Made by a program: the position numbers and the translations under genes. The notes beneath the pieces are model-generated. The model made no database searches, was not told the origin of the DNA, and saw only the letters and a list, made by a program, of their open reading frames with translations. Below are positions 1-64,000 of a stretch of 64,000 nt of DNA, in pieces. Numbering within the stretch: the first letter of the stretch is position 1; each line of letters begins with the position of its first letter. Origin of the DNA: Amoebophrya sp. A120 (Eukaryota; Protista; Dinoflagellata); contig CAJINV010000006.1 of the NCBI GenBank assembly GCA_905178155.1, positions 2,830,658-2,894,657 of the forward strand. The letters run 5' to 3'.

Positions 1-228
1 TGCGTATCTTAGCATCACAAATTTTCCATGCTTAAATAATAGCTCCAATTTGTGTTGCAAAGGAGCCCAACAGTAGCCGGGTCTGTTATGCAAAAGATGC
101 CTTGCGCACCTAGATTCTGCATCAGAAAGGCTCGTAGTCCTGTCATGCCAGACAAAAATCTTTCATTTGGAAACTCTGCATGAGAAACTTTTGTAAATTG
201 CGGGGTGGGGGCATTTTTCATTCTGATA
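1..228. mobile_element. Introner element (truncated by window start), same family as 33970-34276 in opposite orientation
   Basis: Ends ggggtgggggcatttttcattctgATA. Reverse-complement similarity to 33970-34276 is also visible in the near-identical spurious ORFs 15..344(-) and 34043..34345(+). Confidence 0.85.
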
Positions 229-3200
229 GCGTGCGGAGTGATTTCCAGGTGTTCGGGAAGGACTTTCAAACCACAGTGGCGGAGGTGACGGCCGCGGGAG
301 GGGGTACAATTACCATCGGAACTACTGAAACAAATAAAGACCACAGCAATCAGAGCGGCAGTGCTGCCACGTCGAGGGGTAAAACAAATAGCAGCAGCGC
401 AGGAGGAGGTGCTTTGACCTGGAACATGCGGCTGACAATCGGGTGTTTGGAAATGCTCATGTACGTGTTGACAACGCTGTTGAAGTCAAAACTACGGTTC
501 GGCGTGAACCAGCTTTTGAAAAACGCGGTCAGTGGTGGGATAGGAGCGCCGGGGAGCACTATGATGATGATGTCTAATACAACAAGCCGAAGGGAGGTCA
601 TGAACCACGCGGGCCAACAGCAATATGGCGATGAATTCGAAATGCTAGAAGAGGAGTTGCTAGAAGATGTGACCAGCGCCGCTGAAATGAAAAACAAAAA
701 CCACCACAGAAAAAATCTCTCCCCCACGACCTCCCCCCCTGGCCGGAGTAGGAGCCCAGCTATAAAAATGCGAGCGCAGGGCAATAGTGGAATTGCCTCT
801 ACTCAGTTGGGCACCCTTACTCCGGGGAAAAAAGAGCTCCAGCCCCCGCCAGGCTTGCAGATTGAGAAACTCGCACTGCACGTTGGGGCGTCGAAGACGA
901 ACGAAGAGATTGAAATGTCGGAGAACCTTATCGCAAGGAAAAACTGTTTCACTGTAAACTTGTAATGCAGAAAATGCATCTTAGAAGTGTTTGTCTTGCT
1001 ACACATGCAAGACAATGGGTTTTAGCCGTGTTTTCCCTTAGGAACCTTGCATGGCAAATCTTTTCTGTCATACGGAACAAACTTGTGATGCAAAACTTGC
1101 AAAATCCTTACAGGGAAACACTTTTTTCGTGTGATAAGCCTGAATTTAGTGCGGAATTCCATGAACTTTCGGAACTCTTTCGACGGAGTGCATGTCCCAC
1201 CAGCGGAGGTATTAAATTCAACAAGCAATCCCAACTTCTTCCCTGCAGCACAACAAGACACTTCACTTCCCTTTTTTGAAGACCTCCGCTCTCCACCAGT
1301 CCAACACCGCGAAATGAACAAAACTGCAGCCACGATTACAGCCGTCACCAGCCCGCCGGGACAAACACAAACAAATTCCTACCGGCGGCAGTATGAGCAG
1401 AAACGGGGCGCGGCGCTGGCGAAGTTGAGTTATGGCTTGCTCAGACGATACAATCTCAAACGTTGCATATATAGGATCTGGAATTTGATGTCTTGCATGA
1501 ACAGCATCAGTACAATACAGAGACTTGGGCTTTTCGCAATACAAATTTCATCAGATTCTCGTGAGGTTTGGAGCTCCGAAACTTGTCATGCGCGCTCCTT
1601 TGGGTGTAGGCCAGATGTTGCGCATTTTGCAACACAAATTCCAGATTCTATTGTAACGTTTGAGATTTTAACACCTGAGCGGGTTATATGAGTCCAACAA
1701 GGGTTCTGAACCGCAACAGCCCGACTTCTCCGGGGAAGATTGAAATTACAGACGGAGACTTTGGCTACGGCAGGCCTAGTGCGGCGGCGAATGAAGGGGT
1801 TGTGGACGATGCGGATGAAATAATCGAAGAGGAATTTCTCATGGAGGAGAGCACACTTGAGCCAGAACTGCAGGCGAAATTCGCCGCGCTGCGAAATGCT
1901 GGGAACAACACAGTAACCAAGCCCGGCACAGCAACAGCATCAGGACCTGCAACCGTGGGCTCAGGTAGTTTAGGCAGAATTCAAATAAAACCACCGTCGC
2001 GGGAAAGTTCCACCGCTTCTGCAGCGGAAGTCGCGGAGCTGCTGGAAAAGGTAGCGGAGACGAATGAAGGAGTACTTTTAGAGGACAAAGAAACAGCAAC
2101 GGCGAACAAGGGCAAAGGTGGAACAGCATCAAATAAAACCAAATCCGGAACTACATCCTCAAGGGGTGGAATAGCAGCGTTGATAAACCCCTTCAAAGGT
2201 GGAAGTACATCAACCACGTCGAGTCGAAGTGCAACCGGTCTTTTATAAGCCGCTCAGGTGTTACCATCGCAAACGTTACAATAGAATCTGGAATTTGTGT
2301 TTCAAGAATTGCATCATCTAGCCAAGTCTCATAGGTTTGCGCATGACAAGTTTCGGCACCCAAAACCCCATTGATATCCGGCGAAATCTGTATTGCGAAA
2401 GGCGCAACTCTACATACGTTCCTCATGCTCTTCATGCAAGACAAAAGCCAGACTCTATTGTAACGTTTGGGATTGTAACGTTTGAGCAGGTCATATCTGA
2501 AGAATCCCTCGAAGCTGTTTGCCGCGTTACCGAGAAAAAGGAAATACGCCGACGTGCACAAAAAGAAGGAGGAATTGAAGGAAAAGAAGAAACAGCAAGA
2601 AGCGAATGCTAGTAGTAGTAACGCACCAGTAATATCTTCTTTGTCGAAGCGAGATCAAAATGAACTGGACGGTGGAGCAGGTCCGAACCACGCAGAAGGT
2701 GGCGACCAGCCCTCTGAAATTTCAGTGATCAATGGCGAGCGTGCGAGAAGCAGGGCGAGCACTGCTGGCGGGAATAGCAACACAAGTAGTGCGAGTTTCA
2801 TGTTCTATGGTGAGAAGCCAGAGGGTGACGCTAGCGCAATCCTCAGCGGGACGAACATGCACCACCACGGGAACACGAATAAGCGACGAGTTTTGTCCCC
2901 TGCACCCACCCGCGTCGGAGCGTTTGCCGTGTCGAATTTTTTATTGCAAAAGGAGAGGGAAAAGGTTGCGGGGGTCGTTCTCGCGGCAAAAAATGCCAGT
3001 GCTAGTAGTCCAGTAGGGAAGACGTCGAGGACGATGACGATCTCCGGTCAACGAGGGGATGAAATAAAGGGCGTTGTAAGTTCTTCCGCGTCAAATCAGG
3101 TTCAGGGTGAGAATGCGAAGCAGATCATGCGGAAATTTTGGCAGAAGTTTGACGCGGGTCAGGATTTGGCAGGGGAGGATGACGATGAAGAGGATGATCT

Positions 3201-3772
3201 TTCTCAAAAACCACTAAAGAACACAAGGACAACCGCACAGCCAGAACTTTCGCAACGTACAAAGAACCAGCAAAGGAGCGACGAGGCAAAGCAGCATAGT
3301 TCGTCGACAAAGCCGGAGCCGCCTAAAGTGGTTGCTCGGAAGCAGGACAGGGTAAAGACGCACACGGCAAGCGGTAGTACAACTCGCAGCGCTGATGAAA
3401 AAGGACGACCTGATGGAGGACCATCATCCTCCGCTGCTGGTGCTGTTGCCCACTTAGAAGTCGTTCCCCCAGCAGGAGCAGACTTCTTGTCGGACGAAGA
3501 TGAGGAGGATTTGTCTCAAGAGATTAGGTTCAAAAATCGGTTAGGATGGCGATATATCCTGTGCAAAAGTCGAAATTATCGCATCACAAATTTGCTCAGC
3601 ATTTTTACAAATGAAATTTGTAATGGAGATTTACCGTAAGGACAAGATTTGTAATGCATGACTGCAACAGTTACGTACGAGTGCGATGCTTTTGCAATGC
3701 ATACGGTACGACCACGCTTTTTCCGAGGGTGACGATGAGGAGATTGAAGTGGAGGACGAAATTGAGTTGTGA
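1..3772 (+). CDS. Host gene 1 (5' part outside window): low-complexity Ser/Thr/Gly/acidic protein of unknown function; exons approx. 229-928, 1137-1430, 1689-2243, 2496-3554, 3704-3772
   Basis: ORF-track pieces 180, 1131, 1688 and 2482 join in frame when each TAT..ATA element plus one 5-bp repeat is removed (ENL|NLVRNS, KLS|PTRV, TG|LKNPS, WR|YDHAFSEGDDEEIEVEDEIEL*). Stop TGA at 3770-3772. Confidence 0.8.
929..1136. mobile_element. Introner, TATC(gc)AAG(g/a)AAAAACTGT family
   Basis: TAT...ATA ends, flanks aacct/agcct. Relatives at 6331-6541 and 28998-29193; related ends at 7691, 9279, 11436, 29231, 30883, 33601, 60032, 62001. Confidence 0.85.
1431..1688. mobile_element. Introner, TATRACCYGCTCARRYGTTACAATCTCAAACG family
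   Basis: Perfect 5-bp TSD tgagt. Siblings at 2244-2495 (inverted), 11687-11960, 31651-31891, 55776-56031, 60480-60731. Confidence 0.9.
3555..3703. mobile_element. Introner, short (~150 bp) TATCCTGTGCAAAAGTATCG family
   Basis: Flanks cgata/cggta. Siblings at 6584-6735, 29926-30089, 31151-31309, 48588-48744, 57978-58126, 59488-59637, 61500-61659. Confidence 0.85.
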
Positions 3773-4605
3773 TGGAATGGTGATTTATTTCCTGGTGCGA
3801 ACCGCTTTTGAAGTTGAAGGTATCATATTCGACTTTCTTGATTGTAGTTTTTGTTTTGATTTGCCGGAACAAGTTTGGCAATTAGGTTTTCATTGCCAAG
3901 AAGACGACCTTGAAGTTATGTTTTCTTCATTTTGCGAGACCGAATAATGCCTTGACGCGAAGTTCATACGCTTTCATTTTCAAATTCAAAGTAAAAAAAC
4001 ATGAATTGCTTCGCGCGTCGCGAGCGCGACGAACAGTTGTTTTCAAACTCCAAGTGTGGAGCGTGTCTGTGCGCTGGGCCGGCTTCGTGTTCATGCAATT
4101 CAGCAGCTGGAGGCACTGCTGTAGCTGTTCCAGTCCGTTCTTTTCCTTTTGTGAATTAGAGAACATGGCAATTGTTCTGCTGGTGGTCCGTGTTTCTGTT
4201 GCTTAGCCGAGTCAAGTCCGGGCATTCATCTGAGGGCCGAGATTTGCGGGGGCAACTAGGTCCAGCGTTTGCCTGGGCGCGGTTAAAATCCATGGCGAGG
4301 CTCATCCTCCACGGTTTTGGCTCCGCGCCGTGGCGTCCGTGATCGGCGCGATTGGCCCGGCAGTTGCGTGGCGCCTCGGTGCGGCGCGGGTCCCGCTATG
4401 TTTCCCGGGCCTTGCTTCCTCTTGGGCCTGGGCGGTTTGATTCGCGGAAAAGCGAGGCGGCCGGACCTCGTGCCCCGCCCGCTTGTTGTCGCTAGCGTGT
4501 TGCTGTGCGGTGGCTCGCTGCCGCTGTGTCGGATTGCGTAGCGTATGCGCAAGCACAGCGCGCAGCTCTTGCGCTATTGGGCTTTCACAGTTCCCAGCCT
4601 GTCAC

Positions 4606-4733
4606 TCGGACGAAAAGCGAGGCCCCTTGTCCCTCGTTCGAACGAAAAACGAAAAAGCTTGTCCGCCGTTCGGACGAAAAACGAGACCCCTCGCCCGCCG
4701 TTCGGACGAAAGGCGAAACGCTTTGCATTCGGC
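4606..4733. repeat. Degenerate 32-bp tandem repeat (4 copies) within a GC-rich intergenic block
   Basis: tcggacgaaa(a) recurs at 4606, 4638 (variant tcgaacgaaaa), 4670 and 4702. Confidence 0.8.
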
Positions 4734-6072
4734 CGGACGGCCTGGGACGGTTGGCCCTGGTGTGGGGGGCTCAATAAAGGGGCAGACGGGGCGCCCGCAT
4801 CAGGCGGCGCGACTCTTGGTTGATGGTGGGGCGCTCTTTTCGAGGGGGTTCTCGTGCAGTGTGGGTTCGCGGGAAGCGGCAAAACGTACGAGCAAGCGCG
4901 ATGGATCTGGGAATATTGCGAAGCCCCAGGGGCGTACTTCGTTGCGCCGCCCGGCTCGCTTGGCGTGTTAAGCCGGGGGCGCCCGCCACAAACAAAGCGC
5001 CGCGGCGCCCCATGTCAGTCCGGGGAGGGGCGGCAGAAGCCGAGCGGGGCCACCGCGCGGCGGCGCGACAGCCGCCTGCCGGGCTTTGTTCGCCGACGCA
5101 TATGCCCGGCGCGTGGCCTCTGCGCGGCCGTGCTTTCCTGCTCTGCTTCATTCTTGGCCGGGCCCTGTCGCCGGCTGCTTTTCAGGTCGCGCAGATTGCG
5201 GCGCCTCTGGGGCGGGCCAAGCAGAATCCGGCGGGCCACCAGAATACGCGGCGGGGCGGCCAGCACCCCCGTAGCGGCATGGCCCCCCGCCGGCGGGTGT
5301 TCTGCCTACTTTACGTGGATCAAGCTGCTGCGCAGACTTCTATTCTTATTCCAGCGCAAAATCGGTATGCCGGGTCTCGGAACTTGTATGTTGGGTCGCC
5401 CGCCCTCGGCGCAAATTGCTCCCCCCGCGAAAATAGCCCGCCCGGCGTGGCAAGCACGAAGACAAAGCCCGCGCGGCCTGCCGGCAGAGGGCCAGCGGGC
5501 CGCCTTCCCGCCCGGCCGGCGGTCCCCGCCCCTTGCTTTGCGCGCGCTTGGCGCAGGCTTTTCCCGGCGCCCGCCTTGCCCCCTGTCGGGGCCCGGGCCG
5601 CCCGTCGGCCGCGGGCGTTCAGTTCTCATTGCGGTGCCTGCGCGAATGGTATAAAGGGAAACTCTGATGCGGCGTATTTTCGAACCTTCGCGATTGGTGA
5701 TCGTGTTGCGCCGACACAGAGCCACGGCGGCCGCAAGTTGAAGGAAAGGCATTATGTATTGATGGCCCCCTCTGATGCAGATGCAGGAGCGAGCATGGCG
5801 CATTTGGCTGAGTTCAAACATGTTCCACCTAAGCATGGCCCGGCGGCTGTCGCTGTTGGGAGTACTATTAGTCCGTTGTACTAACCTTGTTGAGTGTGGA
5901 AGCACCATGGCGCGTGAGCGGGCCCTATGATTGCACTCATCTTTGTTGAAGTGAGAGAGCCCCTGCGTGAGTGTGGTGTACGCTACGAGAGGCACAGGCT
6001 AGTACCAGCACAGTCGCCCTGTCGTCCAGCATTTGTCCGAAATAGCACGGCCTCGGCACAGGAGTATTAAAG

Positions 6073-9000
6073 ATGGAGTTTGAGTTCCAGCAAGCCCGGC
6101 GAAGATCCTCATCTTCTACTGGGAGAGGACAAGAAAACCAACGAGACCTCCCGGATGAAGATCGTGAACAACATCGAAACCAGCAAGACAACTTCGGCGC
6201 AGGAGGAGGAGCTAGAAGTTCTTCCCGGCAAATAAACAAAAGTCCCAAAAAAAGGCGGAAAGAACACGATAGAGTGAAAGACCCCGCCATGTCGTCCACT
6301 GCTCGAAAGTACTATGCTAGAAGTACAGAATATCGTACGAAAAAACTGTTTCACTGTAAGGATTTTGCAGGTTTTGCATCACAAGTTTGTTTACACATGG
6401 CGCAAAAATTTGTCATGCGCACTTCCCAAGGGAAAACACCCTTAAAAATCCAATGCCTTGCATGTGTAGCAAGACAAATAGTTTTGTGTTCCATTCCATG
6501 CATCACAAGTTCAATCAGTGAAACAGTTTTCTCTTGCGATACGGAACCCATGCAGCAGGTGGACGTCGAGTCAGACGAGGACTTATCCTGTGCAAAAGCA
6601 TCGTACTCGTATTGCAATCACGCCTTACAAATCTTTCTCTTAAGGTAAATCCCCATTACAAATTTTATTTCTCATGCTGAGGAAATTTGTATATGCATTT
6701 ATACGAGCACGATACTTTTACTTTTGCAGTTCATAGGACTTCTACGGTCACAACTTCTCCCGTGCGGCGATACACGCTGCTAGTAGTTTTGGGGACAACA
6801 GTAATAGCTCATCTTATCAACAACAACAGCACAACCTGTCACAGCACGATTTTCGCCATCACCAGAAGCAGCTCCGCCGGGCGCAAACCGCCGGGCCGCG
6901 GCGGCCGGTGCATCAAAATATCAAAAGGAAAAATCCCCCCTCGTCCCCATATCGAAAAGGAAATCTGTGATGCTGGATTTGCGTACACAAATCAGATTTG
7001 TCTTGCAGTAGAGGACTGCAGGCAGATGCAAAGCCTGGAGAGGGGTCTGGTGGTGTAGGCGCCTGGCATGGTAGACGGCTGTCCTTTAGTCCTTACAGCA
7101 TTACAGATCGCCTGCGTAGCGTGGCAGAGAGCCTGGCTTTGCCTTCTCGCAAGACAGACAGGCTTTGTGGCCACAAATCTGCATCACAAATTTTCAAAAG
7201 GATGCCTTTTCAACATGGGGAGGGGGGATTATTCCTTGCTATACAAAATCCTCCGCCCCCACAGTTTCCTCCAGTCCCCGCACCCCCGGAATTGAACCCG
7301 AGAAACCGACTATGCATTGCAAATATGTGGGGGTATGGCAGGATGTAAACTTGTGATGCTGCATTTGCATACTTAAAAAAGTCTGTATTGCATGAACAGC
7401 AATAGAGGTTCACATTTTGCCGCGGCGAGAGGGTATTTCTCATGCGGCATAGGCGTCAGGAAGCCCTCGCAAAATCTGTGATGCTAGGGAATGCATCACA
7501 GACGTCAGGAATCATGCAAAACATGCTTGACAAACCTTGCACCCTTCCAGACGTCCAGAGATATTTGCATTGGATACCGACCCGCGAGACCGAATTTCTC
7601 CAGTTCGCAAGACTACCGGGCAAAGTTAAATTCCAGGTCGAACAGTAATTCTGGGGGAGGGGGAGGAAATAGTGAAAACAGAAGGAGAAGTATGCAAGGA
7701 AAAATAAACTGTGTAAGTGTATTGAATCTGTGATGCAAAAAATGCAAAGCAGTTACACTTGTCATGCCGGCCGACACCCATGAAGTCCTCTTTTCATGTG
7801 TGTTAGTGTTTTCACGTCCTAGCATTGCATGACAGGCTTTCATCTCTCTCGTGCAGAGCAAATTTGTATATGTTGGCACCGCAAGAGACCTACACCAACA
7901 CAGTTTTTTCCCTGGATAAGAAGTTCTCGTAGAAGCAGTCAGAATAATTATCACGTCTGGGACGACGGTAGGCACTGGACAGAAAATGACACGGATCCGG
8001 GTGGAGAAATAAAGGATCACGGTACGAACGGGATAAACAATGCTTCAAATAACGGCAGTAACGGTGGCGGCACAAACAACAACACAACAAATGGTGGAGC
8101 AGCAGCAGCTGCTGCAACTGGCGATCTTCACCAACAAAAGCAGAATCACCAAAATGGCAGCAATAACGGCAGTTCGGATAAAGACAACTCCAACCCTGTA
8201 TCTGGTGGCAATGATCCTCCAGATAACAACTCTTCCACCGCGATATCAAATGTAAAAATGTCTGGGTCTGGAATCTTGTGATGCTAAAATGTGCATGGTG
8301 AAAACGCTTCCGAATGCAGTTCGGCATGACAACTTCCCAAAACGCTTTCTCATAGGAAATCCGCATGAGAAGCTGCGTTTTTGCATTACAAAAGAGGCTG
8401 CGACTTTTCTTGTTTATGCAATACAGATTTTCTAGGTATGGAAAGCTAGCATTACAAGTTCCAACCTTCCAGACCCAGACACTTTTACAATCCATACGCG
8501 AAAGAAGGCGGTTCGCAAACCGGATCGCAGCCGGTCCCCTTGTATCAAATGTAAATATGTCTGGGTCTGGAAACTTGAGATGTAAGTCAGTCAATACCAG
8601 ACGCACTGTAATGCGCCGCCAAGCATGACAAGTTGCTTCGCGCTTCTGTGCTGCGTACTCACTCCGCATGAGAAACTGCGTTTTTGCATGACAGGTAAGC
8701 GGAGCTCTTCGCGGCCACGCAATACGGAGTTCAGAGACATGCCAGACTAGCATGACAAATCTCGCAATTTCCCAGACATCCAGGGATATTTGCACTTGAT
8801 ACCTTGGATGAGAGAACAGGAACGCGGGAAAGTGAGTCAGCAGCAGGAACAACTACACAGCAGCAGCCTATCAAAGTGAAAAAATACCCCACCCCATATT
8901 CAAAAGACAATTTGTGTTGCTGGATTTGCGCACACAAATGAGCTTTGTATTGCGCCAAGAGCTTGTCGGCATATTCTAAAGTCCATTTGGGTACTACGCA

Positions 9001-12000
9001 TCCGGCTAGCAGCGGAGCATGAGAAACAAGTCTGAAATAGGCGGAAACGCATGACAGACTCGCTGCGCAATGCGTCACATGGGAGTCGTTTGCTTTGTAC
9101 GCAAGACAAAGCTGATTTGTGGTCACAAATCAGCATCACAAATTCCCTTTTCGATATAAGGAGGGGGAGTTTTTCCTTACGATACAGCCGCCGCAAAGGC
9201 CCCAATCTTCCAAACTGTTCCGGTTCCTCCCCAATTTTAGCCGGCCAGGTTCCGCGAAAGTAAACCCCGCGCTAGAGGTATCGTGAGAACAAAGTGTTAC
9301 AGTTACACATTGTGTTCTTGCAGGAGCCGCAAGACAGACAGCTTTTGCCATGCAAGAAATGCTTGCGAACTTCATTTCGTATTCGTACGTGTTTTCCCTT
9401 GGGATCTCTGCATTGCAAGGTTTCTCTGCCACACAGAGAATAAGTATTTGTGTTGCTGAAGTTACAACAAATGTGTAACTGTAACACTTTTTTCTTGTGA
9501 TAAGAGGGGGTGGAACTACGAGTGAACGGTACGAATCTGCAGCAAAAGGGGGGCAGTAGTAGCTCCACCGCGAAAGGTGGATCACGTGGTACTTCTAGCG
9601 GGGTGAATGGACGAAAGGTGATCGATCTCACCACAGACGATGATGAAAACGGAAAAGAAGTCGAGGACGTCGTTGACCTGGGGGAGGATTTGATATCAAC
9701 AGCAAATTTCGACGGCCAGTACCAGTACAGATACAAACTCAACAAATTGTGCTTCTGTAAATGACAAAAGTTATCGTTATCTCCATGGAGCATGACTGCA
9801 ACCGGCATGCTTTAGGTCGACGTTGGGGAAATTTGTGATGCATTTATTTTTTACGTGAACAAGAACCACAACGTGTGCGGTAAATGTAAATTTGTATTGC
9901 ATAGGACGAGGAGGAGGACGAGGATGATATCATTTGTAAAAACGTCCTCACCCCATAGTTGTCGTGCAAATCTGCATGCTCAAAATATTTCTCATGCGGA
10001 AGCGGAACCTCATGACACGCATTTTCTAGTCGTGGTTTGTGATTTGTAATGCTGCAATCAGCACAATAGGCTAGATCTGTGATGCTTCTCCACAAGCTAA
10101 ACAGGATTACACTACGAGGCCAAACTTGTCATGCGCAACAGCCAAGCCTTGTGGATTTGTCTAGCAGATTTCCCATCTTGACTCTGGTGTGGGGACGTTT
10201 TTACAAATGATAGATGACCCGTCAAGATTAACTTCCCGCAAAGCGAGTAGCAAAGACAAAGATCCGAAATTCGCTTTCCGGAAAGCGGAATCGAGAATAT
10301 GCATTGCAAATATGTCTGGGTCTGGAAGAATGCGCGATTTGTCATGCTAGTCTGGCATGACTCTGCACTTTGTATTGCGTGGCCGCGAAGAGCTCCTTCT
10401 CCCTGTCATGCAAAAACGCCGTTTCTCATGCGGAATACGCAACTCAGAACCAACATGAAAAAAACTTGTCATGCTTGGCAGCGCATTGCAGTGAGCTGAC
10501 TATTCCCTTCCCTGCGTCGCAAGTTTCCAGACCCAGACATATTTGCAATGCACAGAGAATGGATTTGGACGATATCCTCCGCGGGGAGGAGAAGCGGAAA
10601 AAGCGAGATGCGTTTATCAAACGCAAATTATCGATCATCTGCGTCGTCGGGAAAATAAAAAATGCACACGAATTCTTCGATCCTGCTGAGCTTCGCATAA
10701 GATGAATATGCGGCTGTCTGTACGGCAGGAGAAAGCATGACAAGTTTATTTCTAATATTGCGAATTCAACCGTAAGAATACTATTAAATTTCGTGTGACA
10801 ATAAAGAACTGTCTTTCAAGCGCCAATCATGATGCCCTTGATCAGCAATACAGATCTCTGCCGCATGCGGAAATTTATTCGCATGACAAATCTAGACTAG
10901 ACCCGGATGTATTTGCATTTTTGCATAGCCTTGAAGATGGTACAGCGGGGGATCATATGGATTGCAAATATGTCTGGGTCTGGATGGATGCGAACTTGTG
11001 ATGCTACCTTTGGACTCTACATAAAACCTGTCTTGCATGAACAGCAAAAGAGGTGCAATTTGTGCTACGCGGAGAGGGCATTTCTCATGCGGTATGAACA
11101 TCAGAAGGCCCCCGCACCAGAATCTCTGATGCTAGGGTCAATGCATCACAGACCTCATGGGTCATGGAAAATCTGCATGACAAACTTCTGCATTCTTCCA
11201 GAGGACCCAGACATATTTACAATCCATAGATCAGGGAAGATGTAGAAGAAGAAATGGATGCGGACAGGACGGACGGGGTGGAAGGTATATGTACCTGCTG
11301 CTTCATTTTTTGTCATGCACAGAGCTGCATGAATAGCTGAATGCGGGAAACGAATTCTGCATGACAGATTTATCAATGCAAAAAAAAGAACTACAGACAT
11401 CGCCGAGCTGCACCGTGGCGGGACGTTAGAGTTCTTATCCAAGAAAAAAACTGTGTGAGTGTAGGTGTCATGGGGTGACAGCATGAGAAACTTGTTCTAC
11501 ATGACACAGAATCCTGTCATGCACAGCTAGCAACTGAAAACACGTATGAAAAGAGAGCATGATGGGTGGCCAGCATGACAAGTGTAACTGTGTAGCGCGC
11601 TTTGCATGACAGACTTACACTTACACATTTTTTTTCTTGCATAGTTCTCCAACGTGACCGACAAATTAGAAGGCGAAAGGACTCGGTATGGCCTGCTCAA
11701 GCGTGACAATCTCAAACGGTGCGAATAGAATCTGGATTTTGTCATCTTGCATGATGAGCATGACAGACTCACACAGCTGCGTTCCACTTTCTGCAATACA
11801 TCAAATTTCGACAGATAATTCTACTGCGGTTTGGGACCACTCCGAAACTTGTCATGCGCATCAATCCTGTGCGAGTACTCTAGATCATGCAGTTCTTGCA
11901 TCACAGATTCCCATATTCTATGGTAACCGATTTGAGATTGTAACACCTGAGCAGGTTACACGCGGTCGGGTTTGGATATCAATGCGATTATGATGCGGTC

Positions 12001-15000
12001 AAAACGGGTACCAAATGCAAATATGTCTGGGTCTGGAAGGTTGCTGAGGTTTGTGATGCTGTGTCTGCTTGACACAGAAGGTGTGCCATGCAAGGCCATG
12101 CAAGGTTTTGAGACGGTTTCCCAATGCCTAATCCGCATGACAAAAACCTTCTGTCGGCGACAGGAAAAGGAGGTCCTTTTGCTGTCCAAGCATGACATAT
12201 TTTTGTGTGATCTAAGTATGTATCACAAGTTCGCATCCTTTGCCTTTCAGACGCAGACACTTTTGCACTCGATAACGGGGATCGCAGAACGATCTAACCG
12301 CGGACTCAGTCACCGCGCTCGGCCGGTCGGATCTGGCCGGGGTAATGGAGGATAAGAAGAAAGTGGACATTGTGCCGTTGCAGGACGTGGATCCAGATGC
12401 GGTCGCGGCAAGGTAGTAAATCAGTACATATTTACTTTCTTCACCGATCAATATCAGGTTTTTCTTTTTTCTTGGCAGTGCTGGTCCATGCATGACAAGC
12501 GGCGCAGCCGCAGGTGTAGTAAGTAGCTAGTTCCTTCCCTAACTGTGCAATACAAAATTTTAGGTGGCATTTCCGTCGCTTCTGCTTCCACTTTGTGACC
12601 AAGGTGAAGATATCCACTGCAAACATGTCTGGGTCTAGAAGGGTTGGCATTTTGCATGACGCGTGAGGTTTGTGATGCTGGTGCTAGCATCACAGATTTT
12701 TTGACAGCTTCGTTTTTGCTAATTACGCATGAGAAATGCCCTCGCCGCATGCCAAGAACAGGACTCCTCTTGCTGCTCATGCAACACAGATGTTTTTAGA
12801 ATCCGCAGACAGCACTACAAGTTCCACTGTTCCAGACCCAGACATATTTGCAGTTCATAGCAGAGGGAATTCGCCGGTCTGGACAATCTAGCGGAGGTTT
12901 CGAATGATGAGCTTTATCCTGTGCAAAAGCATCTTCGCATGCAAACTTTGCATCAAAGACTGCTTGACAAATTCTGCTTTGGAATTTCTTGTCCAGCATG
13001 ACAACTTTCTAGGAAAATGAATTTGTCATGCGTGTAGTAAGGCACGCGCACCACGCAGGATGCTTTTGCCGTGCATAAAATGCTATCGCAACTGATGTTC
13101 ATGGGCGATGATGGCGGGCGCGGGGAGGATGTTGGGCCACAATACAACGAAGTAGCCAATCACTCCCACTGGACCTACAGAAGGAACTTCAACAGGTATG
13201 ATGTCATTGGAGAAAGGACGTTCTACTTGCAGAAGTATTTATTTGCGCATGGCAAAATCTTTTCTGTCGCTGTGAGCAGCATGAGAAACTCATAAATTAC
13301 CAAATACAACCAGGTTCCTCCTCCTCGTCATTATCGCTTCCCTGGTCATTGTCGGTCTAGAAGCGGACTTTGTCGTCCGAAACCCCGATAAGAAGACCAT
13401 CGAGCACCTGTACATGTATTTTCTGATGGAGCTCGTGTGTTTTTTCATCTTCTGCTATGACAAAGCACAACTCCCGCCCCACTCATTTGTCTTGCATTTG
13501 TAGCAACAGGAGAAACCATCTCAAAACTGCAGCGCTTGCATGACAAATCTGCTCCTGCTTCCAGAACTTGCCATGCACACGTGGCCAAAAGGCTCAGACA
13601 GGATTTGGCACTTTTGCATGACAAATGGGGCTGATGAGGGGTTGTGTACTCTCATATCTGCTTCGAAGCGATTTCCCGGTTTTCCATCCTCGGCCTGTGC
13701 TACTTTGCGGACTTTAAGTGGGCGACGGTTGCGCTGATGCTGAATGCCTTAGACGTGTACCATTTCATATTTATTGGGTACTTTGGGGGGTTTATCAAAT
13801 GTAAAAATGTCTGGGTCTGGAAGAGTCATGCTGTTTTTGCATGACACAGAAGGTCTGGCATTAGAGGTCTAGCATCACAGGTTTCGAAAAGCTTCCGCAA
13901 TGCCGAATCCGCATGACAAATCCCCTATTTTGCTGACCGAAAGTGGGCAGCTTTTGCTACGTATGCATGAGAGACTTTTCTGTGTTCTGAAATACGCATT
14001 ACAAGTTGCATGACAGGTTCGTTTTAAAGCACTTCGTCTGTCAGCATTTGCACTTCGTCTGACAAAAGCACTTCGTTGTGTAAAGCACTTCGTCGAGGAC
14101 GTAAAATCCAAGCTCTTCGTCAAAAGAAAAACAAAAAACTCATGTAACTTATAGGGGCAGATACTTCAACAGTTTAGCAGTGTGCGGGGGGGTGACTCAT
14201 GAGGTCCCCCCCCACCCGCTGTGCCCATATCAAAAAACACACAGGGAAACTCGTTTTTTCTTTTCTTTCGTACAGCAAGGGGATAGCATGGGTCGTAAGT
14301 CGTTTAAGGGGGAAAAAGATGCCTAAGGACTGCAGTAGAAAGAGGTAATTTTGAGATAGAGATTACAAAGTAGACGATATAGAAACATTAGTAAAACTGT
14401 AGTGAAGAGTAAAGTGGTGGTTTCGATTTTTTCTTTTTTCTCGCTTGTATACATATGTAGACACTAAGTAATGAAGTAAGAAAGAAAAAAGAACAGATAT
14501 GGGCGCAGAAGTGGATCAGGAGGACCAGGGAGGGCAGGTGAAGGTGGGACTACGAGCAAGAATTTGGAACGAGAGCTTGCAGAACGACGCCGAGCTAGAG
14601 GATGCGCTGTGCCGACACCTGGAAGAAAAACGAGACATCGGGGACCTGCTCTGTGTGTGCAAGTGGTGCTACCGGGTAAACATGGCGAGGGAGGTCACGC
14701 ACAAGCACGCAAAAACGAAGCACAACAGCCACCAGCTAACCTGCCCGGAAAGAGATCGAGATGGAGACGCAGGCACGACTTCGGATAAAAAGGTACTGGC
14801 AGAAAATGTTTTTAGAGTGGTAAGTGTAGCAAGCACAACAGAGCCACTAACTACAACGAAAAACACGAAGTCAAAAATTATGGAGACTGACATTTTTTGT
14901 GACGAAGTGAAGCCGCGCATGGTGGACATAGACTGGCTGAACAAGCCAAAAAGAGACCAAATGATTGCCCCACACGGGAACAAGGGAGTGTTCGCGTGTG

Positions 15001-18000
15001 GGCTCTGCCAGGTCTGTAATGCTGACTCCTGCGATTTTATTGACAGGCATACGCACACCTGTGTGCGTGAGTCGGCAAATTCCCGTGCAGCCTTAGCAGA
15101 GGGAAGAGCCCGCACACAATGCAGGCGCTGCAGCGCCCATGTTGCCTGTATGCGATCCCATATTTTGGCGCATGAGGCCCTAGATAGGTATAGCTATCTT
15201 AGCTCGAGTAAGCACTACGAGCTAGGAACGCTAGCATGGGACCAAAAAGTAGCGCTTACAAATTGCATTCTTGATGAGCCACTATGGGGGCAGGCGGTAT
15301 CCTCGTCGATGAATGTTCAGTCACTAAGAACAAAAAACGTCGACAGCTACATCTTGAAATATGTGGAAGACATTGAGCCGCATTTTCTGGGGCTGGATGA
15401 AACCAACCTTGACTCGATAGATAAGTCATGGCTGATTCACCAGCTTATTGCCCTGGGGTATCACATTATCTTCTGCCCACGGAAGCACGAGGGGGGTGAT
15501 GCAAAAAAGAAGAGAAAAAGCGGGTCATCCATTTTGGCAGTTAGATCTAGTGTAAGGCTAGTGAAAATACTAGAAGTGGACGACGTCGATGGGTGCGAGA
15601 TTATTCATGTCTTGGTGGAAATGAACAGCGTTGTATTTGAAGTCAAAAAGCTTTACGCCAAGCATGCAAAACTAGACGCAACACACCTAGGGATAGGAGC
15701 GGGGATTATTATTGGGGACCTGAATGCAAGGCACTTGAACTGGGACTACAAAAACAACCCAAACGGAACAACGCTGACAAAATGGCTAGAAGGGGAAGAG
15801 GGTAGGGGCTTCTGTTGCGCTAATGTGAAAGGGCAGGCAACGAGGGTACATGGTGAATGCGCAACAGCGCCAGACGTGATGGTTTTCGGCAAGGAGACTT
15901 TTGAAAAACCAAGGTTCGTAACGTACTTGCCATACAACTTTGACGCAATGGAAACGGAGACTAGCGATGGAAAACAAGCAACCCAAATCCTTGAAGGGGG
16001 AAAAGGAATAGCAGAAGAGAATGATGCGTGCTCAGAAGAACACCTGCGGAAGAAGAGAAAGACAAACATTGGAGCCGTTGACGCAGATACTAGTCAAGAG
16101 CAGAATAGTATTAGCCCAGACGAGGCTGAACTAGAATGGGAAGGGGTTTTTGAGGTAAACAAGGAAAGAGCAGATGAACGTGCGTGCTACGTGCGAATCT
16201 CCAGTGAAGATGTAGCGGGGGTTGTTAAGAGCGGCGGTCTAATAGTTGACGGCGTCGCAGAAGGGGAGAGCCTATGGAGCTGGGGCCTGGAGAATTGCAA
16301 GTTTTCAGAACAGCTTTCTGATCACTGCATGGTGGAGCTCCGCCTGAGCATCAAAGGAGCGGTGGTTGCCTTGCCAGAAGTGGCAAGCATTTTTGTGCCG
16401 GAAGTAGACGAAGAAAGACACGCAATGCCAGCGGAGCTGGAGCAAGAAGTAGGTGGGGAATATGGGGATGATGATCGGGATGAGCCGGGGGGGGGAGGGA
16501 GCGACTGCAACTACACCAGCAAGCTTTTGAAGTTCAAGTTTGAAAACGGAATACCAGTGAAGGAACAAACATGGGTAACGGCGTACAATCGGGATCTTCG
16601 TGATAGACTTGCAGACCACCCCCTGATGCGGAAGAACTGGCAGAAGCGGAAAGTAGGGCTGATTCAAAACGATCTGAAGCTGGTAAAGGAAGTAATGCTA
16701 GAGGTAGCAAAAGAGCATCTTCCCTGCTCGCGGGGAAGGAAGGCTACAGATGCTACTAGTGATGTAAAGGGAACACAAAAGCGGGCACGAAAGAAACCAA
16801 AAAAGGACGAGATAGGGCGGGGAAGGGATTCAGATGCAGAATTGGACCACCTACCACCAAAGGAAAGGTGGGAACACATCAACCAGAAAATAAGAAGAAA
16901 GAAAATTTGGACCACCGGGGGTTTTCCCTCGAAGCTGGTCAAGCATGACAAAGCGGCCATCTACTTCAAGAGGGCAACTGGAGAAGATATCACGGAAAAA
17001 GGAAACCAGAGCGCTTTGCTGTGTCCACCGCTTACCCTGAAGGAGATAGAAAGACGAACGAACGAGGCAGCTATGAAAGAGATAAAGAAGCGGAAAATAA
17101 CAGTAGAGCCACTTCCGGGCGAAGCAGTTGACGACCACGACGAAATAGTGAACTACTTCGCGGCCCAATACAAAGGGAGACCGCAACAGGTCTACAGCAA
17201 GAACGGCTTTGAAGTGCCAGATGAGAGCGAGTGGAAAAAGAAAACCTTCAAAGATACGCGATTGAAGTCGCGCCAGAAAGCGAAGGAGGGGCAATTTTGG
17301 GAGTTGACCAGGACAGAGTTTGCGGCGGCTATCAGGAAGCTGGAATGTAACAAGAGTCCGGGGTGTGATGGGGTTACGCATGAGCTGGTCAAGGCTTTGG
17401 ATGGGGTAGGATGGGAGTGCTTATTTAGGTGCTACTACGTGTTAGTCAAGCACAACGCATTTCCGGAAATAGGGCGGGAGATTATCCTAGCACCTGTAGG
17501 CAAGACAGAAGAGCAGGCTTTCTCAGAAAGTTTGTTTCGACCTGTAAGCTTGTTATCAGTATATGCTAAGGTGTGGGAACCGTAGCCATTTTGGCTCAAG
17601 ATCCCCTACCGGTGAGTACCCCGCCGTAGGGGTAGGCCTTCAATGTTGGTACACACCCTCAGTGCCCTTTGGAAATAGTTGATTTAGATTTTTTGTGTAA
17701 GATAAAACGAAACTACCGATCATAAAGATGTTCCACAAATAAGATAGAAAAGTCGAAAGGTTCTGACACTGAAAGCCCGAAAACAATTGCGAAGATCGAA
17801 CTGTGCTCCCTTTTTTACACTCTTTTACGTACGCCCTTTTTTTTTGACCGCTCAATAGATTTACCTCTCTCTGACGCAATATACAATTCCGAAACGCCGT
17901 TTAGGTTTTTGACTTGATTCGCACAACATCAACACACGTTGCACATTTCGGAACTCTTTAGTTGACCTCACACGCATTACAAATTCGAAGTACTCCACAT

Positions 18001-21000
18001 AGACACCATGGCAAAAGGAGACCCAAAAAACCATGCGCCTCGCGGCAGCTCGCCAGCCGGATCCGCCAAAGGGAAGCAGACCAGTGACAAGGGCAAAGGG
18101 AAGAAGAAGGGGAAAGGCAAGGCCACCACCACTTCTTCCACCTCGACAAAAGACTACGACCGCCTGAAACTGGACGTGGCGCAGCTGAAAGCAAATCACA
18201 TTTTGATGGTGAAGGGTTTGGAAGGCATCGAGACCTTCTCGGATTGGAAAGAGCGCAAGCTCGAGGAGGAGCAGGGCCTCGAAATTCCGAACATCACGAA
18301 AGCGAAAACGCAGAACTCGCCCGGCCCGCTACGCGTCAAAGCTGCCGCCAGCAGTTCCAGCTCTAGCAACATGAAAAAACCCGCCGTCACTATTGAAGAC
18401 CCAATCACGCACATGGAGGCGGGGGCACGCTACGCGCTTTGGAAGGACGGCATTTTGAAAAAATGCGCTTCGGCCGCCGGAAATGCATGGGTTCACACGG
18501 GCGAACCTCTCCGATACCTGGAAGAACAGGACGACGGCAAGATGAAGCTGGTCGAGCACAAGACGATGGTGTATGGAGACAGCGACAAGGAGGAAAGCTA
18601 CCGCCTCGCCCAGGAGATGAAGGCTTGTTTTTCCGCAATCAAGCCAGACCACGTGCGGACGATCGCCGTCCACAAGAGCGGGTGGGTGGAGATCCTGTGC
18701 AAAGGCAATACCAAGGTCTTCGACCTGAACTGCTTAGTGCAATCGAGTTCCGACAACGTAACCAAGATGTACCTGCAGGACCTGCAGGTGAAGGAGTACA
18801 TCGTGCGCAGCGCGAAGGACTTCGAAAGGTACATGCGAAAATTGCAGAACCGCGCGGACAAGGACCTGCAAAAAGCCAGCGAAGCGGAAACGCAGGGCGG
18901 GCAGGAGAAAGAACAACAGAACGAGAACAAAGCGGGCGATGAGGAAATGGACGATGATGATGAACAGAGCCCCTCGGGTTCCCCGGCGGGCGACGAGGAA
19001 ATGTTGGAGGAGATGGAAGATGGGCAGGTGCGCGTGAAACGGCGCAAGAAGAGCAAGGACAAGTCGAAAAAGGACAAGAACAACAAGGGGCTGGTCAAGA
19101 AGGATACCGACGCCAAGGACGGAAAAAAGGCGGCTCGCATCGAGAAGCGGGTCGTGCTTGGTGGCGCGGCGGTAGCGAAAGGCATCACGGGACGCTCCCC
19201 AGGGGGCATCTCTGGTGCTGGCGGGCAGTAAACCTTCATCTTCATCACAGAAACTAGAAAGTAATAAACCAGGGCGAGTACGTGGACGACCTTTCCTTCT
19301 TGCAACCATGATTTGAACCGAAAACAAGCAGTAACTTTTTCCAACGACCGGAGAACAACGACGAGCAATCTTTACAACCAATTAAGAAAACACTCTTTCC
19401 CCGAAGGCGCGCGGGCGAAAGACAAAAAGCGGGGCGCCGTGTGTGCTCTGCTTTGCATGCAGTTGTGCATTTGGCACATTAAGATTTGTGTACGACAAAC
19501 TTGAAGAAGCAGTTTATAGCAGTCATCGAAGATATCTCCACTACCGGAAATCCGGTAGTTTCTCCCGTTTGCGGGAAACCAAAAAAGGAAGACTAAGGGC
19601 TAACAGGGGTATCATTGCGGCACACGTGATGCCCTCGCAGTAAAGCAGTTTTTTCCGACTTGTGTGTCGCTGGGGACGGATCGCCAAACCGAACCCGGAA
19701 TTGCAGGCAGAAGCATTTGTTATCAGCACTAATTTTTCACTCACGCAGCTGAGGAGTCAACCTCAAGAAAAAATCTGATTGAAGATTGGCGTTTTTTGCA
19801 CAGAAGATTTGAAGAAGCAGTACGTATTTGGGAGGAGCTCACCTCCAGAAAAAAGCCCGGGAGTTTTTGTGTGTTCGCAGACCAGCATCGGGAATTTTAC
19901 CGGACACAAACAGCTGCCAAGACCAGAGCGGAATTATGGCTCAAGGAGGCAGTAGCGCCTCGCGCAGGAGCAGTAGCATGCAGAATAGTTTTAGGCCGTC
20001 GGGCACCTCTCCACACGCAGTTGCACCGCAGTCAGCTCCCACGCCGGGGGCGTTCCCTGGGGTAGGCAGCAGTGCAGGCCGACGCGGCGCAGCCGGATCG
20101 GCAAGCACCGGCTGGGGCGAGCCCGGCCGAGACTGGGGAAGCAATGCGGCAAAACGCACTTTGCGCTTTGGAACTTTCAACGTCCTAACGCTAGGACGCC
20201 GAGAAGAACAGCGGGATAGATGGCCCGTAGAACTGCTGACGTTGATAGAAGATGCAAAGCGACAGGGACTAGACATCCTGCTTTTACAAGAAACAAGAAT
20301 TCGGGCATGGCTTACGGGGGAGCAGTGGCCAGGCGGTTACAGGGCGTACGGGGGCGGCGCGTCCCCAAACGCCGCCGGCGCTGCGATAGGGGGCACCGTT
20401 ATTCTAGTTCGGGCGGGAGTCCGGGTGGCAGACGTAAGCGTGGAGCAGCAGGAAAGAATGATGCGGGTCAGCATCAAGTGCCAGTACGGAAAAATGCTGC
20501 ATATCCTCAGCGTCTACGCCCCGACAAACACCGCCGACCCAGAGAAGAAACAGAAATATTACGAAATGCTAGACAGGGAGCTGGGGGCCTTCAGCAAGCA
20601 CGACATAGTAGTACTCGGGGGGGACCACAATTGTGAACTTGGTAATCCGGAAATAGAACTGATCAATGCGGGACTCCCATACGCCGTAGGGAAATGCGGC
20701 CTGACTAGCGACTTTGTGGTCGAGTCAGACAACAAGCAGCGGCTGCACGAGCTAGCAGCAGCGCGGCAGCTTGTTGACCTCTCCAGCTTGCACAAAAAAC
20801 CGTGGCGGGAGCGGTTCACTTTCACCGGAAAGTGGACAAGCGAAGAAAGACGACAAAGGGAATACGACCGGTTCCTCGTATCCCACCGAGATCGCGGCCT
20901 CTTTCAAAAACTAAAAGTGATCAAGGGCACACTCACACACAGCGACCACCGCATGGTGGTGATGGAGATGAAACTTGGAGCAATAAAAAAGCCTTCCTCT

Positions 21001-24000
21001 AGAAAAATTCCCCCGCAAATAATTCGAAGCAAGGAAAAGGCAGAACAGGCCAGCAAGCGGCTGGCGGTCAAGTACACGCCCGAGGTGCTTGAACAAATCG
21101 AAAACGGTCCAACAAGTGCAGGGGCTTGGTGGACGGAGTTCGAGAAAGATCTGGGGGCGACTCTGGAGAAACTTCGCAAGCTCGCGCCTGCGAGTGGGCC
21201 GCAAAAGCCATGGATATCGGAAGATACTTGGAACAAAATAGAGGAACGAAGGAAGGCCAAGGCTAGCGGCGCCGGCAAAGTTACCAAGCTGACAAGGGAG
21301 ATCAACAAACTAGTAAAAGCCGACAAAGCCGCATGGGTACAGAACAAAATAGAAACGCTGAAACAGGCCGACGCGTGCGGAAATACAAAAGTAGTTTTCG
21401 ACACAGTGCGGCAACTGGCGGGTAGAGGCCGGAAGCGGCCGCAGGAGTTGCCAGGCCCGGCCAAGGTCTGGACAGACTTCTGGGGCGACATTTTCGGCAA
21501 GCCGCGACCACAGCCGCCGGACGAAGTCCGGCAAACAAAAACCTGGAAGCGGTGCGAGAGAGAGATAGAGAGAAACGAGCCCGGGCCAACGTGGTGCGAA
21601 GGGCTGGACGCGGTCCCGTCGCGGGATGAAGTGGCCGCAGCGCTCAAAGAGCTGAAAGCGGGCAGGGCCTTCGCCGGCCCGATCCCGGCGGAATTCGCAA
21701 AAGAATGCGACACAGTCAAGTCGGTGCTGGCGGCCTTGGTGCGTCGGATCTTCGCGGGGGAAAAAATCCCGGAAGAGTGGGGCGAGGCGGTGGTCGCCAT
21801 GCTCCACAAGGACGGCGTGCAGGCCAACCCAGCAAACTGGCGCCCGATCGCGCTGATCACACTCGGCGAAAAATTGCTCGGTCTCGTGATTCTTCGCAGG
21901 ATCGAAGCAGACGCAGGCAAAAAGCTGGACCCGCGACAAAAAGGGTGCCGGCGCGGGCTGTCGTGCAGACATGCAGTTTTCGAACTGCTGCGCGACGTGG
22001 AGCGGTCTAACAAAGAAGGGAGGCGGGCGCTTTACGCGTTCATAGACTTCCAGAAAGCCTTCGACTCGCTGTCGTGGGATGTAATGTTTACCGTGCTCCG
22101 CCTGCAGGGCGTCCCAGAAAACATCTGCAGAATAATCTACAACATGTACGAACAAAACGCAAAAGTAACTATACGACTAGGCGAAGGCAAACACGCCCCG
22201 ACTTTCCGACAGCGGTCGGGAATTCGACAGGGGTCAGCCCTCTCCCCACTCCTCTTCGCCATATGCGTGGACTGGGCTCTCGCACAGTTCATTGCAACAA
22301 TGGTGGAAGAGCAGAAGTGGACACGGGAGCAGGCAGAGGCCCAGGCGTTGGCGTGGCTCGGCTACGTCGACGACCTGGTCGTGAAGGACAGCAACGCCAA
22401 AGACCTGGAGTTCGCACTCCAGGAGCTGTCTAGCGCGTGTCGCTTTATCGGGTTGGAGTTGAACACCAAAAAGACGAAGGTCCTGGCGGTGAACCCAGAA
22501 GTGGAGGAAAGAAAAAACCCGAGCGCAAAAATGGAGCGATGCCAGCACGACGGAGACTGGGGGTGGATGATAGAATGGAGCGGCAAGGACTGGAACAACC
22601 AGTGGAAAGAAGAAGCAGGGCGACTAAAGATGGCAGGCCTGGGGGACCTGGCTCCCACCCACCTGGTGGTGTGGGACACGCCGTCAAGAGGGGTAACAGC
22701 AGTAACACTGAAACAGAGCGGCTGGGCACTAACAAACGAGGGAGAAAGCATCAGGTTGATGCGGCTAGGGCAGATTCGGCATGTCATTGCCGATAAAAAC
22801 GCGCACGAATGCCCGAAGTGCGGAGACATCCTCCCGGATGCCACCGCACTTCACTTCCACACAGCCACCGGCTTTTGCAGACCTAACAAAACGATGCAAG
22901 AACTGCGCACGCTGCGGATCGGGCGGCAAGTAGAACAGAAGAACAAACAAGCACAAAAGCCCACAGCAGTGCAGGAGGGGAAACCGGTGCGCCACCTGGG
23001 CAAAGCCATCGAACAGGTGGCAAGCTTCAAGTACCTCGGTACGGAGATAGCCCTTGACGGAAGTACAGACGCAGAAACAACAAGACGCTGCGCGATAGCT
23101 CTGGGGGTAGTGCAGCAGCTCTCGCCGATATGGCGGGACAAAACAATCCCTCTTTACCTGAAGTCCGACCTGTTTCGATCCCTGTCTCTATCAGTCGCCA
23201 TGTATAACTCGGAATGCTGGGCGATATCTAGTGCGGCAGCGACGCAGCTGCGGCGCTACCAAGATAGTGCGCTGCGGCATGTGCTAGGCGGGCACTACAA
23301 AAACCAGGAGAAGAACCGCCTGCAGCTGTGCACCGATCTCGGTGTGCAGCCCCTAGAAGTAGAAGTTGCGACCAGACGTCTAGGTTGGGTCGCCCACACG
23401 TGTAGAGGTGACGAGGCGGAGGGTTCCGTCTCGCGCATAGAGAAGGAACTTTTTTGCAAATCGATATGGGGTCGCCAGCTAGAAGACGACTTTTACATGT
23501 TCGGGCTCACAATGCAAACGTTAAAAGAAACGAAGCCAACAGCAGTAGCATTACGAGCGACACTAGCAAAACGGAAACCGGTCAAGCCGATAAAGAAGCA
23601 GAGAGGAGCAGTAGCGGGACGCCCAAAAACGGAAAAAAGAACAGCAATGGAGGAGGAAAGACAGCGGAGATTGGAACAACAACGACGTGAGACTGATGAA
23701 GCAAACAAAAAATTGCTATCGCAAATAAACGGGAAGGTGTGGGAGAAACAGTCCAGGTCTAAGTACAATTTTTCTGTCTTGGCAGACAGTGGCGAGCGCA
23801 TAAGTTTCCGGGTAACAAGCTTCTTCTTCTGTGAAAACGCCGGGATGGAAGAAGCAACAGTACTGGGCCACACTTTCCAACAGAACAACGCAACGAAAGC
23901 CTGGACTGCAGCCAATCCCATCGTGTGAGGAAATGAGGGGTCTCCCAGGACCAAGAGATAACAAAGCACTGCACATCCATGATAGAACCCAACGCGGAAC

Positions 24001-27000
24001 TAACACGAAAAGCCACGGATTTTAGCAGTAGTCAGTCAGTCAGTCAAGGTGTGGGAAGCTATACAAGATAGAAGATTGTGCTTATGGTTAGAGGGCTACC
24101 AATGGAATGGAAAGAGCAGAATTGAAAATAGCAGCCCCAAGCTCCCGCTGTACTCCCTAGCATACAGAAAAAACTTTTGCAAAGAGTTTGGGGCTATTTC
24201 AATTCTCGAGTATCTGTTTTCAGAAGAAGGACTGAAAACAAAAGGCATGAGAAAATTTCTGCTGCTAAATGATAACGAAGCAGGTTTTGATGTGGTTTCA
24301 CATGAGAAATTGCTGGAGACAATGCATGAGTTAGAAGTGCCGGAGGACATAGCGGCAGCCACAGTGCAGTGGCTGAGTTACCGAACAGTTAGAATAAAAA
24401 CAGGGAACAGGTACTGGTATCTATCTCCGGGGATGCCGCAAGGCAGCCCCTACTCAGGGGGCTGCTTTAATGTACACAACACGCCACTAATTCAAACTAT
24501 GGCGCAGCTGAATGAAGACGGCACACAGACGCAGTTTTCGGATGACAACAGCCAATGCGGAACCGGTGACATGGAAGCAGTGACAAAACTCAAAAAGGAT
24601 CTGGTGCGAACGGGCAGAAAGAAGTTCATATTTTTTGAAGAGACAAAGTCTGAAGCTGTTTTCTATGATGTTGGGGTGGATAAGAAGGTAGAAGTGAGCG
24701 AAGCAAGTAGGTCCTTGGGGTTTTTCTATGATGGCACATGGGATTTCTCCTCCCACTATGAAATCATGCGAAAGAAGATGATCCAGGAGAACACAAGCGT
24801 AGCACGATTGAAAAACTTAAGACTCACCGCAAAAATCGACACCTATGTCTCGATAGTATACAGCGCGATACTATCGAATAGCATCCCGTTTTTTCACTAT
24901 TTCAAAAAGCAGAACAAGCTGCAGATCAAGAAAGACACTGCGAAATTCCTGAAGGGGCATGCTATGCTACCCAAACAAACGCCAAACACGATTTTGCATC
25001 ATTGTGCAGGAATTCCGGACATTCACACGCTCTTCGTAGTAGAAAACTTGATGCTCTTCTACAAAGGCGCGCAGTTGAAGCTATGGCCACGACAAAAAGA
25101 GCCATGCGAAGAGGTCAAGGCTATGTTCAGGCAGACAGATAGCAGCGACCCAGCAAAATTCTTACTAGGCATGGACAAAAAGCATGCAACGTGGACAGAT
25201 ACCATTCGGCACATGGCAAAAACGGGCTTTCCTGATGTGCGTAGTCATTTTGGTCATGAGAGACTGTATATCGGCAAGATTTTTTGGCGGGGCGTAAATC
25301 TAGATGCGAAGTCCATGGACAGGGTTGGGACGGATATGGGCCTGGGGAAGCTGTCAGGTAAGCAGGGAAAAGAGCTGGACGAGGCACGGGGAAAGGTAGC
25401 ACGGGCGCACAACGCACTAGTGCGGGGGCTAATACGGAAGTCCCAGGGGAATCTTGTCACGGCAACGGATGGACTGGTGGACAAAGAAAGAAATTTAGGA
25501 GTGGGGGCGGGGGCAAGTTGGTGGTGGGAGCCGGTTGGTGATGATGGGACGGGGAAGCTTCGGGCAGAAGTGGGGGAGGACGAGTTACCAGATCCGATTT
25601 GGATCTCAGGAGCATATATACACTCACCGCTGAGTGATATTCCAACGGATTCTTTTGATGCAGAGTGCATAGGGCTAATGCAGCAGCTTGAAAAGATAGA
25701 ACGCCAAATCCTAACACACCCGCACTTGAGTAAAATGCTGAGGAACTTCTATTTTTTCTTAGATAGCAACTCCATAGTGCAGGCACTGGAGTGCTACAAC
25801 GACGGTAGTAATGAGATGATCCACAAAATTATGAAGCAGATGGAAAAACTAAAAGACGCATGCATTGGGGAGGGGCCGAACGAGGAGGAAGAGGTATGGT
25901 TTCACTTCCGTTGGACACCCGGACACGCGGGGCAGCTGGCGAACGATTGTGCGGACCTCCTAACGAATATCTACAAAGAAATGTGGAAAGACGGGCACCA
26001 GGACTTTTCGGACACAGCGGCGCGGCCGATCTACAAAAAAATGATCACTGCGCCGATCCTGCGGCGGCTTTTCCTGAAAAGGATCCTCGCGCAGAACATG
26101 GAAAATTGCCAATCCCCCTCGGAGTACTTGCGCGAGCGCGCGAAGTCTTTGGGGGGGTTCCGGCCGCCCGTGGGTGTCTTCCCGATACGCGAGGCGGAGT
26201 TGGTCTACTTCTGGGTGTGGTTGGGAATCGCCCCCCAGCCACACTTGGGGTGTGAGGAAATCGTTTACGAGGGAGGGAAAATGAAACAAAGGTGCAAAAT
26301 GTGCAACAGGCTGTGCGACTGCGCAGTTGATCACGCCCTGTTTGAGTGCAGGAATGTAGAGGCGCCGCGCGCGCGCCATTTTGGCTTTAAGTTTTGCGCG
26401 CCCACCTTGGGGAGGGAACTGCTTCAAAATCCCAGAAAGATCTTGAAGTTCATAATAGACGAAGCGACAAATTTGACACATGAATATTTCCGAGACAGAA
26501 TAGGTAGCTGCATCGAGCAAGTCGGGACGAAAATGGAAAAGGAAGTAAAAAAGCATGAAAAGCTACCAAATTCATATGTGAAGGCATGCAGCATGAGCAA
26601 GGCAAGAGTTTTTACAGATGAGATACCACTGAAATACTTACACTGACACTAGAGCAATCTCATGAATCACAAAAACAAAAACTCACAGGTTTAAATATAC
26701 GAAAAACATGTTTTTTTTCTTCTCCTTCATTAAGCAGTACATGTAAAAAGCAACGGAATATAACGAAAATCAAGCTGGCGCACGGAGCCGAGGAGAAAAC
26801 AGAACGCGGGAAAATAGAAGTTGCCAGGTACTAACTATGAGCTTTTTGATAAATAGAAATATGAAAAATACATAAATACTTAGGAAGAGTAGATGTTGAA
26901 GAACGTGCAGGAAGGAATTCACGCGCTCGACCACACTAAGCGGCTATCTTCTCTTAGAAAGTAGGGCGGCAGGCTCCATTTTTCTGACACTTTGTTCGCG

Positions 27001-30000
27001 CGCCCAGCACGCCTTGTCCCCCTGCTACGAGGCGTTTTGGGCTTCGACGTTAGACCGAAGCGTACAGATATTGAATCAAAATTCTGTTTCTTGTACGGGC
27101 AGCCTGGTTCACACCTGACTCCAGTCCCAAGAGAGAAAGGTAGTCGGGACGGCGGGTGGCAGGCTTCGTTTACCTGGTACTTTGTTCGAGCGCCCTGCAC
27201 GCCTGGTCCCGCTGCTACGAGGCTTTTTCAGCTACGACTTTAGACTGAAAAGTACAGACTTTGGCGAAAAAGTCTGTCTCTTGTGTGGGCCGCCTGGTTC
27301 GCGCCTGTATCTAGTTCCAAGTGTGAAAGGTAGTCGGAACGGAAGATCCGACGCCGACCTGCTTTCTCCCCAGGGTGGGGTGAAGGGAGGCCCGCGACAA
27401 CCTCAACGGCGAGAAGTACGTGCACGCAGCCCACGCAGCGCCGACGCTGGCGCCCCCAGCCTATCTCGAGCACGATGAGCACGGAAGACGCGACCGGGGC
27501 CTACCCGCCGCGCGCGAATCTCCCGCTACCACACGGGAGGGTCGCCGGCATGGACGACCGCCCAATTCGCCTGGTGCCCACAGAGCCCTGCAGGGCTGGG
27601 CGCGCCCTGGTACGCTCCTCTCGCGGCACAAGCTCCGGCGCCACCATGCCGCGCCGCGCGACGTAGCTGTCGGGGGCTTCTAACAGCTATCACGCGATCG
27701 AGTTACTGCTTCGGAAATCGAGGCCACAACAAAAGACAACGACACTGACAGTGCGAGACTCCCGCACTAATGTGATTTACTACTTATTTAAATATCATGC
27801 GTGAACACCTCTACTTCAGCATCAAAATGAAAATTGAAAATGAATGCAAAAATCTCCTCCAGGTCCCTAACAGACGAGCGCAGCCCGCATGAGAAAACAG
27901 TAACTGGCTTCCCCTTCGACAGTCAGATCTTGGCGACTTCGAGGCTTACGGCTGACACCCTAGAATAATTTGTACCAAACAGCCACGTAGCTTAAACTTG
28001 TACTTAGTAGGCATCGTCGTTGCTGAGTCCCCTGACGCAAAGAAGCAAGAAAATACTGTTTAAGACCTGGCGTCTCTGTTGACCCTTTCTCCTCGGCTTC
28101 GTTTACGCAAAACAGCAATCGCATCGCGCAGTCGTAAAAACTCGTAAGCCATCGCACTGCTTTCGTTCTTCGTGAGTTGTTCTTGTTTTCACTTGGAAGA
28201 AAAATCAAAAAACACAAGCAGGGACAGGCTGAGAAAAGGAATAGAGTGGTAGGAGTAGAAGTTCTACATACTTGCGCATAGACAGATAGAGGAGATGGAA
28301 AATGATGAGTAATGATGTCTACCTTGGTTGTTATTTGTCTCTCGACATGCTGTTAAAGTTAAATGATCTGAGTAGTACTAGTTGTATAATTTTCTCCCAG
28401 CTGTAAGTCGTGTTAAGAAAATTCATTTTAGTAATCACTGGAAATTGAATAAAACAAAACGAATAGCATCTTGGCGTCTTGTGCTTTTCTTCCGTTATAT
28501 TGCTTGCTGCTAGCAGAAGAGGATGAGGATGCAGAGGGGATGGAGAACTGGCAGGAACAATTGGTGAGAGCACGAAATGGAAATGCCAGCTCCAGCATCG
28601 ACATTGGATATAACCAGCGTGAAGGAAACGGAAACTGCAGCTGCGACGTATCAAATAAAGGTAGGGCCAAAGGCCACGGGAACGCCAAACATAGCCGCGC
28701 TCTTCTTCGTGAAACGCCCACCGCTACTGGCGCGGTGGATATAAAAGAAAAATCAAAAGAAAAATCACGAGAAAAAGAAAAATCAAAAGAAAAATCAAAA
28801 GAAAAATCAAAAGAAAATCAAAAGAAAACCAAAAAAAAATCAAAAGAAAATCCAAAGAAAATCCACGCGCTAGAAGCCTAGAAAAAAAAAAAAAAAATAC
28901 GCATTACAAGTTGCATTCTTCCAGACCCAGACATTTTTGCATTTGATAGGGTTGAAGATGGGCTACGTGATCCGGTTCATCCGGTTTTTCCAATCCCTAT
29001 CGTGAGAAAAAAGTGTTTCACTGTAAGGATTTTGCAAGTTTTGCATTACAAATTCGCTCTACCCATGCGAGGATCCGAAGGGAAAACACCGCTGAAAATC
29101 ACTTGTCTTGCATGTGTAGCAAGACAAACACTTCAGTGATGCATTTTCTGCATTACAGGTCTAGTACACGTGAAACAGTTTTTTCTTGCGATACTCCCGG
29201 GAGATGTTCTACTACTTTCCGCTACTGGACTATCCAAGAAAAAAACTGTGTTTAGTGTAACTCGGTGATGCCGAACATGCAACAGAGTTAGTACAGTTGT
29301 CATGCCGGATTATATCCATCAGAGCCCCCTCTCTGCATGCGTGATTTCACGTACTAGATGCGCATGCCAAGTTTTTTCTGTCATGCGACAGCACAAATGT
29401 GTGATGCTGCAGCTGCTCCCCCAACAGAGCTCCACTAATAAAACACAGTTTTTTTCTTGGATATGGATCGCAAGGCGAAAAAAACCTTCTTCATCCGGAA
29501 GTTATCCTGTGGAAAAACGTCCCCACCCCATAGTTGTCATGCAAATCCGCCATGACAGAAAGATTTGTAAATGCCCATCTCGTCCATGACAGGCATTTTC
29601 AATCGTGTTTTGGCATTTGTAATGCTGTGAACAGGATGAGAAAGTGGCTTTCTCATGCGGCTTCCCTTGCTAACCAGCACTATGCAGATGGAATCTTGTC
29701 ATGCGCAATTCCTAAAACTTGGAGACTTGTGTTGCAGATTTACCAACTTGACTATGGGGTGGGGACGTTTTTGCTCAGGATAGAAATCTAGCAAAATTCT
29801 GTCCACACTGGGGTGGTGCATGATGCTGATCCTGCTCTTCGTGAACGTGATGAGCATCTTTTATACGAGCATGATCAAAAAGGAGCACGAGGTAATGTAC
29901 ACAGCGATGAAGACGACGGGCTACATATGCACTGCAAATAAGTATCGTACTAGTACTAGAAATCGCATGACAAATTTTCTCAGCATGAGAAATGAAATGT

Positions 30001-33000
30001 GTAATGCGGATTTAACTTGACAAAAAAAATTGTAATGCATAAATGCGATTAGTACGAGAACGAGTACGATAGTACTTTTGCAATTCATACTACAGATACC
30101 GCGACTATTGGGGCGTGTCTATCCGGTCGTTCGGATCTTTGTTTCAGATTGTCGTCTTCGATAAGGGTGTCTTCGCGGGCATAATCCGGCCAATGATAGA
30201 ACGCGTGCCGTTCCTGCTCTACCCCTTTTTCTTTGTGTACATGATCGGAACACTGGGACTGATCCAAGTCTTGGCAGGAAGCATCGTCGCTCTGGCGGTG
30301 TATGGCTTGGACACCGCGAAAAAGGTACTTTCCATTTCGACTAGTTGCCAAGTGCTTAGCTACGACCTGCTGTTCATTTTTTGTTATGCGCGCCCCTGCA
30401 TGCGAAAAGGAAAACGCAATACTGATGCGTGACTAGTAGTAGCAGGATCACGTTGACGTTGCGGCCGCTGTGCACGAGATGAAAAATTGTTCTAGGTCGC
30501 CTACGAGAGCGATTTGAAAGTCAGGCAGACGGAGATTATGGCCCTGCAGGAACCGATATGAGAGGACACAACGAGGGCCTCTTGGTCTTGTTCCTTCATT
30601 TAAAATAGGGCATGAACCGCATTACGGAAGTACTTAGTGCCGGCGAACCTGGAGCATGATGTGCATCATGATGACAAGTTCTAATATAGTACCACGCCAC
30701 GTGTAGAAGTATTGTTTCCGCAACATCATCCGGAATGTGTGATGCAGATTATGTCAAAGGAGACAGAGCAACCGCAGTTGGCTTTTTTATATGACAATAT
30801 TAAATGAGGGAAAAATAATAACCACGAGTTGTGCTGCGCTGTCATAACCGATTAAGGAGCGGATTGTGCACGACCATGAACATATCCAAGAAAGAAACTA
30901 TGTGAGTGCAAATCTGTGATGCAGAAAATGCAAAACTGTTATACGATTGTCATGCTGGATATAGTGCGCCGTCATAGGCCACTTTCAGACGTGTTTATTC
31001 CACTGATACTAGCTGCGCATGACAGGTTTATTTCTCTGTAATGCGAAGCGAGTTTGTGGTGCCGCTCTTCCTACGAAATTTGTTACACATACACAGCTCC
31101 TTTTTTCTTGGATAGAGCACTTCTATGCGAAATCGCATTTACTCCAAAACTATGAACTGCAAAAGTATCGCACTTGCATAAATGCATTACAAATTTCCTC
31201 AGCATGGGAAATAATGAGAAATAAAATTTGTAATGCGGATTTACCTTAAGAAAAAGACTTGTAATGCATGACTGCGATTACTACGACTACGATACTTTTG
31301 CACAGGATAAAAACTACCTTCTGACCGACCCGCAGAGCCTCGAGGTGTTATCAAATGCAAAAGTGTCTGGGTCTGGAAGAATGCGCGATTTGTCATGCAA
31401 CTTTTCCATGACCCACGAGGTCTGGAATGCAGGACCTAGCATGACAGATTCTGTGCTATCTCTCTCATGCTTATCCTGCATGAGAAACTCCCGCCCGACT
31501 TGGTCAAAACTGGACGACTTTTGGTACTCATGCAACACAGATTTTTGCATGCTTCAGATTTAGCATGACAAGTTGCATTCTTCCAGACCCAGACATTTTT
31601 ACATTTGATAGGTGTTTGAGAAGTGCAAGTTAGAAATGGAGGAGGTGATTTATGACCTGCTCAAACGTTACAATCTCAAACGTTAGAATCTGGGACTTGA
31701 TGTCTTGCATAATGAGCATGACAGACTCGCAGAGCGTTCTACTTTCTGCAATACAAACTTCGCCAGACTCTAGTCAGGTTTTGGACTCCGGAACTTGTCA
31801 TGCGCAATCGTTTGGGAGTAGGTTTTTAGATCATGCACTTCTTGCATCACAGATTGTGACGTTTGAGATTGTAACACCTGAGCAGGTTACATGATTGAAT
31901 TGGTGCAGATGCTGGACAGGCTGGGGAACGGGGATGTATTATCCTGAGCAAAAACATCCCCACCCCATAGTCAAGATGGGAAATCTGCTACACAAATCAG
32001 CCAGCTTTGGTTGTTGCGCATGACAGGTCTGGCCTCGTCGTGTGATCCTGTTTTAGGTTGGTCAGAAGCATCACAGATCTAGCCTATAATGCTGATTATA
32101 GCATCACAAATTCCAAAACACGCCTGGACAATGCTTCTCATGGGTCTCCGCATGAGAAACATGTTGGGCATGCGCATTTGCATGACAACTATCACTATGG
32201 GGTGGGGGCGTTTTTACATAGGATATGTATCGGTGCAGGAGTTTCTCGGGGCGTGTAGCAGGCTGCACGGCGACGTGCACAGCAAGGACGTTATCAACTG
32301 TAAAAATGTCTGGGTCTGGAAGAATGCAACTTGTAATGCGTATTTCAGAACACAGAAAAGTCTCTCATGCATACGTGGCAAAAGCTGCCCACTTTCTGTC
32401 AGCAAAATAGGGGACTTGTCATGCGGATTCGGCATGGCGGAAGCTTCTCGAAACCTGTGATGCTAGAGCTTCCATGCCAGACCTTCTGTGTCATGCAAAA
32501 ACAGCATGACTCTTCCAGACCCAGACACTTTTGCATTTGATAGACGTTTACACGGTACAGCACGTCCGATAGTTTCTCATGTACATCCTCATGTACATCT
32601 TCAAATATGATATCTTTATAACATAGTTTGTACTCTTGCACGTTGTATAAAGCATAAGTGACAATAGTTGTACATGATCCTGCATGTAGAAGTTGTATTG
32701 CATGCAATAACCCTACTACATAAACAGCTTGTCCTTGCCTGCGACCGTCTGTCGAATCAGCAAGACAGGCTAGCTATGCATTGCAACAAATGATATGTCT
32801 GGGTCTGGCAACGAGGAAGATGCTTGTCTTGCATTCCAGCAAAATCTTCTGTGTTGAATGACCAGCAAAAGCGGTGCCTTTTTTCTCATGCAAAAACGCA
32901 CGTCGTGTTTGTCTTGCAATGCGCACTACGAGAAACAGAAAGCGCGATAAACGTTTGCTATGCTTGGCAGCACTTGGAACAAGTGGTGCAATCATCCCGA

Positions 33001-34319
33001 GTTCCGCATCACAAGTTTCCAGACGTCCAGGGATCATATTTGCATTCGATACTAGCGCTGATGCTGTCCGTATGGAGAGAAAAAAGTTTGTCGGAGTCAC
33101 TAACTTGCAGGCTTTGGAATACAAATTTTTTTAGCGTCGCAGCTGTTCCTTGTATTGCAGAAACACTAGGGAGCAAATCCTTTATGAAGTTTGGCTGTGA
33201 TGCATTTTTACGCATGACAGAAAGTTTTGTATTGCAAAAATGCGCATGAGTGATCGCGACGAAACTTTTTTGTTTGATAGTCCGACACATTTCGGCACTT
33301 GCTCTTCGTCGACATTTATCAACTGCAAAAGTGTCTGGGTCTGGAAGGTTGCAACTTGTCATGCTGTTTTTGGACTCTAAAAAAATTTGTATTGCATGAC
33401 CAGCAAGAGGGGTGCAGTTTGTGCTACACGGACAGGGCATTTCTCATGCGGAAGATGCATCAGGAAGCCCTCTAAAAGTCTGCGATGCTAGGTCATGCAT
33501 TACAGGCGTCATGGGTCATGAGAAATATGCATGACAAATCTTGCATTCTTCCAGACCCAGACATTTTGGCATTTGATAACATTGTGGCGGCGCGGATCGG
33601 TATGCAAAGAAAAAAGTGCTGCAGTTCTTACACATCGTGTTGCAGAACGCGCAACAAGACGGACACCCTTTGTCATGCCGGAATAAAGGCATGCGAGCCT
33701 CTTTTCATACGTGTTTTATTCCCTTAGGATCTTTGCATTGTAAGTTTTCATGATCTCTGCAAAAGTGCAGAGCAAGTTTGTGTTGCTGAAGTTGCATACA
33801 AATACAATGTAAGAACTGTAACACTTTTTTCGTGTGATACTCGGCAAAGTAATAAAGCTGCGACGGGAGGCGGAGGGGTTCAGGAGATTTGGGTCTGTCG
33901 GGACGAAGATGGTGCCGAGTAACCCAAAGTACCGCATGCCCCCCTTTTTTGTGAAAACTTACCACCCGCTATTTCACTGAAGAATGCCCCCACTCCCGAA
34001 TTTGCAAAAGTTTGTCATGCAAAGTTTCCAAATGAAAGCTTTTTGTCTTGCATGAAAGGATTGCGAGCCTTTCTGATGCAGAATCTAGGTGCGCAAGGTG
34101 CATTGTGCATAACAGATCCGGCTGCTGTTGGGCCCCTTCGCAACACAAATTTGAGCTATTCAGCATGGAAAATTTGCGATGCTGAGGTATACAACAAGAC
34201 GGGAAATGTTTCTATTGGAAAGGTTTGCAATACAAATGCTGCCAAGTGTGGGGTGGGGACATTTTTCATTGTAATACCCGCCCGCGGACTCGATACGGGT
34301 AAGGGGGGTGTATGGGTGA
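6073..34319 (+). CDS. Host gene 2: single-domain 6-TM voltage-gated-channel-superfamily (Ion_trans) protein with long low-complexity N-terminus and C-terminal EF-hand; 37 introner introns plus 5 GT-AG introns
   Basis: Spliced by hand from ATG 6073. S1 FNRFLLLVIIASLVIVGLEAD, S2 YFLMELVCFFIFCFEAISRF, S3 ALMLNALDVYHF, S4 LKMGYVIRFIRFFQSR, S5 LGWCMMLILLFVNVMSIFY, pore YWGVSIRSFGSLFQIVVFDKGVFAGIIRPM, S6 FFFVYMIGTLGLIQVLAGSIV, EF-like LDRLGNGDVSVQEFLGACSRLHG. GT-AG introns at 11285-11396, 12413-12563, 13196-13313, 30325-30495, 32555-32727. 3' end uncertain (may extend to ~34700). Confidence 0.85.
6919..7243. mobile_element. Introner, TATCA(c)AAGGAAAAATCCCCCCTCCCCATAT family (~320 bp)
   Basis: Perfect TSD caaaa. 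Siblings at 8869-9184, 48045-48366, 50443-50763, 54757-55080, 56093-56413, 57323-57641, 59091-59403. Confidence 0.9.
8244..8496. mobile_element. Introner, most abundant family, TATnnnnTGYAAAWATGTCTGGGTCTGGAA TIR
   Basis: Perfect TSD cgcga. Same TIR at 7311, 8543, 10298, 10956, 12009, 12611, 13793, 31349, 32292, 32775, 33317, 34369, 50866, 52884, 53392, 54051, 55139, 55464, 57678, 61198. Confidence 0.92.
9928..10212. mobile_element. Introner, TATCCTGWGYAAAAACGTCCYCACCCC family
   Basis: Perfect TSD gatga. Siblings at 29503-29782, 31940-32225, 53704-53944, 56707-56989. Confidence 0.88.
13456..13656. mobile_element. Introner, TATGAnAGTGCACAACTCCCCCTCCCC family
   Basis: Perfect TSD tctgc. Siblings at 49797-50019, 58167-58397, 61717-61941; diverged at 30557-30846, 51771-52795, 62278-62541. 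Confidence 0.85.
14499..17579 (+). CDS. LINE A polyprotein, N-terminal part: Cys/His zinc-finger-like region, APE endonuclease, start of RT
   Basis: Motifs LDETN, IIGDLNARH, PDVM, SDHC, KSPGCDG, FRPVSLLSVYAKVWE. Continues in frame at 24058 after removal of element B and one TSD. Confidence 0.88.
17580..17600 (+). other. Dinoflagellate spliced leader (DinoSL) copy CCGTAGCCATTTTGGCTCAAG at the exact 5' end of LINE B
   Basis: Perfect match to the canonical DCCGTAGCCATTTTGGCTCAAG (D = A17579, shared with the TSD). Confidence 0.95.
18008..19231 (+). CDS. LINE B ORF1, basic/acidic protein, presumed nucleic-acid chaperone
   Basis: 407-aa ORF with Lys-rich termini, upstream of ORF2 inside the TSD-bounded element; no domain recognised. 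Confidence 0.75.
   Translation: MAKGDPKNHAPRGSSPAGSAKGKQTSDKGKGKKKGKGKATTTSSTSTKDYDRLKLDVAQLKANHILMVKGLEGIETFSDWKERKLEEEQGLEIPNITKAKTQNSPGPLRVKAAASSSSSSNMKKPAVTIEDPITHMEAGARYALWKDGILKKCASAAGNAWVHTGEPLRYLEEQDDGKMKLVEHKTMVYGDSDKEESYRLAQEMKACFSAIKPDHVRTIAVHKSGWVEILCKGNTKVFDLNCLVQSSSDNVTKMYLQDLQVKEYIVRSAKDFERYMRKLQNRADKDLQKASEAETQGGQEKEQQNENKAGDEEMDDDDEQSPSGSPAGDEEMLEEMEDGQVRVKRRKKSKDKSKKDKNNKGLVKKDTDAKDGKKAARIEKRVVLGGAAVAKGITGRSPGGISGAGGQ
19936..23928 (+). CDS. LINE B ORF2: APE endonuclease + reverse transcriptase
   Basis: GTFNVLTL, LQET, SVYAPT, GGDHN, SDHRMV; NWRPIAL, FIDFQKAFDS, GIRQGSALSPLLF, YVDD, FKYLG. First in-frame ATG at 19936 (frame open from 19828). Confidence 0.95.
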   Translation: MAQGGSSASRRSSSMQNSFRPSGTSPHAVAPQSAPTPGAFPGVGSSAGRRGAAGSASTGWGEPGRDWGSNAAKRTLRFGTFNVLTLGRREEQRDRWPVELLTLIEDAKRQGLDILLLQETRIRAWLTGEQWPGGYRAYGGGASPNAAGAAIGGTVILVRAGVRVADVSVEQQERMMRVSIKCQYGKMLHILSVYAPTNTADPEKKQKYYEMLDRELGAFSKHDIVVLGGDHNCELGNPEIELINAGLPYAVGKCGLTSDFVVESDNKQRLHELAAARQLVDLSSLHKKPWRERFTFTGKWTSEERRQREYDRFLVSHRDRGLFQKLKVIKGTLTHSDHRMVVMEMKLGAIKKPSSRKIPPQIIRSKEKAEQASKRLAVKYTPEVLEQIENGPTSAGAWWTEFEKDLGATLEKLRKLAPASGPQKPWISEDTWNKIEERRKAKASGAGKVTKLTREINKLVKADKAAWVQNKIETLKQADACGNTKVVFDTVRQLAGRGRKRPQELPGPAKVWTDFWGDIFGKPRPQPPDEVRQTKTWKRCEREIERNEPGPTWCEGLDAVPSRDEVAAALKELKAGRAFAGPIPAEFAKECDTVKSVLAALVRRIFAGEKIPEEWGEAVVAMLHKDGVQANPANWRPIALITLGEKLLGLVILRRIEADAGKKLDPRQKGCRRGLSCRHAVFELLRDVERSNKEGRRALYAFIDFQKAFDSLSWDVMFTVLRLQGVPENICRIIYNMYEQNAKVTIRLGEGKHAPTFRQRSGIRQGSALSPLLFAICVDWALAQFIATMVEEQKWTREQAEAQALAWLGYVDDLVVKDSNAKDLEFALQELSSACRFIGLELNTKKTKVLAVNPEVEERKNPSAKMERCQHDGDWGWMIEWSGKDWNNQWKEEAGRLKMAGLGDLAPTHLVVWDTPSRGVTAVTLKQSGWALTNEGESIRLMRLGQIRHVIADKNAHECPKCGDILPDATALHFHTATGFCRPNKTMQELRTLRIGRQVEQKNKQAQKPTAVQEGKPVRHLGKAIEQVASFKYLGTEIALDGSTDAETTRRCAIALGVVQQLSPIWRDKTIPLYLKSDLFRSLSLSVAMYNSECWAISSAAATQLRRYQDSALRHVLGGHYKNQEKNRLQLCTDLGVQPLEVEVATRRLGWVAHTCRGDEAEGSVSRIEKELFCKSIWGRQLEDDFYMFGLTMQTLKETKPTAVALRATLAKRKPVKPIKKQRGAVAGRPKTEKRTAMEEERQRRLEQQRRETDEANKKLLSQINGKVWEKQSRSKYNFSVLADSGERISFRVTSFFFCENAGMEEATVLGHTFQQNNATKAWTAANPIV
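24058..26646 (+). CDS. LINE A polyprotein, C-terminal part: RT core, RNase H, CCHC finger
   Basis: RT motifs AGFDVVSH, GMPQGSPYS, QFSDD; RNase H ATDG..DAE..FLDS..WTPGHAGQLANDCAD; CKMC..DHALFEC. Reconstructed ORF is about 1889 aa. Confidence 0.88.
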   Translation, partial: AIQDRRLCLWLEGYQWNGKSRIENSSPKLPLYSLAYRKNFCKEFGAISILEYLFSEEGLKTKGMRKFLLLNDNEAGFDVVSHEKLLETMHELEVPEDIAAATVQWLSYRTVRIKTGNRYWYLSPGMPQGSPYSGGCFNVHNTPLIQTMAQLNEDGTQTQFSDDNSQCGTGDMEAVTKLKKDLVRTGRKKFIFFEETKSEAVFYDVGVDKKVEVSEASRSLGFFYDGTWDFSSHYEIMRKKMIQENTSVARLKNLRLTAKIDTYVSIVYSAILSNSIPFFHYFKKQNKLQIKKDTAKFLKGHAMLPKQTPNTILHHCAGIPDIHTLFVVENLMLFYKGAQLKLWPRQKEPCEEVKAMFRQTDSSDPAKFLLGMDKKHATWTDTIRHMAKTGFPDVRSHFGHERLYIGKIFWRGVNLDAKSMDRVGTDMGLGKLSGKQGKELDEARGKVARAHNALVRGLIRKSQGNLVTATDGLVDKERNLGVGAGASWWWEPVGDDGTGKLRAEVGEDELPDPIWISGAYIHSPLSDIPTDSFDAECIGLMQQLEKIERQILTHPHLSKMLRNFYFFLDSNSIVQALECYNDGSNEMIHKIMKQMEKLKDACIGEGPNEEEEVWFHFRWTPGHAGQLANDCADLLTNIYKEMWKDGHQDFSDTAARPIYKKMITAPILRRLFLKRILAQNMENCQSPSEYLRERAKSLGGFRPPVGVFPIREAELVYFWVWLGIAPQPHLGCEEIVYEGGKMKQRCKMCNRLCDCAVDHALFECRNVEAPRARHFGFKFCAPTLGRELLQNPRKILKFIIDEATNLTHEYFRDRIGSCIEQVGTKMEKEVKKHEKLPNSYVKACSMSKARVFTDEIPLKYLH
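26991..27342 (+). repeat. Diverged direct duplication (~160-bp unit, 190-bp period) in LINE A 3' region
   Basis: tttgttcg..cacgcc..ctgctacgagg..aaaggtagtcgg at 26991 and 27181. Confidence 0.8.
28743..28862 (+). repeat. A-rich (aaagaaaaatca)n array before the LINE A poly-A tail
   Basis: Directly visible tandem units. Confidence 0.8.
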
Positions 34320-34857
34320 GTGGTTTCACAATTGAGACATTATGACATTATTGTAGCTTACGCTTACCTATCAACTGGAAAAATGTCTGGGTCTGGAAGA
34401 ATTCATGTTTGTCATGCTTGTCTGGCATGACTCTTAAATCTGTCATGCACGTTACCCAAGAGCTTCGTTTTTCTGTGATGCAGAAGCGCAGTTTGTCATG
34501 CAGAATAGGCAACACCTAGGAGCTCAGAAACTTGTCATGCTGAGCCAGCATTTGTAGCCTTATCATGAGACGCCACCCAGCATCACAAGTTCCCAGACCC
34601 AGACACTTTTACATTTGATATTACCGTAGTACTACGGGAAGGACGAACCTGTAGAGGGCGCTCGTGGACGTTTCTAACTTTGACTAAATTCATCTTGAAA
34701 TAAAACACAACATCAGCAAGCTGCAAAAATAAGCAACGAAAGTTTATTCAGTATACCAAAGCACCAGAAGCTTTTTATCTCAACATTCTCTATCACGACA
34801 CACGACCGCAACCATGAGTATTCTTTGCCGTTTGTACAATTTTTCCCACCGATAAGG

Positions 34858-36395
34858 TTGCGTCACTTTTTTTACAACTAACTCGTAGCTATTTTTAGAG
34901 ACATATCTACCCCGGTAGATCATTTTCGAGGAGTGACTGGAGGGAGTTTTCCCCCTGAACTCTTTGCGTATGGGCTGGCAGATCCCTAGAAGCTGATGCC
35001 TGGAGTTATTGGTCTTCCGCCCCTTTGAGTGGGGTTGTTGGAAGGAGCCAAAGCAGACGCTGTCTGCCGTTTGCGATTTTGGATTGCGCTGTGAAGGATT
35101 CATTTCTTTTCTTAGCGCAGGGCCAGTGAGGGCCTCCCCCAGCGGGGGGATGTTTGCGGTAGCGTCGGGCCAGTGAGGGCAATGCCAGTGAGGGCCTCCC
35201 CCAGCGGGGGGAAGTTTGCGGTGTTCTATAGCCAGTGAGGGCAATGCCAGTGAGGGCCTCCCCCAGCGGGGGGAAGTTTGCAGTGTTCTATAGCCAGTGA
35301 GGGCAATGCCAGTGAGGGCCACCCCCAGCGGGGGGAAGTTTGCGTTGTTCTATAGACTCGCTTTGCTGCTGCTCAGGCTAAATACAGCGCCCGCTTGGGC
35401 TCCTCCGCTGCTACTGTCCCTGCCCCCGTTGCTGCAACCTCTGGTCGCAGCGCGCGGCCGGCGGCGCCTTCTTGCCTTCATTTTCCACCTCTCGAGGCGG
35501 CCCTCCCTAGTAGAGAGGAGCGGACGTTTGCCCGGGGACAGGGGTGCGTCAACATTTTCTCGCTCGGGACGTTTTGGCGTATATATTGCTCTTGCCCCAC
35601 CACTGGAATCTTGCTTGTAGCCTGGGTCCTTTATTTCGCTTGCGTTAGTTTCCGCTGCTAGGGACTACGGGTAGGTGGCCCTAGGGTCTAAGCTGGAGGA
35701 AGGTTTTGGTTTTGGGGACCAAGGTTAGGTCTTGGGGACTACGTCGCTATCTATGCTTCGGGCTCACCTCCTCGGGGGTCGGTTTTCTTCGCCGCCAACA
35801 CTCTCTGAGGCACAGTTCTCTTGCAGCGGCATTGTGGAAAGGCCCAGCATGGCCGGGTCTGGTACAGTCTGGCTACTCTCCGTGGCTCCCTTGCGGGGAC
35901 GATTTTTCTTTGACTTTGTGGCCCATGTTTCCTCTCGTCGGAGATGGATTTGGGGCGTGGCTACCCACTAGCCCGGTCCTGCGGTCTGAAAGGCCCACTT
36001 GTCGGGCAGGTTTCGCGTTTTGTTGCTTTTCGAGTTGGACTGGTGTGAGGAGCGTGCTGTGCCTCCTTCTGGGTGTACTTGTAGATGCAGGATTGGTTGC
36101 CCACGGGTGGGCAGCGGGTTTCCGGCATAGCTAGCTTGGGCGTTGTGATTTTCGAAGCCACTGCTATTCATACATTCCAAATGGCTGCGATGCCTCCCCG
36201 CAGGCGGGCGCGCGGGTCTGGGTTGTTAGTTTCTTGCTCCAGCTTGTAGGAGCTAGTGAGTCCATGCACAGTGGCGGCCTGCCCGTTACGATGCCGCACG
36301 TTGCTCACCGTATCAATTCACTGCTGTACGCCTTGGGGGCGCTTGTCTTGTTATATTGCGTCACTTTTTTTACAACTAACTCGTAGCTATTTTTA
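34858..36395. mobile_element. 1.46-kb insertion-like segment flanked by a perfect 40-bp direct repeat
   Basis: ttgcgtcactttttttacaactaactcgtagctattttta at 34858-34897 and 36356-36395. Confidence 0.65.
35122..35354. repeat. 62-bp tandem repeat, ~3.7 copies
   Basis: gccagtgagggcaatgccagtgagggcctccccagcggggggaagtttgcggtgttctata-type unit at 35169, 35231, 35293; partial copy from 35122. Confidence 0.9.
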
Positions 36396-37205
36396 AATGC
36401 AATTGAAACCAAAGGAAAACGAAATATAGCAAAAGAAGCAAACATCTATAGACACTCGAACATCACGAGGCACAAATGATTCAAATTTTATACCTGTTTA
36501 CAGCAGAAGATAGCAAAAGAAGTGAAGAAGTGATTGAACAACGAACCTCAGACGTTTGTAAGATTATTAGTACAGGAGTACGAATTTTTTAGATTCCAAG
36601 AAAATGATATATACTTCGGCAAATAGGCAGCAACAACCGACGGTTGAAGCACGAGTTGCAGCGGAGCTATTGCTATAACTTGATGCGACCTGCTGTTTGA
36701 AATGCAAATGTAACATCAATTTCGATAAAATCCAAAGGCGAGGGGACGTCGGAGTAAACCAGTGGAGCAATTACTGTGTCGAAACCGCCTCCCTGACGCT
36801 TACAACTCTGGGGGCTTTTTTACAACAACCCTGTATGAAGACCAAAGAACCATTTTTCCCGATGTAGAATCAAAATGAGAAGCAGAAGGCATAAAGGGAA
36901 AAAAAAATGTTGAAATGGTCGCATCAACCAAGACACAGTAGCAGGATTTTCGAGTCGTCCTGTACCTGTTCTCGAAAGCATTCTGTCAGCACGGGAGTAA
37001 TTCTTTTCCGAAAAAGTCTAAAACCTTTTGTCCAAGCTGCAGACCGAAAATTATTGGTTAGTAATCAAGGCTGAAAACAGATCATATAGGTAAGGGATTG
37101 ATAGCTAGTTCAAGCCATCAGTAGCTGGCTGAACTTTTGTGAGAAATTTTTTCTCCCCCCACATACCCACCCCTTGTAGTTCGTCCATAGGCAAGTACAC
37201 CTAAA

Positions 37206-39062
37206 ATGCGCACCGCGAAACAGAAGTACCGCGCGGAGCATGTGCGGCCAGAAGTACCAGTGCCGCCGCCTCTGCCTCCGCAGTTGTCAGTCTTTCTGAA
37301 TGACCCCCGGGCAATAGTAGTAAAGCGCCCTCCCATCCCACCGCCGCCACAACCAAAAAGCGCGGCAGCCTCGTCGAGTGGTAGTAGTAGTAGCACTGGG
37401 CTGGAGCCAGCACTAAAAAAGCAGTCGTATACAAGAGAAGGTCGCGACCAGTGTGGCCAGACCAACGCAAGCAGTAAAACAAAAAGCCTGGGCAGCGTTG
37501 CGCCGTCCTCCAGTTTAGGTTTGCTGGAGGACATTGTCCCTGCGGCACTAGCCGCCGCGCATTTTAACTCGGAGCAGAATAAAAGTTTCTCCTTCGAGCA
37601 GGCGAGTGGGGCGTCCTCGCTACAGCTACAGCACACTAGTGCGGATGGACTTACTTCACTTAGCTTCAAGACCAGCAGTAGCTACACAAGAGCTACGCTC
37701 GGCCAGTCCAGTAGTAGCTCACTGCAAGCCTCATCTCGGTCGAAAAAGGAAACTCAGCCGGGAGCGCCGCAGCATGAGGGCAAGCTGGCACGGCTCGGGC
37801 TCAAAGAAAAGTCTGACATTTCGGCGCAAGCAGCTCCGAATAAATTTAGTACCATCTGGAATAGGGATGGAGAAATGGCAAGAGCGGCGGTGGCAGATAA
37901 CCTGCCCGGTAGGCTAATAGTTAACAAGTCCAGGCGCCCAGAGCTCCCGCCGTGCTCTTGGGCGGAAGCAGTTAAGCGGATGCAGTTAGAAGTTCAGCGG
38001 GACAAAGCGGATGGCCGCCTCTCTCATCCCGAAGGGGGGTCACGGTGGAAGGGCCATCTTCAGCAAATCATCAACCTTTCCTGGGCACAGCTGCCGCGTA
38101 GCATCGATCACAGATGCAACGAGAAGTCGCTGAAGAGTTACAAAAGAGTGTACTCCAAGTACGTCGAGCTGCTGATAGAGTGCGACTTAGACCCGAGGGT
38201 GGTGACGCCCTATGCGGTGGAGCTCTTAGGCGACGCCTTCCTCTACTGCAGCGATTTTAGACAATCGCGGGCCGTCTACATGTCCTACGTCAAAAGTGTG
38301 TTGGACAAGCTGCGGCCCCTAGCGCCGGAGGTTGCGGCAGCCTTCCGCACCCACAGCGGGATGTTGAGACAGGTGGCCGAGAAGCCGCACTCGGAGGTTG
38401 GCTTTCGCCTTTCGCATGTCTTGCACTTCGTTGAGGTTGCCGAAGCGTGCAAGACGGCGAAGTTCGATTTAGGTGGAGGACTGAAGCTGCCGGTCAAGTT
38501 TTTCGTTGAGTGGCTAATCGCGGCCTGGTTCTGCATGCTGAGGCCGGAGGAGTTGGTCCTCACGGATAGAATCACGTCGATTGACGACGCGGCGATAAAA
38601 TACGTCGTGACATCCACGAAGACGGATCAAGTAGGGCACGGGCGCGAGGTCCCGTTCGAATGTTGCTGCGGAGATTTTCCGAGCAATTTTAACTTTGTGC
38701 CGGTGTGCCCGGTACATTGCCTTTCGACGGACGCGTCGAACCAGATGCGACGTGTGCGGCCCCAGCAGTACGCACACTGCCTTGACGAACTTCTAGGACT
38801 CGCGGGCATAGCGAACCCCGCGGTGGAAGGATTACGTGGGCGCAAGGCTTTCAACCCAAGGAGCTGGCGCGTAGGAGGCGCCATGAGCGCTGCCGACGCG
38901 GGTGAAAGTGACGAGAAGATTATGCACATTGGAGGGTGGCAGGCAATTGCCTCCGCCCAGCGGTACCGCAACCAGGCGGTTACTTCTCCCGATAGCGTTT
39001 GTCTCCCGCGTTGGCCTATTATGCGGCCGACATGCATTAGCACCGGGATGAAGCGAAACTGA
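37206..39062 (+). CDS. Tyrosine recombinase of a DIRS-like retroelement
   Basis: MLRPEE (R), STKTDQVGHG (K), PRSWRVGGA (H/R-x-x-R), IGGW (W), AQRY (Y); low-complexity N-terminus. Confidence 0.88.
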   Translation: MRTAKQKYRAEHVRPEVPVPPPLPPQLSVFLNDPRAIVVKRPPIPPPPQPKSAAASSSGSSSSTGLEPALKKQSYTREGRDQCGQTNASSKTKSLGSVAPSSSLGLLEDIVPAALAAAHFNSEQNKSFSFEQASGASSLQLQHTSADGLTSLSFKTSSSYTRATLGQSSSSSLQASSRSKKETQPGAPQHEGKLARLGLKEKSDISAQAAPNKFSTIWNRDGEMARAAVADNLPGRLIVNKSRRPELPPCSWAEAVKRMQLEVQRDKADGRLSHPEGGSRWKGHLQQIINLSWAQLPRSIDHRCNEKSLKSYKRVYSKYVELLIECDLDPRVVTPYAVELLGDAFLYCSDFRQSRAVYMSYVKSVLDKLRPLAPEVAAAFRTHSGMLRQVAEKPHSEVGFRLSHVLHFVEVAEACKTAKFDLGGGLKLPVKFFVEWLIAAWFCMLRPEELVLTDRITSIDDAAIKYVVTSTKTDQVGHGREVPFECCCGDFPSNFNFVPVCPVHCLSTDASNQMRRVRPQQYAHCLDELLGLAGIANPAVEGLRGRKAFNPRSWRVGGAMSAADAGESDEKIMHIGGWQAIASAQRYRNQAVTSPDSVCLPRWPIMRPTCISTGMKRN

Positions 39063-40173
39063 CTACACTACACATTGAAACTTCGCACAGTTTCGCACGA
39101 AACTATCATGAAAAAGAAATTTCCCGGTGTGTTAGTGGATTCGGCCGCTCCCTAAAGGCCTCAATGACTAGCCGGAGGCCTTTGTTGGTAAACCTTAGTA
39201 GTGGTTTCCGATCCTCACCTGCAAGAAGTCAGGTGTTTGTGTTTCTTCTGCATAGGGCCTGTAACTCTGTGTGCCACTGCAGAAGCTACTAGTCGTTTCA
39301 GATCTCGATCCCCAGTAGCCAGTGAGGAAAATTGGTAATAGTTTTCAGCCTTGATTACTTGATGTTAGCCATCTACGATCTCGCGCATAGGTGTCGGTAA
39401 CCACATGACCTATGCCAGTTTTTGTTTTCGGTCCTCGGCATCACTCGTTAAGCTGAATATAGTCGGGGGACAGCCATTTTTGCTGGATTTTGCCGGAAAG
39501 TGTTGGAATACTTTCGTCTCCGCACTGAGAAACCGGCTTCGGTTCAGGGTCTCGGTCACTTGTGCAGGCTGTCGTGCGCCATGACGCTGGGCGTGTTAGT
39601 TTCAGTGTGGGGTGAATGATGTAAGTTTCGGTATCCTGCTCTATTTTTGTCATACGGACTAAAAATTTTGTCAACGTCAATCGGTCAATATGAGAACGCT
39701 GAGTTGCGGCGCAGGAAGATAGTCTCGATTAGGTGTAGCCAGCATTGAAACACCAAGAAGCACCTCTTTCTGATGGCGCGCTGCAAGTGATAAGTCGCAA
39801 GCTAGTAACAGCCTTCAGTTCCCACGCCCAGCACTATTATCTTTGCAAATTTTAAAAGCTCCTGCAAGATATTTATAAAGCCAAAACGTAGATCTAGATC
39901 CAAAATCTCCACACTAACAGCCCCGACAAGTGAAATCGCCTGCAGTTGTAATCTTTAGTGCGTGCGAAGTGTCCTTTCATACCAAGAGAAGCATCAAAAA
40001 GTTTTCTCTTCTAGTCATTTAGCTCCATTCATCATTCCAGGGACATACTTGTTTATCATTTTCACCTTCGCTTCGCCAGTACTTGCTAGACCTCTCAGAC
40101 TTCCTTCCGAAGTTCGTTTCCCTTCCAGACATCGGAGTTCAAGTTTTATACCTTTCTTTCCGTCGGAAACAGG

Positions 40174-41040
40174 ATGGCAGCCGCTAACCAGCATGTCGCG
40201 GAACACTTGGACCGCCAGGTCCGCGCCCAAGCGGAAGCCGGGATTGGTTTCCCCACGGCGGCTCAGCAGCAGCAGTTAGACAACTCGCTGCAGGACATTC
40301 GTGAGAAATGTGATAGCAAGCAGTTTCTCTACATGCAGTCCCTGTTCGAGTCGGGTCGTCTCCACCATGCTATGTCCGGCGACGTCATGAAAATCGCGCC
40401 CACCGAAGCTTACGCGGCGGTGCGGGTTGTCGGCATTTTGGGAAACCGGGAGACGACTACGGGCCAGAAACAGGTGACCGAGAAACTCACCGGGAGTTTG
40501 AAGGTCGGGGTGGCGGCCGATACTCTCCCGAAGGAAAAAGTCTATGAAATTTTCAATGAACAGTGGAAGTTGGCGCTGGACCCCACCTGCCTGCCGGTGG
40601 TGGACGCCCTGCCGGCGAATACTTTTCGGGCGCGTCGTTATAACGCGGCGATCGTGAGTGAACTCGGTCCGGCTTTTCAAACGGCGATCGCCGGAGAAAT
40701 CCGCGCCCTGAAGTCGTTGGAGGTTCTGCAGGAGAAAATCGATAAGCAGGAGAAGAAATTGCAGGAGGTAATTACTGCTACCAATAACATGAACAAGCGC
40801 CGCCTCACTTTGGCGGATGCTGATGATAAGGCCAAGCGCTTGAAGAATAAGGGCGACGGAAAAGGTAGAGCCATGGTATGCTTAAAGTGGATGCAGGGCC
40901 AGTGTTCCAAATCTGGCCCCTGCCCCGACAAGCAGCAGCACGGGGGGGATCTCGATAAGTTGTCCTTTCTGAACAAGAGATTTCTTAACTCCCGCCTTTC
41001 TGGTGAGGAATTGTTGAAGCTCTCGAAACAACAGCCATAG
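40174..41040 (+). CDS. Gag-like ORF with coiled coil and C-terminal CCCH-type finger
   Basis: 288 aa; CLKWMQGQCSKSGPCPDKQQH; intronless; lies between the YR and RT ORFs. Confidence 0.6.
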   Translation: MAAANQHVAEHLDRQVRAQAEAGIGFPTAAQQQQLDNSLQDIREKCDSKQFLYMQSLFESGRLHHAMSGDVMKIAPTEAYAAVRVVGILGNRETTTGQKQVTEKLTGSLKVGVAADTLPKEKVYEIFNEQWKLALDPTCLPVVDALPANTFRARRYNAAIVSELGPAFQTAIAGEIRALKSLEVLQEKIDKQEKKLQEVITATNNMNKRRLTLADADDKAKRLKNKGDGKGRAMVCLKWMQGQCSKSGPCPDKQQHGGDLDKLSFLNKRFLNSRLSGEELLKLSKQQP

Positions 41041-41393
41041 ATCGAGCCCTTTTGTATGTTGTACTTAGACTATATCGCGATCGGGTTTTTAATCTTGAAG
41101 TTAGTATTTTGGTAGTAAGGTTCTCGAGCATCAGAAGCCGCTCGCATTTATGCAGTGGCACGCTGATTCAGACACGCAGTCGAATCTTTGACACCAAGAA
41201 AATTGAATGATGGACAAGCAGTACACCACGATATGCAAACATCCTGCCCGCCCCATTGTAACGAAATTAAAACAATTTAGAAAGGAATGCTAGCTCCAAG
41301 GAGCGTACCTAAAACCAGGGCTATAGGGTATGGACGCAAGACGATAATGAACTAGATGAAGAGCAGAGCCACGCGCCTGATTAGAGGACACAT

Positions 41394-42660
41394 GTCAGGT
41401 AGCCGGCCCCTGGCAAATTCCGCCACTGATTTCCCGCCTAAAAAAATCTAAATCCTAGCAAAGACCCGGCGCAGTTCCGTCGTGCTCTTCCTTTGGAAGT
41501 CGTGGCAGTGTGTGGAGAAAGGGCGCCCCCCTCGGGGCATGTGGTCGGCCGCAGTCTTGTTCGTTCTGTTTCTCCGAAGGCCTCCGCTTTTTTTTTGTAT
41601 CCGCCCCCGCAATGTTGGGGCCCTTGGGCTCGATGGGCGGGCTTCTCGCCTGTGTCGCGCAGCGGCCCGGCCTTATGATTTTGCCCAGCTTTTGGCGTTT
41701 CTTCTCCTTGGAAATTGCCGGGCCGGGTGTTGCCCTTGTTCCTTTGTGTTTTGGCCGGGCCCGGGGGGTTTGTTGTTTGCAAGCAGGGCCCGGGGGTTCT
41801 GGTTTTCCTCGGGGGGCCGGGCTGGGGTTTGGTTTGTGCCCTAGCGAGGGCTTCGTTGTTTTTGTTATTGGTGGGGATGCCGGCTGGGGGGCCATTCCGG
41901 ATATTCCATGGGGCAGCGGCGCGGGTCGTAGTTAATTTCAACGGGGGCGCCCCGGCTCCCGGAGGGTAATGAGCGGGGTAGTTTTGCGGGTAATTCTTGG
42001 GGTTAATTTGAAAGCAACGAAATCGGGAAGGTTTCGTTGGTTTTCAAATTAGACCAAGAATTAGACTAAATATTAGACCTCAAATTAAATCAAAAATTAC
42101 ACCCAAGATCGCCCAAAAATCCCAAAGAATTGAAGGCCGCCCGGAAGGCCATCCGACGCGACTCCGGAGTTGCCCGGCGGATGCCGCGGGCTGTTTCCTG
42201 GCAGGCGTGCGCCCGGTATCGATCAGGGCCAGGCGGCTGCCCGGGCCGCCGTGGATTTTGCCCGGCCCGCGCCTTTTCTTTGTTTTCTTTGGGTTCTGGG
42301 GGCGTTTCTTTTGGCGCTTGCAGGCGCCCGCGCCTTTCCTTGGCTGCTTTCTGGGCCGCCTCCTCATTTCGCGGGCGCCGCGGCACACCACGCAGCCCCG
42401 GCGGCGCTCGTTTTAGTTTTCCCGGCCGCGTAATGTTGCCCGGTGGCGCCAAGTTTTGCGCCCTTTTCCATGCTACAGGGCCGCGGGGGGGCCCGGGGGG
42501 GTGGTGTCCGCCGGTGTGGTGTTGCCACCGGGGAAGGGTGCCGCCTCCCCCTTTGTTTGATCGGGCGCCGCCTTGTGTCTGTGTTGCCTTATGTCCGGCA
42601 AATTAGAAAAATTTAAGCCGCGAATTAACGCAGTAGCTTGCCAGGGGCCGGCAGCCTGAC
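41394..42660. mobile_element. Non-autonomous GC-rich DNA transposon with ~23-bp TIRs and 4-bp TSD ACAT
   Basis: gtcaggtagccggcccctggcaa ... ttgccaggggccggcagcctgac (2 mismatches); acat at 41390-41393 and 42661-42664. Confidence 0.8.
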
Positions 42661-43527
42661 ACATGGTGTAGTTGCCGTTCGAAGTTCTCACAAGTCACTA
42701 TAAATCACACACTGCCGATGGCTCTCGCTTCTTTGAATTTGTTGTAGAACGTTGAATCGAAGTTGTCATGCGAAGTTGGTTACTTCATGCCTGAAAGCGC
42801 GATCTATCCACGTGGTGAGCAGGGTAGGTCCGCCTACCATAGCTACATTGCGGTAGCATCGCCATAGATGGACGCGTCTGATGATCATGCATGAGTATGA
42901 GTATAATTGCGCACTTATAACACTGAGAGTGCAGCTCTCTGTGGGGTGCCTATATATAAGTTGCACGCATGTCACTGATTAGTGCCGCGAAGGTAGGGCT
43001 TTCGTACCTCTTGACGGAGGGGAAAGCACAACTTCAAAAACCGAGACGAGCGCTCTGCGCGATGACTGTGCAGGACCATCAGAAAGTAATTTTTGTTGCG
43101 GCGATTTTTCTTAAAGCTCGAGTCCACTGAGCAGCGTTGCTAAAAGTCAAACGCGAAAATAAATAATACGCAGGAGTTCGACAAGAAGCTGGGGCAGAAG
43201 TTGGCGGAGATTCGTGAGCGCTCTCCGCGCCGGAGAACCTGGGCTGAGAGCATCAAAAAGTCCGTTTTCGGTTGAGGTTGAAGGCTAGTAGATTTCTGTC
43301 TTAGCACAATGGTCCAGGACCGTTGGGTGCAAACAAGTGCTGAGTGATGGGCTGTGTTTTGTGATGTGGCCAATTGGAACACACACATGAGCAGTGGAAG
43401 CCCATGCTTCTTTCGTAAAAGTACTGGAACACAGGTCCCCGCCCCATAATAACTAGCTGCTGGCGAGTTTTGAAGTGTGAAAAAGATTAAGAGTTGAAGA
43501 AGTAGGCCCTCCTGTCAGCTTTTAAAA

Positions 43528-45945
43528 GTGTTGGCAGGAATTTGTGTAAAGATGTCGGAAGCCTGTTCTAGTTTGCCACAGGCTGAAGATTTTCCTAAGT
43601 TTATCCATGACGACAAACATCGAAGTTTCGGCTTGAGAGATGTAGTGCCGTCCTACATGGATAGTTTAATTGCTTTCTTGAAAACCAGCTCGTGCGAGTC
43701 GTTGGAGTACAAGAGTAAGAGAGTTGCAGCGCTTCTCATGCGTATCGTAGAAGAAACAGAGGGTGAGGAGATTGAGATACATGAGAAGCTGGCAGATCAT
43801 CTGAAGAAAGTATACGAGGGCAAGCGTTTTGCTTATCTCCGCCGTTTACTTTCCCTCGCGGTTGACGAAGCGGGGGGTGCTTATAAGGCACGCAAGGCCC
43901 AGATCATGGGCATCATACAGAAGTTGACTCTGGGTTTTAGGCAAGACGCCGTGCTACCGGCGTCGGGCTTCTGGATGCCTCTACCCAGTGACAAAATAAA
44001 GGAGTCGGCTAAGGTGATGCAGCTGCAGAAGGAGTTAAATCAGGGCACGAGCGAGACCTGCTGCCCGACGAGGAACCACTGGGCCACTGACGCGGAGATC
44101 GTAGAACTCCACAAACAAATGTTGAAACAGGTTGGCCTTGGAAGGTGGAGAGTGGTGCCGAACGACACAAAACTACCGATGGGGGCCTCGTTGGCGTTCC
44201 CGGTCAAGCAGCCCACCGAAGATGATCCGAACCGCGCCAGGTGTTGTATAGATTTTAGATCCCAAAATCGCAGCATAGTACCGGTGGAGCGCATGCGTCT
44301 AAATGGGGCCAGGTGCACGATGGCCATCATCCAGCGTTGCATGTCGAGCCGCCGCAATGATCCAGTTCGTTTCCAGTCGAAGAAAGATTTATTGGCAGAC
44401 ATGGACGAGGAGCGACGGCTGCGGGCTATCATCGAGAACAACAACCTGCACCAGAATAAGTCGCAGCGGATCTTTGCGCAGCCCGATGACAACTCCGACA
44501 GGCTCTATTTTCAAAGCAGCGACAACAAAGAGGACGAGGAAGGCTCTGAGCCTGAGGACGGGTTTTGCTTCCGCCCGTATGGTGCGAAGCGGGACCTGCG
44601 GTCCTTTTATTACCAGTGTGGCACCCGTGAAGAAATTAAAAATGCTGTTTTCTTCCCGGTGCCGCAGACGGAGCCTGAGAAACCGGAGACGCCAAGAAAA
44701 CGGGGCCGAAACGGGAAGCCGGTCCGACCCCGACATGCCTGGGCTTTGATACTCAGCGCGGTGCAACTGTTTGGGAGTCTATCGAGCGTTTATGAATGCG
44801 TCTCGGTAAGCGAGACGCTTCAAATAATCTGTTGCTGTTTGCTTAGAGTTTTAGTTAGTATCTACATTGATGATCTTCACATTTTAAGTAGGAAGAGGCA
44901 GCTAGCCTCTGATGAAGTTTTAGTCGATCTGATGCTGGCCCTCGGTGGGTGGTGGCAAAGCTCCGAAAAAGGGGCCACGCAGCTTGACGCCACTCAGAGG
45001 GCGCTGACGGTGTTGGGCATGGCGTACACCCTGGCGCCGGGTTTGACGATCAGGATCGAGGTCAACCCGGCTAAGGTCGCGGAATGCATTGCCAAGGCCA
45101 ATGCGATCCTCCGGGACATTCAGAAGAGCCGGATTGACAGAAAACGGCTCGAGTCCTTCAAAGGATTATATCGACACTGCGCGCAGCTAGACCGGCCGGC
45201 GTGCGCGTTGGCCCGTCCCCTCGACGCCTGGACGGTGGAGAAACTTTTTATGGAGAGAATATACCAAGACAAATGCAAGAAGCAGCTCAGGGCGCAGGTG
45301 GAACTCATGAAAAGCATGGTGAGTTCGGTGAAGCCAGTGGAGCTGACGCTGGGCAATGTGGACCGGAAGATTTGCCATCTGTACACGGACGCAGCCTTGC
45401 ACGACATGAAAGGCCTCAACAAGAAAATCGAGAAAGGCATACGGAAGGGCGCTGCTATCGAGGAGCACCAAATTTTTCTTGGGGCCTTCTTGTATGTCGA
45501 TGAAGATACTCAGTACTCCTTTTCGGTGAAGATTGACCGGATACCGAAGTGGTGTGACAGAATTCACATTGGTGTTCTCGAGGCACTTGCGGCGGCGATG
45601 GCTTTTCGCAAGTATGCGGGAACGCTGAAAAATCACTACACGATAGTGCACCAGGATAATTCCGGGGTCGCCTTCTCGCTGATCCGGAACGACAGTAGGT
45701 GCGCTGCGACGGGGAGAATTGTGAAGAATTTCCACAAGTTCGCGCAGCGTCTCGGCCTTCTTTTTTATGTTGCCTGGGTATGCAGCATGAGAAACATTGC
45801 TGATATACTCACAAGAATGGAACGGATGGAGTTGCTGCAGAAGCTCTACCCACGATGCAACCACGAAGACGTTCCGACGGCGGATGCTCTATCGCCCCTA
45901 CTCTGGGGCCTTGAGACCGAGGAAAACTTGGCCCAACGCCGTTGA
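43528..45945 (+). CDS. DIRS-type reverse transcriptase + RNase H
   Basis: AFPVKQ..RCCIDFRSQN, DLRSFYYQ, LFGS, YIDD, VLG; RNase H YTDAA, HIGVLEALAA, QDN, RNIADILTR. Confidence 0.9.
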   Translation: MLAGICVKMSEACSSLPQAEDFPKFIHDDKHRSFGLRDVVPSYMDSLIAFLKTSSCESLEYKSKRVAALLMRIVEETEGEEIEIHEKLADHLKKVYEGKRFAYLRRLLSLAVDEAGGAYKARKAQIMGIIQKLTLGFRQDAVLPASGFWMPLPSDKIKESAKVMQLQKELNQGTSETCCPTRNHWATDAEIVELHKQMLKQVGLGRWRVVPNDTKLPMGASLAFPVKQPTEDDPNRARCCIDFRSQNRSIVPVERMRLNGARCTMAIIQRCMSSRRNDPVRFQSKKDLLADMDEERRLRAIIENNNLHQNKSQRIFAQPDDNSDRLYFQSSDNKEDEEGSEPEDGFCFRPYGAKRDLRSFYYQCGTREEIKNAVFFPVPQTEPEKPETPRKRGRNGKPVRPRHAWALILSAVQLFGSLSSVYECVSVSETLQIICCCLLRVLVSIYIDDLHILSRKRQLASDEVLVDLMLALGGWWQSSEKGATQLDATQRALTVLGMAYTLAPGLTIRIEVNPAKVAECIAKANAILRDIQKSRIDRKRLESFKGLYRHCAQLDRPACALARPLDAWTVEKLFMERIYQDKCKKQLRAQVELMKSMVSSVKPVELTLGNVDRKICHLYTDAALHDMKGLNKKIEKGIRKGAAIEEHQIFLGAFLYVDEDTQYSFSVKIDRIPKWCDRIHIGVLEALAAAMAFRKYAGTLKNHYTIVHQDNSGVAFSLIRNDSRCAATGRIVKNFHKFAQRLGLLFYVAWVCSMRNIADILTRMERMELLQKLYPRCNHEDVPTADALSPLLWGLETEENLAQRR

Positions 45946-46658
45946 GCTCTATCTTGACCCAGCAGGTGGCATCCTGTTTCTCTGGAATGTTTACCTGCGA
46001 ATTTGGCGATAACGCTTGGTCGCCGATGCTTGGGGGGAAAATGTCGCGGCACGGCCGCTGCAGCCTTCACTTTAGCCTCGGCGCGAGATCTACAGCCGGA
46101 GTTTTGAACACCGCGCGATCTAGTCAGCGTGATTTGATTCTATTTTGATGTTGCTGTGTGTGCAGACGTTTTTCAGGACGTATACGCTTCACCAAATTTC
46201 ATTTCACACTACTAGCTCCTTTGATCTCGATTTCTTATGCTGCAAGTGTGAATGCGAAAATCTTCACTTTTGTTGGTCCATTTTGATGGCTCTCTTGCGG
46301 GGCCAATGGAAATGAGCGCGTGAAGACTTACTGCATTTTGCAGCAGAAATGTTGGACACCAATTCGCGTTTCGCGCATCATGTGCCAAAGGTTACAGGGC
46401 AAGATGAGGATATGAAGGAATCAAGTACGAACAGCGGTAGCTGGAGTTTTGGGATGATCTGTGTTCAGCTACGAGATTACGATTTTTATAGTAGGCTGGC
46501 TAGGTTTGGTCTATAAAGTAAAGATGATCGTCCTAGCTTTTCTCAACCCTGGGGGGTGAATTCCCTTTGTCGTGTTTCTTTGCTTCGTTTCGTGTTTCTG
46601 CAAAAACTGGTGGAAGTATCCAAATCCACGTGAGAAACACACTGTAGCCAACACGATC

Positions 46659-48806
46659 ATGCTCGACGGTTCACAGGATATAATCCGCCCACACGGCCGA
46701 CGCAGCATTGTTCTTCCGGAAAAAGAACCTCTTGACGGTGAATATGTTGCATCGGGGGGGAATAAGAAGCTGGAGATCATGCGACCTGCTCCTCCGCCGA
46801 CCACGTGGGGCAGCTCTGAAGATATTGTTCCCTCCGTCGCCCGCATCGAGCATTCCCTGCAGTACGAACAGCGCCGACAGCAAAATTTCGCGACACGGGA
46901 GGATGTTTTGGAGCTGGAAAAGCAAATTAGCGATAGTTGCAACGCAGAAATCGGAAACGTCAACTCCCTGTCCGAGGAGCGGAAGGGGAAACTCGGGGAA
47001 CAGAATCTGTACTACTTGAACCTCGTGCAAATTTTGGACAAGGGAGTAAAAGACTTGAGCAGGCAGGTACACAGTGACAAGGGTTGTACTAGGTTCGTTC
47101 ATCAAGATCGGAGGGTGGAATCTGGTTGTACACCAAAGGATAGAGGACCAGTGGTCCCAGCTGCACTTGACTACAGGATCGGCGTCTTTCCATTCTTGAA
47201 TGGTCACGATCCCGATCATTTCCGTGGAGTTCCAGCCTCACCAGGGGTTCGAGGAGGTGCGAATAAACTTCCCGCCAAGTGGACCACGTCCACCCGTACA
47301 GCTACAACCAGTTCGGCGAAAAGCAACTTCCAAAAGCCGGAAGAAAAGTTAAAAAAATTCACCTGCAACCTGGAGCACCTCTGGCACATCTACTTCGATT
47401 TATTCGAGCGAGTGCGGGAGTGCTTGACCTTACAGAGGGAAACGAAGGAGATACAAAAGCTGAAGGAGTTGACTTATCAATTGGAAGTGAAAAAACGAGA
47501 ATTAGAACAACTCCGGAAGAAACAACCGAAGGAGATTGTGAAGTTGGTGAGCAAAATGGAGCAGGACTATGACGCGGAGATGAAGTCTTTAGATTCGGTT
47601 TTGTTGGAGGAAACGCAGAAGTTGGAAAACGTTAAACAGGATTTGAAAAAACTACGGAAGAACTTCGCGCAGTGGTTTCCGGAATTGGAAAAATGTAGGA
47701 TAAACAGCTCAACACGGTTCTCCACAAGACATTCAAATTCGGAACAAGGCCGAATAAACTCTGGCAATTTTATAGCCTCGCGGGTCAGTGGTGTTGTCGG
47801 AAGTAGTACTGTGCAGTCGCTCGGAGTTCTTGGAGACATCACAGCAGGGGAAGAAGATGGGTCTGGCCGCCGGCAGCAAGTGCTTTCTCATGCGAAATTG
47901 GCGACGAATGTGTTCAAGTTTTCGTACAAAGGTGGTACGGAGGGTAAAACTAAGGTCGCCGGTAGTTCTACAACGACTGCGGACAGACAAGATGATTCTC
48001 TAGTTCCCCCGTCTCGCCGAACGCTGTTGCAAGTCGACTCAGAATATTGAAAGGAAAAATCCTTCCTCCCCATATTGAAAAGGTATGACTTCGAAAATTT
48101 GTGTTGCTGATTTGAGGTCACAAATCATATTTGTCTTGCAAGAAGACAAGGGCAGGAGCTTTCGCCCCATTATGGAAGCGATTTGTCATGCTCTTGGGCC
48201 TAAAGGGGAGCCGTTTGCCATGCTGAGCAACTAGACACGTGCGCCCCTATCCAGCCTGGAGATCTGCCCGCAATGCCTCTCTGCAATACAAAGCTGATTT
48301 GTGTACGCAAATCAGCGTCAGAAGTTTCCATTTTGATATGGGGAGGGGGGATTTTTCATAGTGATACAGAATCAGCTAGCGACTCGGATAGTGCCAAAGG
48401 TAGCAAACGACCCTCACGCGGCAACACAGGCGCGGCCGGGTCATCTGCACCCTCTAGAAGTACCCATCTGCAGCAAGCAAGCCCGCGGGATTCATCTTCT
48501 TCCGGGTTACTTCCTACTTTCCTCCAGCAATACGCGTTCGAACCGAAGATGAGAAATGTGGAAAAGGAATTACTCTCCGATCTGGCATATCCTGTGCACA
48601 AGTATCGTACTCGTACTAATTGCTTTTACGCATTACAAATCTTGTTCTTATTAAGGTAAAACAGCATGACAAATTCCAGCTCTCATGCTGAGGAAATTTG
48701 TAATGCATTTATACGAGTACGATAGGATACTTTTGCAGTTCATATGGCAAGGTTGGCGGAGAAGTGTCCGAACGTCGGGGTGGAGGAATTTCTCGAGCTG
48801 TTGTGA
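46659..48806 (+). CDS. Host gene 3: coiled-coil protein of unknown function, two introner introns (48045-48366, 48588-48744)
   Basis: ATG 46659; joins VDSE|SASDS and SDLA|RLAEKCPNVGVEEFLELL*; TSDs cagaa and tggca. Confidence 0.75.
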
Positions 48807-49695
48807 GATGAACAAAGCAAGAAAATTGGAAGCAGCTTTGCAGCATGATCATCAAAAGCGATGTATTATTTTAAAACCCTCAAGTTGATTTATGATTTCA
48901 ACTGCTTCGCAAAGAGGCTGACTATGAAGCGCTGAGAAAAGGAGAGACACAAAATTTTTATCCTGGATGAAAAGGTGGACATGATGAAATACTAAAACAC
49001 AGAAATTGCTCTTGCTGCAAGAGATAAAGCTGTGAGTTGTACATGTACTACACAGGCGACCCGCTCACGCTGCAACAAGCACGGCAAGATCGACATACTA
49101 GATTTCGAAACACGTAGTAGACCCCACGGTCTACTGTTTTCTGTTCGGGCAAAAGTTCCATCCTGGAGACGATGAAAAAAGGTCGTTAATTAATACAGAG
49201 TTGAATATTTTCGTTTTTATCGCTATAGAAGTGAAGACGTCGTTCTTAATAGATACAAGCCGGTTGATGTGTGGTCTTCTATTCGAGTGAAAATGCCGTT
49301 CTTGCCGTTGTTTCCTCGTATTTACAATAAGCTATCGACGTGAATAGAACTACCATACAAAATAGTTATCGACTCAAATCGACAGTTCGTAATCGTCAAT
49401 TTCTTCTCGGCTTATCAGGAGCGAAGAGCAAAAGCGCGCAACTGCGTAGGAAAATAAAAATCTACCTGAAGAATTTTTGTCGAGGGGAGGTCAAGAACAT
49501 CTTCGCGAGTGCAAATGAGCAAACCTCGTCGTCGTGGTCGCGATGTAGGTACTTGCATTCTCAGGTCGTGTAGTTTCTTTCTGACATAGCTGAATAAGAC
49601 GCAGTGAAGTAGATCCACGCCTGATCTGTTGAAATGAGTTTGAAGTAGTAGAACATCGATTGGGCTGTATAGTCAAATAAAAAATAAAAATCATT

Positions 49696-52600
49696 ATGCC
49701 GACCGACGACGATCCCGTTGCCGCGGTGGGGGTCAGTGACGTGAACCCGCAGATCTCCGGCAGTGGCAAGGCCTCTTCTAGCGGAGGTGGGAAGCATATG
49801 ACAGTGCACAACTCCCCCTCCCCCTCGTTTGTCATGCAAAATCCCAAATCCAGTCGCTGCCTTGTGGCACTGTTTGCATGACAAATTCCGGAAGCCCAAA
49901 CAATACTACATCAGGTACGGAGATTTGTCATGCATAGGCTCCATGTGCGCTGGGGCTGGTGTTTGTATTGCTGTTCATGCCATACAAATAAGGGGGAGGG
50001 GGAGTTGTGCACTCTTATAAAGGAGGTCGGCTTTCTGCTCCCCTCCAGCAGACCGGACACCCCGCAGACAGGACATATGGAACTGTCAGGATTGAAATTG
50101 ACAAAGTAGAAAAATTTGTGATGCATAAAACCGATTATACCAGTTGAAAGCCCAATTTCCAATTTGCGCATGACAAATTTCGACGTCATTGAAATCCAGT
50201 TTGTAATGCTGTTTAGCGAAAGAAGGCATGATCCTTTGTCATGCTCCTTTAGCAGCTCTATGCCAATAAACCCGAAACAGGCTTACAATCGGCCTCACTC
50301 GTAATCCCTGCAAGACAGTCACTTCGTGCCTTGCACTTTATGCATCACAGATTATTTCAACTTTGTCGATCTCGATCCTGACACACCCATAGGACACCCC
50401 GGAGCAGGTGGCCAGCAGCAGCCCCCACCACCCCAGCACAAGTATCACAAGGAAAAATCCCCCCTCCCCATATCAAACGGAAGTTTCTGATGCTGGATTT
50501 GCGTACACAAATCAGGTTTGTCTTGCAGTAGAGTACTGCAGGCATATGCCAAGCCTCAGTCGAGAGGTTTTGACGTAGGCGCCTAGCATGGCAAACGTGT
50601 ATTCTCTAAGCCCAACAGCATCACAAACCGCCTGCAAAATGCGGGGCGCTCTCTGGACTTGCCTTCTTGCAAGACAGACAGGATTTGAGGTCACAAATGC
50701 GCATCACAAATTTTCAGACGGATGCGTTTTCAATATGGGGAGGGGGGATTTTTCCTTACGATAACAAGCACAAGCTCCCGCCCGGAGCAGAGCCCTTGCC
50801 GAATTTAGAAGAAGCCGCGGAAGAACACTTTCCGCCACCACCGGCCGCAGTACCGCCGAGTTCAATATCAAATGCAAATATGTCTGGGTCTGGAAGATTG
50901 CAACTTGTCATGCTAAAAATGAAGCATGCAAAAATCTGTGTTGCATGATTACCAAAAGTCGTCCAGTTTTGACCAAGTAGGGAGGGAGTTTCTCATGCAG
51001 GATAGGCATGAGAGAGATCGCGCAGAATCTGTCATGCTAGGGCCTGCATTCCAGTCCTCACGGGTCATGGAAAAGCAGCATGACTTGACAAATCGCGCAT
51101 TCTTCCAGACCCAGACATTTTTGCATTTGATATTCAATAGAAGACCACGCGGCAAACGCAGCGAATGCGGGGTATGGCGTTCTCAACTGTTACACTCTCA
51201 ACTGTTACATGAATTCGTAATGCAAGACTAGCACAGGTGAGAGGGAGAACCTTGCGCATCTTACATTACAGGTTTCGTGCGGACGATTATAGTGCTGTTT
51301 AGCCCTCCGAGAATTTGTCATGCGCAGCAGCTCGATCGTTTGGCGGGTCATGGTCATTTTGCATAACAAATCATGTAACAGTTGAGAGTGTAACGTTTGA
51401 GAACACCATACGGGGGACGCCGGAGCTGCGGCTGCGGATGCGGCTGCGGCGCAGGCATCTGGTGCAGCGGAGCAAACGGGGAAGAAGAAGAAGGGTCTGT
51501 TTGGAGGTAATATAATCAATCAACTAGTTTTTGCTTTCAAATTTTTTGGGTGGAAATCACTATCACATGTATAGTATTATCATGATCATTATCTTGATGG
51601 GTCTACATCCACTTGACTTCTGGTGGACCAAATCGAATGCGGATGACAAAAAGTCGTCGTTTAACATCTGATGCACGACTGCAATCCACCTACATTGGCA
51701 GGTATCTTTGGCGGTTCCGGCAAAGACGACGTGACAAAGTTCGACCCGCCCGACCAGTCTCCGCAAAAGGTATCCGAGTGCGCAGTTTCATCCCGTCGCC
51801 CTCGCCTTTGTCTTCTTGCAAGAGAGCAATAGTTCTTGTACCAGGCCCTGCCTCTTGGCCGCAATAATTGCATGACAACTAGTACCGGAGATAATAATCC
51901 ACGACACAACCCGACAGCCCGTGCGTTGGATTTGTGATGCAGAAGCCACTAACTGCTTCCTTCCCATGGAGGTTATATGTAGTGAGGTCACCGAACGGTT
52001 CTAACCGGGGAGTTTTTTTGCCATATACCCTGAAAAACGACCGGCAGTTTTTAAGCGGCCGGAGGGCTTTTTGCACAAAAAAAAATTTCAAGTACCAAGC
52101 GGCCGGAGCTGTGCCAACAAACAAGCCCGGTCGAAAACTATCGATTCGCACTGGATAAAACGACGCAGGGGAGCCGGCAAAAGGGGCGCCCTTCTGAGTG
52201 AGCGCCGCCTTGGTTTCTGGCGATTTGGGGCGCCCAAAAAGGGGCGCGCAAAAAACGCGCCAAAAATCAGAACAGCGAGACAGCATGGCACGGCCGCGAT
52301 TTCGGAGGATTTTGGGCGGCCGCGAAAGCGGCCGCCTTTTCTCCGGTTTCAGATCCTGGGAAGCTTTGCAAAAAGCGCCGGCGTGAAAAATAAAAACGCC
52401 AAAAAGAAAAAGCGCCCCAGACGCGCAAAGCCAATCCGCATGCTATGGGCCCGATTTTTCTTCGCTTTTTGGGCGCCCCCCGTGGCACCCGGATCGGCCC
52501 CATAGCATGGGGGCTGGCTTTCGGAAAGGAATTTCGGGAATTTGCCAAAATTTGCGACGTTTCCCAAGTGGCCGCCATACCGTGCGGCATAACGTTACTC

Positions 52601-55600
52601 ACGGCGGTATGGCGAGCCCATAAAAGGCAAAGCCGCGGCCAAGGCTGCGGTCGGCAAAAAAACGCCCACGACCTCACTACCCCCGCCCCGGCGGCTATAT
52701 TTGGTAATTTCTGTTGCGATGTAGTACAACGCACACAACTTTGCAATAAAGAAGGGAGACCACGCGAGGGGTAGAAGTTGTGCACTCTCGCCATAGAAGA
52801 AGCCAGGGGAATTGGACTATCACATGACCGGCATGGAGAAAGATAAAGGAAAAAAAGCGATGTCTCTGTCGGCGCGGATTTTGTATCAACTGTAAATCGT
52901 ATGTCTGGGTCTGGAAGTAGAGTCTGAATCCGTACTGCGCAATTCATCGACAAATGAAATTCCAAATAAAGAACCTGTGATGCATGAGCCGGATCTTCAG
53001 CGCTGCTGCTGCATGGTGTGTCATGCAAAAGGAGCGCGGTTTGGGTATCTTCTCATGCTAATTTACGCATGGCGCACGCTTGTTGAAAAACTTGATCATG
53101 CTTGGCTAGGTACTGCAGGAGTTTCTTTGTTTCTCATTCGGTTTTGACAAGCATTAGACCCAGATAACATATTTGCCGTTTGATATTTTGGAGAGGCAAA
53201 ACACAACGAAGGGGAAAAAGGGACCGAAATTTCAACGTAAGTCCTTACTTCGAGAGTAGTGTATTTGTGATGCAGCTGTTCCAAATGACAAAGTGAAAGT
53301 GAAGCGCGACGATTTGTGATGCAGATTTTAAATGACAATGTATGTTGACAAAATAATGTTACTTCAGTTGTGGACAAAGACGCTGCGCAGGTATCAAATG
53401 CAAATACTTATGTCTGGATCTGGAACTTTGTGTTGCTGACACTGGCATGCGCATGGAAGATTGGCCGCTTGATGTCATGTGCAACAGCATGACAAGTCTT
53501 TTTCGGCTTCATACGAATGCATTGATTCGTAATATGTGGAAGCATTTTTACATCAAGCGCGACAAAGAATACTACCACTCCTCTCGATGCGTGACAGATC
53601 TTGTTGTCCTTCAAATCTTGCACCACAAACCCAGACCCAGACTAGAAGCTTGCAATGCATAGCAGGAATTCCGGGACAACCCAAGTGACGATGAGTTTGA
53701 GCTTATCCTGAGTAAAAACGTGGTTCCAACCCCAGAGTTGTCATGCGGATTTGCAATTACAGGAACGCTTGTAAAAATGCGCAGCCCCATGGAGCAGGCA
53801 TTTGCCATCGTGTTTTCGAATTTGTGATGCTTCTGTAAAACTAAATATCATGCGTGACTCCCAAACCACTCTCTGGATCATTGGTACTGCTACTTACGTT
53901 CCCAACTTGACTCTGGCGTGTCGCCCCCGTTTTTGCCCAGGATAGAGCTTGCGGTTTTTGGCGAGATGGGGGGCGACGCCGGGTTGGCGGCGAAACCCAA
54001 GCCGCCGAAGCCGGGTCAGGGGAGCCTGGTCGGGGCGCGCAACCAGCGAGTATGCATTGCAAATATGTCTGTGTCTTGGAAGTTGCGAGATTTGTCATGC
54101 TAGTCTGGCATGGCTCTGAACTCTGTGTTGCGTCACCGCAAAGCGCTCCTCTTGCCTGTCATGCAAAAACGCAATTTCTCATGGGGAGTACGCAACTCAG
54201 AACCACGGAAAAAGTTGTCATGCTTGGCAGCGCATTACAGTGTGCTCCCTAGTATTCCCTTCCTTGCATCACACGTTTCCAGACCCAGACGTATTTGCAT
54301 TTGATAGCGAGGGAAGCTGAACACCTCCTGGTACGACCAAGAGCCGGGGGTCTACATGAACGACTTGGGGGATGTCGTCGTTGACCAATCAGCAACGGAT
54401 ATCATTTATGCATAATGCAAATATCCACCCTGGGTGTCTGGATTTGTGATGCGAGACCTGAAGAACTAAAATAGAATAAATCTGTAATGCATGAATACGA
54501 TTGGCCATTTTTTTTGTCGTGCTGGAAGCCAGTTCTTTGTCATGCGTTTTATTTTTACGAATGAATTATCTGCAAGAAGCCTCGCAAAATTTATTCTCAT
54601 GCTTTGATGCCGTACTACATGGAGCCACTACGGCGCAATGCGAATGCAAGTATCAGCAAAACAAATTTTGAGACATCCGGGGACAGTATTTGTATTTGAT
54701 ATCATTTCTGACACGGATTTCGTGGAGAACGAAAACTCGGCCACGGCGCTGGCGACTACTGCAAGGAAAAATCCCCCCTCCCCATATCGAAAACGAAATT
54801 TGTGATGCTGTATTTGAGTACACAAATCGTAATCGACTTGTAAATTGTATTGCTACAAGGCAAAGAGGCGCAGTTGTGGCCTCGTTTGCAGGCAATTTGT
54901 CATGCTGTTTCCCACTTCCAGCTGCCTCCTGTCATGCTGATGATGCAAGGCTTTCCCACGCAGCCTAGCACTACAGTCCGCATCTTTTCCCTTCTAGCAT
55001 GAGAAAGCTGATTTGTGACCACAAATCTGCATCACAGATTTCCGTTTTGATATGGGGAAGGGGGATTTTTCTTCTTGATAGCGACGGGGGGTAACACCGA
55101 GGAGCAGCGGGCGTTCAACGCGAGCAGAAGGAAGAACATATGAACTGCAAATATGTCTGGGTCTGGAAGAATGCAACTTGTGATGCGGCATTTGGATTCC
55201 AAAAAAAACTGTATTGCATGAGCAGCAAAGGGAGTGTGATTTTTGCTACGCGAAGAGGCCGTTTGTCATGCGGAATAGGCATCAAGATGCCAACATCACA
55301 AAATCTGTGATGCTAGGGCATGCATCACAGACATCATGGCTCATGCAAAACGTGCATCACAAGTCTCAGAATCTTCCAGACCCAGACATATTTGCAATGC
55401 ATAAAACATGGGGCGGGGCAAGTCGACGGGGGACATCGAGGCGTTCAAACGAAGGATAGCAGATATCAAATGCAAATATGTCTGGGTCTGGGAGAATGCA
55501 AGGCTTGTCATGCTTGTCTGGCATGACCCATGATGCTTGTAATGCATGAACCACCAGCATCACAGATTTTTGGAAGGCTTCCTGATGCCCTTTCTGCATG

Positions 55601-58600
55601 ACAAATGCCCTCCTCGCGTAGCACAAATGTGGCTTCTCTTGCTGGTCATGCAATACAGATTTTTTTAGAATCCAAAGTTAGCATCACAAGTTCCAACCTT
55701 CCAGACATTGTTGCATTTGATAGCAGAAACCGAAGCGAAGAAGGAGGCCGAGGAGCAGAAAAGACTGCAGGATGCTATGACCTGCTCAAACGTTACAATC
55801 TCAAACGTTACAATAGAATATGGAAATCTGTGATGCAGGAGTGCATGATCTAGCCAATTCTCATAGGATTGCGCATGACAAGTCCCGGAGCACCAAACCC
55901 CACTACAATCTGGCGAAATTTGTATTGCAGAAACTGGAACGCTCTGTGACTCAGTCATGCTCATCATGCAAGACAAATCCCAGACTCTATTCATTGTGAC
56001 GTTTGAGATTGTAACACCTGAGCGGGTTATAGATGCACAGCCGAAATACGTTCCGTGGCAATTGTACAAGCAACGGAAAAGAGCGGACTACCTATCACAA
56101 GGAAAAATCCCCCCTCCCCATATCGAAAAGGAACGCCTCAAAAAGTTTGTGATGCTGATTTGTGACCACAAATCGTGTCTGTCTTGCAAGAAAGCAACGG
56201 CATCCGCCCCGCCCCATTATGCAGGCGGTTTGTAATGCTGTTGGCCCTACAGCCTAGGCGTTCCCCATGCTAAGTGCCTAGGCCAAAACCTCTGCGCACT
56301 GGCATGATATCGGCCTGCAGTGCCCTACTGCAAGACAAATCTGATTTGTGTATGCAAATCCAGCATCAGAGACTTCGTTTTGATATGGGGAGGGGGGACT
56401 TTTCACTTCGATACTACCGCTCTTTCGTCGGGGGTTTTTCGGGGGCAAACAACTATCCCACAGAAAAAAACAGGCAGGGCAGATTTGTAATGCAAAAATA
56501 AATACACAGAAAACAAAGTCTGCGCTGCGTATCGTATCCTACAAAAGCAGCATGCTAAGGGCTTGCCCATGACAGATTTTTCTGTCAATTATTTTCTGCA
56601 TTACAATAAATGGGCCCTGCCTGCTTTTTTCTGTGGGATAACAACATGGATCTGCAGATGGAGCGGTTGAAGAACAAGGAAGATGACCTGAATTTTGAAG
56701 AAGTGCTATCCTGTGTAAAAACGTCCTCACACCAGCGTCAAGATGGGGAATCTGCTAGACAAATCAACCAGCTTTGGTTGTTTGGCATGACAAGTGTGTC
56801 CGCGTAGTGTAATCCTGTTTTTTTAGCTAGTTAAGAAACATCACAGATGTAGCATATCATGCAGATTCTAGACTCACAAATCCCAAAACACGAATAGAAA
56901 ATGCTTCGCATAGGGCTCCGCATGAGAAACTTTTTTGGCATGCGGAATTGCATGACAACTATGGGGTGGGGACGTTTTTGCTCAGGATAAGTCCGCCAGA
57001 TGATTTCGAAAATCGGGGGGAAAAAGGATCGGTTTGTCATGCGCTTCGTCGCAGACGAAGCGGAAAAAGCGAAGTTCAAGGGGAAACAGGTACTTCATCG
57101 AATAGTTTTTCCTGTTCGTGAAGAAGAAACAAGTTATTGCTGCTCGTGTATGATCTGCATATGCTTTCTTTCCAACAGTTGTCAGTCATGCATTGGAGCT
57201 CCAATTACTTACTTATCAATCTGAAAAAAACATTTTGATTGAAAAAAACCGAACTACTTTACCAGGGCGCGTGGGTCGGCGGCTGGAAGTTCCAGGGCAT
57301 GGCGGGGTTCCTCGTGACAATGTATCAAAATGAAAAGTTCCCCTCCCCATAATATCAAAACGCAAGTCTGTCTCTGTGATGCGGGATTTGTGTACACAAA
57401 TCATTTTGTCATGCTAGAAGGGAAAAGATGCGGACTGTAGTGCTGTGTGGCGTGGGAAAGCATTGCATCTTCAGCATGACAGGAGGCAGCTGGAAGGGGG
57501 AAACAGCATGCCAAATTGCCTGCAAACGAGGCCACAACTGCGCCTTTTGGCCATCTAGCAATACAAGTCGACTTGTGTACTCAAATACAGCATCACACAT
57601 TTCGTCTTCGATATGGGGAGGGGGGATTTTTCCTCATGATTCCATGCAGATCTTCTTCATCGGTTACGCAACAGACTTATGCATTGCAAATATGTCCGGG
57701 TCTGGAAGAGTGCAAGTTTGTCATGCACGTTTTATTGCGTGAGGCATGATGTCTGTGATGTCTGTCCTAGCATCAGAGATTTATTTCTGAGGGCTTCATC
57801 TTGATGCCGATCCCGCATGACAAATGCTCTGTCCGCGTACCAAAAGCGGCTGTCTTCTCGTGCTGCTCACGCTATACAGATTTTTTCAGAATCCAAACGC
57901 AGCATCACAAGTTGCTTTCTTCCAGACCCAGATCGATATTTGCATTTGATAAGACTACATCAGTTACGAAGACCCGGTATCCTGTGCAAAAGTATCGTAC
58001 TCGTATAAATGCAAGTCTTGCATCACAAATTTTTTTCTCAAGGTAAATCCGCATGACAAATTTTATTTCTCATGCTGAGGAAATTTGTAATGCATTTATA
58101 CGAGTACGATACTTTTGCAGTTCATACCCGGTTTCCACGAGAATGTTGTGGGCGCTACTGGACGTGTATGAGATGAGTGCACAGCTCCCCCTCCCCCTCA
58201 TTTGTATAGCATGAACAGCAATACAAGCGTCAGGAATAATACAGGTTTTGCATGACATTGACAAATCCGCGCCGGATTGTAGTGCTGTTTGCGCTGCCAG
58301 AATCTGTCATGCAAAAAGTGCCAATAGCAAAAGGTCGTGCATTCGGTACTACTTTGCATGACAAATAAGGGGGGAGCGGGCGTTGTGCACTGTCATAGTG
58401 TGGGGGTGGTGCTGCCGTTCTTTATCTACGAGTTTTACCAACGGTTTAATGCGATCGGGTAAGTATGAAAGTTGCATGTGATGATCTTCACCGGTAAAAA
58501 TGCTCGCAGTGCAGCTGGTGCTGTATCAGACGCAAAGGCAACATTCGCTGATTCATACTGTCTCGCTTCGGGTGTCGTTTTCGTTTGTCCCATGCAGAGA

Positions 58601-61600
58601 AAAAGACTTCATCTTATCAAAACTATCAACCATCAAATATAAATATACCAGTTTCGCCTACTTTGACTCTTACCTGCACGACTTCATTTTCCTCCTGGTC
58701 GGCATCATCGAAGCCTCTTATCCCCTATCAAATACAAATATTTCTGGATGCCTGGAAGATCCTCGCAACACTTGTCATGCAGATTTTCCATGACTCCCGC
58801 ACTGCTCCTGGGATCTGGCATGCGGGACCTTGCGTGACAGGTTCATCTGCGAGGTCGCTATGATCATGCCTATTCTGCATGAGAAGCTCTCTCTTTCTCT
58901 CGACTTAGGTACTAAAAGTTGACATCTTTATTTGGTAGTCAGGCATCAATACAGATTTTTACACGAAGATCCAAACATAGCATGACAAGTTGCAAAAATC
59001 TTTCAGCCCTCTCCAGGGATATTTGCAGTCGATATCCCCTCTGGGTCGGTGGTGAAGCGCTGAAAATGACGAAGATCATCTATCAAAAGGAGAAATTATC
59101 CCCCCTCCCCATATGGAAAACGAAATTTGTGATGCTGTATTTGAGTACACAAATCGACTTGTATTGCTTGAAGGTCAGGAGACGCAGTTGTGGCGAGGGC
59201 CTCGTTTGCAGGCAATTTGTGATGCTGTTCGCCACTTCCAGCTGCCTGCTGTCATGCCGAAGATGCAAGGCTTTGTTCCCACGCCACCCAGTACTACAGT
59301 CCGCATCTTTTCCCTTCTAGCATGACAAAATGACTTGTGTACAAAAATCCCGCATCACAGACTTCCACGTTGATATGGCGAGGGGGGAATTTTCATTCTG
59401 ATATCGTCCAGTTGGGCAGAGTGGTGAACTTGCTTCGATTCAAGGACGTGGTAGCGCAGTTTCCGAAAATAAAGGCGATCGTGGACATATCCTGTACAAA
59501 AGTATCTGATACTCGTATTGCAGTCGTGCATTACAAATCTTTCTCTTAAGGTAAATCAGCATTACAGATTTTATCTCTCATGCTGAGGAAATTTGTAATG
59601 CATTTATACGAGTGCGATAGTACTTTTGCAATTCATAAGACAAGGGGACGCGGGCGTTCGATTTCCTCACCGTGCTGAAAGCGGCGATGTGGTAAGGACT
59701 TGTTTTTGCAAGTGCAGCTGCATCACAGACCCATCTGCTTATCCTGTTCATAGCATCACAAATTCCAAAACACAATTGAAAATGTCTACCTTGGGTATGC
59801 GCATCACAAATGTCCTTGTCATTGCAAATCTGCATGACAACTCTGGGGTGGGAACGTTTTTCCTCAGGATACATCGTTTTTTGCATGATCGCATCTTGAC
59901 ACAGTCTTTATTTTCTCCCGTGCTGGACACGACACAGACACACCGTACATGACAAACAACTTCTCCAAATACTATGTTCATATCTTGAAACAGGTGTCTG
60001 CTTCTGATCACGCTGATGACCTACATGTGGATATCACAAGAAAAAAGTGTTACAGTTACACATTTGTAGTGAATTCAGCATCACAAATTTGCCTCGCATG
60101 ACGGAGGAAAGAACTTGTAATGCAGAGATCATAACGCAAAACACACACCAAACAGACTCGCAAGCATTTTGCGCATAACAGCGGTCGCCTGTCTTGCATG
60201 CTTTGCACCACAATGCGTAGTAACAAACACTTTTTTCTTTGCATTGTGGACGCTGCTGATCACAAGCACGTTGAACCAAGATGTTATCCACAGTAAATTT
60301 CCCGTACACGTACAAATGCGGTCTCTGCATGACAAAACTTGGCTTCGATCCTAGTTTAGCATGACAGGTTTTACGCTCCAAATTGGTGAGATTTGTGATG
60401 CATGTTGTACATGTACGGGAAATTTGTATTGCATAGATGTCGAAGTGTCTTTGGAATACAAGAAAATGTCGGGAATAGATATAACCCGCTCAGATGTTAC
60501 AATCTCAAACGTTACAATAGAGTCTGAGATTTGTCTTGCATGTTGAGCATGACAACCTCGCAGAGCGTTCCACTTTCTGCAATACAAATTTCGCCAGATT
60601 GTAGTGGGGTTTGGGGCTCTGGAACTTGTCATGCGCAATCCCATGAGAGTTGGCTAGATCATGCACTCTTGCATCACAGTTTTCCATATTCTATTGTAAC
60701 GTTTGAGATTGTAACACCTGAGCGGGTTATAATAGACATTCGCGAATATTTCGGCCACGTCGTCTGGGGCTTCAACACGTTTCTCGGCTTGATGTCGATG
60801 GAGCATGCGGTGCTCGACCGAATGGCGCGAGCGTGTGCAGAGGCGCACGGAAACGGGATTCTGATAATTTTTCTACTGTATTGGCTGTTTTTTTTATTGA
60901 ACTTATTTTTGTCTTACTTATGGATGCGGAAAACCGAAAACGCGCCTTGCTTTCTTTCAGGCTGACTTTGTCATGCCAAAAATGAAGATGCATGGGTCAG
61001 TACATTCACGGTGTCAACAATATTAACACGACAAAAAAACTAAAACACGAAAAGGTTTATCGCCTTTGCCCGGTTCGGGATGCTGAACGTGCTAGTTGCG
61101 CAAATCGTGACGAAGGCCATCATCACTTCGCAGGAGCAGCGCGAGTACTCGGATGAGGTGATGGACAAGGAGCATCAAATCGCGTTGGCCAAGCTCGTAT
61201 CAAGTGCAAATATGTCTGGGTCTGGAAAGTTGGAACTTGTGATGCTGGATTTGGATTCCAAAAAAATCTGTATTGCATGACTAGCACACGGGGAGGGCGT
61301 TTCTCATGCGGAATAAGCATCAGGATCAGGAAGCCTTCTAAAAATCTGGGATGCTAGGGCATGCATCACAGGCGTCATTGGTCATGCAAAATATGCATTA
61401 CAAACCTGGCAATCTTCCAGACCCAGACATATTTGCATTTCATAGCTCGGAGCTATTTTTCGCGCTCTGGACGCAGACGAATCGGGGACGATCAGCAGGT
61501 ATGAATTGCAAAAGTATCGCACTTACTAGTAGTAATTAGACATTACACATTTCCTCAGCATTAGAAATATGAATTTCTTATGCGGATTTGCCTTAAGAAA

Positions 61601-62652
61601 AAGATTTGTAATGCCTGAATGCGATTTTTACTACGAGTGCGATACTTTTGCGGAGCATAGCAGGACGGAATTACTGGAGGTGTGCGAACTGGAGCAAGTG
61701 AAATTACAACTGCGAGTATGAAGTGCACAACTCCCCCTCCCCCTCATTTGTATAGCATGAATGGGACGAATACAAGCGCCAGCGAGAATGCATGTTTTGC
61801 ATGACAAATTTGCACAGGATCATTATAGCGCTAGTTGAGCTGCCCGAACTTGTCATGCAAACAGTGCTAAGCGGCACAGCCTCGATTCGGCGTTTGGCAT
61901 GACAAGTGAGGGGGACGAAGGGGGAGTGATGCACATTCATAGCGAGTCGCACAGATCGACTACCCCGATATCGTGGAGCTATTCGACGTCCTCGGGTCAT
62001 TATCCAAGGAAAAAACTGTGTAAGTGTAATTTTCTTGGAGGAATAGCATCACAAGTTTGCTCTGCATGACACGGAAAACCTGTCATGCGTAGCTAGTACG
62101 TGAAGACACGTACGAAAAGAGCCTCTGATGCACATCCAGCATGACAAGTGTAACAGTTTTGCACTTTCTGCATCACAGACCTACACTCACATAGTTTTTG
62201 TCTTGCATAGGCATCTCTAGTCGAAGGCGGAGAACCGGAATTAGCGGTGGAGGAGTTTATCGGCGCTTGCATGCGACTATGAGATGATGAGAGCACAAGA
62301 ACCTCCTATTTCCCTCATTTCAAGGAGGGCACCATGAGTACCAGGAATAGAAACACCGCTTAGCTACATGGACCTTGTGCAGCATGACAAGTTCTTGTAC
62401 TTCCTGCGCCGTTTGATGATGTCCGGGATTTATTGTCATGCAAACTGCGCCAAATGAGTTATTATTATACAGCAACTGGATTTGGCACTTTGCATGACAT
62501 CAAATGAGGGCCGCCGTGGGGGAAAGTTGTGCAATCTGATAGCGACTCAAGGGCGAGGCGAAGTCGAAGGATTCGTTTATCGTGCAGTTGTCGGTCATTC
62601 AGGCGACGGAGAAAATCGAATTTCTCGGGAAGACCACGGAGAGATGCAAGAG
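49696..62652 (+). CDS. Host gene 4: second single-domain 6-TM cation channel with EF-hands (3' end probably beyond window); 33 introner introns plus 6 GT-AG introns
   Basis: S1 FQGMAGFLVTMQIFFIGYATD, S2 LDVGVVLPFFIYEFYQRF, S3 HDFIFLLVGIIE, S4 LKMTKIIQLGRVVNLLRFK, S5 AMWCLLLITLMTYMWTLLIT, pore YFGHVVWGFNTFLGLMSMEHAVLDRMAR, S6 FLLFIAFARFGMLNVLVAQIV, EF-hand FRALDADESGTISRTE, then EEFIGACMRLKGEAKSKD. GT-AG introns at 51507-51701, 53237-53367, 57090-57265, 58459-58651, 59692-59993, 60878-61054. Confidence 0.85.
51979..52700 (+). mobile_element. Helitron2/Helentron-like non-autonomous element inside introner 51771-52795
   Basis: 11-bp IR gtagtgaggtc (51979-51989) / gacctcactac (52670-52680), followed by hairpin ccgcc-cc-ggcgg about 20 bp before the apparent end; tatat on both flanks. 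Confidence 0.6.
56454..56640. mobile_element. Introner, singleton family TATCCCACAGAAAAAA.CAGGCAGGG
   Basis: Long near-perfect TIR, TSD acaac, frame restored (GANN|MDLQ). Confidence 0.88.
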
Positions 62653-62699
62653 GTGTTCTTGGAATCATGATTTTTTGTTATACTACGTTGTATCAAGTT

Positions 62700-64000
62700 A
62701 CTTAATATTTTTCGCGGCCCGCGCCCTTGACATTCATGCTTATCAGGGGACCGACACCGAGGAAAAATTATGGCCGCTACTTTCTAGTTATGGTGGCGTC
62801 AACGACGCTTTTTTCAAGTATGCTGAAAATTTTGATATGCATTTTTTTTCGCATGACGATTCGGGTTCCGAGCACTTGGGCGACACTCGAAGACATCGCG
62901 CCCCGTTCCCACAGGGCCTGTGTCTATCAGCTTGGAGGCTGGCCACGTCAAGCTCCTCCGGGGCCCACTTCGTGGAGGGCCCGCCGTGTGGCATTCGCTG
63001 TTGGCGAGGCGCCACGGCGTCCCGAAGTGCACCAAGGGGCGCGCCCCTATGTGTTGGCGATGCGCATGCCCCGCCGCGCGGGCACACTTCGAGCAAGTAG
63101 AGGCGTTGCACAGGTTGGGCAAACCTCGACGATGCCGCGCAACATTGGGCCGCGTTTTTGGTTTCCCATCGATTCGGCGCGCCCACGTTCGTGGCGAAGG
63201 CTTTGCGGATGCGCCCTCCCTGTGCGCGACCGCATAGACATAGTCGGTGGGCCCGCCGCCAATCGCGAGCGCGGCGCCTGTGCGAGTTCAGTCCCCGCGG
63301 CGCCGCCCGCCCGCCGGGCCGCCGTGCAGCCCGCCGAAGCCTTTGCCGGGGTATGCCCCCGCGGCCGCGCAAGCCTGCCCGGCCCCGCGCGACCTGCCAG
63401 GCGACTGCGGGCCAGTAAATGCACTACCAGGAAAGCGTCGGCGGCAAGCCCCGGGGGCTGCCTCCGGAAGGGGTGAAAAGATGCCCCCAAAAAAAACGCG
63501 AAACCCCAGCGAATGATGCCCCTCAAAGAGGTCCCCAAACGTCCCGGAGCAATTGCCCGACGCCGGGCAGAGAATTCTCCGGAAATTGCGCCGAAGGACC
63601 TCTGCCTGTGCTTGGGGTGCCTCGGAAATAAAAGACAACAAAGCTGAAACGGGCCGCGCCCCCCCTGCAGGAGCCGCCGGTAAGTTGGCCCGAGCGCCGC
63701 CGCCAGGGATTTTGCTTCGCGATAGGCGGCACTGGCGCCTGTCAAGGGGGCGCGCACAGATTAGCGAGAGCAAAATGTTGGTGGTGTAGGGTCCACGCGC
63801 TTTGGCGGGCCAGGGTTTCCGGCCGTGTCCGGAAAAGCTGGCCCCCGTCCGGCCTTTTCTTCCAAGGTGCATTTTTTGGCATTATTTTCGCCCACTGCGC
63901 CCAATGTCTTCGCCGCTGGTATGTCGGCAGGGGTTTCCATAGATAGAGGAGAGACGGGGGGCCAACGAGGAAACCTTGGGCGGATGTCGGGAGGCGCCCT
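62700..64000. other. GC-rich block, probably an insertion within an intron of gene 4
   Basis: Abrupt compositional shift after a candidate donor at 62653; resembles the GC-rich inserts at 41394 and 51979 in composition only. Confidence 0.35.

What the first reader, a model, noticed from the sequence alone, without database searches (positions are those of the whole stretch)
929..62541. One internal motif (GCAWNACA / TGTNWTGC) is shared by all otherwise unrelated introner families
Seen: about 10 families with different TIRs and bodies all carry repeated tgtcatgc, tgtgatgc, tgtaatgc, tgtattgc, tgtcttgc or tctcatgc and their reverse complements, usually preceded by aatt/aact/aatc, several times per element in both orientations. 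By eye the motif is rare in exons, intergenic DNA and retroelements. The ends also share a TAT-N4-6-G-N-AAAA skeleton. Inference: a common recognition code, either transposase binding sites or a strand-symmetric intron-definition signal or set of RNA stems.
Basis: partly seen in the sequence, partly recalled or inferred. Interest (0 to 1): 0.8.

Follow-up and report, generated by a model that had tools for sequence, protein, structure and literature searches.

The report
Paired DNA code inside jumping introns
Many otherwise unrelated families of jumping introns in what is likely a marine parasitic dinoflagellate share one short DNA word set in pairs 31-33 bases apart, likely the landing site of a single, still unfound enzyme that copies them all, and possibly also a tag that helps the cell find its introns.

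Summary
The motif is real. TGTNWTGC occurs 272 times in 75 TAT…ATA elements (12 expected) and at background in exons, intergenic DNA and retroelements. The elements have Amoebophrya A120-type ends, 5-bp target duplications, lie in both orientations, and are cut from RNA-type contigs as element + 5 nt. Families do not align once motif and ends are masked. It is conserved threefold above its surroundings, is blind to transcript direction and thins out in old copies. RNA-stem tests give no support. Best reading: a double-stranded-DNA binding site for one trans-acting, likely integrase-like transposase; none was found here. Unexplained: GT-AG introns without family homology also carry the site (14 vs 1 expected), which keeps a host intron-marking role open. 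The introners and end skeleton are published; the internal site and its spacing were not found in the papers searched.

The parts
929..62541 (.). 76 TAT…ATA introner elements (149-325 bp; one interrupted) in four + strand genes; 5-bp target duplication 5/5 in 54, 4/5 in 18, fewer in 4
   Evidence: list; the duplication score was part of the detection
50906..50944 (+). Example tandem pair, cores at 50906 and 50937 (31 bp apart), 41 and 72 bp from the left end of element 50866-51132
6966..7188 (.). Example with a pair at each end: 6966+/6999+ (33 bp) and 7149-/7181- (32 bp) in element 6919-7243
9928..10212 (+). Element with three pairs all on one strand (33/63, 118/151, 200/231): its motif copies cannot pair with each other as RNA
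   Evidence: subfamily map
57978..58126 (.). Short ~150-bp family in which polarity is reversed (- sites first, + sites last; 9 of 9 copies)
2243..2499 (+). Intron with uniquely placed cut: starts 1 nt before TAT, ends 4 nt after ATA of element 2244-2495
   Evidence: table 8: contig pieces end at 2242 and resume at 2500; the two 5-bp copies differ at positions 4 and 5
9693..9907 (+). Old element 9694-9903 with no duplication left and no tandem pair, still cut at -1/+4
   Evidence: table 5c
11285..11396 (+). GT-AG intron with two near-consensus sites; shares 39 bp (82%) with GT-AG intron 30325-30495
12413..13313 (+). Two GT-AG introns (12413-12563, 13196-13313) skipped in RNA-type contigs, two sites each; the pair in 13196-13313 is 32 bp apart
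53237..53367 (+). GT-AG intron with two consensus sites 49 bp apart
59692..59993 (+). GT-AG intron holding the remnant of an introner (172 bp at 86% to a pooled element) with two tandem pairs
13793..28948 (.). Introner split by a 15-kb nested insertion of non-LTR retroelements; 5/5 duplication outside, about 20-bp duplication inside that holds one motif copy

Best explanation
The motif is a conserved site of about 13 bp, set in same-strand pairs 31-33 bp apart, that is likely bound on double-stranded DNA by one trans-acting transposase, predicted to be integrase-like, which would mobilise all these non-autonomous families. Shown: the site, its spacing, its conservation, 5-bp duplications, TAT…ATA ends, insertion in both orientations, and removal of element + 5 nt from RNA-type contigs. 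Inferred: two protomers bind the pair on one face of the helix (three turns) while the TAT and G-N-AAAA positions are read at the cut site; anything between these marks is free to drift, which would explain how one enzyme yields many unrelated-looking families. Splicing would be a separate step, guided by the symmetric ends and the terminal hairpin, cutting 1 nt before TAT and 4 nt after ATA.
For: Pairs at 31-33 bp in 12 of 20 groups vs 4.9+-1.4 (0 of 1000 randomisations); replicated in 17 of 24 groups vs 7.9+-1.5 among 337 other elements, with 28-30 bp (5 groups) and 34-36 bp (3) not enriched. Site distance from the element end is periodic near 32 bp (R 0.33 vs 95% null 0.18). Within 16 subfamilies (266 of 419 elements) fixed motif positions differ at 0.053 vs 0.170 elsewhere; variants shared by several copies are depleted 3.8-fold, private ones only 1.9-fold, as expected if selection acts mainly at copying. 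A tandem pair is in 97% of the 75 youngest and 35% of the 20 most isolated elements, and an element without a pair is still spliced (9694-9903). No dependence on transcript direction (0.30 vs 0.33 mismatches per site, p=0.25). [quoted passage not shown] IS21 needs two direct repeats per end and makes 5-bp duplications (PMC10122671).
Against: No transposase was found: 0 hits in 103 of 331 ORFs from related loci and 11 window ORFs; no long ORF-bearing TIR element. Farhat et al. found no transposase in A120. Polarity to the nearest end is not universal: reversed in one family, mixed in three. Helical phasing beyond the 31-33 bp pair is not significant (R 0.09 vs null 0.10). GT-AG introns with no TIR and no family homology keep 14 sites vs 1.0 expected, which a transposition-only role does not predict unless they come from unsampled families. 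Private variants are still depleted 1.9-fold.
Confidence: 0.55

Rival explanations
1. A host (or domesticated) DNA-binding protein reads the site on double-stranded DNA and marks introns co-transcriptionally, standing in for the U1 snRNA that was not detected; elements carry it because only marked inserts are tolerated. It may be the same protein as the transposase.
For: GT-AG introns without family homology: 14 sites vs 1.0, 9 near-perfect vs 0.2, in 1,969 bp. Only 1 of 419 elements has no site. Strand symmetry fits a DNA-level mark. U1 not detected in A25/A120 (PMC7789003). Private variants depleted 1.9-fold.
Against: 4 of 12 such GT-AG introns have no strong site; density and pairing fall with age at a rate compatible with neutral decay; two motif-bearing GT-AG introns resemble each other and one holds an introner remnant, so descent from mobile copies is possible.
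Confidence: 0.25
2. Motif copies pair with their reverse complements in the pre-mRNA and build the stems needed for splicing.
For: 388 of 1052 copies pair in register with an opposite copy in predicted folds; convergent dyads 14-16 bp apart are common in two families and were modestly enriched in the second set (weighted p=0.01).
Against: 31 of 223 elements carry one orientation only; sense and antisense folds are equal (p=0.31); only 7 of 30 dyads are perfectly complementary; G·U equals A·C in the arms (137:131); dyads not enriched across window groups (5 vs 3.6); pairing would not need one fixed sequence in all families.
Confidence: 0.08
3. A single-stranded RNA-binding protein reads one orientation of the motif as an intronic splicing enhancer.
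For: Slight excess of one orientation on transcripts (554:498, p=0.09).
Against: Conservation does not depend on reading direction (p=0.25); one-orientation-only elements of both kinds lie in the same genes.
Confidence: 0.05
4. The motif is a passive relic of one ancestor or a product of mutation bias, with no present function.
For: Some singletons are distant members of larger families, and C-rich arms give slightly raised scores between three families (median 20); deep common origin cannot be excluded.
Against: Identity at motif positions 0.84-0.94 vs 0.50-0.68 elsewhere within six families; threefold lower divergence; sharp spacing rule; 22-fold above dinucleotide shuffles.
Confidence: 0.05

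Closest known systems
Amoebophrya A120 introner elements (Farhat et al. 2021, PMC7789003)
   Same: Inverted repeats starting TAT + 7 variable nt + at least 3 A, 3-5 nt direct repeats, non-canonical borders, about 240 nt, many families.
   Different: No internal shared site, spacing rule or fixed -1/+4 cut appears in the passages, section and supplement text read; the paper argues against general transposase mobilisation. Figures S19-S25 could not be seen.
A120 introner family 38 (Gozashti et al. 2025, PMC12130899)
   Same: [quoted passage not shown]
IS3EU/GingerRoot and Ginger2/TDD integrase-like DNA transposons (PMC10045372, PMC6839031, PMC2836005)
   Same: TA..TA termini (IS3EU/GingerRoot) or 4-5 bp duplications (Ginger2/TDD); little target preference.
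   Different: IS3EU/GingerRoot make 6-bp duplications, Ginger2 starts TGTNR; these elements combine TA..TA with 5 bp and encode nothing.
Repeated transposase sites of IS21, Tn7 and Mu (PMC10122671, PMC9308760)
   Same: Several weakly conserved internal sites whose spacing matters; IS21 makes 5-bp duplications.
   Different: There the sites begin at the terminus and face the end; here the first core lies mostly 33-56 bp inside, polarity varies by family, and the element is also an intron.
Euglena nonconventional introns (PMC12501133)
   Same: Cut at fixed offsets from paired marks near both ends, asymmetric 5' vs 3' spacing, no GT-AG.
   Different: Signature there is N3CDG…CHGN5-6; here TAT…ATA with offsets -1/+4 and an internal paired site.

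Membership tests
Amoebophrya A120-type introner | Inverted repeat starts TAT, 7 variable nt, then at least 3 A | tested here: met
   End logos for 223 oriented elements; detection was seeded on such ends
Amoebophrya A120-type introner | 3-5 nt direct repeat at the borders | tested here: met
   5 bp: 72 of 76 with at least 4/5; the duplication does not extend (flanking-base match 65 of 278, chance level)
Amoebophrya A120-type introner | Removed from RNA without GT-AG borders | tested here: met
   10 of 10 listed element joints skip length + 5; five modelled spliced lengths equal contig spans; the runs' RNA status is the tool's guess
Amoebophrya A120-type introner | Host organism is Amoebophrya | not tested
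   Inferred from the end signature only; no marker-gene tree made
Ginger2/TDD | TGTNR termini | tested here: not met
   TAT at 216 of 223 5' ends
Ginger2/TDD | 4-5 bp duplication | tested here: met
IS3EU/GingerRoot | TA..TA termini | tested here: met
IS3EU/GingerRoot | 6-bp duplication | tested here: not met
   0 of 278 with a 6-bp duplication at these ends
Integrase-like DDE transposons (any) | Cognate DDE transposase in an autonomous element | tested here: inconclusive
   None in window or 103 ORFs of related loci; no genome held
Repeated transposase-site arrays (IS21/Tn7/Mu-like) | Several internal sites at a fixed spacing | tested here: met
Repeated transposase-site arrays (IS21/Tn7/Mu-like) | Sites oriented uniformly to the nearest end | tested here: not met
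   Holds for two large families and most singletons, reversed or mixed in four
Repeated transposase-site arrays (IS21/Tn7/Mu-like) | Bound by the transposase | not testable with these tools
   needs binding assay
Euglena nonconventional intron | N3CDG…CHGN5-6 signature | tested here: not met
   End logos show TAT…ATA at -1/+4

The most novel reading that the evidence does not exclude
One DNA-binding protein, a transposase or its domesticated copy, reads the paired site on chromatin both to copy introners and to flag introns for the splicing machinery in a lineage where U1 snRNA is undetected: intron definition written in double-stranded DNA and extended to ordinary GT-AG introns.
Probability: 0.2. 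Interest if true: 0.92.

Novelty: new variant of a known kind. Interest (0 to 1): 0.62.

Why it matters
How A120-type introners move without a known transposase, and how tens of thousands of non-GT-AG introns are cut out with U1 undetected, are open questions stated in PMC7789003. A single 13-bp site with a 31-33 bp pairing rule gives a bait for pulling out the protein, a filter for finding the autonomous element, and a minimal-element prediction; the -1/+4 cut gives a precise splice rule to test. It also suggests that many catalogued families are one system.

Tried and rejected
No whole genome is held, so no genome-wide transposase search was possible; the records behind the loci are not searchable. 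TIR pattern in viral contigs: 0 matches. No RNA holder was listed as such; raw-read run X8 laid 2 reads and is uninformative. First idea of a 4-bp duplication plus one base: rejected, it is a 5-bp duplication. A universal palindromic dyad (recombinase-like core, 7-8 bp spacer): not enriched across window groups (5 vs 3.6), only modest in the second set (9 vs 6.1 groups, p=0.06). General 10.5-bp lattice: not significant once the 29-35 bp peak is removed. Universal inward polarity: rejected. 5' vs 3' end asymmetry on transcripts: none. Complementarity at arm positions 4-8: own 0.615 vs cross 0.618, none; small own excess at 9-30 may come from detection by TIR score. Target-site preference: none clear. 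One candidate element (32611-32722) was dropped because it broke the reading frame; eight weak first-pass calls were dropped, one of them (12915-13077) restored on RNA evidence and one (9694-9903) likewise. Earlier scan findings: three look-ups, nothing.
Full report
What the window is. Four + strand genes are interrupted by 76 elements that begin TAT and end ATA, 149-325 bp long apart from one split by a 15-kb insertion. 72 of 76 have a 5-bp flanking duplication with at most one mismatch (the duplication was part of the detection score). The ends read TAT-S-N4-G-N-AAAWR, matching the A120 signature in Farhat et al. 2021 (PMC7789003; abstract, passages, section 16 and supplement text read; figures not visible). 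The organism is therefore likely an Amoebophrya; this was not tested with marker genes. No genome is held.

They are introns. Contigs of runs X2 and X4 (RNA by the tool's guess) skip exactly element + 5 nt at 10 of 10 listed element joints, while contigs of run X5 run straight through elements (52682-54107). Removing every element by one rule opens long + strand frames, and five modelled spliced lengths equal the contig spans to the base (2586, 2116, 2216, 2591, 1064; the first two overlap, and one GT-AG acceptor, 52799, was chosen to fit an X2 length). These spans cover 56 elements. Where the two 5-bp copies differ, the cut is unique twice: 1 nt before TAT and 4 nt after ATA (2244-2495 and 9694-9903), and the other informative joints are compatible. 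All six multi-copy clusters occur in both orientations to the gene (15:10, 6:6, 4:5, 4:4, 2:2, 3:1).

The observation. TGTNWTGC occurs 272 times in 18,520 bp of elements against 12.2 in shuffles, and at background in exons, intergenic DNA and retroelements. The fuller site is about RRAYTTGTVATGC. With sites and 16 nt at each end masked (54% of bases left), median scores between the seven large groups are 12-20 against a null mean of 15 and maximum of 25, while within groups they are 20-85. A few singletons are distant members of larger groups. So the site is not carried along by alignable bodies, though a very old common origin is not excluded.

The spacing rule. Same-strand pairs 31-33 bp apart occur in 12 of 20 family groups against 4.9+-1.4 when positions are randomised (0 of 1000). 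As a second set I fetched 162 loci with one family's TIR pattern (all listed contigs share one assembly prefix, and 181 of 337 elements found belong to that family). The motif runs at 15.4 per kb there, and pairs at 31-33 bp occur in 17 of 24 groups against 7.9+-1.5 (0 of 200), with 28-30 and 34-36 bp not enriched. A weaker 83-85 bp spacing is significant only in the weighted count. Against a simple picture: no general 10.5-bp phasing remains without the main peak, and polarity to the nearest end is reversed or mixed in four families.

Selection. In 16 subfamilies (266 of 419 pooled elements) fixed motif positions differ from the majority at 491/9303 = 0.053, other non-CpG interior positions at 4797/28249 = 0.170. 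Variants seen in several copies are depleted 3.8-fold, single-copy variants 1.9-fold (single-copy variants include unsampled internal branches). Site density falls from 2.2 to 1.2 per 100 bp, and tandem pairs from 97% of 75 to 35% of 20 elements, from the youngest to the most isolated class. An old element with neither pair nor duplication is still spliced. This pattern points to selection at the copying step.

DNA or RNA. In 223 elements with a transcript strand (75 window, 148 of 332 others), arm mismatches are 137 G·U to 131 A·C; sense and antisense folds are equal (p=0.31); the terminal stem is predicted in 97% and 98%; 388 of 1052 motif copies pair with an opposite copy and 31 elements have one orientation only. 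Site conservation does not depend on reading direction (p=0.25). A caveat: lineages that pass through both orientations would blunt wobble tests. Overall the site behaves as a double-stranded DNA signal, while the hairpin from the arms is available for splicing in either orientation.

Mechanism. Most likely (0.55) a single trans-acting transposase binds the pair, three helical turns apart, and cuts at TAT…ATA with a 5-bp stagger; binding and the enzyme are inferred. TA..TA ends and 5-bp duplications sit among integrase-like elements: IS3EU/GingerRoot have TA..TA with 6 bp, Ginger2/TDD 4-5 bp with TGT (passages of PMC10045372, PMC6839031, PMC2836005), so these elements are members of neither. 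Gozashti et al. 2025 list A120 family 38 as 'Ginger, 5-bp TSD, TA/TA termini' with LTR-element homology (passages; supplement file 8, rows 1-40 of 58 A120 rows seen). Repeated sites with required spacing are known for IS21 and Tn7 (passages of PMC10122671, PMC9308760). No transposase was found in 103 of 331 ORFs of at least 170 aa from the loci (chosen by length and complexity) or 11 window ORFs.

What does not fit. Twelve GT-AG introns, after leaving out one with an introner remnant and a GC-rich insert, hold 14 sites against 1.0 expected, 9 of them near-perfect against 0.2; 8 of the 12 have a strong site. They show no homology to the 419 pooled elements beyond the site. Either they descend from unsampled mobile families (two share 39 bp at 82%) or the host keeps the site. 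That is the novel case (0.2).

Novelty. The introners, end skeleton and duplications are known. Searches and the texts above showed no internal shared site or spacing rule; Roy et al. 2023 (Curr Biol) was not read, figures of the supplements were not visible, and subscription papers are outside the library. The Euglena comparison rests on an abstract (PMC12501133) and review passages (PMC11282704); PMC12005148 passages show the elements are confined to part of the genus.

Noticed in passing
L009:9466-10720, L065:3862-4492, L032:632-1465: Three introners carry nested insertions whose junction falls at the same base of the motif (before CRTGACA); L009 and L065 inserts are one family (70% over 249 bp) with duplications starting there, L032 ends in a (CAT)n tail running into the motif. 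Possibly retroelements that target the site; n is small.
   Followed up: partly
window 13793-28948: An introner split by 15 kb of nested non-LTR retroelements (APE-RT); removing the whole span keeps the host frame, and RNA-type contig X4-23 is long enough to continue past it, but a joint across it was not shown.
   Followed up: partly
window 37191-45945: ORFs that look by eye like a DIRS-type element (tyrosine recombinase-like, gag-like, RT/RNase H-like); no Pfam hit, only a weak match to Tre recombinase (E 0.84).
   Followed up: partly
window 11285-11396 and 30325-30495: Two GT-AG introns of one gene share 39 bp at 82% around a motif copy: a possible GT-AG introner family.
   Followed up: partly
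element end positions 4-8: Left and right ends carry interchangeable 5-nt variants that do not covary, giving an internal loop next to the 3-bp terminal stem.
   Followed up: partly
window 6073-34700 and 49696-62760: Both spliced genes look by eye like ion-channel proteins with EF-hand-like C-termini; not searched.
   Followed up: no
window 4000-5700, 41400-42700, 51985-52700, 62750-64000: GC-rich non-coding blocks without the motif; the 52-kb one sits in a GT-AG intron and has very high summed depth in run X5, so it is likely a repeat.
   Followed up: no

Follow-up and report, generated by a model that had tools for sequence, protein, structure and literature searches.

Retrotransposed LINE copies in Amoebophrya sp. 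A120 begin with the dinoflagellate spliced leader and appear to derive from RNA that carried it

SLACS, CZAR, CRE1, and NeSL-1 are LINEs that insert into spliced leader (SL) RNA genes by means of a restriction-like endonuclease. A different arrangement is found in the trypanosomatid L1Tc/ingi/NARTc/SIDER elements, in which the Pr77 module is an internal promoter that yields unspliced transcripts with no SL (PMC1874656, PMC8190864). In parasitic flatworms, partial SLs occur on LINE and LTR loci and may reflect integrated RNAs of trans-spliced retrotransposons (PMC12582326, PMC5832876). It is well established that dinoflagellate retrogenes carry SL relicts (PMC6050394, PMC12014239), and these genes have been described as recycled processed cDNAs (Slamovits & Keeling 2008, as cited in PMC7789003, PMC6050394, and PMC12014239). 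The parasite Amoebophrya A120 carries the dinoflagellate SL (DinoSL) on 37.8% of its transcripts, and its genome contains introner-type non-canonical introns and non-LTR elements (Farhat et al., PMC7789003). SL-headed LINEs are not mentioned in the A120 genome paper (PMC7789003), and no description of such elements in dinoflagellates or Amoebophrya was found in the literature searched.

We analyzed a stretch of 64,000 nucleotides of A120 DNA, referred to here as the window (C6:2830658-2894657 of assembly G000, 115.5 Mb in 401 contigs). At three or fewer mismatches, the window contains a sole match to DinoSL (0.01 expected by chance), and this match is perfect over 21 nt. It is the first sequence of an intact LINE with an APE-type endonuclease and a reverse transcriptase (RT), designated LINE B (Table 1), which is flanked by two copies of a 12-nt target-site duplication (TSD), the right one straight after the (AGTC)n tail. 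A contig from the public run X4 represents the empty target: it spans 17411-17579, then joins the sequence from 24058, and holds one copy of the 12-mer; the run gives no depth over LINE B and none past 17579. The TSD and the empty-site contig together show that the SL is base 1 of the LINE B insertion and fix both boundaries; the SL lies at the 5' boundary and is missing from the empty target. The base that precedes 17580 is an A, which fits position 1 (D) of the 22-nt DinoSL, and all 22 nt may be present at the LINE B start, as judged from the sequence. ATC follows the SL, and then comes a hairpin. LINE B interrupts the ORF of a second LINE, designated LINE A, whose endonuclease part lies upstream of the insertion and whose RVT_1 domain lies downstream. 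These data agree with the first-pass annotation, which had claimed that LINE B starts with a perfect SL after the left TSD, that a cccctac..gtagggg hairpin comes next, and that the target is another LINE rather than an SL gene.

LINE B encodes two intact proteins. The first, ORF1, has relatives of 24-45% identity in other LINE copies of the A120 genome; a search of 5.8 billion proteins found nothing, and a representative protein search returned one weak match (P0001, E 4e-10). In ORF2, an Exo_endo_phos domain (PF03372, aa 115-353, E 6e-9) lies N-terminal to the RT domain (RVT_1, PF00078, E 2e-26). The best solved structural relatives of the RT are R2 and L1 ORF2p, both of the non-LTR type. LINE B is an APE-type non-LTR retrotransposon. 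A second copy at C18:686843-690073 is 5'-truncated at ORF2 residue 290 and shows 100% amino-acid identity; this identity and the two intact ORFs indicate that the family moved recently. Among the RNA raw-read runs with the same species label (X7-X9), one run contained two partial reads for the window and the two others contained zero; no LINE B transcripts were found.

The insertion is nested. LINE A ends in poly(A), is flanked by a 20-bp duplication, and is itself enclosed by an introner with inverted terminal repeats (Table 1). The exon sequence on either side of the introner is open on the + strand and includes a membrane-segment-like stretch, which places both LINE A and LINE B in sense orientation inside an intron of a host gene. 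Among 32 oriented loci scanned, an unpaired left introner repeat was found 200-290 nt upstream of the SL in eight, with insertion points near the right repeat.

Table 1. Positions of the nested elements in the window, and SL-headed element families of the A120 genome
Feature	Position in window, or loci	Strand	Remarks
Introner, entire	13793..28948	+	inverted terminal repeats; encloses LINE A
Introner left part hosting LINE A	13793..14011	+	inverted terminal repeat at ~13801; ends with 20-bp duplication ATACGCATTACAAGTTGCAT
LINE A, entire	14012..28896	+	poly(A) end
LINE A 5' part, host of LINE B	14012..17579	+	169-nt leader without SL (14012-14180), 5' UTR, endonuclease ORF
AG in LINE A leader	14179..14180	+	SL joined exactly after it in relative L019
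Second AG in LINE A	14243..14244	+	SL joined exactly after the homologous AG in relative L047
Left 12-bp TSD copy (AAGGTGTGGGAA)	17568..17579	+	last A may alternatively belong to the 22-nt SL as its base 1
LINE B, entire	17580..24045	+	6,466 bp
DNA-encoded DinoSL (CCGTAGCCATTTTGGCTCAAG), first base of LINE B	17580..17600	+	21/21 bases
LINE B 5' UTR	17580..18007	+	428 nt, SL counted in
Hairpin CCCCTAC...GTAGGGG after SL	17603..17632	+	7-bp stem, 17603-17609 with 17626-17632
ORF1 of LINE B	18008..19231	+	407 aa, intact, no Pfam domain
ORF2 of LINE B	19828..23928	+	1366 aa, intact: APE-type endonuclease, reverse transcriptase, zinc finger (weak, sub-threshold match)
LINE B 3' tail, (AGTC)n	24027..24045	+	
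Right 12-bp TSD copy	24046..24057	+	sequence repeat; empty-site contig
LINE A 3' part	24058..28896	+	RT domain, long 3' region, poly(A)
Introner right end	28897..28948	+	second copy of 20-bp duplication, right inverted repeat
alpha/B family, 7 SL sites	window, L004, L005, L021, L052, L053, L039		after SL: ATCC and G/C hairpin
beta / beta' family, 12 SL sites			after SL: ACTTTGTCTTGTTGCC / GCTTTGCCTTGTTGCC
gamma / gamma' family, 4 SL sites			
delta family, 7 SL sites			after SL: GAGCCTAAC...
LINE A-like, 2 SL sites	L019, L047		

Across the A120 genome, we counted 63 SL sites (51 exact and 12 with one mismatch) and none for the reversed control pattern; the sites were judged from pieces of at most 300 nt, not from full-length elements. 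Thirty-two of them head repeat families, and their upstream flanks are unrelated. In the alpha/B, beta, gamma, and delta families, every copy that reaches the 5' end bears the SL, either whole or 5'-truncated, at one fixed junction, so that the SL now in effect forms the 5' terminus of these elements. Three ORF-bearing relatives of LINE B share this pattern: one starts with the last 14 nt of the SL (L033), one with the last 8 nt (L036), and the third (L034) starts at the same junction, where nothing but AG separates it from flanking sequence found nowhere else in the genome. The region upstream of L034 had been considered as an unspliced master and was rejected, since a region unique in the genome is flank. 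A full SL also heads an internally deleted LINE (L039). In a sample drawn independently of the SL, 12 beta and delta copies were picked by body similarity alone and their 5' ends were then read. Eight carry 10-16 nt of the SL at the same junction and four stop 3-17 nt inside the body; upstream element sequence other than the SL was seen in 0 of the 12. No unspliced alpha/B precursor was found among the copies examined.

Three further sites (L066, L067, and L074) have identical flanks, the SL followed by GT, a stem over the donor site, and an ACGTAG variant of the SL; they are putative true SL RNA genes. The same ACGTAG variant is present in the gamma' copy L069, whereas its sister copy L018 has CCGTAG. 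At the estimated 5' ends of four other ORF2 lineages, the regions read proved to belong to neighboring host genes (a tubulin-like ORF among them).

A scan of metagenome contigs for the SL followed by RTCC yielded two contigs, both in the WGS set JACKZZ01. One of them (L077), from a related genome, combines the SL, the same hairpin module as in LINE B, and a LINE ORF2 that is 41% identical to that of LINE B over 1157 aa; no ORF1 similarity between the two elements is detectable. The upstream flank of this element is 89-92% identical to C2:4414671-4416356 of the A120 assembly, where the site is empty, and the homology ends where the SL begins, possibly with 3 nt of microhomology. Over their first 75 nt, which comprise the SL and the hairpin module, the L077 element and LINE B are 96% identical, and the remainder hardly aligns. 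Strong constraint on this head, or lineages swapping their 5' heads, may account for its conservation. The A120 assembly contains a single LINE B head, which is thus not a host small-RNA gene there. The second contig (L081) holds an alpha copy together with its SL, located in another repeat.

Traces of splicing are preserved in several elements. The LINE A copy in the window has no SL but a leader instead, parts of which recur in at least six other copies. In L019, the LINE A homology starts exactly past the AG at the end of this leader and the SL replaces the leader; the copy is bounded by poly(A), and the introner resumes ~700 nt downstream. With L047, in which the SL is joined after the homolog of the second AG (Table 1), the LINE A family comprises an unspliced form and two alternative trans-spliced forms, all of them retrotransposed. 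The SL junctions fall at AGs of an unspliced relative, and trans-splicing of LINE RNA is thus directly visible in this family. In the delta and beta families, one copy has a tandem SL (SL-c-SL, L050), one has the SL plus a 15-nt relict (L029), and one has two 15-nt relicts in tandem (L092); LINE B itself has neither tandem nor relict SLs. These three copies indicate that SL-bearing copies have been transcribed from upstream, spliced again, and retrotransposed again.

Taken together, these results support the view that LINE B was copied from an RNA with the SL at its 5' end and that such copying is recurrent in several retroelement families. In the reading that we favor, with a probability of about 0.7, LINE B is a recent copy of an SL-bearing template RNA, and LINE transcripts acquire the SL by trans-splicing at an AG. 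LINE transcripts, like mRNAs, would receive the SL at an AG acceptor, and full-length reverse transcription would then place it at the very start of the new DNA copy, next to the TSD. For alpha/B, beta, and delta elements, new copies would need either transcription from outside and renewed trans-splicing or an internal promoter start. An SL encoded in DNA is indistinguishable from a freshly added one by DNA sequence alone. The first-pass annotation had claimed that LINE B was mobilized from a trans-spliced, capped RNA. The SL at the 5' end of the template RNA and the trans-splicing at AGs in the LINE A family uphold that claim, but for LINE B we infer that trans-splicing, and not internal-start transcription, supplies the SL in each generation, and likewise which AG is used. 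The annotation had also named a one-off template switch as the alternative, in which case other full-length copies would extend upstream without the SL. We reject it: SL heads, single or tandem, recur in several retroelement families and in two genomes, and no copies of that kind were seen for alpha/B, beta, or delta.

The sequence at the junction bears on how the SL relates to the element. Several families encode, just downstream of the junction, a complement to the last 5-8 bases of the SL. In beta/gamma, the stem is formed by SL bases 14-21 plus two bases of the body on one side and G(C/T)CTTG..GCC on the other; 98.6% of cells are paired, and one pair is compensatory (G-C versus A-U); the delta stem is GGCTC-AAG-GAGCC, and in alpha GCTCAAGATCC pairs with GGATC..TGAGC. 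No compensatory pairs were found in the alpha-family hairpin, and the fold z-scores of 101-nt 5' heads are mostly not significant. These stems modestly suggest that the elements' RNA includes the SL as an integral part.

Such stems are also in line with a reading in which the SL is an inherited, DNA-encoded 5' head and transcription begins at SL base 1 from an internal promoter, as in Pr77, so that the RNA only resembles a trans-spliced mRNA. A comparable case is the Ascaris SL RNA gene, within which the SL sequence works as a promoter element. Diverged lineages share the fixed junction, the head of LINE B and L077 is far better conserved than their ORFs, and an unspliced alpha/B copy is missing from those examined, all of which fits an inherited head. 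The LINE A relatives, however, show genuine SL addition at alternative AGs, and the tandem and relict SLs point to trans-splicing of transcripts that were initiated upstream. Many copies moreover retain just 10-16 nt of the SL, and the sisters L018 and L069 carry different SL variants. We therefore consider an inherited head unlikely, though it is the strongest competitor of trans-splicing.

The head could alternatively be a captured SL RNA, exon and intron, acquired by RT template switching in the manner of U6/L1 chimeras and the small-RNA heads of SINEs. Its 75 nt are close to the size of a small RNA, the 3' end of the SL pairs downstream as it does in the putative SL RNA genes (SL with a GTTGAGC stem), and in some families the SL-terminal G is followed by GC, GA, or GT, which are possible donor sites. 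Yet the sequence after the SL varies by family and is often AT, AC, or CG, none of which is a donor site; the families have only the exon in common, and the junction with the body is constant within a family, not variable. The LINE A relatives bear nothing but the 21-nt exon, joined at AGs, and the LINE B head has no standalone gene in the genome. Capture is accordingly very improbable. Site-specific insertion into SL RNA genes, by which the SL would belong to the target, has in its favor that the SL adjoins the LINE and nothing further. It is refuted by the empty sites of LINE B and L077, which are without SL, and can be given next to no credence: the SL lies within the target duplication, the elements are flanked by another LINE, introners, or unique DNA, and the endonuclease is of the APE type. 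The idea of a chance match or an assembly chimera fares equally badly, given the 0.01 matches expected per window, the 63 genomic sites against none for the control, and the same architecture in an independent assembly (L077).

An extension of the trans-splicing reading, which we put forward tentatively and think rather unlikely, would make these elements promoter-less LINEs with a self-renewing 5' end. They would sit mostly in introner introns of host genes in sense orientation and owe their transcription to read-through from the host. The terminal AG of the encoded SL, whether that SL is complete or truncated, would be the site at which trans-splicing frees and caps them, and the body-encoded SL complement would present that AG. 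The SL would then serve as both acceptor and 5' end in place of a promoter. Every visible trace of re-splicing uses an AG other than the SL-terminal one, namely the AG of an internal CCGTAG (L029 and L092) or an AG in the flank (L050). Reuse of the terminal AG, which the first-pass annotation had proposed, is compatible with the data and would leave no trace in the DNA; the sense-oriented SL might, as the annotation also suggested, divert the host pre-mRNA. Copies with truncated SLs (e.g., L091, L093-L095, L097, and L100) are natural test cases for the reuse of relict SLs as acceptors.

Wherever transcription starts, the SL would give the LINE RNA a defined, mRNA-like capped 5' end. It is thereby relevant to a long-standing puzzle, namely how a LINE preserves or recovers a working 5' end from one jump to the next. 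In practice, the SL is a marker of full-length retroelement boundaries in Syndiniales genomes, and it calls for care in annotation, for about half of the genomic SL matches are transposon heads and not SL RNA genes or retrogenes.

Compared with the systems described so far, the A120 elements share single traits with each. Like SLACS, CZAR, CRE1, and NeSL-1, LINE B adjoins SL sequence, and the transcripts of those LINEs may bear SL bases at the 5' end; in A120, however, an APE-type element carries the SL along to unrelated target sites, namely a LINE ORF, introners, and unique DNA. Pr77 resembles the LINE B/L077 head in being a 5' module of ~75-77 nt that is conserved among otherwise diverged retroposons, but the LINE B/L077 module contains the SL, and a promoter role for it is hypothetical. 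In the flatworm LINE and LTR loci, SL sequence is likewise attached to retrotransposon copies; there it is mentioned in passing for discarded loci whose boundaries were not analyzed, whereas A120, with DinoSL as its SL system, adds proof by TSD and empty site, acceptor AGs in an unspliced relative, and near-universal SL heads in some families. The closest likeness in form is to the relict-DinoSL retrogenes, in which an SL is encoded in DNA at the 5' end of a retroposed copy and tandem or truncated relicts arise from renewed trans-splicing. They differ from the A120 elements in that here the retroposed RNA is the retrotransposon's own and that of its non-autonomous relatives, whole families share one fixed SL junction, and LINE B ends in (AGTC)n and not in poly(A).

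The spliced leader (SL) at the first base of LINE B, an intact LINE, belongs to a head that is conserved in L077, an SL-headed LINE on a metagenome contig from a second genome. This head (window 17580-17654) consists of the SL and a 54-nt hairpin head, and its 75 nt are 96% identical between the two elements; by comparison, their ORF2 proteins share only 41% identity, and their ORF1s could not be aligned with each other. Within the A120 assembly, the 75-nt head of LINE B is unique. Several other dinoflagellate-like metagenome contigs (L075, L076, L078, L082, and L085) carry a full SL followed by a second, decayed one; rather than LINE heads, these are ordinary tandem SL relicts on genes.

Among the SL-headed families of A120, the first base 3' of the SL switches between G and A within three family pairs: A follows the SL in alpha, beta, and gamma', and G follows it in the respective partners, i.e., the ORF-bearing LINE B relatives L033 and L034, beta', and gamma. 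The G-type heads yield G/GT, G/GC, or G/GA at the SL junction (slash), which resemble donor sites, and some heads may retain the capacity to serve as SL donors. In L053, an alpha copy, the upstream flank ends with a piece of the alpha head itself (ATACCAACCCCTG) immediately 5' of the SL, and this copy is possibly the product of nesting or of a rearrangement. A contig from public sequencing run X4 fuses position 14794 of LINE A, the LINE that contains LINE B, to sequence near window 26691; its source is either another LINE A copy, located elsewhere and carrying an internal deletion, or a LINE A transcript that was spliced.

Introner elements host LINE A (window 13793-14011 and 28897-28948) as well as the SL-headed elements L004, L005, L006, L008, L013, L018, L019, L021, and L081. 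At a distance of 200-290 nt, an unpaired left inverted repeat of the host introner precedes the inserted element, which begins near the expected start of the right repeat; this applies to both introner orientations. The 64-kb window holds 19 introner repeat matches, against 0 expected, and it includes the tabulated pairs of inverted repeats, spaced by approximately 240 bp.

Three loci (L066, L067, and L074) share identical flanks, and the GTTGAGC 3' of their ACGTAGCCATTTTGGCTCAAG pairs with the 3' end of the SL; these loci probably represent genuine SL RNA genes, of a variant type.

Locations of introner repeat pairs, SL-headed elements, and SL RNA gene candidates
Feature	Location	Strand	Sequence
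Paired introner inverted repeats	window 8252-8488		
Paired introner inverted repeats	window 9936-10204		
Paired introner inverted repeats	window 29511-29774		
Paired introner inverted repeats	window 34377-34612		
Paired introner inverted repeats	window 56715-56981		
L053, alpha copy	G000 C15:1716789-1717089		
L077 element	JACKZZ010003058.1, from 6587 downward	minus	
L066, SL RNA gene candidate	G000 C6:190537	minus	ACGTAGCCATTTTGGCTCAAG then GTTGAGC
L067, SL RNA gene candidate	G000 C6:201174	minus	ACGTAGCCATTTTGGCTCAAG then GTTGAGC
L074, SL RNA gene candidate	G000 C223:2221		ACGTAGCCATTTTGGCTCAAG then GTTGAGC
L031, SL RNA gene candidate	G000 C11:2800777		CCGTAG + GT
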